Both the position numbers and the translations under genes were made by a program. Source: Pelagomonas calceolata (taxonomy: Eukaryota). Taken from it: 64,000 nt of DNA. Below the pieces are notes generated by a model. The model searched no databases. It saw only the letters and a program-made list of their open reading frames with translations, and was not told the DNA's origin. Numbering within the stretch: position 1 is the stretch's first letter; every line of letters begins with the position of its first letter. Where the stretch lies: NCBI GenBank assembly GCA_918797485.1, contig CAKKNE010000001.1, forward strand, positions 5,456,001 through 5,520,000, read 5' to 3'. Below, piece by piece: positions 1 through 64,000 of the stretch.

Positions 1-493
1 AGGCGACTCGGAGGCGGACCGGCCCGCGCCCGAGGCGCAGCCGCCGACGACAAAACCGTGGACGGACGACGACCGCGCGCTCGTGGATGATATGAGACGG
101 TTAGCGCGCGCGCGACGGGCCCAACCCGACTTTTTGACCATGGAACGCGCGAGGCGAGCAAGACTGGGCCAGGCCGTCGACGACGCCGCGCCCTTGAATG
201 ATGGCCTCCCGACGGACCCCGCCGCGCGGGCGTTGCTGCCGCCCGAGTTGCTTGGACATGCGCCGCGCCGGCCGCCGCCTGCGCCCCGACGGCCCGCCAA
301 GAAGCGGCCGCGGTCCATGAGCGAGGCGGCGGTGTTTAGCGACCGGCTCGTGGCCCTCGACGAGGCGCAGCGCGAGGAGCCCGAGGAGGAGGAGCCGCCC
401 GTCGAGGAGGACGAGCCCGACGACTACATGCGCGATTATTATGATGAGGACCAGGACCCGGTGGACGGCGACGGCGACGAGCAGGTGCTGTAG
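1..493 (+). CDS. 5'-partial gene with acidic C-terminal tail; possibly RNA polymerase III subunit RPC7/C31-like
   Basis: Frame is open from base 2 to TAG at 493. LLPPELL and the acidic tail ending DDYMRDYYDED resemble RPC31-family C-termini; similarity judged by eye. Confidence 0.4.
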   Translation, partial: GDSEADRPAPEAQPPTTKPWTDDDRALVDDMRRLARARRAQPDFLTMERARRARLGQAVDDAAPLNDGLPTDPAARALLPPELLGHAPRRPPPAPRRPAKKRPRSMSEAAVFSDRLVALDEAQREEPEEEEPPVEEDEPDDYMRDYYDEDQDPVDGDGDEQVL

Positions 494-663
494 GCACGCC
501 TAAAATGTGAGAACCTTCTCCTGCACGCCGTCGACGCGACAGCCTCGCTTCGATGGCGTCGGAGGCGAACGTGAGCAAACGAGTGTAAGCGATATGTCAT
601 TTACCGACGGGAGGGGGTGGGAATGTGGGCACAGGCGTCTTCAGGCTTGGTCGTTCAACTGCT

Positions 664-1746
664 CTAGTACGAGTAGTTGGCGACGAAGGTCGACGCCGTC
701 GCGGCGGCGCCGCCGGCGCCGCCCTTGTACGTGCCGAGGTTCGCCTCGCTGTTGGCCTTGGACCGGATCATGAGCTCCTTCTGGGCGGCCGCGATGTTCG
801 CGTCGGAGCCCTTCCAGGCTTTGAGGACGGACTGCTGGAGCGCGCGGCCGTAGGAGAAGGTCAGCGACCAGGGCTTCTTGCCCGGGCAGACGTTCATGGC
901 CTGGAGCGCGAGCGACGCGTCCTCCTCGGACATGCCACCGGACAGGAAGGTGATGCCGGGGACCGCCGGCGGCACCGTGCGGCTGAGGCAGCGGACCGTG
1001 CGCACGGCGACCTCGGTCATGTCGCACTTCGTGGCAGCACTCTCGCCACTGCGGACCATGTTGGGCTTGAGGAGCGTGCCCTCGAGCAGGACGTGGTGGT
1101 CCGACAGCTTCTTGTAGACGGCGGCCAGGACCTTCTCGCAGACCTTCTCGGCGTCTTCCGCCGAGTGGGGGCCGTCCATCAAGACCTCGGGCTCGACGAT
1201 GGGCACCAAACCATTGGCCTGGCAGATGGCCGCGTAGCGGGCCAGCGTCTCGGCGTTCTGGTCAATCGATAAGGGCGTGGGGCAGTGCGTCGCGGCGTCG
1301 ATCTTGAGCACCGCGCGCCACTTGGCGAATCTAGCACCTTGAGCATAGTACTTGGCGCATCTTTTGCCGAGGTCGTCGATGCCCTGGGTCACGGTCTCGC
1401 CGTTCGTGCCGAACAAGGGCTGGACGCCCTTGTCGACCTTAATGCCCGGGATGATGCCCTCCTTCTTGAGGAGGTCGACCATGGGCGTGCCGCACGTCGC
1501 GGTATCAAAAAGGGTCTCCTCGTAGGTGATGGCCCCCGAGATGTACTGGCCGAGGCCCTTGGTCTTGAAGAGGAGCTCGCGGTAGCGCACGCGGTTCGGC
1601 TGCGTGTTCTCGACGTTGATCGGCGCGAAGCGCTTGCCGATCGTGCCCGTCGACTCGTCGGCCGCGAGGATGCCCTTGCCCGGCGCCGCGATGGCGTTGG
1701 CCGTGGCGATGAGCTCGTCTTTGTAGGTGCCGGTGAAGGACGCCAT
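664..1746 (-). CDS. FBA: Fructose-bisphosphate aldolase, class I (no targeting peptide, probably cytosolic)
   Basis: [34 protein letters not shown] (Schiff-base Lys), [14 protein letters not shown]-terminal Tyr. Confidence 0.97.
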
Positions 1747-2311
1747 CTTGTTTTAACCTGCGGGGCGGTTTGCGTCGCTGCCAGCTTGCGTAGGGGGGGG
1801 GCGGCACGCCAACGACAGCGATGCAAGGGAAACCGGCGCGTCGGCGGTCCCGCGCCCGTCGCATATCAGCTTTTAGAAATTGGCTATTTTTGGCCACCAC
1901 GTAGTACCAACGTGCTTTTTTGGCGGCGGATCTCGCGCGCTGGCGTCCGCGCTGTGGCGCAGTGCTCTGGCTGCAACGGCTGTGTTATGCGACGCTGCTG
2001 CACGCGGTTAATTAGGTCGAGACTAATATCGATGACATGGAGGCCGGAGAGGACCTCCTGGGCCGAGGCTTCGAGACGCCTCTCTTTTCGCGATGTATGT
2101 CTCCCTATCGTTCCGCCGACGCTGCTCGCCCGTTTACAGGTCCGAATCCCGAGCTTGAAAACCCGTGATTTAGTAAAAGAGCCAAAACACGCGCACGAGG
2201 GCAAAGACCTCTGCCTCAGCTGGCCACGCGGCTCAGAAAGCATCACCAGCAATAGCGCAACAGCTCCAGCCCAAACTCTAGCCCAGAAGCCCGCCCGCGC
2301 CGCGCCACGCC

Positions 2312-3415
2312 ATGGCTCTCCCAATCCAAGCAAGGCGGCGGCGCCCCCCCAGCCGCCTCGCGTTGTTATTCGCTGTATGTAAATGCTCCGATGCCCTCAC
2401 GCTGTCGAGGCGACCACTTCGCCAAACACGACGGACGCAACTGAGGATGATGGACGAGGTCGAGTGCGACGTGGCTATTGTCGGCGGCGGCCCCGCGGGC
2501 TGCTGCTGCGCGCTGTATACAGCTAGAGCGGACCACCGGACGGTGATTCTGGACAAGAACCCGAGCGTGGGTGCCCTGGCCATCACGTCGCACATCGCGA
2601 ATTACCCCGGCGTCGACAAGACGATGGGTGGGGATGAACTGTTAGACAAGATGCGCGAGCAGGCCGTGAGCTATGGTACGGACTACCGGAGGGCTCAAGT
2701 GTTTATGGTCGACGTCGAAGGGGAACAAAAAGTGGTATACACGCCTGATGTGACCGTGAAAGCCAAAACGTTGGTTCTGGCGACCGGGGCTCTGGGCCAC
2801 GAGCCGTCCTTCGCCGGCGAGGCGGAATTTCTGGGGCGGGGCGTCAGCTACTGCGCGACCTGCGACGCCGCCTTCTACAGAGATGCCGAAGTGTGTGTGG
2901 TCGGTTCAGGAAATGAGGCGATCGAGGAGGCCGAGTACTTGACAAAATTCGCGTCGACGGTGCACTGGGTGACGCAGTTCGACCCGCGCTGGGACGAGGT
3001 GCCGCATGCTGTCGAGTTAAGAGATCATCCGAACGTCAAGCACTGGTCCGCGACTAGATTAATGGAGGTCGTGGGAGATGATGCGGGCGTCAACGGTGTC
3101 GTGCTCAAGCGGAAAGGTGGCGAAGAGCAAGAATCATTAGCTGTGGAGGGCTGCTTCATCTACGTCGCCGGCTCGAAACCGATCACGGACTTTTTGTCGG
3201 AGAACGCGGTGGAGCTGCAGGACGACGGCGGCGTGGCCGTGAACGACGAGATGGAAACCAGTGTTCCTGGCGTGTTCGCCATCGGCGACATTAGAAATAC
3301 GCCCTTTAAACAAGTGGTGGTCGCGGCGGCGGACGGGTGCATCGCCGCGATGAGCATAGACAGGTTCCTCAAGGGGCGAAAGAAGGTCCGCGTGGACTGG
3401 GTCCACGATCTCTAG
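2312..3415 (+). CDS. Thioredoxin-reductase-family flavoprotein (DTR/FFTR-like) with N-terminal targeting leader
   Basis: GGGPAG, NYPG, LATGA, GRGVSYCATCD, TSVPGVFAIGD. No HRRxxR motif. C-terminal ...VRVDWVH. Confidence 0.9.
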   Translation: MALPIQARRRRPPSRLALLFAVCKCSDALTLSRRPLRQTRRTQLRMMDEVECDVAIVGGGPAGCCCALYTARADHRTVILDKNPSVGALAITSHIANYPGVDKTMGGDELLDKMREQAVSYGTDYRRAQVFMVDVEGEQKVVYTPDVTVKAKTLVLATGALGHEPSFAGEAEFLGRGVSYCATCDAAFYRDAEVCVVGSGNEAIEEAEYLTKFASTVHWVTQFDPRWDEVPHAVELRDHPNVKHWSATRLMEVVGDDAGVNGVVLKRKGGEEQESLAVEGCFIYVAGSKPITDFLSENAVELQDDGGVAVNDEMETSVPGVFAIGDIRNTPFKQVVVAAADGCIAAMSIDRFLKGRKKVRVDWVHDL

Positions 3416-3659
3416 GTTTAAGAATTCGCTTCGGTCTTTGCTTTCTTTTGCTTTGCTTAGACCTAGGCCTGCGCAAGTCCTGAGCCAACGCCTCCCCGCA
3501 TGACCGCACCGTGACCGTGACGCCCACCTCTTTTTGTGGGTGCGTCGACGGCGTCCTCGAGGCCGCTCGCGCGCACGGGTCGCGTGACGCCGACGGCGTA
3601 CGGGGCACGCCATCGCCGCGGGAGACCAACTAATCACAGCATAGTATAAGTACCCCCTT

Positions 3660-4817
3660 CTAGGGCGGCGTCGACGCACCGGACAGGTCCAGCTTGTGCG
3701 CGTCCTTCATGACGATGTGCTCGATGCGCACGCACCCGAACAGCTCCTCGGGCAGCTCGGCCGGCGCCGCGCCCTGGAGCAGGAAGGCCATGTCTGCCAC
3801 GACGACCGACGCGCGCCCAATAGCCAACCCTATGGTATATTGGGCGATCTTCGACGAGGCAATGTTGCAGTCCGTCTCGAAGTAGTCTCCACCTTCAGGA
3901 CCGTAGTACAGGAGCTCGATCTTGTTCCCGAGCAATGTAGGCACCTCGCCCACCGCCTTCTTGACGACGAACGGCGCGTTGACGCACCGCGGAATGAGTT
4001 TAAAGGTGTTGTTGCGCCACTCGTGGAGTTGGTCGTTCGAGGAAAAGGTGCCTTTGCCCGTATTCACGCCAGCATTTGATGGAGAGGTCACGCGCTGGAA
4101 GAAGCGTTTCGATAACCTCGCAATAGGAGTATCTTCGTCGAACAGCTTCGATCGGTCGGCACATCCAAAGTACATGCAGAACGACTTGTAGGGCGGGCCC
4201 GGGACTTGCAGTTGAATCAACCACGTGAAGGGCTTCTTGTCCGGCTCGAGTAGACCGCTCTCCCGCCACAACTGCTCCATCCTGGCGCCTAAGTGGCGGC
4301 CCATGTGGTTTTCCGGCTGGTCCACATCGAATAGATCACAATCTAGCAAGTGGAAGAGGGGCTCGCCGCACTTTATTTTGACTCTATCAACTAAATAATT
4401 TGGACCGCGAACCACAAACGCCGACGCCTCCGGCGACCCGCACCAGTACGCGCCGTCCCTCAATAGTAGTCTTTTGGTGCGGGGGCACCGCACCGCTTTG
4501 CCCGCTAATGACGGGAGTTGCGCCGGCTTCCACCCTTCATCGTGTTCATCCGCAATGCCCGTCTCCTCGACCGACGGCACGGACGCCGTCCGCCTTCGAG
4601 ACATGGTCTTCGGGGCGACCCAGTCGTCGTCGTCGTGCGTCGGGCTCGCGGGTTCTCTATTAATAACGGACCGCGGCGGCGCGAGGACATACACTCTTCC
4701 AGCGAGGACGGCCCAGGTCAATAACACGACCAAGACGGCCGTCGCGCAGCGGCCCTCGGCCGTCGCGCAGAGGCCGATCGCGCCGTCGAGCGCCGCGGCG
4801 TCGAGGAGGAAGGACAT
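3660..4817 (-). CDS. EDR2 C-terminal (DUF1336) domain protein with N-terminal TM segment
   Basis: FVVRGPNYLVDRVKI, FKLIPRCVNAPFVVKKAVG, YFETDCNIASSKIA, DMAFLLQG...ELPEELFG. Confidence 0.85.
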   Translation of the reverse strand: MSFLLDAAALDGAIGLCATAEGRCATAVLVVLLTWAVLAGRVYVLAPPRSVINREPASPTHDDDDWVAPKTMSRRRTASVPSVEETGIADEHDEGWKPAQLPSLAGKAVRCPRTKRLLLRDGAYWCGSPEASAFVVRGPNYLVDRVKIKCGEPLFHLLDCDLFDVDQPENHMGRHLGARMEQLWRESGLLEPDKKPFTWLIQLQVPGPPYKSFCMYFGCADRSKLFDEDTPIARLSKRFFQRVTSPSNAGVNTGKGTFSSNDQLHEWRNNTFKLIPRCVNAPFVVKKAVGEVPTLLGNKIELLYYGPEGGDYFETDCNIASSKIAQYTIGLAIGRASVVVADMAFLLQGAAPAELPEELFGCVRIEHIVMKDAHKLDLSGASTPP

Positions 4818-5078
4818 GCGCTAGTTTCGCGCAGCGCAGCGTTGGCCTGCCGTCAGCCGGTGCTGCGGAGGCGTCGCTTGCGCAGCGAGACCGCGCGCAG
4901 GGCAAATGACTCGATTTGACTCTCTAGGTGCACGCGCCTCGGCTGAGGCGCGGCGGGCGAGACAGCTCGCCGAGCGCGCTGTCGCTGCTCGAATGGCTGC
5001 TCAGAGAGCGCCAGCACGCGACAGGTGTCCTCGTTAGCCCTCGCAAAGCCGATGGTCGAGACAGGGGAATCGCGCTTG

Positions 5079-5099
5079 CTAGTGTCTTAGGCCGCTAGC
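5079..5099 (-). promoter_or_regulatory. Bipartite CTAG-flanked upstream motif
   Basis: GCTAGCGGCCTAAGACACTAG between divergent genes. Confidence 0.6.
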
Positions 5100-5266
5100 A
5101 CGCGTCCGCGCGCTTTTGTTCGAACACCCACTACCATACGCCAATTAAGACTGGTGGCCCCGCGTTCGGCGTTTTGGCCTCTCAGCTCGTGAATCTGAAG
5201 CCTCTTCGAGCGAGCTGCAAAAAGCTGCATATTGTGCTCTAAACTTCACGCACGAGGCTAAAGAGC

Positions 5267-7132
5267 ATGGCATCGCTGGACACCTGCGAGCCATCGATCG
5301 ATGCCGCACGAAGAAACGGCACAAGTGCCACTGCTGAGGACATGAGCGCTGCAGGCACCGCACTGTGCGACGCCAACGACGCGACGGTCACGCCGGACAC
5401 GAGCGCCGCGCAACGAACGATCACGCCGGACACGAGCGACGAGAACGACGACAACCCTTTGTTGGATGACGTCTCGGACCCCGACGTCGACGCGTGCCTC
5501 CGCGTGCTCGACAGGATCACAAAAGACCCCGCGGCCTTCGGGACGCCGCAACATCGAAGGTTGCGCGGCGCGGTGCGCGCCGCGCACGGGGCCCTGACGG
5601 CCGGCGACTTCGGTGGCATGGACGGTTTGGTCCACGGGAGAAGGCGGCAGCTCCGGAAGGAGAGGGAAGCTAGAGCGACGCGGCGCCGCGACCTAGACCA
5701 GAAGCACCGCGACTCGACGCAGTTGAGAAAGCAGCGCATCGACAAATTGAAAGCCTTGGAGAACGACCAGGGGCCCCTTTTGCTGGCGCCGGACGGCGCG
5801 GCCAAGGAAGGTACATCATCTTTGAACGCCGAGACGACGGATAGTTTCCGACACTGCTACACGTGTAAAAAACGCTTCGACGGCCTCCACGAGTTCTACT
5901 CGCAGCTCTGTCCGTCTTGTGCTGCGCTCAACTGGCGCATGCGGTCGCGCACCGAGGACCTGTCGGGCCGCGTCGCGCTGCTCACGGGCGCGCGCGTGAA
6001 GATCGGCTTCGAGACGGGCCTCAAGCTGTTGCGGGCCGGCGCTTATTTAATAGCGACGACGCGCTTCCCCCACGACCTCGCGGCGCGCTACGGTATGCTT
6101 GCGGCGTTCTTTTTTGTGTCTTCGCCCCCGAACGCACGCGTCCGCGCAGGGCGCGAGGCCGACGCGGACGAGTGGCGCGGTCGTTTGGAGGTGCACGGCT
6201 TGGACCTGCGGGATCTGCGGGGCGTCGAGACGTTCTGCGCGTTTATCGCGGAGAGGCACGAGGCCCTGGACGTCCTGGTGAACAACGCGTGCCAGACGGT
6301 AAGACGGCCGGCGCGCTACTATTCGACGCTCGTCGAGGGCGAGCGGCGCATGAGCCTGACGGACGGTAGTGGTGGTGAGAATGGCATCGCCGTCGTGTCC
6401 TGTGTGGAAATCAAATTTTGGGCGCCCCACGCCATCGACGCGATGCTGTACCTATAATTGCGTCTGCTCGATGGCGTAGAGTTTCACGCCATCGACGCAA
6501 CCTAACTCATTGGTTGATTTCCACAGGTCGTGTCGCGCAACGACGCGTCGAAGGCGTTGGCGGTGGTAGCGCCCGAGGACGAGACCGTCTCTTTTGTCCA
6601 AGGCAAGACGGACGTCAACGGCCAGCAGCTCGACCTCCGGGAGCACAACTCCTGGACGGCGACGCTGGACGAGGTGGCGACGGCCGAGGTCGTCGAGGCC
6701 CAGGCGATTAACTGCGTGGCGCCGTTCATCCTGTGCTCGAAGCTCCAGCCGTTACTGGCGAAGGCGGCGCAGTTGCGAGATCGGGCCTTCGTCGTGAACG
6801 TCTCGGCCATGGAGGGCAAGTTTTATCGGTATAAAACCCCGAACCACCCGCACACGAACATGGCCAAGGCGTCGTTGAATATGTTGGTGAGGACCTGCGG
6901 CGCGGACCTCGCCAAACGACTACATATCTACATGACGGCGGTCGACACGGGCTGGATCAACGACGAGAACCCCGCTCCCAAGGCGTACCGCACGGCGCAG
7001 ACGGGCTTCCAGACGCCTATCGACGAAGTGGACGCGGCGGCGCGGATTCTTCATCCCGTGTTCGATGGAATCGTGTGCGAGACGCCTCTGTCAGGTGTGT
7101 TCCTGAAGGACTATGGGGAGACGGAGTGGTAG
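5267..7132 (+). CDS. Short-chain dehydrogenase/reductase with N-terminal Cys-rich motif; introns 6093-6149 and 6392-6526
   Basis: CYTCK...CPSC, TGARVKIG, LVNNA, VVNVSAMEG, HTNMAKASLNM. Removing both GT-AG introns joins ORFs 5267 and 6530 in frame. Confidence 0.88.
6392..6526 (+). mobile_element. Introner-type TIR element forming a 135-nt intron
   Basis: Exact TSD GTCGTGTC at 6392-6399 and 6527-6534. Termini CTGTGTGGAAATC...GATTTCCACAG. Internal CGCCATCG/CGATGGCG units. Confidence 0.92.
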
Positions 7133-7171
7133 GCCTGTCTAACTTGTCACAATGTTACTTACTCGCCACCT

Positions 7172-7240
7172 CTAGTAGAAGCCGACGTGGAACGAGAACT
7201 CGACGATCAGCGGCACGAGCTCTTTCGGAACGAGGTGCGT
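7172..7240 (-). pseudogene. Orphan C-terminal coding fragment (LVPKELVPLIVEFSFHVGFY-stop)
   Basis: Protein-like stretch ending in TAG at 7172, with no start codon; abuts the + strand fragment at about 7239. Confidence 0.45.
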
Positions 7241-7595
7241 AGCAGCCCTCAACTACGCGTCGACCCTGGTTGATCTACAGCGCTTCGAAGAAGTCAAATT
7301 ACTGTATCGCAAAACGATACCCGTGGCGCGGCGCGTTGTCGGCGAGAATGATTCTCTCACGCTCCAGATGAGGGGTAATTATGTACGGATGCTCCACAGC
7401 GACCCAGGCTCCACGGTCAACGATCTCCTCGAGGCCGTAGAGACGGGCGAAGAGACGGTGCGGATTGCGCGGCGCGTGCTTGGCGGCGCGCACCCTATCA
7501 CAACGGGAACTGAGGGCGAACTTCGAAGAGCGCGAGCCGCCCTCCGCGCCCGCGAGACGGGCGGCGCCAGGGAGCCAGTAAGCACAGCGAACTAA
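7239..7595 (+). pseudogene. 5'-truncated TPR-like helical-repeat fragment, copy 1
   Basis: AALNYASTLVDLQRFEEVKLLYRKTIPVARRVVGE...RIARRVLGGAHP...ARAALRARET; homologous to 10926-11240. Confidence 0.7.
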
Positions 7596-7615
7596 ACTAC
7601 CGTATTAAATGTCTT

Positions 7616-8431
7616 TCAGCCTCCAAAGCTCCGCGCCAGGCGCAGGAGCCGCCCGATCTGCGCCGCGGGCGCGTCGCCAGGCGTCGTCCTCTGCGGCACG
7701 ACGACGGCCCAGAGCGTCGCGGCGTCGTGCCTGGCGTCGCCGCGCGGCGGGAGCGCCGCCAAGCGCCGCGCCGCCGCCGCCTGCAAGTCGAGGTCCTCCG
7801 CGTGGCGCGCCTCGACGGCAAGGCAGTCGTCGAGCCACTTGAGGACCGCCTTGCGCGGCACGAGCAGCAGGTCGCACGTCGCCGCCGCCACGACTCCGCA
7901 CTCGCCCTTTTGATCCAACACCTCGGCGAAGGCGCTCAAGGCCGACACGGACTCGGGGTCCCGCGCGACGAGCTCGCAGACCGGCGGGATGGGCGCGACG
8001 CGCCGAACCTCGCGCGCCGCATCCACCTCCGCCGCGAAGCGCAGGCCGAGGGGCATCCACGGCCGCCAGCTGCGCCGCGGGCAGCGGAGCTCGACGTTCC
8101 GGGCGCAGCTGGCGGCGTCGACCCGGAGCCGCGGGATGACGCCGACGCCGACGCTCTTGCTGTCGTCGGCCAGCGAGCAGTGCTGCAGGAGCGCCAGCGT
8201 CTCGGTGAGAGACGAGGGCGGCGGCGCCGGCGCGTGCACGAGCTTCTGGAGCTCCGCGGCGCGCGCCCGCCAGGGGTGCAGCAGCGCGGCGAAGGCGGGC
8301 GTCTCCCAGCCCTTGGCGGTGATCCGGAGGCGCGCCCAGTTTTCCGGGTCCAGGTACTTCATGAGGATGGCGCCGACGACGGCGGACGGGAGATGCGCGT
8401 CCAGAGGGCTTGCTAACGAGGGCTTTTCCAT
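7616..8431 (-). CDS. Hypothetical protein with F-box-like N-terminus
   Basis: ATG at 8431; HLPSAVVGAILMKYLDPENWARLRITAKGW resembles an F-box. Confidence 0.55.
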   Translation of the reverse strand: MEKPSLASPLDAHLPSAVVGAILMKYLDPENWARLRITAKGWETPAFAALLHPWRARAAELQKLVHAPAPPPSSLTETLALLQHCSLADDSKSVGVGVIPRLRVDAASCARNVELRCPRRSWRPWMPLGLRFAAEVDAAREVRRVAPIPPVCELVARDPESVSALSAFAEVLDQKGECGVVAAATCDLLLVPRKAVLKWLDDCLAVEARHAEDLDLQAAAARRLAALPPRGDARHDAATLWAVVVPQRTTPGDAPAAQIGRLLRLARSFGG

Positions 8432-8781
8432 GGTTGCGCCGGGCGAGGTTCGCGCGGTGGCCAGGAGCAGGCTTTGGTGGAGTGGTACCACCCGCGTGGG
8501 CGGCTATGAGCTCGTAACGTTGCTGTCTCACTTTCGCCGCGCTGGGCCGTTTCCGCGTCGTTTCGACCGCTGGAAACGCGGTCTTTCGAGAACGCTACTC
8601 CGGTCGCACTGTGCTAACCGTTTTTGTTGTTGCGCTGTGGGCGTGCTCGTCGCGCGGCACGCAACAACGAGGAGCTTGGCAGCTTCGCGCTCGACTTTGG
8701 TCCGGGGGGTAGCAGTCCTCCAGATCTCCGTATAGGAATCAGGCGCTGGAAGACTGCTTCACGAGGTCTTTTCCGACTTTT

Positions 8782-8958
8782 ATACTTACCTGCTCAGCGT
8801 GTGGCAATGATCATTTAGATTGCTGCCGACGTGAGGCGCCGGCCATTGCACTCGGACCTCGGTCCGTACGGTACGGCAAATCACGTGCCCCTTGGCACAA
8901 GCCTTGAGGGTCTGGGATAATTTTTTTAGAGTGAGGTGTCGCGATTTCGCGCCCTCGC
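8782..8958 (+). ncRNA. U1: U1 spliceosomal snRNA
   Basis: 5' ATACTTACCTG; GATCA in stem-loop I (U1-70K site); ATTGCAC loop (U1A site); CTCAG/CTGGG closing helix; Sm site AATTTTTTTAG at 8919-8929; terminal hairpin GTGAGG...CCTCGC. Confidence 0.92.
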
Positions 8959-9248
8959 GCCGCCGCCCCCCCCAACACAACAACAACACCCCAACAACAC
9001 GCCACGCGTCGCGTCGTTCGCGGCGTCGTCAACGTCGCGAATAAAAAGAAATTACTTTTTCGCCTCCCCTATGTCTGACCCCAGCCTCCAGCCCCTCTGG
9101 AGACGTGCAAGGAATCGCGCTCAAGTTTACGCCGGCATCCGGAACCCGATTTGAGCTCCAAGTGGCGCTCCTCTCTGGCACATTGCAGGCTGCTAAAACG
9201 CAGCGCATTGATCACCAAACTAGCTGCACAGACGTGATAACAGAAGCC

Positions 9249-10681
9249 ATGCGAGCACTGCTGCTGCTGCTAGCAGCAGCAGCCAGCGCCGAGTGGGTAG
9301 AGTGGCCCGCAGGCCAGGCCGTCCCGGAGGGCGCGTCGACACGCATCAACATCAATACCAACAAAGTAGAAGTAGATATAGACGTGAACGCGACGCTCCT
9401 AGAGCACCGCTACCGCACATCTGTCAACGAGGCGACGCGCGCCGAGGACACGACGGCGAACCTCACGAGGCGCGAGACTATTATCAGTTCACTAAAACGC
9501 CTGCCGCCCGACGAGGTCGGCGACGTCGAATCGTTAACGGACGCCGAGCTCGACGCGCTCTGGGCGGACCGGCAGGAGTCATTACGAAAGTGGTCGGAGC
9601 AGCTCAGCGACGCCGCCAAGTCCCTGCAGAATCGGCTACAAGCGCTGCTCCGGGACGACCACGAGGCGAAGCTCGAGGCGCTCGACGAATTGTGCGTATC
9701 AGTGTCGCGTCGATGGCGTGGAGGTGGGAGCGGTCCCAATTTCGCGTCGACCGCGTGGTGCTCGGTATATGCGAGAGAGGGGTCTGCGCGATGGCGTCGG
9801 AGGTGGACCCTCGTCCCTCAGGACATAGAGAGGAGAGGACAACAGCCTGATCGATGGCGTTGGACGCAGAGAGTGGGGCGCAGAGAGAAGACGCAAACAT
9901 CGCAAAACGCAGGGACTTCGAGCTCTCCGACCTCGACAACGCCAAGGACTTCCACGACGCGCTCGGCGGCTGGCCGGCGCTCGCGGGCCTCCTCTCGGCG
10001 GACGCGTCTGAAGTAAGACGGCGCGCGGCGCAGTGCGTCGGCACGGCGGCGAAGCACGGCTTCCAGGCCTGGGTCCTCGAGGCCGAGGTGCTCCCGCGAT
10101 TGGTGAATATGCTCGACGAGGCGACCTGGCCCGCGCGCAAGGCGGCCGTCTACGCGCTCGGCTGCGCTTTACGAAGTTCGGCGCCCGTCCAGCGCGCCTT
10201 TGGAAGAAGGGGCATGGCGGCTCTCTCAAAGCTTGCATCAACAGCGTTGGAAGACTCAGGGAATCAACAAGCCTGGGCCGTCGCGGACAAGGTCGCGGCG
10301 CTGATCGGCGACCTCGTGCAGGAGGGCCGCGCGGTGCCGCCCGACGCGTGCGACGCCGTCGCGGCCGTGTTGGCGAAGGCGCCGGCCGACGGCCGCGCGG
10401 ACCGCCCGCTGCGCGCGGTGCTGGCCGCCGTGCCGCACTGCGGCGCGGGCTGGCGGTCCCGTAACGCGGTTGACGTCTCCGCGCTCCGGGACGCTTTCCC
10501 CGGCGACGAGTACGGCCGCGACCTCGTGCAGCTGTGCGACGACGTCACGGAGGCTATCCGAACGGCCGAGGAGCCCCCGGCGCCGCCGAAGGAGCCGCTC
10601 GCGGACCTCGAGCTGCTGCCGCCGAAGTTGATCGAGCGGCTGGCAGCGGCGGCGGGGCGTCGCGGTGGGGGAGAGCTCTAA
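9249..10681 (+). CDS. SIL1: SIL1/HspBP1-like ER Hsp70 nucleotide exchange factor; intron 9692-9912
   Basis: Signal peptide; W...GQAVPEG..RIN; spliced ALDELDFELSDLDNAKDF..LGGW; ARM repeats; C-terminal GGEL. The GTGCGT...CAG intron restores frame. Confidence 0.8.
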
Positions 10682-10695
10682 GTAATAGTGTGATT

Positions 10696-10930
10696 TTATA
10701 ATCCATGCTCGAAACGCCTTTTTCGCCGTCGACGGCGTCGAGGCCGCTTGGGCGCGCCCCCGCGAGTATGCATGCGGGTCTTGGCCCAGCGGTCCTTGTC
10801 CGCCGCAGGGAGCGCCTGCCACATGCCGACGAGCGTATCAATAACCTTCCTCTCGCTCGGCCGCTCCGCTTCCCTGACGATCCTGCCCCGGCTCGTGGAA
10901 CGATGCGCCGCGCCAAAGAACAGGTATGTC
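10696..10930 (-). pseudogene. HMG-box-like fragment with basic tail, 5'-truncated
   Basis: YLFFGAAHR...LVGMWQALPAADKDRW followed by KRPRRRRRRKRR; lacks the N-terminal PKRP part of the box. Confidence 0.5.
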
Positions 10931-11240
10931 CCTTTTTGGTCTAAAACGCTTCGAAGAAGGCAAGGCACTGGTGCGCAGAACGATACCCGTGGCGCGACGC
11001 GTTTTGGGAGAGGTTCATGATCTCGCACTCACGATGAGGTGGACTTACGCGGCGGCGCTCTGCGACGACCCCGGCGCCACGCTCGACGATCTCCACCAGA
11101 GCGCGACGACGCTCGAGGACACGACACGGATCGCGCGGCGCGTGCTGGGAAGCGCGCATCCGGAAGTAGTGAATATGGAGAAAACCCTGCGAAACGCGCG
11201 AGCCGCGCTCCGCGCCCGCGAAACGGGGAGTGCTCCGTAA
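10926..11240 (+). pseudogene. 5'-truncated TPR-like helical-repeat fragment, copy 2
   Basis: LKRFEEGKALVRRTIPVARRVLGE...DPGATLDDL...RIARRVLGSAHP...ARAALRARET. Confidence 0.7.
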
Positions 11241-11282
11241 GTATCGAAGGGTAAAATTGTTAGCCGCGCGGAAAAGAAGCAC

Positions 11283-14200
11283 CTAGCAGACGCCCGCCAC
11301 GCACCGCGCCACGTCGCGCACGACGGCCTCCACGGGCACGGCGTTCCCCTGCACCTCGCCGAGCAGCGCCTCGAGCTCGCTCTCGTCCAATTCGACGCCG
11401 AGCTCCCGCAGCACCTGCCCCACGTCCGTCGGCGCGGCGACGGCGCCCGCGCCCGACCCGACCATGCCCCTCGCTCCAAGAAGTAACAACGCGCCGCCGC
11501 CCGCGGACACGCCGCGCCGCGCGTGGCGCTTGAAGGCGTGGCGCAGCCGCACCGCCGCCGTCTGCGCGTTACCAGAGAAGGCCACCGAGTTCTTGAGCTT
11601 GTCCCTCACACTATTGCGCACGTCGACGGGGCTCCTTCGACCCGACTTACGGGCCTCGAGGCGCTTCTCCCGTGCATCCAAATCATCCCCCCGAAACTCC
11701 TCGGCGCCCGCCGCCCGCGCTATTAATGAAGGGTCGGCAGGTAAAGCGTCGACCATCGGCCGGATGCGCTTCTCGGGCGTCGCCGTCTCCCAGCGCATGT
11801 GGAGCTGGTCGCCGTCGTAGTAGTGGCGGTGGTAGTGCGTCTGGTTGCGCTGGCCCGCCCTTCCTACCTCGTCCACCAAGCTGTGCTCCTCGTTCGGCAC
11901 GAGCGAGGGCCCGAGGTCGTCGCCGTCGCCGTGGTAGCGGTGGAAGTGGCGCAGCGACTCGCCGCCAGCCTGTGTGGATAGAATTCGTGACGCGTCGCGG
12001 CGATGGCGTGGGGCGCTCATACGCCATCGACGCGACACACCAGAACGTTGCGACAACGAAGGGGGACGCCGCGCCCGGACCACGCCCTCCCTATAATGTC
12101 TAGCGTGCTCCTGCGGCACCAGGCCGTCCCCGAACTCGTCGCCGTCGTCAAAGTGTCTATGATAACGTTTGGGATCGCTCCCGAAGTGCCGCTTCTGCGC
12201 GATGGCAAAACTCCCATCTGACGAAAAGCCGCCGACCGCGCCCGCCCGATTGCTAATGTCGACGTCGACCATCCTCCTGCCTTTATTGGGCGGCTGGCCG
12301 TCGCTGCCGACCCAGCCCGGGAGTAGTGGCGTGTGGGCCGCGTCGTACTTGACCGCTAATGAGTCCTGCGTCAACCGGTTCGATGTTTTCTTAGGCACGT
12401 CCAGGTCCTTCCGCAGCCGCCGATCCTCGGCCAACACGCGAGACAACGTCTCGTACAACGCTGCATAGTCGACCTTGCCCTCGACGGCGCACCAGTCGCA
12501 GATGTCTTCTCGGTCTTTAGCATCTGAAACTAAGGCGTCCGCTCTCAAAGCGGCATCGAGCGCTCTAGTACCGCAATATCCAAAACCCTCGGCGTCGGCG
12601 GCCTCACATTTACGGGAGACGGCGTCCGACGCCCGCAGGACACGATAGCACGCCCTCCTGGCCGACGCGGAAATAGCAGAAAAACCTCGTCTACCTCGCA
12701 ACCTAGCAGCCCGTTCACGACAAGCGGCAGCCTCTTCCAAATGCCCCTGCCGCTCCAACCCAAGCAGCGCCCGCAAGGAATCGTCGCGCTCCTGCAAAAC
12801 TCTTCCATCGACATCGTACACTACATTGGAATGAACAATACCAGACGCCAGCCACCGCTCGACCCGATCTACGTCCGCCGCCGTGAAGGGCACGCAGCCC
12901 AAGTGCTGGGCCAGGCCCGAGATCTCACCTCTTGATAAAGACGAAGGTCCCGTTCGGAACTGCGACCTAGCTGTAGATGCCAACTTCTCGTCATTTTGAG
13001 CCGCTTGACGCATCCTTCTAGCTAATTCGGGCGTCCGCTCACCCAACCCCTCCTCCATGCGATCCGAACCGGCGCCCTCGACTGTTGGACCCCCAAAAAA
13101 GGGCTTCCGCGACGGCTCCCTGACACCTCTATGGATATGCCGCTTCGTCGTGTGGTCCCCACAACCATGGGGTGGAGGCGGTGGCGGCGCGTCCGCCGTC
13201 CAGAAGGGCGGCACGACCTTGCCTTCGAGGAAGTGCGTCTCCGATTTCCGTTTCGGCGACGGCGGGCAGACCGCAAAGTCACCCTTCGACGCGGGACGCT
13301 TCTCGACCATCTCGAGGTGGTTCCACCCATCAAACGCGCCCTCCGTCTCCTCGTCGGCGCGCCAGACGCCCGACGTGCGAGACGGGGGCCTCCGCGGCTG
13401 CCACAGGTTCCGGGGGTCCCCACCACAGGCAAAGGGCGCTTCCTCCCGCACGCATGTCGGGACCTTGGGCGGCTTCTCTTTTGTGGGCGGTAGGCGGAAG
13501 AACCGATCCAGAGAAGCAAGGGAACAGTCGCCTCGGCGACCAGCAGCACGCCACAACCCCAGCACGTCATCCGACCCCAGCGGCAGCCCGGCCCGCGCTA
13601 GCGCAGCACCTAAGCCGTCGGCGCTCGCGTCGACATAGAACGCTCTCGCTTCGGGCCAGACCTCCTCCGCTTCCCTCCACACGCCCGCGCCCGGCGCGTG
13701 GTGCTCTAGTCTTTCCGCATCCGCACCATCTAAGTCAAGAAGTAAACGGTAGTCGTGTCTACCATCGTCTCTCGGTGGCGCCACCCTCTTCAACACGTCC
13801 TTGGACGGAGCGGCCAAACCAGCGTCCCTACAAGCCAACGAAAACGCGTCGCCATGCAACGCGCCGAGGCCGCTCACGTCCAATCGTTCGCAGGCATCGG
13901 CCAACCGCTTCTTGAAGGCCCGGGCGTCGGCCAGGAAACACTGAGCCTCATGGTCGTACGTCGCGTTGATTTCCGCGAGGGGCGTCCTCTCTTCCTGTAA
14001 GGGACTGCGCCGCCAGTGCGCGCAGAGCGCCACCAAGACCTCGGCGTCGCAGCGGTTGCAGCGCGCATAATCTAAACTCTCGAAAAACCTCCGCTTCTCG
14101 TCCTTGTCTAGATTAATACCGCACGCGTCCAAGGCGAGGTCGAAGACGCCCGGCCGCACCAGCCCGTAGCCGTCGAGGTCGTAGCGGCGTAAAGCTGCTG

Positions 14201-14378
14201 ATAGCGTCGCGTCGTCGCACTTTGGCGCGGTCTGCACGGCGCGCTTCCAGGTCCTCGCGTTTGAGTGGGGCGCCGGCGACGCGAGCGCTCGTAGTAGGGC
14301 GCACTGCTCGCCCGATAATCGGGCTAGTTTTTTCGGGCGCAGCTTCAGGGCCGTTAATGGTTCGATGATGTCCTCCAT
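11283..14378 (-). CDS. Large hypothetical protein with several degenerate EF-hand-like motifs; probable in-frame intron about 11970-12080/12083
   Basis: 1031-aa ORF; RYDLDGYGLV, LDVSGLGAL, ADAEGFGYC. The putative intron has an ATCCACACAG acceptor and palindromic motifs. Confidence 0.65.
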   Translation of the reverse strand: MEDIIEPLTALKLRPKKLARLSGEQCALLRALASPAPHSNARTWKRAVQTAPKCDDATLSAALRRYDLDGYGLVRPGVFDLALDACGINLDKDEKRRFFESLDYARCNRCDAEVLVALCAHWRRSPLQEERTPLAEINATYDHEAQCFLADARAFKKRLADACERLDVSGLGALHGDAFSLACRDAGLAAPSKDVLKRVAPPRDDGRHDYRLLLDLDGADAERLEHHAPGAGVWREAEEVWPEARAFYVDASADGLGAALARAGLPLGSDDVLGLWRAAGRRGDCSLASLDRFFRLPPTKEKPPKVPTCVREEAPFACGGDPRNLWQPRRPPSRTSGVWRADEETEGAFDGWNHLEMVEKRPASKGDFAVCPPSPKRKSETHFLEGKVVPPFWTADAPPPPPPHGCGDHTTKRHIHRGVREPSRKPFFGGPTVEGAGSDRMEEGLGERTPELARRMRQAAQNDEKLASTARSQFRTGPSSLSRGEISGLAQHLGCVPFTAADVDRVERWLASGIVHSNVVYDVDGRVLQERDDSLRALLGLERQGHLEEAAACRERAARLRGRRGFSAISASARRACYRVLRASDAVSRKCEAADAEGFGYCGTRALDAALRADALVSDAKDREDICDWCAVEGKVDYAALYETLSRVLAEDRRLRKDLDVPKKTSNRLTQDSLAVKYDAAHTPLLPGWVGSDGQPPNKGRRMVDVDISNRAGAVGGFSSDGSFAIAQKRHFGSDPKRYHRHFDDGDEFGDGLVPQEHARHYREGVVRARRPPSLSQRSGVSRRWRMSAPRHRRDASRILSTQAGGESLRHFHRYHGDGDDLGPSLVPNEEHSLVDEVGRAGQRNQTHYHRHYYDGDQLHMRWETATPEKRIRPMVDALPADPSLIARAAGAEEFRGDDLDAREKRLEARKSGRRSPVDVRNSVRDKLKNSVAFSGNAQTAAVRLRHAFKRHARRGVSAGGGALLLLGARGMVGSGAGAVAAPTDVGQVLRELGVELDESELEALLGEVQGNAVPVEAVVRDVARCVAGVC

Positions 14379-14605
14379 GGCTGCCGCGTCGCTAGCACAG
14401 CTCCAAAACCGGCAGCGCGGCTAAAGCGCTCCGATTCGCGTCAACTGTGGTTTGCTGTTTCCGACGGTTGTGGGGCTACGCCGTGCAAACCACGCCACCC
14501 AGAGGCAAAGTAACGATCACGCAAGGTCCTGAACACTGTCCTAGCCCGTTGCTGTGCTCACGCGATTCGGTTCAGGCCAAAACGGCTTTGCGAGCTTGCC
14601 GTAGA

Positions 14606-14627
14606 GCTAGCGGCCGTAAGGCACTAG
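14606..14627 (+). promoter_or_regulatory. Bipartite CTAG-flanked upstream motif
   Basis: GCTAGCGGCCGTAAGGCACTAG between divergent genes. Confidence 0.6.
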
Positions 14628-14798
14628 AAAAAAAGCACAGCAATCGACGCAAGCCAAAGCGCTGCCTTCCCGCACTTGCCGAGGTACACAACAAGTTCCC
14701 AGCACTCCCTGAGCTGCTGTGACCAGTCCTGCCCAGTTTCAAGCGCGCCCGCGCCGCAGACGCACAGCTAAGCCCTGCACTGCGATAACACTGGTGCA

Positions 14799-15434
14799 AT
14801 GGCCGAACCGATCAGTGCAGCCGAAAGCAAAGCCGCCGAGGAGGCGGGCCAGAATCTGAATCCAGAAATCCATCGCGTGGCGCGACGAAAACGCATCACC
14901 ATCGACCTGCGAGGAGCGACGAACGGAGAAAGAGAGCCCGTCACAAGGGAAGAGATCTTCGACCTCATAAGAGACGTGCGGGACCCGGAGCACGAGGAGG
15001 CGACGCTCGAGGAATTGCGGGTTGCGAGAATCGAGGACGTGCACGTCGGGGAATCACCACCGTACGTCGACGTCTTTTTTACGCCGACGATCCCGCACTG
15101 CTCCATGGCGACGCTGATCGGTCTCTGTCTGTCCGTGAAACTACTACGATCATTGCCATCAAAATTCAAGCTGCGCGTGGCCATCGCGCCGGGCGCGCAC
15201 GCCTCGGAAGACGAAATTAACAAGCAGCTGGCGGATAAAGAAAGGGTCGCGGCCGCGCTCGAGAACCCCCATTTATTAAAGGTGGTGAACAAGTGCGTCT
15301 CGCAGTCGAGCAAGTTCCCGGAGCCGCTCTGGGCCCACGACGAACTTATACAAGGGGGGTTGCCCGTCTTGTTGCCGTTCGACCCCTACCGAGCTTTGGA
15401 ATGTGAGACTGATGAGGAGGATGAGTTAACTTAG
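14799..15434 (+). CDS. CIA2: Cytosolic Fe-S assembly component CIA2 (MIP18/FAM96 family)
   Basis: IFDLIRDVRDPEH, FTPTIPHCSMATLIGLC, INKQLADKERVAAALEN. Confidence 0.95.
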   Translation: MAEPISAAESKAAEEAGQNLNPEIHRVARRKRITIDLRGATNGEREPVTREEIFDLIRDVRDPEHEEATLEELRVARIEDVHVGESPPYVDVFFTPTIPHCSMATLIGLCLSVKLLRSLPSKFKLRVAIAPGAHASEDEINKQLADKERVAAALENPHLLKVVNKCVSQSSKFPEPLWAHDELIQGGLPVLLPFDPYRALECETDEEDELT

Positions 15435-17410
15435 AATGTGAGTACTTCCTTGGGGGCGAAGAGGTCGGGAGGGATGGATGTGGTGGGCTCGACCCTCAAA
15501 CGCCAGCCGTCCCAGGGGTTCGCCGCGATTCTAGCTTTGAGCGAGGCGGTCTGGCGGAGCGGGTCGCCGGCGCCTTCACTTCTTTGTCCGTTGCGCACCT
15601 CGACGACGGGGCGGAGGCGTCCCGTGTCGAAGCCGAAGCGCCTCAGTGAAACCTCGTAGACCCGGGACCCGTGCCGCACGCGTAGAGTTTGGGCGCCGAG
15701 GTCCGCGAACAAGTCGATGCGGTCCCCCGCGCAGACGGTTGCGGCGTCTTTGCCCGCCGTGGCGAAGCGGAAGGCGTCCCGGCCGTCGACCGACGCGTCG
15801 CCGTTCTCGGCACAAAGTAGCGGATGTTTGCCGGCTCGGAACCGCAAGACCCACGACGTCTGGCGTAAGAGCGCGCCCCTCCGGACTTGGCCATCGGCGG
15901 AGCGGGAAATCACCGAGAAGTGCTCGACGCGGCGCGTCTTGTCGAGACCGAGCCCGACCGCGAGGTGGGCGCGCCGCGCGTCGGGCGGCGGCGCCGCAAC
16001 GACGTGGACGGTCCAGGCCTGACGGCCCCGCGCCGGCGCCGTCGCGACGACGTTGACCCTCAGCGGTCCATTGACATGGGTCGTATCTAAAACGTTTCCG
16101 ATCTCGACGCTCGTCGCGTCACTCAGTCCAATATCGCGGGCCGCCTTCGCCCGCAGGCCGGGCGGCCCGAAGACGACCATCGCATCCACAATCTCGTCCA
16201 CGGACCTCGACGGGTTCACGCGAGCACAAAAGGCCGCGGATCCAGCGTCCCGCGCCAGGTGCCACGCAGCCTGGCGCGCCGTCGCGACGCGGCGCAGGGC
16301 CCGCTTGATGGCCGCGGCGGCGCCTTCGTCGGACGGCGACCGCAGGAGCGCGTCGGAGACGCGCGACCGCCGCGCGGCCGGCGCCTTGCAGAGCGGACAC
16401 GTGTCGCCGCCCCGCCGGCGCCACGCGGCGAGGCAGCTCGTGTGCAGCGCGTGGCCGCACCTGAGTATCGTCGCCTTGTCCCCGAGCGCGTCGAAGCAGA
16501 CGCAGCAGTCGTCCGACGCTCCCGCGGCGCGCCGCCGCGGGGGCGTCGCCTCGCCGTGGACCCGTCGGAGGTCGCGCCGCGTCGCCACGTCCACCGCGGA
16601 CGCCGTCGCCTTGGCGCACACGGAGAATCGCGCCGCGTCGCGGACGGCCAGGAACGACGCGACGCGCGCCACCGCCGTAGGCTTATCCCGCAGCGGCCAC
16701 GTACGAGGAGGAGGCTTGGCGGCGCCGACGCTCAAGGCTCGGCGGACGTTGGGCGAGAGGGCCGCGAGCGGCGCGCGCGCGTCGAGGGCCCGCCGCAGCC
16801 GCGCGACGGAGCGCGCCGCCTTCTCCACCGCCGGCGCGCGCGACCGCGGCGCCGGGCCCGCGCGCAGCACGCCCGCGGCCCAGGCTAATAGAGCCTTTGC
16901 ACCTTCGGTGTGACCCGAACCGACGGCGGCGACGGCGAGCGGCTTCGCAACGAGAGCTAATTCGCGGTTCGCGATCTCAGGCGCGAGCGCCTCGGACGCC
17001 TGCGCGGGGTGACGCCGTCACGGCACTGTTCCACAGCACGCCATTGCCGCGAGCGTCACTGAGGGACGCCGGGCGCGCACCGCCAACGCCAACTTGACGG
17101 CGTCCTCGGCGGCCGCCCAGTCGTCTCTCGCCACGCTGACTTCGGCCAAACCCGCTGAGGCTCGGATCACCGTGTACAGCTCGCGCGTCGACAGGGTCTC
17201 GGCGGCGCGTGCGCGCGCAGCACCAGCAACTGCGAGGAGTGTTTCTTCTGCGCCCGCGAGGTCTCCACACGCTGAAAGTGTTCTCGCGACCTCCAGTTCC
17301 TCCGACGCCCTGCGCATGGCTTGCGGTGCCGCCGGCTCATCTGTCCGCGGGAGCGCTGCCAGCAGCTCGGCGCCGAAGGATTTTAGCAAGTCGGTGCTCG
17401 GGGCGGCCAT
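15431..17410 (-). CDS. RING-H2 finger protein (putative E3 ligase); intron about 17000-17080
   Basis: CCVC...CGHALHTSC..W...CPLC. An 81-nt GTGCGC...CGCAG intron joins ORFs 17018-17410 and 15431-16870 in frame. Confidence 0.75.
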
Positions 17411-17551
17411 GCTCGGGCGCTACGTGCGCGGCGGCTCCAAAAAGCAGAGATCAAGGCGGGCTGACAGTGAAAGTGCTGCAGAATGCACGGAATTTGTTTG
17501 CCAGGGCGGTGGCTGGCCAGGAAAGGCTGGCAAAGTCTTAACGTGCTGAGG

Positions 17552-17574
17552 GCTAGCGGACTGTAAGGCACTAG
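17552..17574 (+). promoter_or_regulatory. Bipartite CTAG-flanked upstream motif
   Basis: GCTAGCGGACTGTAAGGCACTAG between divergent genes. Confidence 0.6.
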
Positions 17575-17828
17575 CGAACAGTAAAACCTGCTTTGGAAGC
17601 TGCGCTACTCGCGCACACGTGCAGCGCGACGCTGCGCCGCGGCGAAAGACGCAGCGGTGTGGCTGCGGTAGCAGCTCAGCATAACTTCGCGCGCATTAAT
17701 TGGGCCAAAAATGCCACACAACACCAAGTCTTGACCCAGCGGCGACACAGCGCTCGCGAGGAGCAAGCCGCGCGAAAGACACACAGCGCTCGCGGAGGAG
17801 CAAGCCGCGCGAAAGGCTCACAAAAAAA

Positions 17829-19463
17829 ATGCGCTGCAACCTCAACGCCTGCGTCGTCGCGCTCTGCGTCTTCACGATCGGGCTGCACGTCTACCTCCAC
17901 ACGCACCAGCGCGAAGCATTACGACCGGCACCGGAGGTGCGGGACCACCACCGGCCAAAGCCGCCCCGTCCCCCAAGATCACCGTCGCGAATCAGAGTCT
18001 CAAAATGGGGCGGTCGCATAAGAATAGGACGGTCCAGGCAAAACCGAGAAAAGGACCGGGCCATCGGCAAGGCCTCGATGTGGGACCGGAGATATGCGCA
18101 CTCGCCGCGGCCGCCGCACAACGCGACTGTGGACGACTGGCTGCCTCAGTTCGGCGGCGTCTGTACGCCCACCGGAGAAGACGAGGACGATGACTCATTA
18201 CCGGAGGACCAGAACGCTCGATCATTGTTCAAATCGACGCAAAATCGCATCAAGGCCTTTGAGCTCGTGAAGCACGCCCAGCGACGGCGACCGGCTTTTT
18301 CCGAAGAATTCATGTTACCGGACGGCTGCGTGCCTTTGCATAAGCGGACGTGGCGCGAGGCCTTCGAGGCGGACCGCAAGAAGCCGCAGGAGAAGCTTGG
18401 CGACTTAGATGACGTCGCCGGGGATGATGCTGATGATGATCAGAATAACGAGTGTAGCGCGGCGGCGTGCCTGCCGAACTTGTTTCTGATTGGCGCGTCG
18501 AAGTCCGGTACGACAACGCTCTATGAAGCTCTGGCAGCGCACCCACGCATCGCCCCCATGTATCCGGAGCCCCATACCCACGGCGAGACGCACGTCTGGA
18601 GCCCGCCCCAAGGGACGAACATCATGCGGCACGACGGCGAGAACACGTTACGAGCGTTGCGGCGGGCCTTACCTCTACAGCGGAAATCGTTAGCGAAGAA
18701 GGCTTTACAAGGGAGATGGCGTCTTGAGAATTCTAGGGATGGTCCATACTTCATACTAGAGTACACGCCCCATTACTTGGTGTTGGGCGGTCTGCGAGAC
18801 AAGATCTGCTCGTCTCTCCAATTAGGCAATGTAAACTGTATGAACGCGAGGTACATCGCCATGCTCCGGGATCCTGCCAAGAGAGCTTTCAGCCAGTACG
18901 TCATGAAGACGCACATGCGCGTCGCGTTGTATAATGACAAAAGGACGTTCTGGAAGGCGGTCACCGACGGCATGAAGCATACGGCGGACTATTCAAAGTG
19001 CTGGGACGACGCTCTGGGTTTATCGGTGAACGAGTCCGCAGCACATGAGGTGGCCTGGACGCGAAGTGAGAAGATCGGCGACCTAGCTTCCGGAAGGTGC
19101 GCCCCCATCAACTTCCACGGGAACCTCTTCCAGGCCTACGTGCTGAAGTCGGCTTATTATTATCAACTGCTGCCCTGGTTCGCGCACTTCCCTTCGCGCG
19201 TCTACGTTGATGTGTTAGAACGCTTCGACGATGCGGCTATACAAAGAATGGTGGCGTGGCTCGAACTCCCCTACGTCGGCGAGAACGGCTACAAAGATCA
19301 GGAGGCGGTCGTCGCATTGGCGGGCGCGAAGCGCAATGTGGCCAGAGACGGCGGCGTCTCGGCTTTGAGCGACGAGCACGCGGCGGCGCTCGATGACTTT
19401 TTTCGACCGATGAACCGCAAGCTCGATTTGTTACTGGGGCGGCGGACGGGCTATCCGGTCTAA
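17829..19463 (+). CDS. Type II membrane sulfotransferase (heparan-sulfate sulfotransferase-like fold)
   Basis: N-terminal TM; 5'-PSB PNLFLIGASKSGTTTL; 3'-PB MLRDPAKRAFSQY; FFRPMNRKL. Confidence 0.88.
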   Translation: MRCNLNACVVALCVFTIGLHVYLHTHQREALRPAPEVRDHHRPKPPRPPRSPSRIRVSKWGGRIRIGRSRQNREKDRAIGKASMWDRRYAHSPRPPHNATVDDWLPQFGGVCTPTGEDEDDDSLPEDQNARSLFKSTQNRIKAFELVKHAQRRRPAFSEEFMLPDGCVPLHKRTWREAFEADRKKPQEKLGDLDDVAGDDADDDQNNECSAAACLPNLFLIGASKSGTTTLYEALAAHPRIAPMYPEPHTHGETHVWSPPQGTNIMRHDGENTLRALRRALPLQRKSLAKKALQGRWRLENSRDGPYFILEYTPHYLVLGGLRDKICSSLQLGNVNCMNARYIAMLRDPAKRAFSQYVMKTHMRVALYNDKRTFWKAVTDGMKHTADYSKCWDDALGLSVNESAAHEVAWTRSEKIGDLASGRCAPINFHGNLFQAYVLKSAYYYQLLPWFAHFPSRVYVDVLERFDDAAIQRMVAWLELPYVGENGYKDQEAVVALAGAKRNVARDGGVSALSDEHAAALDDFFRPMNRKLDLLLGRRTGYPV

Positions 19464-19464
19464 T

Positions 19465-19580
19465 CGCGTCGACGGCGTCTGCTCGATGGCGTGGTGGCGG
19501 CGACGCGCGACGCCGCGGACTCGTCTGCTCGATGGCGGCCCAGAGAGGCCTCCGTCGGCCTCCACGCCATCGAGCAGACA
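19465..19580. repeat. Cluster of palindrome-forming CGCCATCG/CGATGGCG units between convergent genes
   Basis: GTCTGCTCGATGGCG twice and the inverted CACGCCATCGAGCAGAC; same units as inside the TIR introns; no TIR or TSD seen. Confidence 0.8.
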
Positions 19581-19627
19581 CAAGCCCCCGAAATTTGAGT
19601 TAACCTTATGTTATTAACACTCCTAAG

Positions 19628-22600
19628 TTAGAACTCGAGCGCCTCCCCGCACAAGAACCTCGTCATCAGTGCCCTCCTCACGTCCCACTTCGGGTCGCAG
19701 CCCTTCCCTTTATCAGAAGTGTAGCGCAGCCGTAGTCTACCGAACCGCCGCGGACCTCCGTCGTCTTTGTCGGGAGACGCCCACTCCGCCGGCAGCTCCC
19801 AGCCAGGGACGTAAGGGTCTTTTATAGACCATCTATAACCCTCATCATTCCAGTTCGCGCCCGGTTCACTCACAGCTAACTTCACGAGCACCTTGCACAT
19901 TTCTCTGTCTTCATACCGTCTTAAATCTAACACATAGACTCGTTCCGGGTGCAGCGGGTTCATTACGTTCAGCCACCCCAGTCGATGGACGAGCTCGTGC
20001 TGTTCTCGCGGCTCTAAGAACTTGAAGATCGTATGAAAATTCTCCAAATCCAAACACCGAGCATGGAGGATGACACACGCGTAGACGCGACAGAAATCAT
20101 GTGAAGGGAATTGTTTGATAATAAACTCGATCTGTTCCGTCGACAACCATAAGGACGTCGTCGCGACCCTTAGTAAAGCCAATCTATGGTAGACGATGCC
20201 GTAAGCTCGACAGGGCATGGACTTCGCGGCCTCCGAGGCAGATTGGACTTGTATAGGAAATACCTCGAACTCATCTATCGAAGGTTCGCCCTCGCTGTCC
20301 GAATGGTCGACAACTTCTTCGACGGCGGGCTCTTTCTTGCCCTTCTTCTTCTTGTCCTTCACCTTACGAGCCTTCTCCGCGGGCAGCCACTCCGTTACTA
20401 AGTAGGTAGACTGCTTGTACGCGCGCCACCTTGACACGACATCCCGCCGCTTGAGATACCACGGCAGCTCGCAGGCGAGAATTGTGGAACCACGCCGCAT
20501 TTTGACCCTTGCGTCGTCGTCCGACTCCTCGTCGGTCGTCGAGTCGTCTTCGAACGCGGGCGTCTCGGTCCTTGCTATTGATGCTCGTCGATACGAAGCG
20601 CGTCTCTCTTCCAATTGTTCTGCTTGAACAGCGCGTTCATCCTCCCGCCGCGCTTGACGCCAGGCTTCCGCGTCGGCGCGCTCCTCTTCAGGGATCGATG
20701 TGTCGTCCTCCTCCTCATCAGGTTCGACGCCGTAGTCCCGCTTCCGGCTCCCCACACCAACCCTCTGCTCATGACCGTGGTAGAACGACGCTAGGTTCCG
20801 CCGCAAAGGATTCATCGACTCGTAGAAGCTTGACACCCTTGATAATTCGCCCAAACCAAGCACCTTGCACAGGCTCAAGAATCTTTTCGTCGACAGCGCT
20901 TTGCAAGACCGCTTCGGTCTACGAGTAGACACGAAGTCGAACGTTAACCTACCTCTGATAGGGCAATCTGCGAAAAATGCCGAAGATAGTGATATAGCTT
21001 TACCTTCGTAAAACTCGTTCCGGTAGTTCGACCAGTCGCCCTTTTGCGACGTGTCGCTTCTGTTCGAGGACTTTGACGTTAAGGATTGGGCGTTGTTTAT
21101 TTCGCACAATTTCCTAGCACATAGTTTATCTCTCGGGTCCCTTAAGTCCAATGAGTAGAAACCAGATACACTACCAGTCACAGCGTCATACAAAGGACCC
21201 ATCGTTTCTCTCAGACGAACTCGCTGGTCCAAGCTCAAGTTCTTTTCTAGTAACAGACAAGCGTCATGCGTTGAAGCCATGACTGGCAACAGCTTCTCCA
21301 CGACATAAAACAAGTCCAAACTCATGACATCTATCAGTGATTGGGCCTGGTAGCAGGTAAAATAAACATCAGTGTTCGCTACGGCTCGCTCGAACAACTT
21401 CGTGCGGTCCGATTCTATGGCACACAATCGTAAGTTGCGCACGAAGCCGTCGTTCCCCAAATTCGTGCAGCACATGTCGTAGGACGGCGGGTGCGGTTCT
21501 TGTACAAAAATGATCTCGAGACCGCCCTCGTCCGGAATCTTCCATGCTTTATTTGTCTCCGCATCTAACAGTTCTGGTAAGGTTGTCGGCGGCTTGGCGA
21601 GGAACTTGGCCAGACTCCACTGCACGAACTCCTCCCGCTCTATGGTATTTGATTCGTCACTATCGAAGGATTCAATAATTCTAGTGGCAGCTTCTAGGGA
21701 GCTGTCGACGCATCCTAGATGCTGTAGACCTCTCTGCAACTCTCGTACGTCAATCGCTTCTGATCGATCTTCATCGATACCATCAAACAACGCAAAAAAC
21801 AAAGCACTCAAAACGCCGTCCACATCCTTCGCTATTGACTTGTCAAAATGTTCTGCTACGAACTGCATACAAGTTTCATCAGGCGCGAGACCCATGCTCT
21901 TCAGGCACTCCAGGATATATCCATGTAAATCCTTTTCTCGGCTACGAACAGCGGCATACAGACTCATAACCGCGTCGTACCAGGGCCTTTGGCTATCGGT
22001 CTCGTGCGACGACAGCGACGTCCTCTCTTTTTTACCTTTTTTGACCCGTTTCCGCTTGAACGTGAACTCGACCCGCCCTTTGCTCATGGGGTCCTCGTCG
22101 TCGTCCTTCTTCTTGTCCTTCTTTTCTTCCTCCTCGTCGTCCTCGGGTTCCGGCGGCTTGAAGGACCACACGCATTTCTGGAAGGAACAGCCCATCCTCG
22201 TGGAGGCCAGTTCGTACAAGCGACGAGCGATCATCTGCGAGTAGGGCGTGCGCATGTCCAATCTATATCGGCCCGTCGGATCGACCGAAGAAAACTGCAC
22301 GCCGCCGCCCCGAGCTCCTAGATCGGTGTCCACATCAGCACTCGCGAAGTCGATGTGTAGGAACCTCGATTCGGTCTGATGTCTTCTCAAAGCTGTTATG
22401 AGCGCTTCGGCACCTGCTCTACCGAGGGGGTTGCCCGCGACACTGAGGTAGTGTAATGTCGTGTTCGTTGCGAAGGATGCAGCGATCACAATGGCCGCTT
22501 GCGGCGACAAGGAGTTGTACGACAGATCTAATGACTGTAGAGTATTGTTGGAAGCTAGAGAAATGCCGAGGTATTGACCCGGCAAATCGCAGAACGCGTT

Positions 22601-24606
22601 GTGGGCCACATTCAATTGGGTAAGCGTTTCGTTCTCTGCCAATGCTTGAGCTAAATCCTGCGCCGAGTCCCTCCTGATCTTATTCCACGACACATCTAAG
22701 TAAGTAACGTGTTTGTTCGACCGGAGCATCGACGCGAGCGCCTCGCCACCTGTTTCTAACTCAGGTTGGACGCTATTTAAGGCTTCCGCATCTCCAATCA
22801 AATTTTCGGATAACGACAACGACGTCAGACTCGCATTACTTTGGAGCGAGGCCATGAAGTCCTGCGTGCGGTCGCGCGGTGATGGCGTGGGCGTGAGCGT
22901 CCTATGGGCGACTCGCGTCGATGGCGTGGAGTGCCTGACGACGCTCTTGGACGCCGTCGACGCGAAGCGAGCGGGGATTCACCAAAAATAGGACACTGAA
23001 GAACTACCGCGCACTCCCAGTCGTCGACGTCAGCTCTACTCATTACTAGCGATGTCAACGCGCAACTTGGTGAAGCGAGGTACTCCCTCAGTTTAGCTGA
23101 TGATGCATCCATCTTCGCTCCGGACAGGTCCAGGGACGTTAGGTGCGGGAGTGAGGCTATGGCTTCGAGGAGCGGTTCCAACGATAGATCGGTGAGGCGG
23201 TTGTCCGCTAAGAGTAGAGTGTCTACGTCATGCAAACCGTCCAGGACTTGCGCTAGGGACTCTACTATGACGTCACCCACGCCGGCGCCCGTCAGATCCA
23301 AAGTACCAGGCTTGTCCTTTCTTCTTCGACAGAGCACGGGGTACGGGAGGGCCTTCTTCCGTAAAATCTCTCTCAAGTATTTCTGGCGCGGCGTCATCGC
23401 TTCCCTCGTAAGTAAATTGTCGTCGACATCCCCGGAAGGCGTCTGCCAGGTCGTGTAAGAAATTGCTGTAGACGGCTCTTCCGTGACGACGCTGTCGTCC
23501 TCGGGCTTGGGCATGTTGATCAGCGTGAGCTCTTTGAGACGCCTCCGCCCGTCGGCCGTCGTCCCCGACCCCAACGTAGTGGACTCTTCACTGGATACGA
23601 TGGTAGAACTCTCTTCAGTATCAACGGTATCCGCGTCCCCGTACTCCTTGACATGAACAACTGATGCGGGCACGATCTCCCGCTGTTGATGACACAGGCG
23701 CAACCTCCCGAAGAAGCGCTTCCGCGCGCCCGCGCCGACGAACCGCCTCGCATCTTCCTCGAGCTTGTACGTAGTAGTTCCAGGTCCGGGATCATTGGCT
23801 TTGAACGATCTAAGGTGGCTCATGGCCGATAGTCGCTGTTTCAGAGCCTTCAGACCTTTGGCCTGCACTTGTACGACTTCCTGCACTTCTTCCTCGTCCG
23901 CCGATGACACGGACGCGTCATCATTCCAATCAAATTCCATCTTCGACGTGACGGGGTATCTAGGTACGGCCTCGTCCATGAGCTCGCCGAGATCCACCTT
24001 TGTACTGCTCGCAAGTAGGGCCTTGGCTTCGTCGGAGACGACATGCTTGATAGGCTTGGGGCCAATACCCTTGTGATACAGGAGCCATGCATCATATTGC
24101 TCGGGGTCCTCTTTTAACCATTCTTGCAAATTAAAATCGGCGGGCAATTCGAAATTGGCCCACTCGTCGGGCTTGTCCACGCAGATCTCTGGTGTTTTTG
24201 GTCTTTCGACCTCCCTTACGACCCTATGTTTTCTGTCCGTCTTGATATGCGTGAAATCGTCTTCGTCGGTGAACGCGCGGTAGGGGCCGACATAAGGCAA
24301 GGATTCGGGGCGCTTCTCCGGGTTCTTCTTCTTTATTGTCTTGCGCGCGACTGCGGGTGGCGTCCTCGGCTTCGCTGTGTTTAGAAATAAGTGGAGCGAG
24401 CCCGTTTCGTTGGAAGGCGGCAATTGTGGTAATGGCGGCTTGGCGCCCCGCTCCTTTTCATATCTCTGCGTCGCGGCGGCCAGCCTTGTGTGCAGCTCTG
24501 CTGCTAGAGCAGCCTCGTCGAGTGGCTCCTCCATGGGAGCGCTCGCGGGCAGCCTGCCGGCTTTGAGTGCGCCTCCTGGCTGATCGCTTACGCCGTTTCC
24601 TGCCAT
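19628..24606 (-). CDS. Large RI-like leucine-rich-repeat plus EF-hand protein; intron 22862-23007
   Basis: LxxLxLxxN repeats on both sides of a 146-nt GTAGTT...GCAG intron (spliced DWECADFMASL); EF-hands DEDRSEAIDVRE and DSDESNTIEREE. Confidence 0.85.
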
Positions 24607-24972
24607 TGCTGCCAATTGCTGCTCTCCCGCGGCGCTGGGAGCTTAGAGGCCTTGGCTCGGCGTCGCCCCGTCGAACGGGATGCGTGTCTGGCGTGTCGCG
24701 AGGGCTGGAGGACGTCTGGCGTGGTTTCTGGACCGGTTCGCTGGGCGATGTTTCATTGGCTGCTGATTTTGGAGGCAGCCGGAGGCCAGTGATTTGCAGC
24801 CTGCGCAATCGCACACTGGTGAAAACCAGACGGCCAGCTTTCATCATCGCGTTCTCCAGACTGTCTGCAAGCACTCTGCACGCGAATTCTGGTCTGGCCT
24901 TCACTCAGCGGCGGAGCTGAGCTCTGTTCTTGCTTGAACGTCACAAGGGAAACATCCTAGCTACGCGTGGCC

Positions 24973-25656
24973 ATGAACACGACGAACCCGCTCGGCGGCA
25001 TCCACGCCGCATTGGACCGCTACGAGGCGGACGGGCGCCCGCCCGCGGCCGAGCTGCCGCCGACGCGCGGCGCCGAGGCGGCGCTCCTCGAGCTGGGCGG
25101 GAGTCGGCCGCGCTTCGCGCTCGCGCCCGAGCCGCGCCTCTCGCTAGAACGCACCGACACGGGCATGACGCGATCGGACTCCATGACGGAGACGTCGGAG
25201 CTGCTGACGTCCCTGGCCCACGCGCGTGTCCCGCCGCCGCCGCCGCAGCGCCGGCCGCCGCCGCCGCCGCCGCCGCGCATCATTACCTTCTCGCCGCCCG
25301 GTCCCAGACGGTTAGGGTGGGTCGGCGCCTACAGCCCCGAGGCGCGGAAGAGGCGCATCGCGCGGTTCCACGCAAAGCGCAAGCGTCGCGTCCTGTGTGG
25401 AAATCAACCAGTGAGTTATTTGCGGTCACGGCGACAACGTGAAAACTCCACGCCATCGAGCAGACGCAGCTTTGGAGACACATCGCGTCGATGGCGTGGG
25501 CGCCCGATGTTTGATTTCCACACAGGCCGCGTCTGGAAGAAGTCCGTGCAGTACGACGTGCGCAAGAACTTCGCCGACACCCGCCTCCGCGTCAAAGGTC
25601 GCTTTGTCAAGAAGGAGGACGAGGTGCTGCTCAAGGAGCTCGTCGGCCTCGCCTGA
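24973..25656 (+). CDS. CCT-domain protein; intron 25385-25525
   Basis: Spliced product reads RKRRIARFHAKRKRRVWKKSVQYDVRKNFADTRLRVKGRFVK. Confidence 0.9.
   Translation: MNTTNPLGGIHAALDRYEADGRPPAAELPPTRGAEAALLELGGSRPRFALAPEPRLSLERTDTGMTRSDSMTETSELLTSLAHARVPPPPPQRRPPPPPPPRIITFSPPGPRRLGWVGAYSPEARKRRIARFHAKRKRRVLCGNQPVSYLRSRRQRENSTPSSRRSFGDTSRRWRGRPMFDFHTGRVWKKSVQYDVRKNFADTRLRVKGRFVKKEDEVLLKELVGLA
25385..25525 (+). mobile_element. Introner-type TIR element forming a 141-nt intron inside the CCT motif
   Basis: TSD GTCGCGTC / GCCGCGTC; TIRs CTGTGTGGAAATCAA...TTGATTTCCACACAG. Confidence 0.93.
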
Positions 25657-25782
25657 ACCACTTCCTGAACTGGGCCTGATTGTGTGAAGATTCCCAATGA
25701 TTAATTCCCATGTTTGAAATATTAAGAAGCCTGTACTCCGACACGCTTCGCCGCGCCCGGGGAGACTTTTGCAATACTAAGA

Positions 25783-26475
25783 TTAGCCCGTACTCCGACG
25801 CTTCCCGGGTGCGGCCTTCGCCTGGTACGGGTTCGGGGTGTCGTCCGGGAGGCGCAGCCTATCCAAACGCGCGAGGGCCCGCCGGTGCGCCGCCTCGGTC
25901 TGCTGCCGCCGCCGCCGGTGGCGGTCGCGCCGCGACGACGACGAGGGCGCGGGTGCCGGCGCGGCGCCGGGCGCCGGCTGCGGGCTGCGCGCGTGCCGTC
26001 GCTGCGTGGTCCGCCGGCCGCCGCCCGGCGACGCGGCGCCGGCGGACCCAGTCGAGTCCTGGCGCGGGAGCCACCGCGCCGGCGAGCCCGCGACGGGCGG
26101 TCCGGCGTCGGCGTCCTCGGCGAGATCCTTGTCGAGGCGGTAACTGATCGGCGCCATGGCGTCGATGAGCTCGTGGTCGTCGTGCTCCGTGGCCACGCTC
26201 CGCAGCGCAGCCAAGAGCTGGGGAAAGGTCTTTGGCGACGGCTGGAGACGCATGACGGCCGGCGTCGCGCGCGCCAACAAGTCCAAATCGCGCACGGGAA
26301 AAAGCACGAACGCGTCGGTCCAGGCCTCCCGCAATCTACGAGTCATGTGCAACCGCGCGTCGTGCACCGTCGGCGATTCGTGCGAGCCGCTCCGGCGGCG
26401 GCCGTCATGGCCGCCGGTCGACTCGTGCGAGCCGCTGCGACGGCGGCCGTGGTGGCCGCCGGTGTCGACGCGCAT
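25783..26475 (-). CDS. Hypothetical protein with N-terminal 15-aa tandem duplication
   Basis: 230-aa ORF; GGHHGRRRSGSHEST / GGHDGRRRSGSHESP. Confidence 0.5.
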   Translation of the reverse strand: MRVDTGGHHGRRRSGSHESTGGHDGRRRSGSHESPTVHDARLHMTRRLREAWTDAFVLFPVRDLDLLARATPAVMRLQPSPKTFPQLLAALRSVATEHDDHELIDAMAPISYRLDKDLAEDADAGPPVAGSPARWLPRQDSTGSAGAASPGGGRRTTQRRHARSPQPAPGAAPAPAPSSSSRRDRHRRRRQQTEAAHRRALARLDRLRLPDDTPNPYQAKAAPGKRRSTG

Positions 26476-26714
26476 GACTGCCCGACGCGAGGCAGCCCGA
26501 CGCCGCGTCTGCGTGCCGGGCTGCTAGGTCACCTTGTGAAACACCACCGCTGTCCTTGACGACGCATTAGGCTGGCTATCTCTAGGCACGGGCGGGCAGC
26601 TTGGGCCGCGCTACGAAATGAACCCCGCACGAGTGATCCGGGGCCGTTCTTGCGCTTATGGAGCTGTAGCGCGGTTCGAGGGATAGCTGCGCGACGGTTC
26701 CTCGAGACGCATCC

Positions 26715-26732
26715 CTAGCGGTAAGACACTAG
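26715..26732 (+). promoter_or_regulatory. Bipartite CTAG-flanked upstream motif
   Basis: CTAGCGGTAAGACACTAG between divergent genes. Confidence 0.6.
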
Positions 26733-26890
26733 CAAGCTCCAAGTCCAAAGCTGCTGCGGCCGGCGCTGAGCCGAGCAGTGGACGTATAAATTGGGTTGCG
26801 CTTCCGGCAGCAGCAGTGACTCGCAGCGCAGCCACATAGAATAAATTGCAGCAACGCTAGCTCGTTAGCGGCAAGAGGCAGAGCAGCAAG

Positions 26891-28618
26891 ATGGTGACCC
26901 AGGCCGAGCGCATTGCGCGGCAGCGGATTGACGCGTTGAAAATACCAAGGCTCGACGGGATGTCCGTCAGACGCGTGGACAAAATTAACGACACGGAAGC
27001 GGCGTCGATGACAGTCGCGCGCGCGGGACCGGGATGGGACGAACTCCCACTCACCCCACTGATGAACACGGCCCCCGTAACGAAGAACGGGAAACCAGCT
27101 TTGGTGTTCGGCGGCGGCGCGACGTGTGACAACGCCGTCGGGCGACAGATCGAGCGCACGACAAAGGAAGTCTGGGAGGGCGAACCGCTGATCGGAGCAC
27201 GAAAAAAGGGGGGCCCGAAGCCGGTCGTCTGCAACGTATGGCACCTGCAGGGCGGCGGCTTCGTGGCCCCCGCGCCCCGAAGGGGCTCTCCAGCGTTTCT
27301 CACCCACTGGCCGGAAGATCGGCGGAGTAGAGAGTTTGTCATTCACGTTCCCGAGTGGGCGGAACTGCCCATATCCTGGGTTGTGTATGCGTTTTTCGGT
27401 CTGATCGCGTGTGGTTTTCTATGGTTAATTTACATGGTTTCCGATATAAACTCGAACTACCCTAAAGCGATTCCACCAGTAGATGTAAGACCGAACTTAT
27501 TTCAGACCGCCGAGGAAGCACAAAAGTCGATGGCCGAGGAAGTTACGGCCCCCGAACACGTGCCTTTATCTAGTTTTCAAGTCGGCGGCCTCTTGATATT
27601 CTTCTGCGCTGTTATTCTCGAGTTCTGGGTGAGGGAAAATTTTAACACCTCGCTCGATGTATTGGTCAGTGCAATGGCCAGGTGCGCTCTCGCGATGGTC
27701 CGGGCCGTCGCCGAGGGCGTCGCCGCGATAGCATGGCGCGTTATCGAGCCGTTCAAGGCCGTGCTGTCCGCGCGCTGGAGGAGGGGCGCTGACGCCGCCG
27801 CGGTCGCCGCCGCCGACGCCGCCGCGGCCGATCTACTAGCAGACGAGCCCGCGCCGCGCGACGACGCCCGCGCGGGGCTCCGCCGGCGGGCGCCGCGCGG
27901 CCGACGCCGCGAGCGCGCGCGCGGCGCGACGCCGTCCGCGAAGGAACCGGCGCCGGCGGCCGCCGTGCCCGAGTCCAAGCCCGAGACCCCCGCCACGCCC
28001 GAGTCGAAGTCCGAGGCGCCGCCCGCGGCGCCGGAGGCGAAAGGCGAGGAGGAAGAAGAGCCCGTCGCGCAGCCTGTGCCGCGCGGCTACGAGAACGTCG
28101 CGCGCGTGCTCGCGCACCTCGACGAGGCGCGCCTGTTGCCGCTGTTCGAGGCGCGGCAGATCGACGATGCAGTTCTGCCGACGCTCGAGCCCAGCACCCT
28201 CGTCGAGCTCGGCGTCCCGCCGATGGTCTGCCTGGCGCTGTCGGGCGCGGCGGCGAGCGGCAAGGCGAAGAAATTGGAGGCCGACGACCTCCTCGACGGC
28301 GTCGCGAAGCACCAGAGCGTCCTCGAGGAGGCCTTGCGAGAGCACCGCGCCGAGCTCGCGCGGTTGAAGATTTCGAGCGCGAGCGAACTGCCCGAGGATC
28401 TGTGCTGCCCGATCACCACCGAGTTGATGTCGGAGCCGGTCGTGTGCGTCGGAGACGGCAACACGTACGAGCGCGCGGCTATAGAACAGTGGTTCGCGAC
28501 TGGCGCACGGACGTCGCCTACCACCAACGCGCAGCTCGACTCGATCACGCTCGTGCCGAATCTCACGGTCAAGCGACTCATCGCGGCGGAGCTCGAGCGG
28601 CGCGGGCGCACTGTATAA
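26891..28618 (+). CDS. Membrane-anchored SAM plus U-box protein (putative E3 ligase)
   Basis: Two hydrophobic segments; SAM-like LLPLFEARQIDDAVLPTL...LVELGV; U-box PEDLCCPITTELMSEPV..DGNTYERAAIEQWF..SPTTN..LVPN. Confidence 0.85.
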   Translation: MVTQAERIARQRIDALKIPRLDGMSVRRVDKINDTEAASMTVARAGPGWDELPLTPLMNTAPVTKNGKPALVFGGGATCDNAVGRQIERTTKEVWEGEPLIGARKKGGPKPVVCNVWHLQGGGFVAPAPRRGSPAFLTHWPEDRRSREFVIHVPEWAELPISWVVYAFFGLIACGFLWLIYMVSDINSNYPKAIPPVDVRPNLFQTAEEAQKSMAEEVTAPEHVPLSSFQVGGLLIFFCAVILEFWVRENFNTSLDVLVSAMARCALAMVRAVAEGVAAIAWRVIEPFKAVLSARWRRGADAAAVAAADAAAADLLADEPAPRDDARAGLRRRAPRGRRRERARGATPSAKEPAPAAAVPESKPETPATPESKSEAPPAAPEAKGEEEEEPVAQPVPRGYENVARVLAHLDEARLLPLFEARQIDDAVLPTLEPSTLVELGVPPMVCLALSGAAASGKAKKLEADDLLDGVAKHQSVLEEALREHRAELARLKISSASELPEDLCCPITTELMSEPVVCVGDGNTYERAAIEQWFATGARTSPTTNAQLDSITLVPNLTVKRLIAAELERRGRTV

Positions 28619-28629
28619 GAACTAGTGTT

Positions 28630-31600
28630 TTACACCTCCAAATCCCACGGCAGCATCCAGTACCGCCGCGTCGTCCGCGGATGGACTAATGGATTCTTCG
28701 TCGTCCGCATCACGGCGATCGCGAAGTCGCCCGCGTTGTCGATGTCTCCATCATTATCCTCGTCGCCGGCGCTCCTCAACAAAGCCTTGAACTGCTTCTG
28801 GCGCTCTTCCAGCGTATACGCTGCGGGGACCGCCCAATTGAGAATAGCCTCGTACTCGTCGAACGCTAGGCCTTCGTCGTCATCCAAACCTTCAAATTTG
28901 GTAAATGTGCGGGCGAGCATGGTCTCCTGCTGGCTGACGGCGTCCATCAGCGTATCGATGACGACCTCGTGGAACAGATCTAAGTCAACAGGATCGGAAA
29001 CAAAACCCAGGTGCGCGCCGCAGTCGCAGGCCTTGTCCTCCGTTAATGCGAGTAAGTTGTTTACGAGCTCCAGTAGTTGTTGAGGTGTCAACCACGACGC
29101 CAGCAGAGGGCAGTCATACGTTCTAGGTTGTTTCAGGTTGCACGACTTGGCCATGCCCACCAAAGCGTGCACTGCTTGTCTACACGAACACTTCAGTTCG
29201 CCGTCGGGATGCGATTTCAAAATTTCGCCGACGCCCTTGATCGCACCCTTGGGAATGATGTGCAACAACGAGTGGAGAAAAATATCTCCTAGGTCGCGCA
29301 CATAGTCGTGTTCTCGACCGGGCCACACGCCGCACAATTTCGCAAAGTTCCGCACTCTACGAGACGATTCGGCCCAGTGCATCACAGAACCAATAAACTG
29401 CCTCAATCGCGCCTTGGCGATGTTCTTCACCCCGTAGTGGTCGACCATGTAGGTCATTAAGAATGATGCCAAAGGCTTCGTCTCGCGTTCTTCGATGCTG
29501 GACTTCTTGCCCGACAATTCCGACGTATCTTTTTCCAACTTCTTCTCGTAGATGTCGCCGAGCATCGGAATCAAATGCTTCAGGTCGACGCGCTTCATGT
29601 CGCCCATGCCCTTCGAGTGCTTCTTGGGCGAGCCGCGCTTCTTTGCGTGGCCGCCGTGTTTCGAGTCTTTGGAGTGCTTGTGGCCTCCTCCGTGGTGGTC
29701 GTCACCGTCGTGGTCGCCGCCCTTGGAGTGCGCCCCGTGCTCCGACGAACCCGGGCGGCCCCCGTGTTTCCCGCCCTCAGAGTGCGGTCGGCTCCCGTGG
29801 TGGTCGTCGCCCTCCTCATCGTGTTCGCCGTCCTCGTGATCATCCTCGTGATCATGCTCGTCGTCGTGGTCGTCTTTGTGCTCCTCCTCCCCGGCGCCCG
29901 CCTCGAGCTTCCCCGAGAAGGACTTCGTCCTCTTCATCAAGTGGCCGAGGGGCCCGCCCTTGGAACTCTTCACAATTTGCTGGACGTGTTCTTCCCTATG
30001 ATGCGCGTGGGCGTCGGGCTTCGCTGGTGAACTAGAGAAGGCGGCGTCGTCCGTTTGCGTACTATCGTCCGCAAAGTCGAGGTGGGCGTGCTCTTCGAGG
30101 TGCTCGTGGTGTTCCACACCTGAGGCCATGGGCACGACGACGACGTGGTCCTTCTCTATAATTTCCGTTTCGTGGATCACCTTCTCCGGTTGATTGACGT
30201 GCAGGACCATCGGTCTTGGTAGAGAAGCCGCGCGCCGCCTCACGTCGTTGCGCATCTTCTGGAGCTTCTGGAGTTCCCTTCGTATGCGATCGTTCTCGGA
30301 CTTCAAGGCACTACACCGCTTCTCCAACTGGATAGTCTTGGGGTCGGCGACGACCGCGTGCCTGACACCTCGCAGCTGGTCCCAGTCCCACGCGTCGATG
30401 TGGACACCTTCACATTCCTTGGCTCGTCGCAGCTCCTCGGCCTGCTCTGGCTGTTTCGTGGCGTTTTGGAGGATGATCCACTCCTTGTCCGTGAACGTGA
30501 CACCTTTCTGAGACATCTCCTCCCGCTTGGAATCTGGGACCTGAGATGGCTCCATGCCTCGTAGTTTATCCCAGTCGCCCGCGCTGAATGAAAACCCCTT
30601 CGCGGCGTAGTCTCTCCGCAATTCTTCAGCGGCCCGCGCACCGTCCGCGCCGGACCCCGTCGCGCCCCGGATCGTATTCCAATCACCTTCTGAGAACCGC
30701 ACGCCCTTGTGTTCCAGCGTGTGGCGCATGTCCTCCGCGACGGCCTCCGGCGACTTGTGGAGGATGATCATCGGTTTTAGACCTCGCAGCACGTCCCACG
30801 TATGTGCCGTTACGGGTGCCCCTTTATCTTGTAATTCTTTCCGGATGACCTCGGCGTTTTTCGCTTCGATCTTGTCTCCCTCACCGCTTTGGCATAGTGT
30901 AGCAAAGTCCTCATCACTGATAGCGAAGCCGGCCTCTTTTAACCTTTTACGTTCTTGTAACGCCGCGTCCCTATTCGTCATGCGACAGCCGCCGCCGCTT
31001 TGAGATTCCCCAAAACCTCGCAACACGTCCCAGTCATAACTATGGACCTCGCCGCACTGGGGCCGCACCTCTTCCGCTGCTTCGGCCGCCATCTCGGGAT
31101 AGCCATGCGTCCCACCAGCCACCTCGGAAATGGTCTCCCAGGGCGCGTCGGGGATGCTCAGCTCTTGTCTAAGTATTTCGGCGGCGTCCTGCGCCTCCTT
31201 GAGATCGAACGAATGTTGTACCATGGGCGTGGGCGAGGCCTGCCTCTGAACACTGGTACCTGTCTGAGGCCTTCCCATTGTAGTTCGCTCATCCAACCCT
31301 TGGTCCCCAAAGTCAGCACCCCACAAGGCGTTCCACTCCCGATCCCCGAATGAATCACCTTGCGCCGCGTACAACGCTCGCAACTCACCAGGATTGACAG
31401 ATTGCGAAGATTCGTGGTGTACCTCGACAGATATCTGGGAAGAAGAATCCACATGCTCGTGGACCTCGGTGTGGCCCGAATCCAGCTTCCGCACGCAGCG
31501 ATGCAACGCGCCCCGCATCTCCTCCACTGAGCCCTTCTTCATGCATTTCACCACATTAACCTTCATGTGCTTCAGGTCTTCCACGACCTCTTGGTGTTGA

Positions 31601-32859
31601 TGCTCCAAGTCGTGGAACTGCATCGTCACCTTTTTTAACAGATGTCTGAGGTCACCTTCATCGACGTGTTCCAGTTCCAAGGCATGCGTCGCTTTCTCAC
31701 AGGCCTTCTCCGCCTTTTGCCGCATTTTTCTTTCCTTCTGGAGTTCTTTCAGCGTAGATTCGTACTTGAGCGACGCCTCGGCCTCGATAGCTTCTAGGTG
31801 GTCTATGGTCTTCTGATGTTCGTTACAAAACGCGCCCTCGGGCGGCACCCAGCCTAGCCTCCAATTGAGGTCGAGCGCGAACTTGTCCGCCCTCGCATAC
31901 CTCTGCAAGATGTGGAGCATCTCCTTGCCCATCATGTCCGGGTTCATATGTAGTAGAGCTTCCCCAAGGCGCTCCATGTGCATCCTCGGCGTTCGTGTCA
32001 ATTTGTGGGAGAAGCAGTACGTACAACGTTCGCAGTCCGTGAAATGGCACGCCGTACAATACGGTCGCGAGTAGTCGCCGTGCTGGGGCACCTGCCAGTG
32101 CGTTAACTGGTATTCGCTCTTGTCGTCGTCTGGTAACTGAGCGGGGGGTTTATTCAAGTAAATAGAATCCTCGGGGAAGGTGGTGAACGCCGAGACCGTC
32201 GACTGGTCGTCCACAGCAAATCTCGAACCCGTACCGCTCAGACCAGTCCTGTATGATCGAGATGCTCCGATCTCGGACGTAAAAGATAATAGGTCGGAGG
32301 GGAACTGCGAGGCCGTCGTCATGGGCGACAGAGCTGATGTTGCTGAAGCGACCGTCGCGTCGTCAGCCTGCTTGACCGGCGAGACCACTGGGTATTGGCC
32401 AGGACCCTTGTGCAAGCCTCGCAGATAAGATTTCGTGGGAACGTCCTGGGCCACGCGCACACCTTCCGACGTCCTCAACCTCGGATGGGACTTATGAGCG
32501 ATCCTTTTAAAATTCATGGACGTCTCGTAGCCGTGGCCGACGCCCCTCTGTGCTACGGAAGACGTCCGCGGCCGCGGGCCCCTCCTACTGCGCGCGGGAG
32601 TAAAGCCCCTCCTCTGATCCAGCGTGGGCATGAACGGTCTCAAAGGTGAGCGCGGGTCCACGAGCATGGCGTTGACCCTCGAGTCCTTCTGGCGGTACGC
32701 GTCGTCGACGTGCCAGAGGACCTCGTCCGACAGAGAACCTACCCTACGTTCCTCGAAGTTCTGGGGCGGGCGTCTCCTCGCTTCTCGTCGGTGCAGCGCG
32801 TCGTACAGATTCGTCTGCTGCGGCCGCGACCGCGCCTGGTGCTCCCTGGGCCGGCCCAT
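28630..32859 (-). CDS. Large coiled-coil protein with W-x-x-L-R-G repeats, His/Asp-rich tract and C-terminal EF-hand-like region
   Basis: Uninterrupted 1409-aa ORF with protein-like composition; no confident family assignment. Confidence 0.75.
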   Translation of the reverse strand: MGRPREHQARSRPQQTNLYDALHRREARRRPPQNFEERRVGSLSDEVLWHVDDAYRQKDSRVNAMLVDPRSPLRPFMPTLDQRRGFTPARSRRGPRPRTSSVAQRGVGHGYETSMNFKRIAHKSHPRLRTSEGVRVAQDVPTKSYLRGLHKGPGQYPVVSPVKQADDATVASATSALSPMTTASQFPSDLLSFTSEIGASRSYRTGLSGTGSRFAVDDQSTVSAFTTFPEDSIYLNKPPAQLPDDDKSEYQLTHWQVPQHGDYSRPYCTACHFTDCERCTYCFSHKLTRTPRMHMERLGEALLHMNPDMMGKEMLHILQRYARADKFALDLNWRLGWVPPEGAFCNEHQKTIDHLEAIEAEASLKYESTLKELQKERKMRQKAEKACEKATHALELEHVDEGDLRHLLKKVTMQFHDLEHQHQEVVEDLKHMKVNVVKCMKKGSVEEMRGALHRCVRKLDSGHTEVHEHVDSSSQISVEVHHESSQSVNPGELRALYAAQGDSFGDREWNALWGADFGDQGLDERTTMGRPQTGTSVQRQASPTPMVQHSFDLKEAQDAAEILRQELSIPDAPWETISEVAGGTHGYPEMAAEAAEEVRPQCGEVHSYDWDVLRGFGESQSGGGCRMTNRDAALQERKRLKEAGFAISDEDFATLCQSGEGDKIEAKNAEVIRKELQDKGAPVTAHTWDVLRGLKPMIILHKSPEAVAEDMRHTLEHKGVRFSEGDWNTIRGATGSGADGARAAEELRRDYAAKGFSFSAGDWDKLRGMEPSQVPDSKREEMSQKGVTFTDKEWIILQNATKQPEQAEELRRAKECEGVHIDAWDWDQLRGVRHAVVADPKTIQLEKRCSALKSENDRIRRELQKLQKMRNDVRRRAASLPRPMVLHVNQPEKVIHETEIIEKDHVVVVPMASGVEHHEHLEEHAHLDFADDSTQTDDAAFSSSPAKPDAHAHHREEHVQQIVKSSKGGPLGHLMKRTKSFSGKLEAGAGEEEHKDDHDDEHDHEDDHEDGEHDEEGDDHHGSRPHSEGGKHGGRPGSSEHGAHSKGGDHDGDDHHGGGHKHSKDSKHGGHAKKRGSPKKHSKGMGDMKRVDLKHLIPMLGDIYEKKLEKDTSELSGKKSSIEERETKPLASFLMTYMVDHYGVKNIAKARLRQFIGSVMHWAESSRRVRNFAKLCGVWPGREHDYVRDLGDIFLHSLLHIIPKGAIKGVGEILKSHPDGELKCSCRQAVHALVGMAKSCNLKQPRTYDCPLLASWLTPQQLLELVNNLLALTEDKACDCGAHLGFVSDPVDLDLFHEVVIDTLMDAVSQQETMLARTFTKFEGLDDDEGLAFDEYEAILNWAVPAAYTLEERQKQFKALLRSAGDEDNDGDIDNAGDFAIAVMRTTKNPLVHPRTTRRYWMLPWDLEV

Positions 32860-33316
32860 TGGTGTCGAGGGCAGCCCTTTGCGTGGCAGCCACTACTGTT
32901 GGGCAGCCCTTCTCAATAAGGTCGCTGGTAGCTCCTCGACGCCCCAATGAGGACGCTGGGCCCGCCGCTCCTCGCGCCTTTTACAGAGAGCGGATAGCGC
33001 TGCTGCGGTTTCATGGAACGGATGGGTTCCCGCGACGCGTCCGGAGCTAAAATACGCCCCCCCGGACTCCTCTGGTGGCTCCAAGGACGCCTTTTTTGGG
33101 CGCTTGCTAATTGCGTCTGATATTCGGGTTCAAAGTTTGTGCGCCGCGGTCGTTTTGTGCTCGAGCCGCGCGGCTCCGGGCGAGGGCTGCCTAATTGCAG
33201 TCGATAACGGTGCTGCCGTGGTGCCAGGTGCAGTCTCGGGCCGCGGCGGCTGCACCTGCCCCATAGGGCAAGCCCATTGGCAACAGCGGTGCAGCACCAA
33301 GCAATCACCACGCGTA

Positions 33317-36300
33317 ATGAAGGCGGAAATCTGGGCCGAGGTGGGAGACGCGGTGGCCGGCGGCGGCCCAACCCCCAAACTCGAGGCTGCTTTGGGCAAC
33401 ATCTTAGCTGGGAGGAGCAACCACTTCCCGCGGCCGCCTCCGCAAAAGCGCGCACCGAGCGACACTTCCTCGGACGCATCGTCGCTCCAAAGCAAGGAGA
33501 ACCGGTCGCCGCGCCGCCGCTTAAGACGCGATTTGTTACCGAGCGACTCTGATGTCTCGGAGCCGCCGACGCCCACAACAAAGCCGGCGAGCGACTTCTT
33601 CAGACGAGCCGCGCGGCGCGCCTACGCTCCCAAGGAGGACCCGCGTTTACAATTGAGGCGGGCCCTCGTCGACGCTCTACTCAAATGCGCGGACGCCACG
33701 GCGGCGGCACAACTCGTCCGAAACGACGGGCCCGCGGCGCTGAACTGCGAGCGGGCCGAGCTTTGGGTCGCGAAGGCCTCGACGAACGAGGAGCACTGGA
33801 GCTGCGACGACGACAAGGCCCTGGCCGAGGCGGCGGCTGTTTCTTGTGAAGCGCGGCAGGGCTCTTCGGATAGGCGCGCGTGGCCCGTGGCGATCGACCA
33901 GGAAGTTGTCGGAGTGTTGGAAATCAGAGGCGCGCCCTGGCCCTTCGATCCAACTGAAGGTGTTGAATTAGCCGAGGCGTGCGCCGCGCCGCTCCGGCGG
34001 TCCGCAGAGGCGGTCGCGCACGCGCGCGAGGTTGAGACATATGAGCGGCGCGTCGAGGAACTCCAGGACAAGGGCCGCGAGCGGAAGCAGCGCCTCGCGG
34101 ACGCGCTGCGGGCGGGCGAGCGCGAGCGCGAGCGGCGTGGTGAGGTCGAGGACGCGCTCCGCGCGGCGACCGCGGCGACGGACGCGCTCCGGGCGGATTT
34201 CCGACGATCATTGAGCTGTCAGAACGACGCCGCGGACTGGGCGGCCGCGCGCAAGGACGCCGCGGGCGCCCGGGCCGTCGCGGACGCGGCGCGGGCGGTT
34301 CTGAGGGCGAAAAGCGACGCGGCGGCGGTGTCGACGGCGTCGAGGGACGATCGCGAGGCGGCGCTGCGCGCCGCGACGCGCGCGATGCGGGCGGCGCAAG
34401 ATCGACAGGATGCCACGAAAGATGCTGCGCTCCGGACGACGCTGGCCGCGCTCGCGGCGGACGGCCGCGCCGCGTTGGAGGCCCGCGACGCCGCCGAGGA
34501 CGCGCGGGCCCGGGCCGAGCACGAGAAAACACGCGCCGAAGAGAAATATCAAAGGGCCGAAGAAATGTTAAGGAACGTCGAGCGCGACGCGGACGCGCGG
34601 ATTTCAGAAATGGAGCGCGCCTGCGAGGACCGCGTCCGGTCTGCGCGCGACGCGCAGCGGGCGCAGCACGCCGCGGGCGCCGCCGCCGCGCGGGAGGTCG
34701 TGGAATTGCGGCGGTTGCTCGACGAGGAGCGACTCATACGACGCGACGAGGCGGCGTGGCGCGCCGCGGGCGAGGAACGGTTGCGGCAGCGGCGCCTCGT
34801 CGCCGTGGCGACGGCCATGCGCCGGGCCCACGGCCGGTGGCGCCGCGAGCGGCTGCAGGAGGCCCTCGCGGTGTGGATCGAGGACATCACCATAACGGCG
34901 CGCGTCGCGGCAATTGCACAACGCGTCGCGCTCCGCGTCCACGGCGCGCCGCCGAACTGGTGGACGCCCGCCGTTGAGAATGCTGCGCGCCAGCTCGCCC
35001 GGCGCGTCGACGCCGCCGAGGCGGGGGCGGCCGCGTCGCGGGCCGCGGGCGCGCTCGCCGCGGAGGAGACGCGCCGGGAACGGAGCTGCGGCGGCGCCGT
35101 CGCTTTAGCTGCGCAAAAGGCCGCCGAGCGCGCGTCACGACTCTTCGCGGCCGCGGCGACGGGCGACGAGGCGGCACTTGTAAAGGCGGTCCGCGACGGC
35201 GCCGCGGCCATCGCGGCGAGCGACGCCGAGGTGACGTTGTTTGGAGGCGCCCAGTGCGGCACGGTTTCAAGAAGGGAGACGTCGCTCCAGATCCCCGCAG
35301 ATCATGGGCCGCTCGGCCTCGTGGCGACGGGTGTGTTGGATGCGGCGGGGCGCGCCGAGCTCGAGGCCTGGTGTTTACTGACGGGGCGCGCCCTCGAGCA
35401 GGCGCGCGCGCTGCAAGCGGCCGCAAAATCTCTGAGAGAGGCCTCGGCGAACGCGGCCCGGGCCGTGCGGGCGGCGGACGCCACGGCCCTCGAGGCCGTC
35501 GACGGCGCGCGACGCGCGGGGGGCGTGCTCGACGCCGTCGCCGCGGGCGGCGACGTCGAGGAGCTCGTGGCGGCGGCGCTCGACGACGGCGGCGCCGACG
35601 AGATCCGGGCGCGCGTCGTCGTCCCGACGGCGGGGTCCTGGGAGTTTGCGGTCTGCGATCGAACGCCCGTCGGCGGGGTCGAGGCGCACGGGAGCGCCTG
35701 GTGCGCCCCCGTGCGGAACGGCTGTCTGGTCGTGCACGCGGCGCGCCCGCGGCCGGAGCACTACGCGGCCCTCGTCGCCAAGTGCGCGGCGATCGCGTCC
35801 AGGACGCGGTCCAAGCCCGCGCCGCGCCGCGCGCGGCTCCGGACTTTGTTAAGGCGAGCGGCGACGTTAACGCAACGGCGCGCGTGGGCGCGGTGGCGGT
35901 CCCACGTGGACCTGTCCACGCGTGGCGAGCTCGCCGCGAGCGAGGCGCGGGGCGTGGAACTGGGCCTCGCCGCCGACGCGGCGCACCGCGCGTGCGGGGC
36001 GCTCGCGCGGGCCTGCGACCAGCGGCGCCTTGCCCACGCGTTCGCTTCCGTCGAGCACTGCGCGCGGCGGTGCGCCTCCGCGGCCGCGGTGGCGGCCGGC
36101 GCCGCCGCATGCGCTCGGTTGGGACAGAAGGCGCGCGCCTGGCGCTCTGTTGCGAAGGACGGGCGCGCGCGGACGAAGGAGGCGCTGGGCGACCTGGAAA
36201 TGCTCAAGACCCAGCTCGAGGAGGCGCGGGCCGCCGAGGCGCGGGCCGCTACTTTAGCCGTCCGCGCGCGGGAGCTGGAGGCGGACCGCCGGAAGTTGCG

Positions 36301-36787
36301 GGACGAGATCGCCACCAGAGACGCGGCGCAGCGTCTCGGGCGCCTCGAGCTGCGAGACGAGATTGCCACCAGAGACGCGGCGCACCGCGTTGGGCGCCTC
36401 GAGCGCGAGCGGCGACCCTCGGTCTCGCCGCTGAGCCCGGCGACGGCGCGGCGCCGATCGCCGTCCCCCCGAGGGTTTAGAAGCGTCGCGTTCGCCGAAG
36501 CAACGCCGCCGCCGCGGGCGAGCCTGACGCCGTCCGACGAGTCGCTCTCGAGCGCGGCCCAGGACCGGCGCGACGCCCTGGCGCTCCGCGCGGCTGAGCT
36601 CGAGGCCCGCCAGCGCGGCGTCCGCGACGCGCTCGCCACGCACCGGTCGCGGACGCCTACGCCGACGACCACGACGTCTTCTTCGTCGTCCGACTCGCTC
36701 GTCTCGCGGACGTTGCGGGTGCTGCGGGACCAGCTGTCTCCCGAGCGGCCTGATTCTTCTTCTTCTTCTCCGGTGGAGGAGGCATAA
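33317..36787 (+). CDS. Ala/Arg-rich coiled-coil hypothetical protein with a possible GAF-like segment
   Basis: Long ORF; LNCERAELWV...WPVAIDQEVVGVLEI is GAF-like; 54-bp tandem duplication at 36296-36403. Confidence 0.65.
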   Translation: MKAEIWAEVGDAVAGGGPTPKLEAALGNILAGRSNHFPRPPPQKRAPSDTSSDASSLQSKENRSPRRRLRRDLLPSDSDVSEPPTPTTKPASDFFRRAARRAYAPKEDPRLQLRRALVDALLKCADATAAAQLVRNDGPAALNCERAELWVAKASTNEEHWSCDDDKALAEAAAVSCEARQGSSDRRAWPVAIDQEVVGVLEIRGAPWPFDPTEGVELAEACAAPLRRSAEAVAHAREVETYERRVEELQDKGRERKQRLADALRAGERERERRGEVEDALRAATAATDALRADFRRSLSCQNDAADWAAARKDAAGARAVADAARAVLRAKSDAAAVSTASRDDREAALRAATRAMRAAQDRQDATKDAALRTTLAALAADGRAALEARDAAEDARARAEHEKTRAEEKYQRAEEMLRNVERDADARISEMERACEDRVRSARDAQRAQHAAGAAAAREVVELRRLLDEERLIRRDEAAWRAAGEERLRQRRLVAVATAMRRAHGRWRRERLQEALAVWIEDITITARVAAIAQRVALRVHGAPPNWWTPAVENAARQLARRVDAAEAGAAASRAAGALAAEETRRERSCGGAVALAAQKAAERASRLFAAAATGDEAALVKAVRDGAAAIAASDAEVTLFGGAQCGTVSRRETSLQIPADHGPLGLVATGVLDAAGRAELEAWCLLTGRALEQARALQAAAKSLREASANAARAVRAADATALEAVDGARRAGGVLDAVAAGGDVEELVAAALDDGGADEIRARVVVPTAGSWEFAVCDRTPVGGVEAHGSAWCAPVRNGCLVVHAARPRPEHYAALVAKCAAIASRTRSKPAPRRARLRTLLRRAATLTQRRAWARWRSHVDLSTRGELAASEARGVELGLAADAAHRACGALARACDQRRLAHAFASVEHCARRCASAAAVAAGAAACARLGQKARAWRSVAKDGRARTKEALGDLEMLKTQLEEARAAEARAATLAVRARELEADRRKLRDEIATRDAAQRLGRLELRDEIATRDAAHRVGRLERERRPSVSPLSPATARRRSPSPRGFRSVAFAEATPPPRASLTPSDESLSSAAQDRRDALALRAAELEARQRGVRDALATHRSRTPTPTTTTSSSSSDSLVSRTLRVLRDQLSPERPDSSSSSPVEEA

Positions 36788-36808
36788 GTTAGTAGTTTGT
36801 TGATTTTT

Positions 36809-36826
36809 CTAGTGTGTCACGCTAGC
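36809..36826 (-). promoter_or_regulatory. Bipartite CTAG-flanked upstream motif (GACACACTAG variant)
   Basis: GCTAGCGTGACACACTAG upstream of the bestrophin gene. Confidence 0.55.
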
Positions 36827-37051
36827 TCGATGGAAACTAAAAAGCAAAGAGCAGCCGTCCTCGGCCAGACCCAAATACGCGACTGCAATCGATCGAATTG
36901 AGTCTACATTTGTGGTGCGCGACCAGCATCATCATTGCCACCGCTGGTGCTGTCCTGGGCCCGTGACATTACACAGCACACGAGTACAGACCCAAAGAGC
37001 ACCAGCCACTGCCGGGCGCGACTTGGGACGCGCGCGCACAAACGCAGCAGC

Positions 37052-38977
37052 ATGCGCCTCCTCTTACTGATAACAACGCTGTCGGCGCGCGCCCTCCGCT
37101 TCTCCCCGCGAAAAATCGCGAAGCCCGCCGGCCGCCTCTCGGCCAAAGTCGCGCGAGCGCCGTGGAGGATAGCCACGCAACCGTGGAAGGTCCAGGACAA
37201 GTTCAACGCCTCGCCCAGTGCCGCGTCGGAGCTCTACAAGCCCAACGCGCCGGAAGACGACGAGCCGCTCACGCGGTCGCAATTCCGCGTGGCGCTCGAC
37301 CGCTTGGGCATCAAGACGAGCCCCAAGGATTTGCGGGACCTGTGGCGTATGTTGGATGCGGACAAGAACGAGGCCATCTCCCTCAAGGAGTTCACGCGCT
37401 TCGTGACCAAAGAAGGTGAAGAGGAAAAGGCGCCCAAGATTGCGGGCGAGCTGCGGGAGTCGCTGCGGACGCAGCCGGCCTGGATTCTCAAGAATTTGCA
37501 GGGGACGCGCGGGGCGGGCTCGTCGAAGATCGAGAGCATCGAGGAGATCGACGTTATTAGGCTTGAGTACGACGCGATGCGCGGCGTGAGGGCGGATTCC
37601 AAGATCGTCTACGACGGGTCGAGGTACGCGGCCACGTATGCTTCCCGAGACTGGCTGAAAATTCTAGCATCCATCCAAAAGTCCTTCGTTGCTCGGAGGA
37701 TCGCCTCGCCTCTTCGAATATTGTCTCTGTGGGCGCTCACCATCTCGATCCTGCATAGAGTCGTTGGTAGTGCGTCGTGGAGCGCGTATTGCGGGGCCTC
37801 GGCTCCATTAAAGGGCGTGGCGTCGGCCATGGGGTATGTGGGAAGTGCGCTCTCGCTACTCCTAGTGTTCCGAACAAATACGGCGTATACAAGGTACTGG
37901 GAAGGTAGGGGCGTCTGGAACCGTTTAGTTGTGGCTTCGAGGGACGCGGCGGAGTTCGCCGGCCTGTATCGGGCGGAACTGGGCGCGGACCGGGTCCGCA
38001 AGTTAGGTGACTTATTATGCGCCTTCCCGCTAGCTTTGCAGCTCCACCTCCAGGGCCAGCCGCTGCGGGCGGACCCGTCGGCGGATTTGAGGAGAGTATT
38101 TAGATCCATCCAGCGCCGCGGCGGCGTCGACCCCGACAAATCTTCGAGGGTTCCCCTGGACGCGTTCGTGGAAAGTTGCCGCTACGATGAAAGATTGGCG
38201 GCGCTATTTTCGCTGCCGTCGGACGCCGACACGCGCGTCGCCTTGAATCAATTGCACGCTTTGAAGTACGGTGTCACGCGGCAAAAGGATAGACCCGTCA
38301 CGGTCTACGAACTGGAAACGTACTACAACCCGCTCGCCCTGCGTCGATTGTTGCCGGCCAAGTCCGTGGCCGCTTTGGCAAGGGAACGGTGCCCGCCCCT
38401 AGGCATATGTCGGATGATCGCCCAGGAGGCTTATGAAGTGCCGTACGATAAAGATTTGAGGTGGACTAGTCGCGAGCGGCTGGAGCTCGTGAAGAAGATC
38501 AACGAATTGAGGCAGTGCGTCGGCGCCTCGGAACGAATTGCGCAAACGCCCGTACCGCTGCACTACGCTAGGCATGCCTCACGCTTCCTGTCGCTGTGGT
38601 GCTTCCTATTACCTTTAGCATTGGTGGACCAGCTGGGCCTCTTCACGGCGCCGGCGACGGCCTTTATTGTCTGGGGTTTGTTTGGGTTGCGGGAGATCGG
38701 GACGTTGATCGAGAACCCGTTTACACGATCATTACAACTCCAGATCGTGTCGGACACGCTCGCGCTGGACATCCAGAGTGCCGTCGACACCGCGGCATTG
38801 GACGCGGCGCGGAAGCGACCGCCTCCGAGAACGATACCATTTCCAGAGGCACCACCGCTGCCCGCGCCGCCGGTCACTGGTAATAATGGGCGGAGTGGTG
38901 ACGCTGGTCATGCTGTTGGCGAGGGCGGCGCGACGCCCGGCGACGCGCCGACATCAAGCAACCACGCGCTCGGCTAG
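37052..38977 (+). CDS. Bestrophin-family (plastid VCCN/BST-like) anion channel with EF-hand and bipartite leader
   Basis: LSLLLVFRTNTAYTRYWEGR, ERIAQTPVPLHYARHASRFL, EIGTLIENPF; EF-hand DADKNEAISLKE; leader MRLLLLITTLSARALRF. Confidence 0.9.
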   Translation: MRLLLLITTLSARALRFSPRKIAKPAGRLSAKVARAPWRIATQPWKVQDKFNASPSAASELYKPNAPEDDEPLTRSQFRVALDRLGIKTSPKDLRDLWRMLDADKNEAISLKEFTRFVTKEGEEEKAPKIAGELRESLRTQPAWILKNLQGTRGAGSSKIESIEEIDVIRLEYDAMRGVRADSKIVYDGSRYAATYASRDWLKILASIQKSFVARRIASPLRILSLWALTISILHRVVGSASWSAYCGASAPLKGVASAMGYVGSALSLLLVFRTNTAYTRYWEGRGVWNRLVVASRDAAEFAGLYRAELGADRVRKLGDLLCAFPLALQLHLQGQPLRADPSADLRRVFRSIQRRGGVDPDKSSRVPLDAFVESCRYDERLAALFSLPSDADTRVALNQLHALKYGVTRQKDRPVTVYELETYYNPLALRRLLPAKSVAALARERCPPLGICRMIAQEAYEVPYDKDLRWTSRERLELVKKINELRQCVGASERIAQTPVPLHYARHASRFLSLWCFLLPLALVDQLGLFTAPATAFIVWGLFGLREIGTLIENPFTRSLQLQIVSDTLALDIQSAVDTAALDAARKRPPPRTIPFPEAPPLPAPPVTGNNGRSGDAGHAVGEGGATPGDAPTSSNHALG

Positions 38978-39071
38978 GCCCCTTTTTAAACTTGAATTTG
39001 TACTACTACATATCCTTCGAGTATAGGCCACGACTCCTCCGCTCCGAGAAATCCAGGGTAAACCCGAACTA

Positions 39072-39158
39072 CCAGCCTGCTGCGCGACGACGGGCGACGG
39101 GTTGTATGAGGGTCTCGACTGGCTCAAGGAAAATTGTCCTTCGAAACCCGCGTCGTGA
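39072..39158 (+). pseudogene. ARF-family GTPase C-terminal relic
   Basis: Translates as ACCATTGDGLYEGLDWLKENCPSKPAS-stop; no upstream G1-G4 motifs. Confidence 0.75.
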
Positions 39159-39237
39159 GGGCCGAAGGCGCGTGTTTTAACTCCAGCCTGTGGGGGGCGT
39201 CAACCAAGGGGCGCCGATCGCGGCGTACGGGGTTCGC

Positions 39238-39266
39238 GCTAGCGGCCTGTACAGGTAAGACACTAG
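39238..39266 (+). promoter_or_regulatory. Bipartite CTAG-flanked upstream motif
   Basis: GCTAGCGGCCTGTACAGGTAAGACACTAG upstream of the gene at 39382. Confidence 0.6.
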
Positions 39267-39381
39267 GCATCCCTAGCAAGTAGATCAGATTCTGCTGATC
39301 GATGTGCAGCCCGCGCCTCGCACAGAGCCGAATGACTCGCGCTTCCACCCGCAGTTGCTGCCCCACGCCTAGGAATGGACG

Positions 39382-40956
39382 ATGACAGCAATGGTGCACC
39401 TAGGGATGATAGCAATGCTGACGCTGATCGTCCCAGGGTCTGCGCGGACTCTGAACGCCACCGAGGTCGAGGGCCTCGTCGTGCGTGAGTCGAACGCGTC
39501 GACGGCCTGCGGTCCCGGCCCGGCAGCCGACCGGGGCTGCTCGCGGGTGGCCGTGCTCCTCACCGCGGGCTTCCACGACGTCCGGTACGGCAGAGGGCAC
39601 AGGTTCGACGGACGACAGAATGTCGACCCGGGCCACCCTCTCCTGGCCGCCTGGCTCCGGACGACGAGTCTGTCGCTGCGTCGCCACATCATCGAACCGA
39701 ACCGCGCCGACGTTTTTATCTACAGCTGGAACCCGAGCCTGGCCGACGCCTTCGACAAGCTGTACGCCCCTGTGCGCGCAGCCTTCGCGCGGAACGAGCC
39801 CTTGATGCGCAAGATCAAGCGCGGCGCCTTGGCGGGCTGCCCGGTAGTAAATGCCGTTCTAAGGTGCAGCGAAAACGCCGTGTCCTGGGCCTACACGATC
39901 CGCGAGGCCGAGGTCCTGCTGAGCGGGCACGAGCGCGCGCGCGGCTTCGAGTATGACGCTGTCGTGTTTACACGCCCGGACGTGGTCCTCTTCGCGGACG
40001 TGGACGCGCGGGAACTCCGGGCACCACATGATGTTGTCATGCCGACGCCCAACCGGGGCGATCACTTCTTCATGATGCACCGCCGGACCGCCAGTGTGTT
40101 CGCGACCGCTTTCGACGTCGCGGCGACGGAGCCGGGCTGCGCGGTCGGCTGCCTCGACGCTGCGGGGCTGGAGGCGATCGGAAGGGGGGAGGAGCGGGAG
40201 CGCGAGATCGAGGTGCTGAGCCGCAAGGCCAAAGCGCCCCCGTTCGTCGGGGGCCGGCCGGTGATGCCGGCGCCGGCGCCGGCGTCGGGCGAGCGCTACG
40301 ACGCGAGCCGGCCGCCGCGCGTGCGGGCCTGGAAGTCCGCGCCTGCAGGCCCCGTGCGGCAGGCGCATCCGGACCATCAGCTCTGGAAGTCCGCGTTCCT
40401 CACGCTCCGCGCGAAGGCGACCCTGCGCCCGTCGAGGAACAACCAGCCGGAGCACGTCGCCCCCTACCGCACCTTCGGACTCGCGTGCGAGTTCCAGCCG
40501 CGCAACATGTTTCCAGCTCGGGGAAAAGCACACTGGACGGCTCGTGAAGTAGCCGCGGTGCGCGCGGAGCTCGATGCCATCGCCATCGACGACCGGCTCC
40601 TCGACCTCACGATCGACGCGCACCGCGCGGCCGAGCCCGGCCGCGCGTTTTGCCCCTGGCTCTGCTCCGTCTTTCCGAACCGCTCAAAGGTCAAGTGCCC
40701 CATGCGCCAGCCCTTTCTTTTAGTCGCCAGCTGCTGCCGCCACGGGCCGAATTATAAAGCACCGGCGCCGGCACCTCGAAAATCGAACACAGCCCAAGAG
40801 ACGGCCTTGGATCGAGCCCGTAAAAGGGCCGCCATGCAGCGCGCGGCCCGCAATGAAAAACCGGCCGCGGGGTCCTGGCTCGCGCAGCAGCAGCGCGCCG
40901 AGGCCGTCAGACGGCGGCGGGCGAAGAATAAGCGGGGGCCGTCGCAGGGCGAGTAA
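39382..40956 (+). CDS. Secreted/Golgi hypothetical protein, possibly glycosyltransferase-like
   Basis: Signal peptide; ADVFIYSW; FEYDAVVFTRPDVVL. Confidence 0.6.
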   Translation: MTAMVHLGMIAMLTLIVPGSARTLNATEVEGLVVRESNASTACGPGPAADRGCSRVAVLLTAGFHDVRYGRGHRFDGRQNVDPGHPLLAAWLRTTSLSLRRHIIEPNRADVFIYSWNPSLADAFDKLYAPVRAAFARNEPLMRKIKRGALAGCPVVNAVLRCSENAVSWAYTIREAEVLLSGHERARGFEYDAVVFTRPDVVLFADVDARELRAPHDVVMPTPNRGDHFFMMHRRTASVFATAFDVAATEPGCAVGCLDAAGLEAIGRGEEREREIEVLSRKAKAPPFVGGRPVMPAPAPASGERYDASRPPRVRAWKSAPAGPVRQAHPDHQLWKSAFLTLRAKATLRPSRNNQPEHVAPYRTFGLACEFQPRNMFPARGKAHWTAREVAAVRAELDAIAIDDRLLDLTIDAHRAAEPGRAFCPWLCSVFPNRSKVKCPMRQPFLLVASCCRHGPNYKAPAPAPRKSNTAQETALDRARKRAAMQRAARNEKPAAGSWLAQQQRAEAVRRRRAKNKRGPSQGE

Positions 40957-41254
40957 GTTTTAGCGGTGTGGTTTTATTTCTGTGCTATCATTACGCCATC
41001 GACGCGTCCCCCATGAGCCACAACCAAGGAACATACCCTCGCTGCCCCCGGAAGTCCCGCCGAGCCAATCGCAGCCCGGCGTCGCGAGGCCGCGGCACGC
41101 CGGGCCGAGTGGCTGCGAACCCTGCCTACCAGTAGCAAGCAGAGGGCCCTCGCGGCGTCGCCTCGGCGGAGTGCCTCTATTACATAAAGTTAACTTAGCC
41201 CCCGGCCTTGAGCCGATCCCCTGGGTGGGGGGAGGTCTTCGACGGGATACGTTA

Positions 41255-42682
41255 CTAGCTCTTACTCAGGACGTAGAGCGTCCCCGGGACGTCGTTCCCG
41301 TTCTCGACGCGCGGGACGATGTCCTCCGCGGACACGACCGAAAAGCCCGCGTTTGAAGCCGTCGCCCGGACGTAGTCGACGGCGTGCGCGTAGCGGCCCG
41401 AAGCTCCCAAAACCCACGTGTCGCCCGGCGCGCGCTCGCACGAGAAGACGCAGTCGCCGCCCGGCGCGAGCGCGCCGTGCCACCTTTCTAGGATCGCCGC
41501 GAGGTCCCCGAAATAACATAGCACGTCCGCCGCCGCGACGAGGTCGAACGCCTCATCATACAACGCCGCGTCCAGGAGGTCGCCTACTAGTAAAGAGTCG
41601 TAGCAGCCGAGCTCCCGGGCCTTGTCGACCATGTTCTGGCTGAGGTCCGCGCCGACGAGCCGCCCCACACTATCGCGGAGCGGCGGGCCCAGCAGCCCCG
41701 TGCCGCAGCCCGCGTCGAAGGCCGCCGCGTACGGCCCACGCTCCGCGCATTTCGCCGCGATGAGCTCGGGCGCCTTGTACTGGAGCACGTTCTGGAGCTG
41801 ATCATCAAAAGTCGGCGCGAAGTCGTCGAAGAGCGCGCGCACGAAGGCCGGCGAGGCCCGGTCCGGCGCGGCGGCGCCCTCGCGCGTCGCCAGCGCGTCG
41901 AGGGCGTGCTGCGCGAGCGGGAAGTCGCCTCCCTTTAATTCGAGGGCGGCCCGCAGCGCGTTCGCCGCCGTCTCGGCGACGGCCGCGTCGGCGTCGGCCT
42001 GGGAGCCGTCGTACAGGTTCACGTTTTCGTCGCGCGCCGTCAGCAGCACCTCGCCGTCGCCGTAGGCCTCGAAGCGCTGGGCGCTATTCAGGTCGGCGAG
42101 GCAGGCCCCGAGGCCGTAGTAGACCTCGCCGAGCGACCGGCGGATGCCTTCCACCAACTCGGCCGGCGTGCCCGGGTCCCGCTCGACGGCCTCGGCCCGC
42201 GTGATGCCCCGCTGGAAGCACTTGATCGCGTCGAGCTTCGGGGCGCCCGCGTCGGCGAGCGCGCTCCCCAGGTTCGCCCAGGCGTCCCACCGCGTCGCGT
42301 CCGCCCGCACCACGTCCCGCAGCAAGAGCGAGGCCTCGCGCGTGCTCTCGTAGCCGCCCCGCGCCTGCAGCACGCCCGCGAGGTTCTGCGCCGCGTCGAG
42401 ATGGAACGCCTCCGCCAGCGCCTCGCGGTAGAGATGCTCCGCCGCGCCCTCGTCGCCGCTGTCGAGGCACACGCTCGCGAGGTTGACGCGGCAGTCGACG
42501 GAGCCCGCCGCGGCGCCGGCCTCGTAGGCTTTTTTGGCGCCTGCTAGGTCCCCGGCCATGTAGCATTTGTTGCCCTCTGTAAGAGCGTCTTGCAGGCGGC
42601 TTGGTCGTCGTACGCTTGTTGGCGGTGCGTAGAGTGCAGTAGTTGCAGGCAAGAGCAGCAATGCTAGCAGTGCTGCGGCCAT
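41255..42682 (-). CDS. TPR-repeat SAM-dependent methyltransferase with N-terminal leader
   Basis: TPR-like helices; FVRALFDDFAPTFD..L.Y..PE; DAGCGTGLLG; GADLS; FDLVAAADVLCYFGDL; GRYAH. Confidence 0.88.
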   Translation of the reverse strand: MAAALLALLLLPATTALYAPPTSVRRPSRLQDALTEGNKCYMAGDLAGAKKAYEAGAAAGSVDCRVNLASVCLDSGDEGAAEHLYREALAEAFHLDAAQNLAGVLQARGGYESTREASLLLRDVVRADATRWDAWANLGSALADAGAPKLDAIKCFQRGITRAEAVERDPGTPAELVEGIRRSLGEVYYGLGACLADLNSAQRFEAYGDGEVLLTARDENVNLYDGSQADADAAVAETAANALRAALELKGGDFPLAQHALDALATREGAAAPDRASPAFVRALFDDFAPTFDDQLQNVLQYKAPELIAAKCAERGPYAAAFDAGCGTGLLGPPLRDSVGRLVGADLSQNMVDKARELGCYDSLLVGDLLDAALYDEAFDLVAAADVLCYFGDLAAILERWHGALAPGGDCVFSCERAPGDTWVLGASGRYAHAVDYVRATASNAGFSVVSAEDIVPRVENGNDVPGTLYVLSKS

Positions 42683-42733
42683 CGCTGCAATCGATGCGCT
42701 GCTGCAAGCTGAACTTGGGCCGCTTTGCAGGTT

Positions 42734-42755
42734 GCTAGCGGCTGAGACACACTAG
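42734..42755 (+). promoter_or_regulatory. Bipartite CTAG-flanked upstream motif (GACACACTAG variant)
   Basis: GCTAGCGGCTGAGACACACTAG between divergent genes. Confidence 0.55.
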
Positions 42756-43000
42756 AGTGCAGCAACGACGGTTGGGGAGTAGTGATTAAGTCCCAAAGAA
42801 GACTACTAGATTACGTCGAACGCTTTTATGGGAACGGCTTTCTCACCTGGCGTTAGACGCGCGCAGCGCGCATCGTTCAGATCATTTGGTGCGCGCCCGG
42901 AACAGTGGACCACGCCCGGGCAGCCCTTACGAGCGAGACAGCGCCGCAAAAGAACGCCGCCACCGTCCGGCAGCCCTTCGACGTGCGTGGACGCGCAGCC

Positions 43001-46000
43001 ATGAAAAACAAGGACAGCGCCAATACCGCGACAGGCGCAGCAGCGGTGGCGCCGAGCCCGCCCCCGCGCGGACCGAAGAACGCAGCGGCGGCGCGCGGGA
43101 TGGCGAACGGCGCCAGCGACCGCGTCGGAGCGGCGGCGGCGCGCACGATCGGCCGGTGCTCGACGGCGGCTCTTTTTGCTGCTGCGTGCGTCTACACCGT
43201 GTCTTCGGGGAGCGTCGTCCTCGTGCTGTCGGCGCTCACTGCGACGCACGCGACGATGGCGGCGGCCGTGAAGAAGAAGGGCGGCTTCTGCAGTCAGATT
43301 TGGAATTCCACGCTGAATTCGGCGGCGTTTTGGGCGTTCGCGGCGCGCACGACGGCCACGCGCTGCTCTGGCGAGTGGTCCGGTCTGCTCGGCGCGGCGA
43401 GTAGCCTAGGCGAGGACAACAGTTGGCGGTCGCTGGGCGCTGCTGCCGCCTCGGCGTGCGTCTGGGCCTTTTTCTGCGCCGTCGCCGCGCTGCTATTGCT
43501 CGCGGCGGCCCTCAATGACTTTAGAAGCTCCGCGAGGTGCGCGGCCTGGCGCAAGTGCGTCGCGCTACTGGCCTTGCCGGACCTCGCGGCGGCTCGGCTC
43601 GGACCGGCGAACGCGTCGGTCGCGCCGTTCTCGGAAAGGTTTGCTCAGGCGCGACGCAAGCTCACCATGACCGACAGCAACATCTACACGGCCGTCACGG
43701 CGTGGCTTGCGGACGCGACGGCGGCCGAGGCCGTGTACGGCCATATTTCTACGTGGGAGACTTCCGGGGTGACGGACATGTCGGAGTTGTTTTGCGCCGG
43801 GGACTATTGTGACTACTACAACTCGGGGGCAGCGTCCTTTAACGAGGACATTGGCGCGTGGGACACCTCTGGCGTCACGACGATGCGAGAGATGTTCCGA
43901 GGCGCCTCGGCCTTTAACCGAGATATCAGCAGCTGGCAGGTCGGCAGCGTCACGAGCATGGCGCACTTGTTCCTCCTAGCCTCGTCATTTAACCAAGACA
44001 TCGGCAGTTGGGCGGTCGACAGCGTCACGGAGATGAGCGGGGTCTTCTGGTACGCCTCGTCGTTCAACCAGGACATCAGTGGTTGGAACGTACAAAGCGT
44101 TACGAAGATGTCCGCCATGTTCCACCACGCCTCGTCGTTTGACCAGGACATCAGCGAGTGGGACACCTCCAGCGTAACGAACACGGATTCGATGTTCGAC
44201 GGTGCGTCGGTCTTTAACCAAAACATCGGTGGTTGGACGGTCCAGAGCGTCACTTCCATGCGGGACATGTTTGCCCACACGCCGGCCTTTAACCAGGACA
44301 TCGGCGACTGGGACGTCGACAACGTCTATATGATGGACTGGATGTTCGCCGAAGCCTCGGCCTTTAACCAGGACATCAGCGCGTGGGTCACCTCAAGCGT
44401 TACGAGAATGCCCCTGATGTTCAGCGGCGCCTCGGCCTTCAATCAGGACATCAGCGCGTGGGATGTCTCGGGCGTCACGTACATGAGCTTCATGTTCAGC
44501 GGCGCCTCGGCCTTCGACCAGGACCTGGGCTGGTGCGTTGATGAAGACGTTTTTGATCCCCATGATAGAGGCTACGACATTCACGACGCGTTCTTTAACA
44601 CCCCGTGCGCGTCGACGTCGTGCGGCGTCTCGGAAAAGGACGAAAGCGGCATCTGCCCGACGCCGCAGCCTACTCCTCAGCCGACGCCACGCCCAACTGT
44701 GAACAACGTCATGACCGACAGCAACATCTACACGGCCCGCGACGCGTGGTTTGCGGACCCGACGGCGGCCGAGGCGACGTACGGCCATATCTCCATGTGG
44801 GACACATCGGGGGTGACGGACATGGAGACCTTGTTTTGCGTGTCGCCGTCGCCGTCAAATTGGGCTGCTAACTGCAACGCGGCCGCTGCATCCTTCAACG
44901 AGGACATCAGCGCGTGGGATACCTCTAGCGTCACGAAGATGAGCTACATGTTCTATGACGCCGAGGACTTCGACCAACCAATTGGTGGCTGGGCAGTCAA
45001 TCAGGTCACGGATATGAGCTACATGTTCTACAATGCCAGGTCGTTCGACCAACCGCTCGGCGCCTGGCAGGTCGACAACGTTGAGAATATGCTCGCCCTA
45101 TTCAAAAAAGCCAGGTCGTTCAACCAACCAATTAATGACTGGAGCGTCGACAGTGTCACGGATATGGGGGGCATTTTTCACACCGCTGACGGCTTCAATC
45201 AACCGCTCAGCGCCTGGGAAGTCGGCAATGTCGAGAATATGGATGGGATGTTCATATACGCCCGGGCGTTCAACCAACCGATTAGCGGCTGGAGCGTCGA
45301 AAGCGTCACGCATATGGGCTACATGTTCGCCGAAGCTTCGGCATTCAACCAACCGCTCGGCGACTGGAACCTGCTCGACGGCGTGTCGATGACCAACATG
45401 TTCCGCGACGCCGAGGCCTTCGACCAGGACCTCGGCTGGTGCGTTGCTGATGGCGTTTTTGATCCCGATGATAGAGGGTACGACATTCACACCGCGTTCG
45501 AGAACACCCCGTGCGCGTCGACGTCGTGCGGCGTCTCGGAAAAGGATGAAAGCGGCATCTGCCCGACGCCGCACCCTACTCCTCAGCCGACGCCGCACCC
45601 AACGCCGCACCCTACTCCTCAGCCGACGCCACACCCTACTCCTCATCCGACGCCGCACCCTTCGTGGCAACCAACTCGTCGGCCTACGCCGCACCCTACT
45701 CCTCATCCGACGCCGCACCCGTCGTGGCAGCCAACGCCTCGGCCTACGTCGCTGCCAACTCCTCAGCCATCGCCGCGGCCGTCACTGCCTCCGACGCTGC
45801 GGCCGACGCCTCAACCGTCGTGGCAGCCAACACCTCGGCCTACGTCGCACCCGACGCCGATGCCGACACCGCAGCCCACTCCGGGCCCGACGCAAGTGCC
45901 GGTGCATAAATCAAACCGTCGCCGACTCGCCGCGCGTTTGAAGAAGCATGACCTCAACGCCATCGACGCGACGCCAGCTCGATGGCGTGGCGTCGTGGTC

Positions 46001-49000
46001 TGGTACCGCTGGTTCTGGCCAACACGGCGGCGTTCTCGCCGAGAGGGGACTTGGTGCAGAATTCTCGTGCGCCCCCGATTCACTGTTCGAATTGCCCACA
46101 GGCCGATGCCGACGCCGCAGCCGACGCCGCACCCGTCGTGGCAGCCAACGCCTCGGCCTACGCCGCACCCGACTCCGCACCCTTCGTGGCAGCCATCGCC
46201 TCGGCCTACGTCGCGGCCATCGCCGTCGCCCACCGTCGTGCCGGGCAGCCCGACGGCGCGCCCTGTCTTCAACCCGACGCCAAGGCCTACATCTCGACCA
46301 ACTCCCCAGCCCACAGCAAATCCTACGCCCCGACCGACGCCCATGCCGACTCCCGCGCCGAGCGCACGCCCTACGCCTGGGCCAACGCCGAAACCGACGT
46401 CGTCGCCGACCCGGCGGCCTACACCGCGGCCCACGCCGATTCCGTCGCCCCTGCCGTCGCGGCCGCCGACACCCGCGCCGTTGCCGGCTCCGTCGCTCAG
46501 GCCCACGCCGCGGCCGACGCCGCGCCCGACCTTTACTCCGACGCCGGCGCCGTCACCGGTGCCCGGAAGTCCGACGCAGCGGCCGACGCCCAGACCTACG
46601 CCGAGGCCTACTCCAGCGCCTACGTCGAGGCCGACGACGCCGGCCCCAACGCCGACCCAGATGGTCGTCCAGATTACATCGTCAGTGACGCTCGAGGGCA
46701 TCGTCGCCGTCGTTTTCAATGCCGACAAGGACGGCATGCAAGCTGCGTTTGCGCAGTCGATCATCGACAGCGTCGGCGGGCTCTTCGAAGAGATCATCGA
46801 AATCGAGGCCACCGAGCAGCGACGGCGCTTGCAAACAACGTATTCGCCGACAGCTGCGCCGACGTCCATGCAAGACGAGGAGGAGGACGAGGAGGAGGAA
46901 GACGTCGTCGAAATATCATACACGGGCGTCGCGCGCGTCGACGGCACCGACGGCGAGGCTGCCTCGGCGGATTTGTTGGAGCAATCTATGGACGCAATGA
47001 CGTTAGCGATCTATGATGGTAGTTTCTTGGCCACGCTGCAGGCCTCAGACCCTGCGTTCTCTGCCGTGGCCGTAGACGTCGACGCGACGCAAGCGGCGAT
47101 CGAGGCGGCGTCATATACGTTCGTCTTCCTGACGCCGGGGCCCACCGCCGCGCCTACGCTGGGCCCGACCCCGAGAATCACGTTTCCCGGAGCGGCCGAA
47201 AGCTCGTTTGACCCGCCCACGAACTCCAGCGCCAGCGGTTCCGGCACCGGCCCTGCTCTGGCGTCTACCCATATCATATTGATTGCCGTCGGTGGCGCTG
47301 TGCTTTTCTTGATAATGATCGGGTCGGCCGTGACTGTGTGGCGCCGCGAGCACGCGAGGCAGCAGCCCAAGCGGCCGACGGACGAAGCCATCGACGTCGA
47401 ACTCGGATCAAATGAGGCGGCGCTGGAGCGCCACCGGGACGTGACCAAAGTCGTGGCAACGGGCATGAGCCTCGTGAACACGCTGCTCACAGCGGGTTCT
47501 CTCGTGCCCTTCGTCGGAGACATCGCCGAGGTCGCGAACGAGTTCTTTGGCTCCGCCAGCGAATTTGGGGACAAGGCGGACGACGTCGTCACCGCGGCGC
47601 GGCGCGTCGTGGAGGTGCTGCAGCTGGTAGACCTCATGACGAAGAACGCGGACTCGCTGATAGAAGGCAAGGATATCGTGGAGGCGCGGATGCGGCAACT
47701 GCTAGAGCTGCTGCAATCTTTCCACGCCGCCGTGCGGGCCTTTGGCACGCGGGGCTGGTTTAAGAGAATGTGGACGATCCGCGAACACGTTGACTCGTTG
47801 TCGGAGCTGGATCGCGACATCAAGCTGCAGCTCGAGATGTTTCGAGACGCCTACCGGCTCGCGGTGGACAATGTTTACCTGGAGCGAACCTACAGGATCG
47901 AGCAGGCCATTGAGCGGCTTGTGGCCGAGAGAGTGCAGACGACCGGCGAGTCCAAAGCGACGGCCGTCGAGGCGCTGTCCAAGGACGCGGCGACAGTCGA
48001 GGCCGTCGGCGCGCACCTGCCGGCAGAGGAGTTCGCCGCCGAGCTACGAGAGTTCCACATACAGCTCCGGGCCGACGTGAAGGAGCTGCTGCGCCGCGAC
48101 TCGTCCCTCCGGAAGAAGCTGTTGCGTCGCGATTCGTCGCTGAAAAAGAGGCTGGGCAGCCTCGCCAACTCGCTGACGAAGAAGACCCAAGCGGAGACCG
48201 TGCGGTCACTCAAAAGCGACACGCTGGCGCAGCTCGAGGTTACCTTGGATAGCGTGGAGGACGTGCCCTTCGCACAGGGCGGCCAGGGCGAGGTTTTTAA
48301 CGGAACTTTGGCCGGTGAAGAAGTATGCCTGAAGAAAGTGTCGCTGGTCGGGTGCACCGCGGCCGGGCGCGAGCGGCTGCTGCGCCAGTTCAAGACGGAG
48401 CTTCTTATTATGGCGCGCTTGCATTCGCCGCGGACGGTCCGCGTCCTCGGCGTCGTCAGCACAGACCCGCGGTATCTCGGACTCGTCATGGAGTACATGT
48501 CGGGAGGCAGCGTGCGCAACGCGCTCGACTCCGGCTTGGGCTTGGCGGCCGACGTGCGGCGGACGTGGTGCTCCGACATCGCCGCGGGTATGCGCTACTT
48601 GTACGCGCAAGGCGTCGAGCACCGGGATCTCAAGTGCGCGAACTGCTTGCTCACGGCGGAAGGCAGGGTGAAAGTTGTGGACTTCGGGCTCGCGCGCTGC
48701 GAGGAGCTGCGCACCCAGCTCACGTCGACGATCGCGATGCACCTCAAAGGCACGCCGGCGTTCATGGCCCCGGAACTTTTGGAAGACCAGACGTTCACGG
48801 AGAAGTCTGACGTGTATTCCTACGCCATCGTGCTGTGGGAGATTTACGACCGAGGCATCCCGTGGTCGGGCCTCATGCCGGCCCAGATCATTTCCAAGGT
48901 GATCGTCAAGCACGCGCGGCCGCCGGTGCCCAAGGGCATGCCCGCCAACCTCCGCACCCTGATGTGCCGCTGCTGGGCCCACAAACCCGACAAGCGGCCA

Positions 49001-49294
49001 ACCTTCGCCGAGGTCGTCAAGGAGGTCGCGGTGCCGACGCCGCGCCGGCCGAGCTTGAGTTCGTTCGCGGCCACGGCCGCGCCCGGGCTGGCCCGGGACG
49101 AGACGCCGTCGGGGCAGGGTCCGACGCGCTCGCTCGGGAGCGGCGTCCTCGACAGGCTCCGCGGCGTCTTTACTCCGTCGCGCGAGGCCGCGGCCGACGC
49201 GCCGCCGCCGCCGCCGCCGCCGCCTGGCGCGACGGTCTCGGCGGGCGAGTCCGTCGACGTCATGGAGCTGTCTATTGATGGTGTGGATTGCTGA
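43001..49294 (+). CDS. Receptor-like kinase: two DUF285/BspA-like repeat modules, Pro/Thr stalk, TM, MLKL/HeLo-like helical domain, TKL kinase; intron 45892-46101
   Basis: 25-aa FNQDIxxWDxSxVTxMxxMF repeats; PTP repeats; TM about 47270-47340; kinase [33 protein letters not shown]. Start codon uncertain. Confidence 0.85.
45892..46101 (+). mobile_element. Degenerate introner-type element forming a 210-nt GC-AG intron
   Basis: GCAAGT donor; CCCACAG acceptor; degenerate TSD GCAAGTGC / GCCGATGC; internal CGCCATCGACGCG...CGATGGCG. Removal restores the PTPMPTPQ repeat. Confidence 0.8.
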
Positions 49295-49375
49295 TTCCGC
49301 CACCTCCTGCCCTTGGAGTAAAACAGAATAGTGTGACCCCGGCGGGCGAGCGTTCGAACACAGGGGGCTATATCA

Positions 49376-50062
49376 CTAGAACCGAACCTTAAGGTACACG
49401 ACGAACGCGACGACGGCGCCGAGGCATATGAGCGGCGCGTACTGCTGCCACGCGACCATCAAACTAAACTTCTTCGCGCCCCACTTGTACTTGCCCGCCT
49501 CGGACCGGAGCGTCTGCGACGTCTCCACGAGCGCGTCGAGGCGCTCGCCCCGGTTGAGCACCTCGTCGATGTTCCGCCGCATGATGCTGTGGATGTCCGC
49601 GAGGTCCGCGTCGAGCTGAGACGCCGCGCCCACCCGTCGCGGGTCGGCGTACTGCCGCCGCTTCGCCTGGAGCCGCCGGTCGAACTGGATGTACGCGTAG
49701 GGCCGGCCGACCGTCGCGACCGCCTGCCGCCAGTCGCCGCCGTTGCATGTATTTGTAACTTCCTGGACGAACTCCTGCGCGACCTCGCCCAAATAGCGGA
49801 AGATCGCCCGCTTCGGGTAGCTCTTGGGCGTCATCGCGAGGTAGACGACCGCGTCGGAGATGACGTAGTGGAACGCAAAGGGCCCGCTGTCGATGGAGCA
49901 CTTCGACGGCGAGCGCTCCGTGAGGCCCGCGAGGATCTGTTTGGCCTGGCTCTTGTAGACGTCCATCGTCTCCTGGCTGTCGCTGGAGCGCATCGGGTCC
50001 GTCGACGCGACCAGCAACATGCCGTCGGCGACGCGCGCGATGAAGCAGAGGTTGACGCCCAT
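49376..50062 (-). CDS. SEC22: Longin R-SNARE SEC22
   Basis: FIARVADGMLLVAS, YKSQAKQI, SYPKR, RPYAYIQFD, IMRRNIDEVLNRGERLD, C-terminal TM. Confidence 0.95.
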   Translation of the reverse strand: MGVNLCFIARVADGMLLVASTDPMRSSDSQETMDVYKSQAKQILAGLTERSPSKCSIDSGPFAFHYVISDAVVYLAMTPKSYPKRAIFRYLGEVAQEFVQEVTNTCNGGDWRQAVATVGRPYAYIQFDRRLQAKRRQYADPRRVGAASQLDADLADIHSIMRRNIDEVLNRGERLDALVETSQTLRSEAGKYKWGAKKFSLMVAWQQYAPLICLGAVVAFVVYLKVRF

Positions 50063-50297
50063 CGTGTTGTGTTTTTTTTGTTTTCGACCGGTGCTCTTGC
50101 AGATCAGCGGCGCCGATACGTGACGGCGCGCGTCGACGGCGTATAGATCCAGCCGCAAGAGGAGGCTGGTAGTCGCGCTTTCGCAAATCCGCAGCAGGGA
50201 AAAGGCTGTCGCAGCAACGCTCGTAGCACCTGGCTGCTGCAAATCACACGTTCGGTGCTCAAAAACACGCGGCACTGGAATTTTTGGAGGCGCGCGA

Positions 50298-50320
50298 GCT
50301 AGCGGCCAGTAAGACACTAG
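50298..50320 (+). promoter_or_regulatory. Bipartite CTAG-flanked upstream motif
   Basis: GCTAGCGGCCAGTAAGACACTAG between SEC22 and RPAP1-like. Confidence 0.6.
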
Positions 50321-50476
50321 CGTCCGCAAAAAGCCTAAAACAGCACCGCTACTGCTCGCAGAGCTCACAATTTATCGTTCTTACAGACGCTACACACCAC
50401 AGAGAACGCGGTGCATCGGTGCGGCCCAGCTCTTACAGCTCCAGGACGCAACAAGCACCGCTCGCCGCCAAGCACC

Positions 50477-53278
50477 ATGGTTGTCTCCGGCGTAAAAGAG
50501 CGCACGCCTTCGACAAGAAGCAGCGCGCCGCCGCGCCCGCCCCCAGGCGGCGGAGGCTTCCCGACGCGGCGCTGGACGCCGACGCCGCGCGCCGAGAAGC
50601 CGCCGCCGCCCGCGAGTGCGCGTCCAATCAAGCCGACGGACGACGCGGGCCGCAAGGTCGCCGCCATGTCGCCGGATGAAGTAAGAGACGCGCTCGACGA
50701 CGTGCGCGCGACGCTGAGCCCGGCGAACGTCGAGTTTCTGCGGAAGCGCGGCGCCGCGAAGCTCCAACGACCGCGGCTGCCGCCGGCCCCGAAGCCGCGG
50801 CCCCTGCCGCCGGGCACCATGCCCACGAACGACGCCGAGCTCGCGGCCGCCTGCGCGGCGCTGCCGCCGACCGAACGCGCCAAGCTTGACTGGACGGCCG
50901 AGGCCGACGACGACGACGCCGCGAAGAGCGCCTCGGCGCTCAGCGAGGCCTTCGTGGCCGCTCAAAAAGATTTGACCGTGACGCAGCGGCGCGCGGCCTT
51001 CTCCACCTTGGTGAGGGAGGTCGTCCTCGAGGGCGCCATGACTTTTGCAGATGCGCCTCTTCGATTGCTCGAGGCGCTGGCGCGCGGTCTGGCGGACAAG
51101 GGGAAGTACAAGCGGGAGAACGGCCGCGACGCCGTGTCAGGATTGATCACGTTGTTAAGGCGGTCGCCGGACTACGTTCCTTCAACCAAGGACGACGCGC
51201 GGGCCTTCGCTGGACATGCCTGGGACGCCGCGGCCGTCCAGGGCCTGATCCAGCAGGGGACGAGCGACGCGCTCGCGGTCGTCGCGCGGGCCGCGCTGAT
51301 GTCGGAACCGGCGGCGGCGAAGTTGGTCGACGGGGGCGCCTCGGCGGCAGCCGTCCGGGCCTGCGTTGGTGGCGACGCGAACGGCGCGCTGGCCGCGGCG
51401 GCGCTCGTCGAGCGCGGCGCGCCCGTGAGCGACGCGCGGGCCGCCATGGCGGCGTGTGTGTCGCACGAGGTCGACGCCTGGGCCCTCGCGGCCGCGACGC
51501 TCGCCGCGGCCTTCGCGCGGCGCGCCCCGGCGGACGGCGAGTGGCCCGCCGCGCGCGTCGCGGCGCGGGCCGCGGCCGCGTCAAATGCCGCGCCCGCGGG
51601 CCTCGTCGCGGCCGCGCTCCTGCGCAAGTGTTGTAGGGGAGGCACGGTGGCCGAGGCCGACGCCGCGGACGTTTTGATGGAGCGTCTCGCGGCCTGCGAC
51701 GATCCTACGACCTTGACGGCCTTCTGCCGCGCGGCACACGCGTCGGCGGCCGCGCGGAGCGACTACGCGCGGGCCCTCGCGGCGTTGGCGCGAGGTACCG
51801 GGGCGCTGGCGCCGGTTCTAGAAAGGTGCGAGGCCGGAGCCGCCGACGACGACGACTGGGCCGCGGCGCGCGCGGCCTGCGCGCTCGCGGCGGCGGCGGC
51901 GGCGCGCCTGCCTCAAAAGACGGCGGCCGCGCTGGGCAACGCGCGCGCGGCGTTCGCGGCGACCGCGCGCGCGTCCGAGCGGCGCGCCTGCCGCGACGCC
52001 GTCGCGGCCTTCTACGACGACGCGACCGACGCCCCGGCCAAGCAAAGCGAGGCCGACGACGACGTCCTCGTTGACGACGCGGCCGACGACCGCCGGGGCG
52101 CCTTCCACGCGGCTCACTGCGTCCCCGGTCTGTGTGGAAATCAAGAGATTGCCACGCCATCGAACAGGTGTCGCGTTGATGGCGTGGGGCGTCCGAAATT
52201 TGATTTCCACACAGGTCCTGGCGCGCCGGTTACGCGAGGCGGACGCGGTCTCATTTGCATTGATGGCGCCGTGCGCCTGCCGGCAGGCGCGCTACGCGGA
52301 GCGTTGCGTTGCTGAGAGTGAGCAGGAGGATCCGGGCCTGCAGAACCGCTGCGCGGCCGCGCTGCGCGGCGGCGCTCTGCCTTTTCCCCCGGCCTGGGCC
52401 CTCGCCGCGAGCGATGCCGCGCCCCCGGCGAGCTATGTCGCCGCCTGTGTGGAAATCAAAATTTTACGGCGCGTTACGCCATCGACGCGACGCCTGCTCG
52501 ATGGCGTGGCGATGCCGGTTCCTCACCGCTCGACCGAGCCAGGACGGCCGCTTCATCGCCGAAAAATGACTTGGTGAAGAATTGTCGGGTGCACTCGACG
52601 CACTGGTTGATTTCCACACAGGTCGCCGCGGTCCCGCGCGGCGCACTACTCGCCCACGCACTGCGCCGCGCTGCGCGTCCCTCCGTGGACGTGGAATCCT
52701 TGCTCACGGACACTGTGGCTCGTCTGATAGATGAAGACGTCGTAGAGGGCGCCGCCTTTCTCCATGAGTGGGTCCAGGGCGAGGCCACCAAGTCGCCGGC
52801 AGTGCACAAATCAAAATGTCGCGACGCGTCTCCACATTCATTTGCGCACAGGTCGCCGGAGAGCAGGCGTGACGCCGCGTTCGGTGCTACCATCGAGCGC
52901 CTCAACGGTTTGGTATTGGCGGAGTTTCCCGCCTCCACAAAGTCGGCGCGCCTCGCGCTGGGCCTGCTCCTCCAACCAATATTCCCGCCGGGCGTGCGTG
53001 CGGCCGTGTGGCGCGTATGCGGCCTAGCAGGCACGGCAGCGCACCTTCGCGTAGACGTCGAAGCGTGCGCCTGCTCCGCCGAGGACGCGGAGCTGCTCGT
53101 GGACGACGTGCTGTTGTGTTTGAAGCACGATCCACCGGCCGACGCGCCCTGTGTGCTACTGGCGAAGCAACACCTCGCCGCCTTCCTGCGCGCCGCGCCC
53201 GAGGGATCCTTCGCGCGGGAAAGCCGCGCGGAGCTTCTCCGGGACAGTGGGGCTGGATGGGCTGTGCGACGTGATTGA
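50477..53278 (+). CDS. RPAP1: RPAP1/Rba50-like RNA polymerase II-associated protein; introns 52121-52214, 52437-52621, 52792-52851
   Basis: MSPDEVRDALDDVRATLSPANVEFLRKR matches the RPAP1 N-terminal motif. Three introns join ORFs 50411, 52071 and 52571 in frame. Confidence 0.7.
52121..52214 (+). mobile_element. Introner-type TIR element forming a 94-nt intron
   Basis: TIRs CTGTGTGGAAATCAA...TTGATTTCCACACAG; degenerate TSD GTCCCCGGT / GTCCTGGC. Confidence 0.88.
52437..52621 (+). mobile_element. Introner-type TIR element forming a 185-nt intron
   Basis: Exact TSD GTCGCCGC at 52437-52444 and 52622-52629; perfect TIRs. Confidence 0.95.
52792..52851 (+). mobile_element. Minimal introner-type element (second TIR variant) forming a 60-nt intron
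   Basis: Exact TSD GTCGCCGG; imperfect TIRs CAGTGCACAAAT...ATTTGCGCACAG. Confidence 0.85.
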
Positions 53279-53540
53279 TGATGAGGAGCCTTTGAAATGG
53301 TCCTTGGACGTCGACCCTTGACGCCTCAAGCGGCGATCCCGTTCATCACGTCCCACCTCCAAAGCGACGACAAGGGCCTGCGGCCAGCGGTCTACGACGC
53401 GTGCGCCGAGGTCGTGAAGGAGTCCCGGGAGGAAGTAGATATTTTGCCATTATTTATTACTCACAACACTAAAGTTAGTCTGCGAATTGAAGCGTGCCAC
53501 CCACAGGCGCGTCGCGTTGCCGGACGAGGCGTGGCCGACT

Positions 53541-55337
53541 CTAGAGATTCCACTTGAACGGATTCGGCCCGTACTCCTTCTCGAAGGCCGCGGCGACGAC
53601 CTCGCCGTGGTCCGTTTTGTAGCCCGTTTTGTAAAGCGGGTTCGCGAGGTAGTCGCGGCAATACTCCTCCAGGCCTAATATCTTCATCCACTCGTAGCCG
53701 CTCGCGTAGCGATTCTCGACCTCGGGCAGCAGCCCGCGAAATCCGACCTCGCGGTACCACTTGCCGTCGTCCTTGCCCTGTACCGTGGCCAGACCGATGT
53801 GGTCGATGACCATCTCGATGACGCCGCGGTCCAGGAACTTCGCCGAGAAGCGGCCGCAAGCGTGTTTAACAAAAGACGCCGCGCGCTTGAACGTGAGGCC
53901 CGGGTAGCGCTCCTGCAGCAGCGCCAGTCGCACCGCGTCCGGGCCCTCCAACTCCACTTCGTCGTCGCTCAGAGCTTGCATGGCGCCCTTCAGCAGCACG
54001 CGCCGGATGCGGTCCACCTCCAACCCTTGCTGCTCCGTCCGACTCATCCGATGCCACGTGATAGGGTCGACTTCGAATTTCAATCTAAATACAGTGCGCC
54101 CGCGTGGGTCGTGGCACAACGCGCTGGGGATGTAGGCGTCTATGTACGCGCGCACGGCGGCGTTCTTCGAGTCCAGGTAGAACTCGATGCCCGGGAACCG
54201 CTTGTTCAACGCCTCGTCGCAGAGGCGCCTAATTAAGAGCTTCCGAACGGCCAGCACGGCGCCCTTCCAGCCGCCGTCGACGTGGTCGATGTTCGTCTTC
54301 CGCGGCTGGCCCTTGAAACACGGCAAATCAGATGGCGCCACCGGTGAGACGAACTGGCGTCGGCCATCAAATGTTTTAATTTTGACCAGCGCGGACCCAT
54401 CTAAATCCTCGAACGGCGCCGCGAGCGCGTCCAGGATGTCGTCGCATTTCGCAATCTGATATTTCAACGACTCCTTAGAATTGCCGTAGTACGTCTTCTT
54501 GTCTTGCAGCAGCTGCTTCTCCACCAGCTCGCGGATCAAACTGGAGTACGCGGCGTCGTCGCCGTAGCGCACCCGCTCCTCGCGTCCCCTAGTACCGCCG
54601 TTGAAGCCGTTCGCCTTCGAGAGCTGCAACATATTGTCGTAGGCCTCGTGTTCGGCCTTGTAGAGGTTTCTTGCCAATAAGCTAAAAGCGGCCGCGACGG
54701 CCCAGTCCGCCTTCATCTTGTCCGTCGTGCAGTGTTTCTTGCGCATATCCTCGAGGCTAAGGCCATCCGGGATGTCGCCCTCGTAGAAGGTAAGCGCCCT
54801 TCCTGGCTGGCCCGACTTCGGCGACACAATATCAAACGGCGGACACGCCTTGCTGCCGTCCCAGTCGTTCTCCATGTCCTGCCACCGCGTGAGGTCCGTC
54901 CCCACTAAAGCTTTCCAGAAAGCCCGCTCCAATCGGGCCAACTCCTGTCTCGCCAGTCCTGATGCAGTAGCAGCACGCTGATGCTGAGACAACGTCGCGT
55001 CCGCCGCGATGGCCGGTGCGGGCGTCGGCACGACAACGGGAGCCGCTTCGGGCTGCACGGGCGCCGCGGCCTCGAGAGCGGGGTCCGTTTCCATGGCCCG
55101 CAGCTCCGTCTCGCGCTCGCGCTTCAGCTGCGCAGCGACGATGGCCTGGCCCTCCGGCGAAGCTCTTCGAACAAATCGCGTCTCGGGTTGCTCGCAGCCG
55201 CCGACGGGGCCCTCGACGGTCTCCGGGATATCAATTGACGCAACGTAAGCGTCGACGTCGGGGATTTTCTTCTGGTAGTTCGGCACGTTCCGCATCAAAT
55301 TCGCCAGATCATCGAGGAGGGTCGGAGGCGCTTCCAT
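53541..55337 (-). CDS. Intronless hypothetical protein, about 600 aa
   Basis: Long ORF with globular-protein composition; no motif recognised. Confidence 0.7.
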   Translation of the reverse strand: MEAPPTLLDDLANLMRNVPNYQKKIPDVDAYVASIDIPETVEGPVGGCEQPETRFVRRASPEGQAIVAAQLKRERETELRAMETDPALEAAAPVQPEAAPVVVPTPAPAIAADATLSQHQRAATASGLARQELARLERAFWKALVGTDLTRWQDMENDWDGSKACPPFDIVSPKSGQPGRALTFYEGDIPDGLSLEDMRKKHCTTDKMKADWAVAAAFSLLARNLYKAEHEAYDNMLQLSKANGFNGGTRGREERVRYGDDAAYSSLIRELVEKQLLQDKKTYYGNSKESLKYQIAKCDDILDALAAPFEDLDGSALVKIKTFDGRRQFVSPVAPSDLPCFKGQPRKTNIDHVDGGWKGAVLAVRKLLIRRLCDEALNKRFPGIEFYLDSKNAAVRAYIDAYIPSALCHDPRGRTVFRLKFEVDPITWHRMSRTEQQGLEVDRIRRVLLKGAMQALSDDEVELEGPDAVRLALLQERYPGLTFKRAASFVKHACGRFSAKFLDRGVIEMVIDHIGLATVQGKDDGKWYREVGFRGLLPEVENRYASGYEWMKILGLEEYCRDYLANPLYKTGYKTDHGEVVAAAFEKEYGPNPFKWNL

Positions 55338-55553
55338 CGCGGTAATGAGCGACCGTTGGAGCGGGTGTCGGCGAGCAGCAGAGGCGCGGAGGATGCTGCA
55401 AGACGACCCCTTGGTCAGTAGGATACGGCGTAATAGCATAATACGCCACAGCGGCGTTCGATCGGCGAGTCTGAGTTGCCTTGCTGCGTCGAGCTGCAAC
55501 GGAAGGCAGCTATGCGGCAGCGGCAACAAGCCACTTGTCCGCAACAAAGAGAG

Positions 55554-55575
55554 GCTAGCGTCGCTGACACACTAG
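55554..55575 (+). promoter_or_regulatory. Bipartite CTAG-flanked upstream motif (GACACACTAG variant)
   Basis: GCTAGCGTCGCTGACACACTAG between divergent ORFs. Confidence 0.55.
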
Positions 55576-55731
55576 GATTGGCCTTGGATGCATCGGAAGC
55601 ACCCATGGACCTGTCCAGCGTGCTCGTGCATGAGTATGCCAAGGCGCCCGTTGAGATAGTGTCACCTGTGAGTGGGTCCTGTGACAGACCTGTGGCGACC
55701 CAATTATTGTGGGCTCATTGAGCATCATTTG

Positions 55732-56890
55732 ATGCGTTTGCTATCAAAACTCGTACTCTCGTACGCCGCCGTCGCTACCGCGTTGACGAACGTGGGCTTC
55801 GGCGGCAAGAGAAAAAGCTACAAGCATCTCCAGGAGTTAGACCTGGGATTAGACTGCGACAGCCACCGCCTCGGCGCGGTAGCGATCGCATTTGTACTCG
55901 GCGCTCAAAACCTGGCGGCGATACCCGGCGGCGCGCCGAACCTCGCGCTCGCGCGGCTCGCCGGCTGGGAGTATTGGCTCCGCGGCGACGGTAACTCGCG
56001 AGGATGCTTCCTCCAGTCCTGTGCGACGCCGTGTCGTCGACGTATCTGCGAGCGCACGCGAACCGTCCACCCCCTCGCAGCATGGTCGGACCCGAATCCG
56101 AAAGGCATGGTCTGCATCATCCCGTCGTCGTTCATCGCCATCTGGAGCACGCTCTGGTACCAGAATTGGCCCGCGACGATGCCTGGCGGCGGAGCCGAAG
56201 TTCCAGGCGCCTTCGAATCGGATCCACGGATACGCCATCGCCACGATATTCGCCATCTACACAGGTACGTGAACAACGACATTAACAACCCGGGCACGAG
56301 CGGCCTCCCGGGCAACGGCATCGTGCGCCGCCGGCGTCCCAGTACTCATATATGACCGCGTAGACGCGTCACAACCGCACAGGAGGACTGGCTGCCGTCG
56401 TGCAATGTGATCGCGCGTTTCCGGCGTCTCAGTACTAATTGACCGCGCGAACGCGTCGCGACCCCCGCAGGTCCACTTCACGCCGACGGGCGCGGTCTAC
56501 CTCGCGGCCGTCGTCAAGGACGACGCTGGTACGGCCGGCGTCGCCGGGGACCATCCCGCCGAGGCCGGCAACGCGTTCCTCTTCGTCCAGAATGCGGTCG
56601 CGGGCGCGACGCTCTACGGCCGCCAGGGCCTGCCGTTCGTCGACGTGACGGCGCACCCGAACCATTGCTGCGCGCCGCCGGACCGGCGCGTCACGTGTCA
56701 CGTCCTGTGTAGAAATCAATCTTCGTTGATCTCCACTCCATCGAGCAGACGTTGTTACGGGACCAGCGTCGTGTCGATGGCGTGGACGGACCATGCGGTT
56801 TACAATCGCGTCAATGGCGTGTGACTTGATTTCCACACAGGCCGCGTCGGCCCCTCTAAGTCGCGCCAGCACCGCGTCGGCCGCCTCTAG
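55732..56890 (+). CDS. Multi-exon gene or decayed gene, possibly SGNH-hydrolase-like; proposed introns 56157-56264, 56323-56382, 56407-56470, 56697-56840
   Basis: Proposed splicing gives ...GNGI-EDWLPSCN-VHFTPTGAVYLAAVV..., resembling the SGNH block V (xVHF...G) motif. 5' structure uncertain. Confidence 0.4.
56697..56840 (+). mobile_element. Introner-type TIR element, 144 nt
   Basis: TIRs CTGTGTAGAAATCAA...TTGATTTCCACACAG; TSD GTCACGTC / GCCGCGTC. Confidence 0.88.
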
Positions 56891-57029
56891 TCTCTTGTGG
56901 ACCTCACTTAAGTTTGACGCAAACGCGCTATTTCTGTCAGAAGCGACAGATTTGTCAATAATCGATCAAAAGAATCGCACCGGCGCCCGTGTAAGCCCCC
57001 GCGCGCGTATAACCTGGCTTGCTGGTTCC

Positions 57030-57052
57030 CTAGTGTCTTACATGCCGCTAGC
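57030..57052 (-). promoter_or_regulatory. Bipartite CTAG-flanked upstream motif
   Basis: GCTAGCGGCATGTAAGACACTAG upstream of the STI1-domain gene. Confidence 0.6.
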
Positions 57053-57193
57053 TCGGTTTTGTGGCTTTGAAGTTGACGCACGGCACACAGCAATTGTACT
57101 TGCGTTAATAACAGCTCGCAGTCGAATTCGCGTTGAATTTGCCTATAGAAACGGCACTCAGCGCATAAATTTGCGCGTTACAGCTATTGCAAT

Positions 57194-57916
57194 ATGAAGC
57201 TCGCTGCACTGGCGCTCTGCCTCGTCGTCGCGTGCGACGCCTTCCAGCACCTCAGGCCAGGAGTGCGGGCACCGCTCGCGCTGCATGGCAAGACGCGGGG
57301 CGACGGCAGCGAACCAGCCGAGGATGATGGACCGCTCGACATCGACGCTGCCATCGACGAGGCGCTCAAGTCGCCCTCGATAGTAGATGCAATCAGCGAG
57401 GACATCAACGCGGCGCTCGGCAAGGACGACGCCAAGACACCCGAGGAAATGAAGGTCGGCGAGCTGACAGCCGAACTCGACCTAAGAGGCATCGACTACT
57501 CGGACTGCATCGAGGCCGACGAGCTCCGAGCGAAGCTGAAGGATGCCCGGTTATCCGGGAGAGCGGGCAAGGACGTCCTGGACAATTTCAACAAGGCGAC
57601 CGCGGAAGCGATGTTCGACAAGGAGAAGAACCCCATGAATCTGTCCAAAGAAGAACTGGAAGCGATCAAGGGCGAGGACGGCGCCATCCCCGGCGGTCTG
57701 GAGCCCGACGAGGTCTTCAAGCTGATGAACGACCCGGAGGTGATGGCCATGGTCCAGAAGCCCAAGTTCCAGGAGATCATGGCCGACGTGATGAAGGGCG
57801 GCGGGCCCATGACGCTCCAGAAGCACATGGCCGACCCGGAGTCGCGCGAGATGCTCATGACGCTGACGAAATTGCTCCAGAACGCGGGCATGGTGCCGCC
57901 CGGGGCTTCGCGGTAA
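57194..57916 (+). CDS. Plastid-targeted STI1/DP-domain protein
   Basis: Leader MKLAALALCLVVACDAF; LMNDPEVMAMVQKPKFQEIMADV..HMADPE. Confidence 0.8.
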   Translation: MKLAALALCLVVACDAFQHLRPGVRAPLALHGKTRGDGSEPAEDDGPLDIDAAIDEALKSPSIVDAISEDINAALGKDDAKTPEEMKVGELTAELDLRGIDYSDCIEADELRAKLKDARLSGRAGKDVLDNFNKATAEAMFDKEKNPMNLSKEELEAIKGEDGAIPGGLEPDEVFKLMNDPEVMAMVQKPKFQEIMADVMKGGGPMTLQKHMADPESREMLMTLTKLLQNAGMVPPGASR

Positions 57917-57940
57917 CATTAATTGTGACTTAACAACGAG

Positions 57941-58558
57941 CTAGGGCGCGGCGCAGGCGAGCGTCGGCCAGGGCACCGCCTCGGCCTTGCGCAGCGAGAC
58001 GACGACGCGGTTTTTCTCCGCGACGACCTTGTAGGAGCAGTGTTTCGGGACGATGTCGCACGCCAGGTTCACAGCGAACTCCCGGCGAGAGTCGTCTCCC
58101 GCGGCGTCCGGCACGACGACGACGACGCGTACCCGGCGCCGTTCGAACGACGCCACGACGCCCGCGTCGAGGCAATGGCGCGCCGACCCGTCCTCCTCCG
58201 TCCGGCGCGCGCGCAGCTCGCCCGCCGCGAACTCGATGTAAATTTTGCACGTCTCCTCGCCGTCGGCGAACGCGTACTTTTTCAGTGGACTCGTCTCCGG
58301 CCGCCGCACGCGCGCCGCGTCGGCGAGCCGCGCCCGCAGCCGCGCCACTTCTGCACGCAACCCCTCCATCGATTCATCAGCGGGCGCGTCGGCCACGGTC
58401 GCGGCGGCGCCGTCGAGGCGCCGCGGGCCCTGGCCAGTGTGCGTCAGGCCCTCACCGCTTATGGTCTTTGCATCCTCGGGTACCTCCCAGGCCTTCGCCG
58501 CATGCGCGTAGTAGTACGGGCCATGCTGCTTTGCGAGGTCCACTGCTGCTTTTTCCAT
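57941..58558 (-). CDS. CS (p23/HSP20-like) domain co-chaperone
   Basis: YAFADGEETCKIYI...IVPKHCSYKV..NRVVVSLRK..W. Confidence 0.75.
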   Translation of the reverse strand: MEKAAVDLAKQHGPYYYAHAAKAWEVPEDAKTISGEGLTHTGQGPRRLDGAAATVADAPADESMEGLRAEVARLRARLADAARVRRPETSPLKKYAFADGEETCKIYIEFAAGELRARRTEEDGSARHCLDAGVVASFERRRVRVVVVVPDAAGDDSRREFAVNLACDIVPKHCSYKVVAEKNRVVVSLRKAEAVPWPTLACAAP

Positions 58559-58697
58559 CTATAACGGCTCGCAGGCGTTGCTGCACGCAACACCACTCGA
58601 TCGGCTCCACGAATGTGATGTCGCGGGGCAGCCCCGCACGTGCGCGACGAGCCGTGATAGCGCAGAGCGCCGATCGAGCTCGTCTAGGCCACTTTTG

Positions 58698-58719
58698 CTA
58701 GTACCTTACAGCCGCTAGC
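58698..58719 (-). promoter_or_regulatory. Bipartite CTAG-flanked upstream motif
   Basis: GCTAGCGGCTGTAAGGTACTAG upstream of the CS-domain gene. Confidence 0.6.
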
Positions 58720-58984
58720 TACGGCGCTTTGCTGGCAGTGTCACTGGCCGGTACGGCGGGTCTATTAGTTTGGACTTGGGATTATCCACCGTAAGCTTCT
58801 CGCCGCCCCCCCCCCCCCTTGACTCCTTCGTCGCCGTGGCCACCGTGACCGCCGTGCCGCGCGACCCGTCGACCGTCTCGACCTGCCGGAATTCCTCGTG
58901 TCTTGTAGGGTGTTCGGAAATGAGCTTGAACCTTCTTAGGTGGCGTGGCGGGGGGGGGGGGCGTTCGCGTCGATGGCGGGGCGT

Positions 58985-59467
58985 TCACCCGCGCCTCGCA
59001 AACTCCAGGTTCAGCATCTCGTTGCACTCCTTGTACGTTGCCTCTTCAACATCTCGCGCCTTCTTTGCCATGGCCTTGTGCGCCGCGTCCATGGCCTTGC
59101 GCTTTGCGGCGGTTTTTTGTTTCGTATCCTGGATAAGCGCTTTCCGGGCTTCCAAAGCTCCCCTCAGATTCGCGAGCTTGTCATCCTTCTGGGCAATGGC
59201 GGCACGCGTCGAGTTGGCGTCGGCGACGGCCGCGTCACGCGTCTGTTGTGCTTTTTTGAAGGAATCTCGGAGAGTGTTGACGTACGTCAGTATGCTCTGG
59301 TACCCGACGTCATCGTTGCCCTCCTGCGGCGGCGCCGCGGGCGGCTGTGGCGCCGCGGGCGGCTGTGCCGGCCGCGGCGCCAGTGGCGAGGCGTCCTTCT
59401 TCTTGGCCGGGCGTGCTTCCGGCTTTCCGCCCAGCTTTTGCGGGCTCAGTGCCGCGGTGTCGGCCAT
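58985..59467 (-). CDS. Coiled-coil hypothetical protein; probably spliced at its 3' end
   Basis: Pro-rich then heptad-rich ORF; palindromic intron-type motif at about 58965-58979. Confidence 0.4.
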   Translation of the reverse strand: MADTAALSPQKLGGKPEARPAKKKDASPLAPRPAQPPAAPQPPAAPPQEGNDDVGYQSILTYVNTLRDSFKKAQQTRDAAVADANSTRAAIAQKDDKLANLRGALEARKALIQDTKQKTAAKRKAMDAAHKAMAKKARDVEEATYKECNEMLNLEFARRG

Positions 59468-60841
59468 TGGCCCTCCGCGGGACGGCTGGACCTCGGTTAC
59501 CTCGCGGCACAGGAAGGCGTAAAGGAACTGGCGGTGCACGCGGTGCCACGACCGAACGACATTCTGGCATATTTCCTCGTTGGAGTTACGAAGGATATGA
59601 GGCTAAAGGGCTTCTCCAAGCTGGCGGACACTACGTGCGCCGCGTGCACCATGCTCTCCCGAAGGACCTCCGTCGGCGGCGTATCAGCCTCTGTATGGAA
59701 ACAATTGACGACCCAAGACAAGTACGATATCTACAAACAGCACACCCGCACGCGCCGCAAACGACCCCGGGCCGAGCCGGCGCCAGCCGAGGCGAAGCGC
59801 CGACGGCCCTTAGCTGCGTAGTTCTGTAGTGGCATGGTATAATGTAACTTAAATAAATTAGGCATATTAACACACACACACTGGCGGAGAGTTGCAAGAG
59901 GCCCGACGTGGACGCGCCGGGACGCGAACGAGGCGCAGCGCCGGGATAACGATGGGCGCGTGAGGCCGGACGAGACGCCGCACGGAATCGACGGGGGTGG
60001 CGTCCCACTCACGAGCGAGGGGGTGATCGCGGTCGCGAATCGTCGCCGCGCGGCGCCCGCCACGATCCGTGTACTCTTCCGGCTTCCGTAAACACATGGC
60101 GTCCCCGCGTCACGATAGGAGCAGCGTGACCAACCCAAGCAGGGCGTCTAGCTACTCCAGTCCGACAACCGCGCGCCGAGCCGTGCGTGGAACCGCCCAC
60201 CGCGTGCCGTCATGCATCGGCGACGTAACGAAGTCGTCGAGGTCGCCGCGGGCAGGGGGCAAGGCCCCTCCGAGGGTCACTTCCGTCCGTGAAGGCGCTT
60301 TACGTCGGCCGCGACGACCGCAAAAAGACCGGATTTTGGTGACATGCCATGTGCGACGCCGCCGAGCATAAAAACGCTGCCCGACCAGAAAGAACATGCG
60401 GAGGGAGCATCGTGTCCGCGCACAGACTGGTTGGGGCCGCTGGGGCCGTTTCCGCCGTCGTTTTTGGCAAGTCCGGCGTCGCTAAAAACACCACTTGTCG
60501 GAAATAAGCATTTACCCCCTACTCTCGGCATTTTTGGCATTTTTTTGTAAAGGTCCGCGAGGAGGGCCCTGTGGCCGCAGGCGTTCGTTGGCAGAGAGAT
60601 CGCGGAGATACCCTAGTTACACTAACTTCACCTACAGGAGAACGGGGGCTGGGCTATTAATACAAACTAATAGAACGCCACGCTGTACCGCTTCGTCGCT
60701 GCATGACCCGGGCTGAATAATCGCTGCAAAGCGATCAAATGCCGCAGTGCTGTCCAATTTTTTTCACCAATTGCAAACTCTACAGCGAGTGCTCTCCCTG
60801 ACGCAGCCGCAGCGTGATGCCAATGCCACGCCGAGGCTGAG

Positions 60842-62878
60842 ATGACAGCTGCACTGCAAGCAGCACTGCTGCTCAGCCTCACCCACTCGTTCCAGCCTCG
60901 TCAATTCACCAGTCAAAAGCGGACGCTACACGGCGCTGCGGACGACTATGCGCAGCGCTGGGATGCGCTTGTCCTCGAGGAATACCGCGCGACGGCTTCC
61001 GAGCTCCGCCGGCAGCGCGCGACGTGGCCAAAGCGTCGACTCGAGGAAGCTGGCGTCTCGCTGTTCGGAACCGCGGCGCCGCACTCGGAGCTCTTCGGCG
61101 AGAAGATCTTGCGCGTCACACGCAGCGGCGAGAGCAGTCGCGTGCGGGAATCGTTCACCCGCGGCGACGTGCTGACACTCACCTTCGACGCGGCCGCCGC
61201 GCCGCGCGAGGTGGCCGTTGTCGAGACGGGGGTTGATTGGCTGACCGTAGCGGTCGGCGAGACCTGGCCCGGGAAGACGTGGGAAGCGCGGCGACGGCCC
61301 GGGTCCGTGGCCGTGCGCCTCGACAAGTCGGCGCCGCGCGCGCCGCTCGCGGCCCAGCGCGACGCGCTCTCGCGGGTCGCGGCGGGCAAAGCGGGCGCGG
61401 CTGCGGCGAGCCTCGCGACCGGTCTCGACGACGCTGCGTGTGCCGCTCCGCCGCGCCGCCTGGCTGGAGGCGCGGTCGTTGAGTTCGCGGGAATCCCAGG
61501 CGGAGCGACGGCGCCGACGCTGGAGATCGGCATTCGCAACGCCATCGCTGGAGCTTCTGCCGACGCGCAATTTTTGCCAAACGAGCGGCAGATCGACTGC
61601 GTCGCGTGGGCGCTCGGTCGAAGCGTGGGATTGGTGCGCGGCCCGCCGGGCACGGGCAAGACGCGAACCGCGAGCCTCCTCGTGTCGTCAGCGTTGCGCC
61701 TCGCCGGTGCCGACAAGAAGACGCCACGCGTGCTCGCCGTAACGCACTCGAATGGCGCGGCAGACGTCCTGCTGGCCGCGTTGCACCTCGCGGGTGTGAA
61801 TGCCATCCGAGCCGGCCGCCCCACCGCGGTCGCGCCAGAAGCGCGGCGCTTCACGACCGTGGCGCTCGCCGAGCGGCATCCTGAAGTCATATCGTTGCGC
61901 AAGCGTGCCAACAACGCGTCGCTTCCTTCATATGTGCGGTCGGACGCGATGCGCCAGGCGTATCGGTGCGTCGAAGACGTGAAGGCGAGCCTGGCTCGCC
62001 ACGCCGAGGTCGTCGTCGCCTCGTGCATCGGTGCCCACTCATTAATCGAGGCGGAAGCGGGGCCGTTTGAGCTGGTTGTATTGGATGAGGCCGCACAAAC
62101 GACTGAGCCCGCGTTGTGTTGTGCATTGGCCGCCGCGAAGGCGGAGCAAGTGGTCTTCTTCGGGGACACGCGTCAGCTGCCACCGACCGTCGTGAGCGGT
62201 GATCGCGAGCTACGGTATGCGCTCGGCCGCTCGCCGATGGAACGCCTCGAGCGGAGCGGTGTTGAGTTGGAGACGCTTCACGTGCAATACCGCATGCCTC
62301 CCGCGCTTGTCGAATTTCCCTCGCGGCACTTCTACCGAGGCGTGGTACAAAGCTCCGACAGCGTTCTGCGACGGGTGGTACCGCGCGGTTTCGTCTGGCC
62401 CGTGGGGGGGCTGCCACTGGCATTTTTGGACCTTGACGGAGGAGAGACGAAACACGAGGCCGGATTTTCGAACGCGCCCGAGGCCGAGATCGTTGTGGAA
62501 GTCGTGTCTGAGTTTCTCAGAAAAGAAGAGGGGAATATCGTGGTCCTCAGTCCGTACGCAAAGCAGGTTAGTAAGGTGCGTACTGCGTTGAGACGCGCCG
62601 GCGTCGAGGGCGTGCGTGTGGGCAGCGTCGACTCCTTTCAAGGCCAGGAGGCGGACATCGTGGTCTTCTCGGCCACGCGCTCGAACCAAGACGGCTCGCT
62701 CGGATTCGTGCGCGACGCCCGGCGCCTCAACGTGGCGCTCACGCGCGCCAAGCGAGGGCTCGTAGTCGTGGGAGACGCGGTGACACTGTCGAACTCGCAC
62801 CATTGGAGCGCTCTCATCGCATCGTGCAAGAAGAGGGGCTGTGTTGTTGACCTGAGGGCTACTAGTAGTGATGTGTAA
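60842..62878 (+). CDS. Upf1/DNA2/SMUBP-2-like superfamily 1 helicase with organelle-targeting leader
   Basis: GPPGTGKT, DEAAQ, GDTRQLPP, QYRM, VDSFQGQE, RRLNVALTRAK. Confidence 0.92.
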   Translation: MTAALQAALLLSLTHSFQPRQFTSQKRTLHGAADDYAQRWDALVLEEYRATASELRRQRATWPKRRLEEAGVSLFGTAAPHSELFGEKILRVTRSGESSRVRESFTRGDVLTLTFDAAAAPREVAVVETGVDWLTVAVGETWPGKTWEARRRPGSVAVRLDKSAPRAPLAAQRDALSRVAAGKAGAAAASLATGLDDAACAAPPRRLAGGAVVEFAGIPGGATAPTLEIGIRNAIAGASADAQFLPNERQIDCVAWALGRSVGLVRGPPGTGKTRTASLLVSSALRLAGADKKTPRVLAVTHSNGAADVLLAALHLAGVNAIRAGRPTAVAPEARRFTTVALAERHPEVISLRKRANNASLPSYVRSDAMRQAYRCVEDVKASLARHAEVVVASCIGAHSLIEAEAGPFELVVLDEAAQTTEPALCCALAAAKAEQVVFFGDTRQLPPTVVSGDRELRYALGRSPMERLERSGVELETLHVQYRMPPALVEFPSRHFYRGVVQSSDSVLRRVVPRGFVWPVGGLPLAFLDLDGGETKHEAGFSNAPEAEIVVEVVSEFLRKEEGNIVVLSPYAKQVSKVRTALRRAGVEGVRVGSVDSFQGQEADIVVFSATRSNQDGSLGFVRDARRLNVALTRAKRGLVVVGDAVTLSNSHHWSALIASCKKRGCVVDLRATSSDV

Positions 62879-62892
62879 CATACCCAAGAGTG

Positions 62893-64000
62893 TTATGACT
62901 CCAACGCCTCCACCGCCGCGGCCTTCAGCGCCGACAGGTCCGCGTCGGACAGCGCCTTCGTCGCGTCCACGGACGTCTCCGGCAGCGCCGCAAGCAGCTT
63001 GTCGACCTTGACCGACGCGTCCTCGGCAGAAACGCCGTCGAAGAGGCCCTGCTGCACGGCGACGGCGACGCCGCAGACGCTGGAAAGCGACCGCGGCGGG
63101 TCGTCGGCGCCGACGCGCAGCGCCGCCCGCCACGCCGCGGCGCGCACGAGGGCCTGCTCGTCGGCCGCCTCCTCCTCGTTGACGCGCTCTCGTTCCACGT
63201 TCGTCGCCGCGGCGAGCTCCAACCGTAAACGGTTGCCCACGCCCAGCGTGACGAGCGCCGGCGGCCGCGTGTCCGTGCCGACGTCGGCGCCGACGCCCAC
63301 TCTTTGTAGAGACGCCGACGCGTCGACGTCGCAGACGCCCTTCTCATTCCTCATGACCTCGACGTGCGCGTCGCCAATAGAAGTGAGCATCTCGCAGGCC
63401 TCCGACCGCCGCTTCGTGCCGGGCGCGTCGGGTCTTTTGTTCGTGTTCGGCGCCGCGACGCCGATCTTCCCCAGGATGTCGTCCGTGATGGCGATGCCCC
63501 GCGCGTCGAGGGCCTCCAGGCGGTCCATGATGGACTTGCGCGCGCCCGCCGCCCGGAACTGGTCGAGCGTGTAGGATTCGGTGGACAGAACCTCCTCCTC
63601 CTTCGGGGGCTCGTCCGCCGTCAGCGCGACGACTGTGAGGGACCCGCCGCCCTGCATGTTGCCCGCCCTTTGGAGGACTGCGGAAAAGAACGCTCTACAT
63701 TCCGAGTCGTCCCCCAATCCCACGTTCTCCGCGCCGAACCGCTCCGCCAGGATTGATGTCGACCGCGTCCACAGGTCCACGAGCGGCTCGAAGCCGTCCA
63801 ACACGACCAACGCATCTTTGCCTTGCGCCATGGCCTCGGCGCCGTGCGCCATCGCCGCGTGGGCGCAGAGGACGGCCTCGCATTCCGACGCGAAGGCCGA
63901 CGCCCTTTTCCTAGGTGCCACGATGCCCGTCTCTCCCCAGAACTTCTTCTTCTGGGAGCGCTTATTGCCCGCTTCGTCGAGACCCGCGTAGATCTTGACC
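62893..64000 (-). CDS. 5'-partial divergent F1-ATPase alpha-subunit-like protein
   Basis: GKDALVVLD, FFSAVLQRAGNMQGGGSLT, LTSIGDAHV, SLQRVG parallel conserved F1-alpha blocks. Frame is open to the window edge. Confidence 0.65.
   Translation of the reverse strand, partial: VKIYAGLDEAGNKRSQKKKFWGETGIVAPRKRASAFASECEAVLCAHAAMAHGAEAMAQGKDALVVLDGFEPLVDLWTRSTSILAERFGAENVGLGDDSECRAFFSAVLQRAGNMQGGGSLTVVALTADEPPKEEEVLSTESYTLDQFRAAGARKSIMDRLEALDARGIAITDDILGKIGVAAPNTNKRPDAPGTKRRSEACEMLTSIGDAHVEVMRNEKGVCDVDASASLQRVGVGADVGTDTRPPALVTLGVGNRLRLELAAATNVERERVNEEEAADEQALVRAAAWRAALRVGADDPPRSLSSVCGVAVAVQQGLFDGVSAEDASVKVDKLLAALPETSVDATKALSDADLSALKAAAVEALES

Follow-up and report, generated by a model that had tools for sequence, protein, structure and literature searches.

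A CTAG-bounded bipartite element at gene 5' ends of Pelagomonas calceolata: a probable orientation-independent promoter-organising site

Why should one and the same bipartite motif stand, as a single copy, in front of many functionally unrelated genes of a marine alga? This question is raised by a 64,000-nt window of the Pelagomonas calceolata genome (contig CAKKNE010000001.1), the whole stretch of DNA analysed here, for which a sequence-only reading had claimed 11 copies of an unnamed motif. In a letter-by-letter check all 11 were present where they had been placed, distributed over both strands. The form containing TAAG matched seven times in the window and in none of 100 dinucleotide shuffles. 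The regular expression that had been proposed for the motif found 10 of the 11 copies and missed the one starting at 26715, in which C replaces the first G.

The claim of genome-wide occurrence was examined on metagenome loci taken from one of the 64 parts of the collection, and it held: 123 unique copies were recovered from 122 marine loci, with an estimate of about 9,200 stretches. Two of these loci carry neighbour proteins identical to proteins of P. calceolata, and a species name was attached to two of ten neighbour proteins looked up, P. calceolata in both cases. The viral contigs scanned gave no match to the motif. Prokaryote genomes yielded 24 matching stretches in 596 Gb, seven of which resemble algal copies in marine bins and the rest of which look like chance; five such bins contained one to three loose matches each and no large algal contamination. 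Our literature search, with queries other than the complete right-half string, found no description of the motif, and the searched text of the Pelagomonas genome paper does not mention promoters or motifs.

From the 123 metagenome copies, the consensus A-GCTAGCG-GCCTG-TAAGACACTAG-CAAGC was obtained, an imperfect palindrome of 24-28 bases. The ends originally assigned to the motif were too narrow, as the element is longer, with A at -1 in 54%, a CAAGC-like tail and G before TAAG in 97-99% of copies. The 5/6 inverted repeat formerly seen between CTAGCG and CACTAG reflects a symmetry that is indeed present, but the two halves really form an imperfect 12+12 palindrome. Similarly, a spacer varying by about 11 nt was correctly described for the window, where the CTAG-to-CTAG distance is 13-24 nt, but is atypical, since the spacer measures 4-5 nt in 105 of the 123 metagenome copies. 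The left half alone had 60 non-strict matches against 84-91 in shuffles and is thus not enriched, and the right half alone had 15 against 9-10, about seven of them near a left half; hence the halves are not common stand-alone motifs.

According to the ORF map, seven copies lie in divergent gaps, as had been claimed, and the remaining four in tandem gaps. Among the former are those at 5079..5099 (minus strand, between an EDR2-C gene and a short-chain dehydrogenase), 14606..14627 (plus), 17552..17574 (plus), 42734..42755 (plus, a variant between methyltransferase and DUF285-kinase genes), 50298..50320 (plus, between Sec22 and an RPAP1-like gene) and 57030..57052 (minus). The tandem gaps include those with the TGACAC variants at 36809..36826 (minus, 21 nt past the upstream stop codon) and 55554..55575 (plus) and the copy at 58698..58719 (minus). 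Each occupied promoter gap holds one copy. Eleven of the 17 gaps holding a 5' end, about two thirds, contain the element, in line with its supposed presence in most 5' intergenic regions, compared with none of 13 convergent gaps (Fisher p=3e-4). Five of the 12 divergent gaps are without it, that of the aldolase promoter among them; gaps of this type are short and of uniform size when they hold the element, at 293-449 nt (n=7), against 366-1374 nt in those lacking it (n=5; p=0.048). The metagenome copies likewise bear out that the element, as reported, avoids coding DNA and convergent gaps. Of the 81 copies that could be tested, at 65% coding, none falls inside a predicted ORF; a convergent context occurs in one of 37 two-sided cases, and of 113 sides that could be classified, 83 point at a 5' end. 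The median distance to the start codon is 176.5 nt on the left and 174 nt on the right (p=0.49), which upholds orientation independence, and annotation of the neighbours agrees that the adjoining genes are functionally unrelated. Orientation independence would also suit a replication origin or chromosome-structure anchor (cohesin/condensin, recombination hot spot) that lies in promoters for no other reason than their open DNA, and the fast turnover of the surrounding core and the inversions described below would fit frequent breaks. However, about one copy per 6 kb in the window is dense for replication origins, the distance to 5' ends and start codons is tight and symmetric, and convergent gaps are free of the element, so that we regard this explanation as very unlikely.

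RNA mapping covered nine of the 11 copies, all except 5079 and 36809; low-share metatranscriptome runs were left out, and the identity of runs X1 and X5 is a guess. Stranded raw reads formed 5' piles at two of the nine copies among the rows listed. For the leftward transcript beside copy 14606, piled ends lie at 14576..14586 on the minus strand, 20-30 nt from the element (14576, 13 molecules at depth 31; 14583, 5/12; 14586, 5/5), and for the Sec22 transcript at 50266..50268, also on the minus strand, 30-32 nt from copy 50298 (50268, 9/40; 50266, 6/24). The ends of contigs from the RNA runs were found 9, 13, 14, 17, 28, 35, 36 and 81 nt from element copies. They include 17535 and 17587 around copy 17552, 56949 and 57088 around copy 57030, and contig starts at 26760 and 39301 beside the short-spacer copy at 26715..26732 (plus) and the copy at 39238..39266 (plus), which has a 6-nt insertion at its central TA; copy 14606 has RNA ends on both sides. 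Contigs bridge copies 50298 and 55554 (a single one at the latter), and copies 42734 and 58698 have no 5' end among the rows listed. The asserted closeness to transcript 5' ends is therefore supported by piles 20-32 nt out at two genes and by contig ends at 9-36 nt, once 81, in RNA that was not cap-selected. Three of the five piled places fit a pyrimidine-purine start, and no initiator signal at a constant distance from the element was seen. Outward-strand runs of at least four T are concentrated in the first 25 nt, where 27/121 and 20/119 arms have one, as compared with three on each of the two sides in the following bin (p about 1e-8 and 1e-7, the denominators being approximate). The CpG profile around the element has a symmetric dip near 160 nt; a periodicity of CpG in phase with the element, taken as a sequence proxy for nucleosome arrays, did not reach significance, as 22 of 200 jittered controls were equally strong.

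Donor-like and acceptor-like words (GTAAG, CTAG) and a 7-bp stem possible on one strand could be taken to mean that the element acts as RNA, as a splice signal or a hairpin. Nevertheless, it lies outside the mapped 5' ends, no splice joint falls at any copy among the rows listed, folding was no better than in shuffles in six of six tests (z -0.93 to 0.87), an Rfam search of the window gave no match, and both orientations are used alike; we attach hardly any credence to a function of this kind. An introner or intron is rejected by the position outside 5' ends and the lack of splice joints at copies among those rows, and a known structured RNA by the lack of an Rfam match in the window and of a stable fold in all six tests.

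A position-unweighted scan of 275 kb with the seed copies masked gave 10 matches at cost <=4, against none in three shuffles, and no excess at cost 5-8, i.e. no tail of decayed copies. None of the 27 differences in these matches falls in the ten core columns (p=5e-7). As judged by these comparisons, the CTAG cores are under constraint and the spacer is drifting. Four homologous promoter pairs were compared, both members of the conserved pairs having been selected for an exact match. In the pairs L014/L113 and L054/L096 the element is kept and changes are confined to the spacer, and in the other two it is inverted: copy 26715 against the same promoter in the homologous locus L046, and L062 against L089, whose homology is uncertain because only 44 nt are in common. 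Inversion of the whole core is unsupported for the window and L046, as the promoter cores of 111 and 117 nt are unalignable in both orientations. Homologous promoters keep the element, in either orientation, even where the core DNA around it has diverged or cannot be aligned. The flanks of the copies did not align as a longer repeat. The refuting checks that the sequence-only reading had set for itself left it standing, given these unrelated flanks and the missing tail of decayed copies.

Promoter gaps are accessible to transposons, and with footprint-like add-ons present at some copies, the element could be pictured as a functionless neutral relic or excision scar that gathers in open promoter DNA. 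Yet with divergence as in the spacer, 32%, the 18 fixed bases would survive intact in about 0.1% of copies, and for the six strict copies some 6,200 decayed ones should be present in the 64 kb; none was seen. The single copy per gap, the constant distance from starts and the retention of the element while flanks diverge also speak against neutrality. The missing decayed tail largely refutes this view, to which we accord very little probability.

The add-ons themselves would fit some contribution of mobile DNA. They occur after the right CTAG, in both orientations and at unrelated loci (GCATCC in 3/121 and GGATG in 4/121, with 0.04 and 0.13 expected). Left of copy 26715 stands GCATCC (26709..26714, plus), a flank typical of the opposite orientation, and copy 39238 is followed by GCATCC-CTAG (39267..39276, plus), which duplicates the terminal CTAG, as also happens in L061. 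The insertion at the central TA of copy 39238 recurs in an identical copy in L018 with unrelated flanks, and a contig from the RNA runs joins two halves tail to tail via a GATGC-like linker. Insertion of Tc1 duplicates TA, and its footprint is 3 nt. Together with CTAG at both ends of a 7+7 imperfect palindrome and with the two inversions, these observations would fit an origin in mobile DNA, which would have planted the site and would go on reshaping it. On this view the element does function in promoters, having been recruited from what a TA/CTAG-duplicating transposon leaves behind as a minimal joined-end or excision product, and a transposase domain that was itself domesticated may bind it. 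Against this, the 275 kb contained no longer element with these ends, and the four homologous pairs, each of which had been chosen for carrying the motif, showed no empty site. Most changes in the spacer are point substitutions or indels of 1 nt, the add-ons exceed the Tc1 footprint, the homology of L062 and L089 is doubtful, and template switching can invert DNA without a transposase. The consulted part of the P. calceolata gene table annotates at least one Tc1-like DDE gene (PMC9481584 supplement), and a retroelement origin has been put forward for the SBS2 sites of human ZNF143 (PMC3627581); both would favour such a history. We consider it unlikely, though not negligible, and as an account of origin it could hold alongside the reading favoured below. 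Bolder and quite improbable is the idea that a flippable 24-bp cassette derived from a transposon underlies the majority of promoters in an alga that dominates the open ocean. Such a cassette would drive transcription in two directions as a core promoter, with a protein of domesticated transposase type bound to it; inversion, scarring and re-seeding would continue to this day, and pasting in one small unit would make a new bidirectional promoter. The element has in common with MITEs and Tc1/mariner-type footprints that its ends are palindromic and target-like, that add-ons occur either way round and that an insertion is flanked by TA, but differs from them in its fixed promoter position and in lacking long terminal repeats, a variable target duplication and decayed copies. 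A plain MITE or DNA-transposon relic is not supported: the imperfect arms have only 7 bp, flanks are unrelated, CTAG is invariant rather than site-specific, and no series of decayed copies of different ages was seen. The 3' end of a Helitron is CTAG followed by T, with a hairpin before it; none of 120 copies has T at +1 and no significant hairpin was found, and a Helitron end was rejected.

We favour, with a probability of about 0.68, the reading that the element is a conserved, orientation-independent promoter-organising site in the middle of compact Pelagomonas promoters, to which a general factor with sequence specificity probably binds. This putative factor would bind as a dimer, or as two proteins, one per CTAG half, and may keep the gap free of nucleosomes, with transcription starting about 10-35 nt out on either side, presumably as a consequence. 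Template switching between the 7-bp inverted arms could produce flips, which would cost little, since the outgoing transcript meets an identical CTAGC at either end. Arguing against this reading are an information content above what a single factor needs and the five of 12 divergent gaps that work without the element.

Pelagomonas is among the most abundant picoeukaryotes of the ocean, and the motif offers a handle on transcription start in a compact stramenopile genome. Extrapolation from 11 copies per about 31 genes in the window to 16,667 genes gives roughly 5,000-6,000 copies in the genome. The element could serve as bait for the putative general factor, improve annotation of gene starts, mark Pelagomonas in metagenome contigs and contaminated bins, and provide a two-way promoter of 300-450 bp for algal genetics. 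With its flips and scar-like add-ons, the element lets population genomes be used to test whether a promoter motif spreads through mobile DNA or through point mutation.

Among known systems, the yeast factors Abf1, Reb1 and Rap1 act through single sites in many unrelated promoters, in either orientation and near oriented A/T tracts, and the Abf1 site is bipartite; the element resembles them in each of these respects. Unlike these sites, it is longer, quasi-palindromic and tolerant of +/-1 in the spacer, its edge is only 10-35 nt from starts, and binding is putative here. Its sequence is unrelated and is not known to match the Abf1 and Reb1 motifs. The tracts run A-element-T, which is the arrangement reported for mammals and the opposite of the T-then-A order in yeast promoters (PMC4212969). 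For human ZNF143/THAP11, PMC3627581 describes sites of 18 bp (SBS1) and 25 bp (SBS2) that lie some 70 bp ahead of transcription starts, are enriched in bidirectional promoters and occur in 17% of these. The element is similarly long, high in information and promoter-based, but it occupies 7/12 divergent gaps, and the SBS have no variable-spacer palindrome and no sequence likeness to it; identity was rejected because the SBS2 sub-motifs given there, ACTACAN and TTCCCA, are absent from the consensus. In Toxoplasma, according to the preprint PMC13734140, AP2XI-5 binds a promoter-enriched GCTAGC element; this is a single 6-mer with its peak at -84, found in 12% of promoters and belonging to a cell-cycle programme. 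The left half here contains the identical 6-mer and the right half matches it at 5/6, whereas our site is paired, spans 24-28 bp and belongs to a distant lineage, and the common 6-mer may be due to chance. The consulted P. calceolata gene table has at least 17 AP2-domain rows (PMC9481584 supplement), and with the 6-mer in common, AP2-domain proteins are a candidate class of binder, no more. The best reading is that the element would work like Abf1/Reb1 or ZNF143 sites, to which it is unrelated in sequence.

All eleven copies of the element put forward by the sequence-only reading were confirmed at the positions given for them, with seven in plus and four in minus orientation. The search pattern proposed with them recovered ten of these and missed the copy at 26715, because this one starts with C; its TAAG form gave seven matches in the window versus none in 100 shuffles. 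We then built a map of 30 gaps from open reading frames and Pfam hits. Seven copies had been placed between divergent gene pairs and none in convergent gaps, and both statements held: the element occupies 7 of the 12 divergent gaps, the other four copies are tandem, and the 13 convergent gaps are free of it (11/17 versus 0/13, p=3e-4). The flanking genes (Sec22, RPAP1-like, U-box, bestrophin, sulfotransferase, STI1, dehydrogenase) are indeed functionally unrelated. The GC content of the window is 63.9%, and the closest named relatives of its Sec22 are those of Aureococcus (63%) and Pelagophyceae sp. CCMP2097 (60%). The copy at 36809 starts 21 nt past the stop codon of the upstream gene (36788-36826) and could therefore double as a roadblock terminator or boundary.

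The genome-wide occurrence that had been proposed was supported by a strict pattern, which retrieved 122 metagenome loci in 1/64 parts of the collection, with an estimate of about 9,200 stretches. Viral contigs gave no match to this pattern, and prokaryote genomes gave 24 matches in the 596 Gb searched. Seven contigs from marine prokaryote bins (L123, L124, L125, L135, L137, L142, L144) carry algal-type copies; the identical flanks of L137 and L144, from one bacterial and one archaeal bin, point to eukaryote contamination. Proteins next to two of the loci proved identical to entries from Pelagomonas calceolata; of the 10 looked up, these 2 had a named match. Metagenome locus L046 matches window 26535-28770 with 88-89% identity in the best pieces.

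After removal of duplicates, 123 copies gave the consensus A-GCTAGCG-GCCTG-TAAGACACTAG-CAAGC. The spacer measures 5 nt in 73 copies, 4 in 32, 3 in 9, 6 in 7, and 7 and 1 in one copy each; its positions 1-4 agree with the consensus in 63-75% of copies and the fifth in 99%. Together the two halves make up an imperfect palindrome whose GCTAG/CTAGC ends match perfectly. Past a short tail, the flanks of different loci could not be aligned, the exceptions being a small number of homologous promoters and one gene family with multiple copies. Locus L072 has two elements in one promoter (304-324 and 405-426), back to back and 80 nt apart. A joint 39267-57029 in a run guessed to be RNA (X1) likewise shows two elements sharing a promoter, here tail to tail with a short linker between them, on a contig that derives from another part of the genome. 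Short telomere-like repeats lie less than 200 nt from the element in an internal promoter gap of L027 (about 1795-1850).

Using a codon model trained on the window, we found none of 81 copies in loci of at least 1 kb inside an open reading frame, with 65% of that DNA predicted as coding, so that the claimed exclusion from coding DNA stands; one of 37 two-sided contexts was convergent. A replication origin or structural anchor fits worse than a promoter-organising site and is improbable. Orientation independence was likewise borne out, the median distance to the start codon being indistinguishable on the left (176.5 nt, n=40) and right (174 nt, n=43). The A-T skew reverses across the element, matching the expectation for divergent genes. 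A role in RNA or splicing, the least probable explanation, also fits worse than a promoter-organising site.

Stranded poly(A) read ends were piled at 50266-50268 and 14576-14586, 20-32 nt off the element, and assembled-contig ends from two samples lay 9, 13, 14, 17, 28, 35, 36 and 81 nt from it, in libraries made without cap selection, two of the runs being RNA by guess only. RNA covered nine of the eleven window copies (all except 5079 and 36809), and among the matches listed piles occurred at two of these nine. Contigs bridging copies 50298 and 55554 count against starts beside the element. On both sides, T-runs of at least four on the outward strand are concentrated in the first 25 nt, with 27/121 and 20/119 arms carrying one there versus 3 and 3 for the bin that follows; the same arm count for A-runs is 16 and 13. 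The oriented T-runs give the layout A-element-T, which according to PMC4212969 is the depleted arrangement for mammals and the reverse of the one in yeast. CpG periodicity in phase with the element did not reach significance (22/200 controls were as strong). Across 134 copies, CpG frequency has a symmetric dip on each side about 160 nt out from the centre, immediately ahead of the usual position of the start codon, and a maximum near 300 nt. Another promoter word, GGGCAGCC on either strand, is enriched near the element (28 versus 2 expected, many loci), at distances of 25-200 nt and none beyond. In the window it occurs at 24547, 32869, 32901, 42918 and 58626, and it is also found at promoters lacking the element, such as 32860-33316.

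Constraint was assessed by a scan of 275 kb with all 24 positions weighted alike and seed copies masked. At a cost of up to 4 there were ten matches versus none in three shuffles, at cost 6 two versus 0.7 expected, and beyond this no excess of decayed copies in the 275 kb. Because it permits a single indel, the scan cannot detect copies whose spacer has changed by more than this; five of those in the window are among them. None of the 27 differences among the 12 matches falls within the ten core columns (p=5e-7), and neither half-site alone is notably enriched. Neutral scars, for which decay at the spacer's rate predicts thousands of decayed copies within the window, fit worse than a promoter-organising site and are very unlikely. 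The homologous promoters L014/L113 (73% identity over 506 nt) and L054/L096 retain the element with changes in the spacer only, a comparison limited because both members were chosen for an exact match.

We consider it reasonably probable (about 0.68) that the element is a general promoter-organising site. A putative factor would likely contact both CTAG halves and keep the gap open, helped by the T-runs, and initiation would happen 10-35 nt outward on either side. The data above show the element's location, symmetry and constraint; factor binding, chromatin state and a causal role are what we infer here.

An origin in mobile DNA followed by co-option is compatible with such a function, and we regard it as unlikely, yet the foremost of the alternatives. 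The copy at 26715 and that of L046 share a promoter whose 5' regions align on both sides, with no alignment of the cores between them (111 and 117 nt) in either orientation; the element sits at a like offset (20 versus 26 nt) but inverted. L062 and L089, whose homology is less sure, have a 44-nt segment in common; the element is found 56 nt from it in one and 62 nt in the other, and the two orientations are opposite. At unrelated loci, the right CTAG is followed by a short add-on, seen in each orientation (3 and 4 of 121 versus 0.04 and 0.13 expected), with a duplicated CTAG in two cases, and copy 39238 and one L018 copy carry the same 6 nt inserted at the central TA. Such traces would be expected from transposon traffic or template switching. 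The 275 kb yielded no longer element with such ends, and no empty site was found. The part of the P. calceolata annotation covered (PMC9481584, supplement file 4) includes at least one Tc1-like transposase and at least 17 AP2-domain rows. In membership tests the element fell outside Helitron ends and known RNAs, outside introners among the matches listed, and outside MITEs by its arms, flanks and lack of decayed copies.

Two convergent gaps (7241-7555 and 10928-11222) hold fragments of a large multi-copy family whose proteins, by inspection, have a MYND-like/RING-like N-terminus and a helical C-terminus. Members occur in L002, L031, L048, L057, L077 and L089, full genes adjoin the element in several loci, and the family appears to be mobile or fast-duplicating. 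Repeated intron-like sequences at 6408-6524, 19553-19583, 22913-22944, 25385-25525 (spliced, GT-AG) and 52440-52625 draw many reads from elsewhere and probably belong to the introner-type introns described in the genome paper and preprint of P. calceolata. An open reading frame of 2097 aa (43001-49294) combines DUF285 repeats, a Pro/Thr stalk and a protein kinase; its reads are mainly from the opposite strand over 43102-45769 and strongly sense over 47771-49104, which may reflect antisense RNA, an internal start or paralog reads.

The element is real and apparently undescribed. Promoter, motif and palindrome are absent from the main text of the genome paper, as are promoter and palindrome from the preprint, and the searchable portions of four supplements held nothing relevant on these terms. 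As far as the open literature was accessible, no description appeared under Pelagomonas promoters or motifs, Aureococcus promoters, stramenopile core or bidirectional promoters, or the left half-site string with algae. A nucleosome study and an introner study reportedly exist for Aureococcus.

Yeast Abf1/Reb1 sites are a proposed functional parallel; the element would work alike and is unlike them in sequence. The same applies to human ZNF143 SBS sites, described in PMC3627581 as motifs of 18-25 bp that lie about 70 bp upstream of starts, are overrepresented in bidirectional promoters and have a proposed retroelement origin. The Toxoplasma AP2XI-5 word GCTAGC, as given in the preprint PMC13734140, is contained in the left half of the element, a likeness in sequence that may serve as a lead only.

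Follow-up and report, generated by a model that had tools for sequence, protein, structure and literature searches.

A predicted single-pass receptor kinase of Pelagomonas calceolata with DUF285/PARCEL repeats and a candidate MLKL/RPW8-like helical bundle

How phytoplankton sense attackers and undergo regulated death is a long-standing question, and few executioners have been named. Plant and oomycete receptor-like kinases and proteins pair a variable ectodomain with one transmembrane segment and a TKL-type kinase, and kinase-less partners exist. We know of no receptor-like kinase with an MLKL-like bundle between the transmembrane helix and the kinase, and our literature search found no paper on this architecture, including a bundle placed behind a transmembrane helix.

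Vertebrate MLKL (6ux8, 4btf) and AtMLKL3 (6ka4; 10.1101/681015) are soluble proteins with a pseudokinase and an unblocked N-terminus, activated by a separate kinase, and N-terminal tags impair killing by the mouse and human proteins (PMC7305131). Wheat Pm13 (MLKL-K) joins an MLKL_NTD, a brace and a catalytically competent kinase in that order; it begins with the bundle, has no predicted signal peptide and resides in the cytoplasm and nucleus, and neither its MLKL_NTD alone nor the MLKL_NTD with the brace kills, whereas the brace with the active kinase does (PMC11297308). The MLKL-like and Goodbye-like effector domains of basidiomycetes are carried by intracellular NACHT/NB-ARC NLRs rather than standing behind a transmembrane helix in a receptor kinase, and the function of N-terminally extended fungal bundles has been described as open (10.1101/2022.03.16.484565). 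RPW8 and the CC-R of NRG1 (7l7v) occur in stand-alone proteins or helper NLRs, with the first helix free. As to the ectodomain, PARCEL/DUF285 proteins of bacteria and microalgae are membrane-targeted and carry variable 25-residue repeats, and have been described as surface proteins rather than as receptors linked to a death-type bundle or kinase (PMC2996958). The pelagophyte virus AaV encodes 38 DUF285 proteins (PMC10720644), the genes being in flux with the host (10.1101/2024.10.30.620910), while in P. calceolata 45 of 75 DUF285 genes are upregulated in dim light and DUF285 genes also rise under nitrate limitation (10.64898/2026.09.29.755320).

The gene described here lies in a 64,000-nucleotide window of the P. 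calceolata genome (the whole stretch of DNA that was analysed), which holds no paralogue of it. Its product has the Pm13 order of bundle, brace and kinase, but an ectodomain, a transmembrane helix (aa 1425-1443) and an extra helix precede the bundle. With vertebrate MLKL and AtMLKL3 it shares a brace, a kinase fold and a four-helix bundle that is predicted to keep their register; it differs from them in its intact kinase motifs, its acidic core and its predicted place in the membrane.

Architecture of the coding frame

The plus strand of 43001..49294 is a single stop-free frame that encodes, in order, 18 DUF285/PARCEL repeats, a Pro/Thr stalk, a transmembrane helix, a helical bundle, a brace and a kinase:

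43001..49294, plus strand: whole coding frame, 2097 aa unspliced and 2027 aa without the intron; the predicted start is the first ATG
43001..43666, plus strand: leader, with hydrophobic stretches at aa 58-90 and 153-171 and an RRKL motif at its end
43667..44656, plus strand: DUF285/PARCEL block 1, ten 25-aa repeats flanked by Cys-containing caps
44711..45562, plus strand: DUF285/PARCEL block 2, 8 repeats, 48% identical in protein sequence to block 1
45563..46660, plus strand: Pro/Thr-rich stalk, read from the sequence and split by an intron
46661..47269, plus strand: extracellular juxtamembrane domain of about 200 aa, marked by an RRRL motif and a run of acidic residues
47273..47329, plus strand: transmembrane helix (KD 2.65), followed by basic residues
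47408..47494, plus strand: extra helix alpha0 (model helix 2-30), lying before the point equivalent to MLKL residue 1
47504..47872, plus strand: MLKL_N/RPW8-like four-helix core (predicted), including the GWFKRMW motif
47891..48250, plus strand: brace-like linker, helical in a low-confidence model
48272..49024, plus strand: protein kinase, PK_Tyr_Ser-Thr as best match, with beta3 Lys, alphaC Glu, HRDLK, DFG and APE

The 25-aa repeats of the original prediction were recovered by a pattern search, which places them in two blocks rather than one (10 at aa 280-505 and 8 at aa 632-807). They match both Pfam DUF285 (PF03382; E 1.8e-153, 502.5 bits against a cut-off of 25) and TIGR02167 PARCEL (E 8.6e-41, 137.1 bits against 30). 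The last part of the leader is similar to the leaders of two DUF285 paralogues (P0014 and P0202), and a 69% match to L003 starts at 43558 of the leader region. The juxtamembrane domain matches no Pfam family at E<=1, and is 62% identical to that of a relative (P0001). The basic residues trailing the transmembrane helix predict a cytosolic C-terminus. The chain is thus predicted to have the layout of a receptor-like kinase, with an ectodomain and a single transmembrane helix ahead of a cytosolic kinase.

The possibility that ectodomain and kinase are separate genes was rejected because there is no in-frame stop and because two sequences cross the junction: an independent environmental contig, 97.7% identical, that runs from the stalk to the stop codon, and a 2022-nt RNA contig that covers the transmembrane helix, the bundle and the kinase. 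The bundle motifs quoted earlier are found where they had been placed (SLVPFVGD at 47498, WFKRMW at 47756 and IKLQLEMF at 47819), as are those of the kinase (HRDLK at 48620, DFG at 48680 and APE at 48767). The Pfam match of the latter domain spans aa 1758-2008 (PK_Tyr_Ser-Thr, E 1.2e-52), with the beta3 Lys in VCLKK (48323) and the alphaC Glu in FKTE (48389). Lys, Glu, HRD, DFG and APE are therefore all present, unlike in the pseudokinase of MLKL proper.

Transcription of the locus

Three features were read from RNA data:

45892..46101, plus strand: GC-AG intron of 210 nt, in frame and stop-free (run X6 shows the joint 45891>46102 at a depth of 27.4)
48339..49050, plus strand: internal sense RNA in high abundance; its 5' ends map to 48339 and 48351, its 3' end being tentative
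42741..48017, minus strand: antisense RNA over the ectodomain-coding part (sample S1; approximate ends), its strand assigned from the adjoining minus-strand gene

A GT donor was ruled out by the observed GC..AG joint. Since splicing was seen in the X6 contig, the mature protein would have 2027 aa. The intron belongs to a repeated family, with similar starts in the window at 6402, 25395, 52132 and 52447; introns of P. calceolata peak at 210 nt (PMC9481584).

In sample S1, the stranded RNA of one strain, the internal kinase-fragment transcript and the antisense RNA predominate. The first in-frame ATG of the internal transcript, at 48410, lies 3' of the Gly loop, the beta3 Lys and the alphaC Glu. 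A scan of 47900-48420 found no promoter, although it models bacterial promoters and is ill-suited to a eukaryote. Sense depth in four raw-read runs of this one sample was 158-368 across the 3' part of the kinase; farther upstream it was zero at 42500-43704 and at most 11 at 45600-48339 at 98% likeness. Antisense depth in run X21 was about 12-60 over the ectodomain. Such a profile would suit a copy born of module shuffling and largely silenced, a locus that yields mainly kinase-fragment and antisense RNA and only rarely the full receptor. We regard this as very unlikely: the frame is undamaged over 6.3 kb and also in an environmental allele, run X6 shows sense-strand splicing of the intron at about the depth of the flanking contigs, and depth in run X2 is even from 46921 to 48942.

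The helical bundle and its relatives

The segment behind the transmembrane helix had been assigned to the MLKL, RPW8 and HeLo bundles, a claim that held in part. The window bundle itself has no match to MLKL_N (PF22215) in Pfam at E<=1 or E<=0.1, its only matches being CCDC28 (the best) and a faint HET. Its relatives do match: of the 67 family members in the alignment, 30 match MLKL_N and 4 match RPW8 (Pfam, E<=0.1). One homologue with 30% identity to the window bundle (P0069) exceeds the curated MLKL_N cut-off (27.6 against 27 bits), and MLKL_N is also matched by transmembrane-bearing members (P0078, E 9.7e-5; P0142, E 2.2e-4; P0009, E 0.012). HeLo (PF14479) is not among the best 25 of the 174 families listed for family members, and SesA and NACHT_N appear as faint matches of single members.

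A model of the bundle (pLDDT 89) superposes on human, mouse and plant MLKL (6ux8, Z 11.1, rmsd 3.4, 122 residues aligned; 6ka4, Z 10.5, rmsd 4.0, 130 aligned; 4btf, Z 10.4, rmsd 2.8, 99 aligned) and on the CC-R of NRG1 (7l7v, Z 8.7, rmsd 3.6, 107 aligned). Model residue 34-35 falls on residue 1 of MLKL in all three structures, and position 1-3 of the Pfam profile lands, like MLKL residue 1, on the conserved VP motif, around which alpha0 and alpha1 form a moderately hydrophobic hairpin in the model. The MLKL scores (Z 10.4-11.1) are middling for bundles and not top-ranked, CAMP factor (Z 12.9) and designed bundles scoring higher, and a Z under about 13 can reflect an arrangement common among bundles. 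In the ESM Atlas, the bundle of a homologue used as query in place of the window's (P0061) grouped with MLKL_N-bearing clusters (0.92, 188 features; MLKL_N on 36% of the matched cluster's members), and its look-alikes include MCAfunc clusters (0.87). Other searches gave little. Foldseek with the pLDDT 89 model returned nothing at E<=0.001 in the PDB (best IncA, E 0.02) or among viral structures, and solved structures, searched by sequence and by profile, yielded no MLKL chain. A single-sequence fold of aa 1446-1756 reached only pLDDT 55, so Foldseek on that poor model was uninformative, and a four-copy complex of bundle and brace scored 0.00, with the alignment not used and the fold of the chain itself uncertain, a result that counts neither for nor against oligomerisation.

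Could the resemblance to MLKL be a chance likeness, the segment being a coiled coil or a helical bundle of other descent? The CCDC28 match, the lack of a direct Pfam MLKL match for the window bundle and the empty structure searches would fit this. We consider it very improbable, given that three methods concur, with the same register at the VP motif, and that one homologue passes the curated cut-off. Membership of the MLKL/RPW8-like bundles is thus supported, through relatives and a model, and the fold and register against MLKL are predicted.

The bundle also travels between proteins. As the original prediction had anticipated for paralogues, ectodomains are swapped: pelagophyte relatives that retain the transmembrane helix, bundle and kinase carry FG-GAP, C-type lectin or SRCR domains instead. 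A P. calceolata paralogue on a 3.9-Mb contig (P0202, CAH0378614.1) has DUF285 repeats, stalk, transmembrane helix, bundle and brace but no kinase, so that bundle and brace are its only folded cytosolic part, which sets it apart from the kinase-less receptor-like proteins of plants and oomycetes. It is 83% identical to the window protein across 259 aa and shares the brace for most of its length; this identity may stem from sequence exchange rather than selection. HxDxKxxN and DFG are retained in 13 of 34 transmembrane-labelled members, many of the others being fragments. In soluble relatives, the bundle is fused to ankyrin, TPR, LRR-kinase, helicase or Roc-COR-CHAT domains, many members having repeats and no kinase match. 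Immune effectors are often fused to such domains. A myristoylation-like start in 10 of 67 non-transmembrane members suggests that a tethered N-terminus is common in the family. A profile search of longer proteins scored 7993 candidates and returned three relatives, all already known; close-match patterns in viral contigs gave 11 candidates and no confirmed relative, and conservation in the family alignment was everywhere too low to support a scan for distant relatives. These sequences extend the MLKL/HeLo/RPW8 superfamily to pelagophytes and one haptophyte.

Candidate outputs of the receptor

We tentatively favour, at a probability of about 0.4, a single-pass receptor in which the predicted MLKL-like bundle is the membrane effector. 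The DUF285 repeats would bind a ligand outside the cell and bring chains together; the bundle, kept at the plasma membrane and probably switched when the chain's own kinase phosphorylates it, would perturb the membrane and lead to ion influx, defence signalling or cell death. In contrast to MLKL proper, the bundle could not release a free N-terminal helix because alpha0, a 25-aa linker and the transmembrane helix precede the position of MLKL's first residue; it would therefore either insert the alpha0-alpha1 hairpin into the membrane or be cut free. The kinase-less paralogue favours an effector, as do the hairpin, which is as hydrophobic in transmembrane members (1.52) as in soluble ones (1.48), and the GWxKR Trp, retained in 14 of 16 transmembrane members. 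Against simple killing stand the helix and transmembrane segment ahead of the MLKL start, the non-toxic bundle of Pm13 and the acidity of the bundle: the window core has a net charge of -7, and the charge is lower in transmembrane members (-2.6) than in soluble ones (+1.3), a contrast that p = 6e-4 exaggerates because the sequences are related. The missing MLKL match of the window bundle, the middling Z scores and the scarce S1 sense reads 5' of the kinase also count against an effector.

The same blocked N-terminus and acidic core would suit a receptor kinase that works as Pm13 does, a quite possible though doubtful account in which phosphorylation is the output and the bundle an auto-inhibitory or clustering module. 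Ligand would lift the clamp and brace helices would join the kinases, with kinase-less paralogues acting as co-receptors or decoys through the common bundle and brace. Pm13 shares the bundle, brace and active kinase order and has a bundle that does not kill (PMC11297308), the catalytic residues are intact, in contrast to the MLKL pseudokinases, 13 of the 34 transmembrane-labelled members keep HxDxKxxN and DFG, and the kinase is almost invariant across alleles (97-100% identical). Harder to accommodate are the retention of bundle and brace in the kinase-less P0202, that of the hydrophobic hairpin and Trp/basic motif in transmembrane members, and the many soluble members with repeats and no kinase match. 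We hold it unlikely that the role of the receptor lies in acclimation to stress, in adhesion or in recognition between cells instead of defence, the bundle providing at most the sub-lethal ion signalling for which plant MCA-type domains are the model. The MCAfunc look-alikes point in this direction, as do the response of DUF285 genes to dim light and nitrate limitation (10.64898/2026.09.29.755320) and the separability of AtMLKL immunity from death (10.1101/681015), but the swapping of lectin, SRCR, FG-GAP and repeat ectodomains suits recognition of changing biological ligands, and the DUF285 proteins of AaV, in flux with the host, also speak against it. The suggestion of immunity or programmed death directed at viruses or bacteria is nonetheless weakened by the blocked N-terminus, the Pm13 precedent and the light and nitrate responses.

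DUF285 repeats, common to pelagophytes and their giant virus, gain a signalling context, and the family supplies concrete candidates for cloning from an alga that is in culture, has been sequenced and is abundant worldwide. Since a receptor with a kinase and one lacking it have almost the same bundle, the question of bundle or kinase output is directly testable. More broadly, and in our view doubtfully, pelagophyte picoalgae may possess one-chain receptors that are both surface sensor and executioner, with exchangeable ectodomains, one transmembrane helix, a membrane-attack bundle of the MLKL type and, in some of them, an activating kinase. If so, death receptor, RIPK and MLKL would be compressed into one polypeptide, and abundant marine phytoplankton would have a variable suicide defence, possibly against giant viruses.

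Gene layout and transcripts

The receptor occupies a single stop-free frame of 2097 codons (43001–49294, + strand), in which the following elements were recognized:

N-terminal part of the frame, +: leader with hydrophobic stretches
C-terminal of the repeat blocks, +: Pro/Thr stalk, containing the intron at 45892–46101
45892–46101, +: 210-nt GC-AG intron in the stalk, in frame and stop-free, spliced in a contig of RNA run X6
aa 1425–1443, +: transmembrane (TM) helix, with basic residues directly after it
between the TM helix and the kinase, +: helical region
aa 1758–2008, +: kinase

The 25-residue repeats form two blocks, of 10 and then 8, and match DUF285 (E 1.8e-153) and PARCEL TIGR02167. 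A domain of 200 residues without a Pfam match separates the stalk from the TM helix; this extracellular juxtamembrane domain (46661–47269), which also occurs in paralogues and which we take to resemble SEA-type modules, carries an RRRL motif and is a possible cleavage site. The kinase motifs are intact, as originally noted, with the β3 Lys, αC Glu, [11 protein letters not shown] and APE all kept.

The intron belongs to a repeated family, presumably of the introner type, with similar starts in the window at 6402, 25395, 52132 and 52447 (+) and at 25523, 52212, 52619 and 56838 (−). Since the copy in the stalk, with its GC donor, is a multiple of three and lacks a stop, its retention would keep the frame. 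Intron lengths in P. calceolata peak near 210 nt (PMC9481584), which, together with the 83% identical paralogue in that species described below, makes this alga or a near relative the probable source of the window. Judged by eye from their translations, the neighbours look like a TPR and SAM-methyltransferase gene (41255–42682, −) and a Sec22-like SNARE (49376–50062, −), and no sign of a functional link with either was seen.

That the receptor is one chain is supported by the open frame, by an environmental contig (L001) that runs from the intron past the stop at 97.7% identity, by an unstranded contig of run X2 that covers 46921–48942 with zero differences and flat depth, and by the same TM-bundle-kinase order in full-length relatives. 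The L001 differences are concentrated in a 1.07-kb tract (46801–47866; 53 places, 5.0%), compared with 2 and 6 places (0.2% and 0.4%) in its flanks, and 11 of the 20 amino-acid differences are the residue of one of four paralogues. This pattern, which chimeric assembly would also give, suggests that paralogues may have exchanged sequence by gene conversion over the juxtamembrane-TM-bundle stretch.

Four raw-read RNA runs, all from one sample (S1) and with 6–12% of reads sampled, were oriented by the minus-strand neighbour at 49376–50062, which places the first mate on +. In X22 and X24, sense depth reached 158–311 over 48340–49024 and, upstream at 98% likeness, no more than 11, revealing an internal RNA (48339–49050, +) that is 15–30 times commoner than the stretch just upstream and starts inside the kinase N-lobe. 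Its 5’ ends pile up at 48339 and 48351, where no loose ends were listed in the S1 reads, while its 3’ end is unsure because the drop in depth past ~49050 coincides with 77–85% GC. The first in-frame ATG (48410) lies past the Gly loop, Lys and αC Glu, and any product could therefore not be an active kinase. Antisense RNA extends over about 42741–48017 (−), its reads ending near 48017, at a depth over the ectodomain of ~12–60 (X21) and 4–25 (X23); no sense reads fell in 42500–43704 in the S1 runs. The kinase excess recurs in contigs of X1 and X6 and is absent in X2 and X8, so production of the full receptor seems to be condition- or strain-dependent. A two-way promoter within the brace/kinase junction is possible, the pattern being present in S1 and the X6 contigs and not in X2/X8.

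Identity of the helical bundle

The MLKL likeness originally assigned to the bundle is supported through its relatives, a model and their shared register, and not through the window segment itself, which in Pfam matches CCDC28, faintly HET, and nothing else. An exhaustive search gave 161 clusters at E≤0.001, 150 of them listed. Stored relatives no longer than 800 aa and aligned over 135 residues or more numbered 73; leaving out six near-duplicates and one two-copy protein, the alignment comprised the query and 66 relatives. MLKL_N was matched by 30 of these 67 members (E≤0.1) and RPW8 by 4, counts that are not independent as the members are related. One relative (P0069), 30% identical to the window bundle, exceeds the MLKL_N cut-off (27.6 vs 27 bits).

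The alignment-based model (pLDDT 89, pTM 0.80) has helices at 2–30, 37–53, 59–80, 89–114, 118–125 and 132–178. Foldseek returned no significant match for it. VIA-align against 48,161 chains placed MLKL at Z 10.4–11.1, values of a size that, by the tool’s own warning, can be common among bundles. Human MLKL (6ux8; Z 11.1, rmsd 3.4, 122 residues aligned) ranked behind CAMP factor (Z 12.9) and four designed proteins; after it came another CAMP entry, AtMLKL3 (6ka4; Z 10.5, rmsd 4.0, 130 aligned) and mouse MLKL (4btf; Z 10.4, rmsd 2.8, 99 aligned). The NRG1 CC-R reached Z 8.7. The MLKL likeness is persuasive because the register agrees: all three MLKL chains begin at model residue 34–35, which is the VP motif, and in homologues the Pfam profile has its start there too. 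In the ESM Atlas, a homologue (P0061; 35% identity in the relative search) fell with clusters that bear MLKL_N (0.92, 188 features). Every one of the 10 named matches belonged to one clan, and the top cluster has no family. Profile matches, register and Atlas features together indicate that the domain, as modelled, consists of an MLKL-type core preceded by a single additional helix (α0). An extra N-terminal helix is likewise described for basidiomycete MLKL-like and Goodbye-like domains (10.1101/2022.03.16.484565).

The family consensus PhhG.hC places a Cys two turns into α1. Most members have it, and the window’s clade has Ala (model residue 41; 47525–47527), which on one reading may be a lost acylation site.

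Relatives and exchanged ectodomains

The family set comprised 101 sequences: the window protein and those 100 of 162 stored proteins that align over 125 residues or more. By a hydropathy rule, 34 have an upstream TM helix. Kinase catalytic motifs are present in 13 of the 34, one of them the window protein, and many of the rest are fragments. In a quick tree most TM members lie in two supported groups, one that contains the window protein (18 of 26 rows) and another (14 of 17 rows). The expectation of swapped ectodomains proved correct: P0001, whose bundle is 76–78% identical, combines FG-GAP_2 with a C-type lectin, and other relatives carry FG-GAP_2, FG-GAP_3, SRCR or DUF285. The named receptor-type members belong to Chrysophaeum taylorii and Aureoumbra lagunensis. 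Soluble members include ankyrin-rich and Roc-COR-CHAT proteins of C. taylorii and a kinase-LRR protein of the haptophyte Prymnesium parvum. Seven soluble proteins of pelagophytes and a haptophyte (P0046, P0039, P0044, P0041, P0092, P0095, P0067) join the same bundle to Roc-COR-CHAT, long ankyrin arrays, kinase-LRR, helicase-like or SAM/2OG parts, possibly forming an algal immune repertoire.

As for the ligand, AaV, a giant virus of the pelagophyte Aureococcus, carries 38 DUF285 proteins (PMC10720644), described as in flux with the host (10.1101/2024.10.30.620910), which makes homotypic recognition between repeats conceivable. Dim light, however, raises 45 of 75 DUF285 genes in P. calceolata (10.64898/2026.09.29.755320), which fits stress acclimation.

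Possible function of a tethered bundle

The architecture is real, expressed, multi-copy and assembled from known parts. In the literature searched on MLKL in stramenopiles, pelagophytes and phytoplankton death, a corpus with few subscription papers, no MLKL-like receptor tethered by a TM helix was found described; MLKL_NTD joined to a kinase is described from wheat and fungi.

We tentatively favour a bundle that itself acts on the membrane while tethered (probability about 0.4). Against this, N-terminal tags impair killing by MLKL (PMC7305131), and the bundle of wheat Pm13 alone is non-toxic, whereas its brace plus kinase is toxic (PMC11297308). The window core also has a net charge of −7, and among 76 sequences retained from the 101 at 70% identity, the TM class (16 sequences, −2.6) is more acidic than the N-terminal class (34 sequences, +1.3). 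In the same comparison, however, hairpin hydrophobicity shows no difference across classes, and α0 is present in 16/16 TM, 33/34 N-terminal and 22/22 internal members, so that the whole family works without MLKL’s free start. The Trp of GWxKR is retained in 14 of 16 TM members, its Trp/basic motif lying, as deduced from helix order, probably at the same bundle end as the TM linker, and 10 of 67 non-TM members have a myristoylation-like start, by pattern match only.

That the bundle instead controls the receptor’s own kinase is a somewhat less probable reading. A kinase-less receptor keeps the bundle with no kinase in cis to regulate, and this, with the points above, places action on the membrane slightly ahead. 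In six stored proteins a Pro/Ala tail follows the bundle and brace and the chain ends there with no kinase, though some of these may be assembly chimeras. CAH0378614.1 (P0202), on a 3.9-Mb P. calceolata contig, is a paralogue of the window gene (83% identical over 259 aa) with the order DUF285-stalk-TM-bundle-brace-tail and no kinase; P0005 and P0008 are likewise kinase-less DUF285-TM-bundle receptors. Such a kinase-less receptor is a cleaner object than the window gene for testing what the bundle does.
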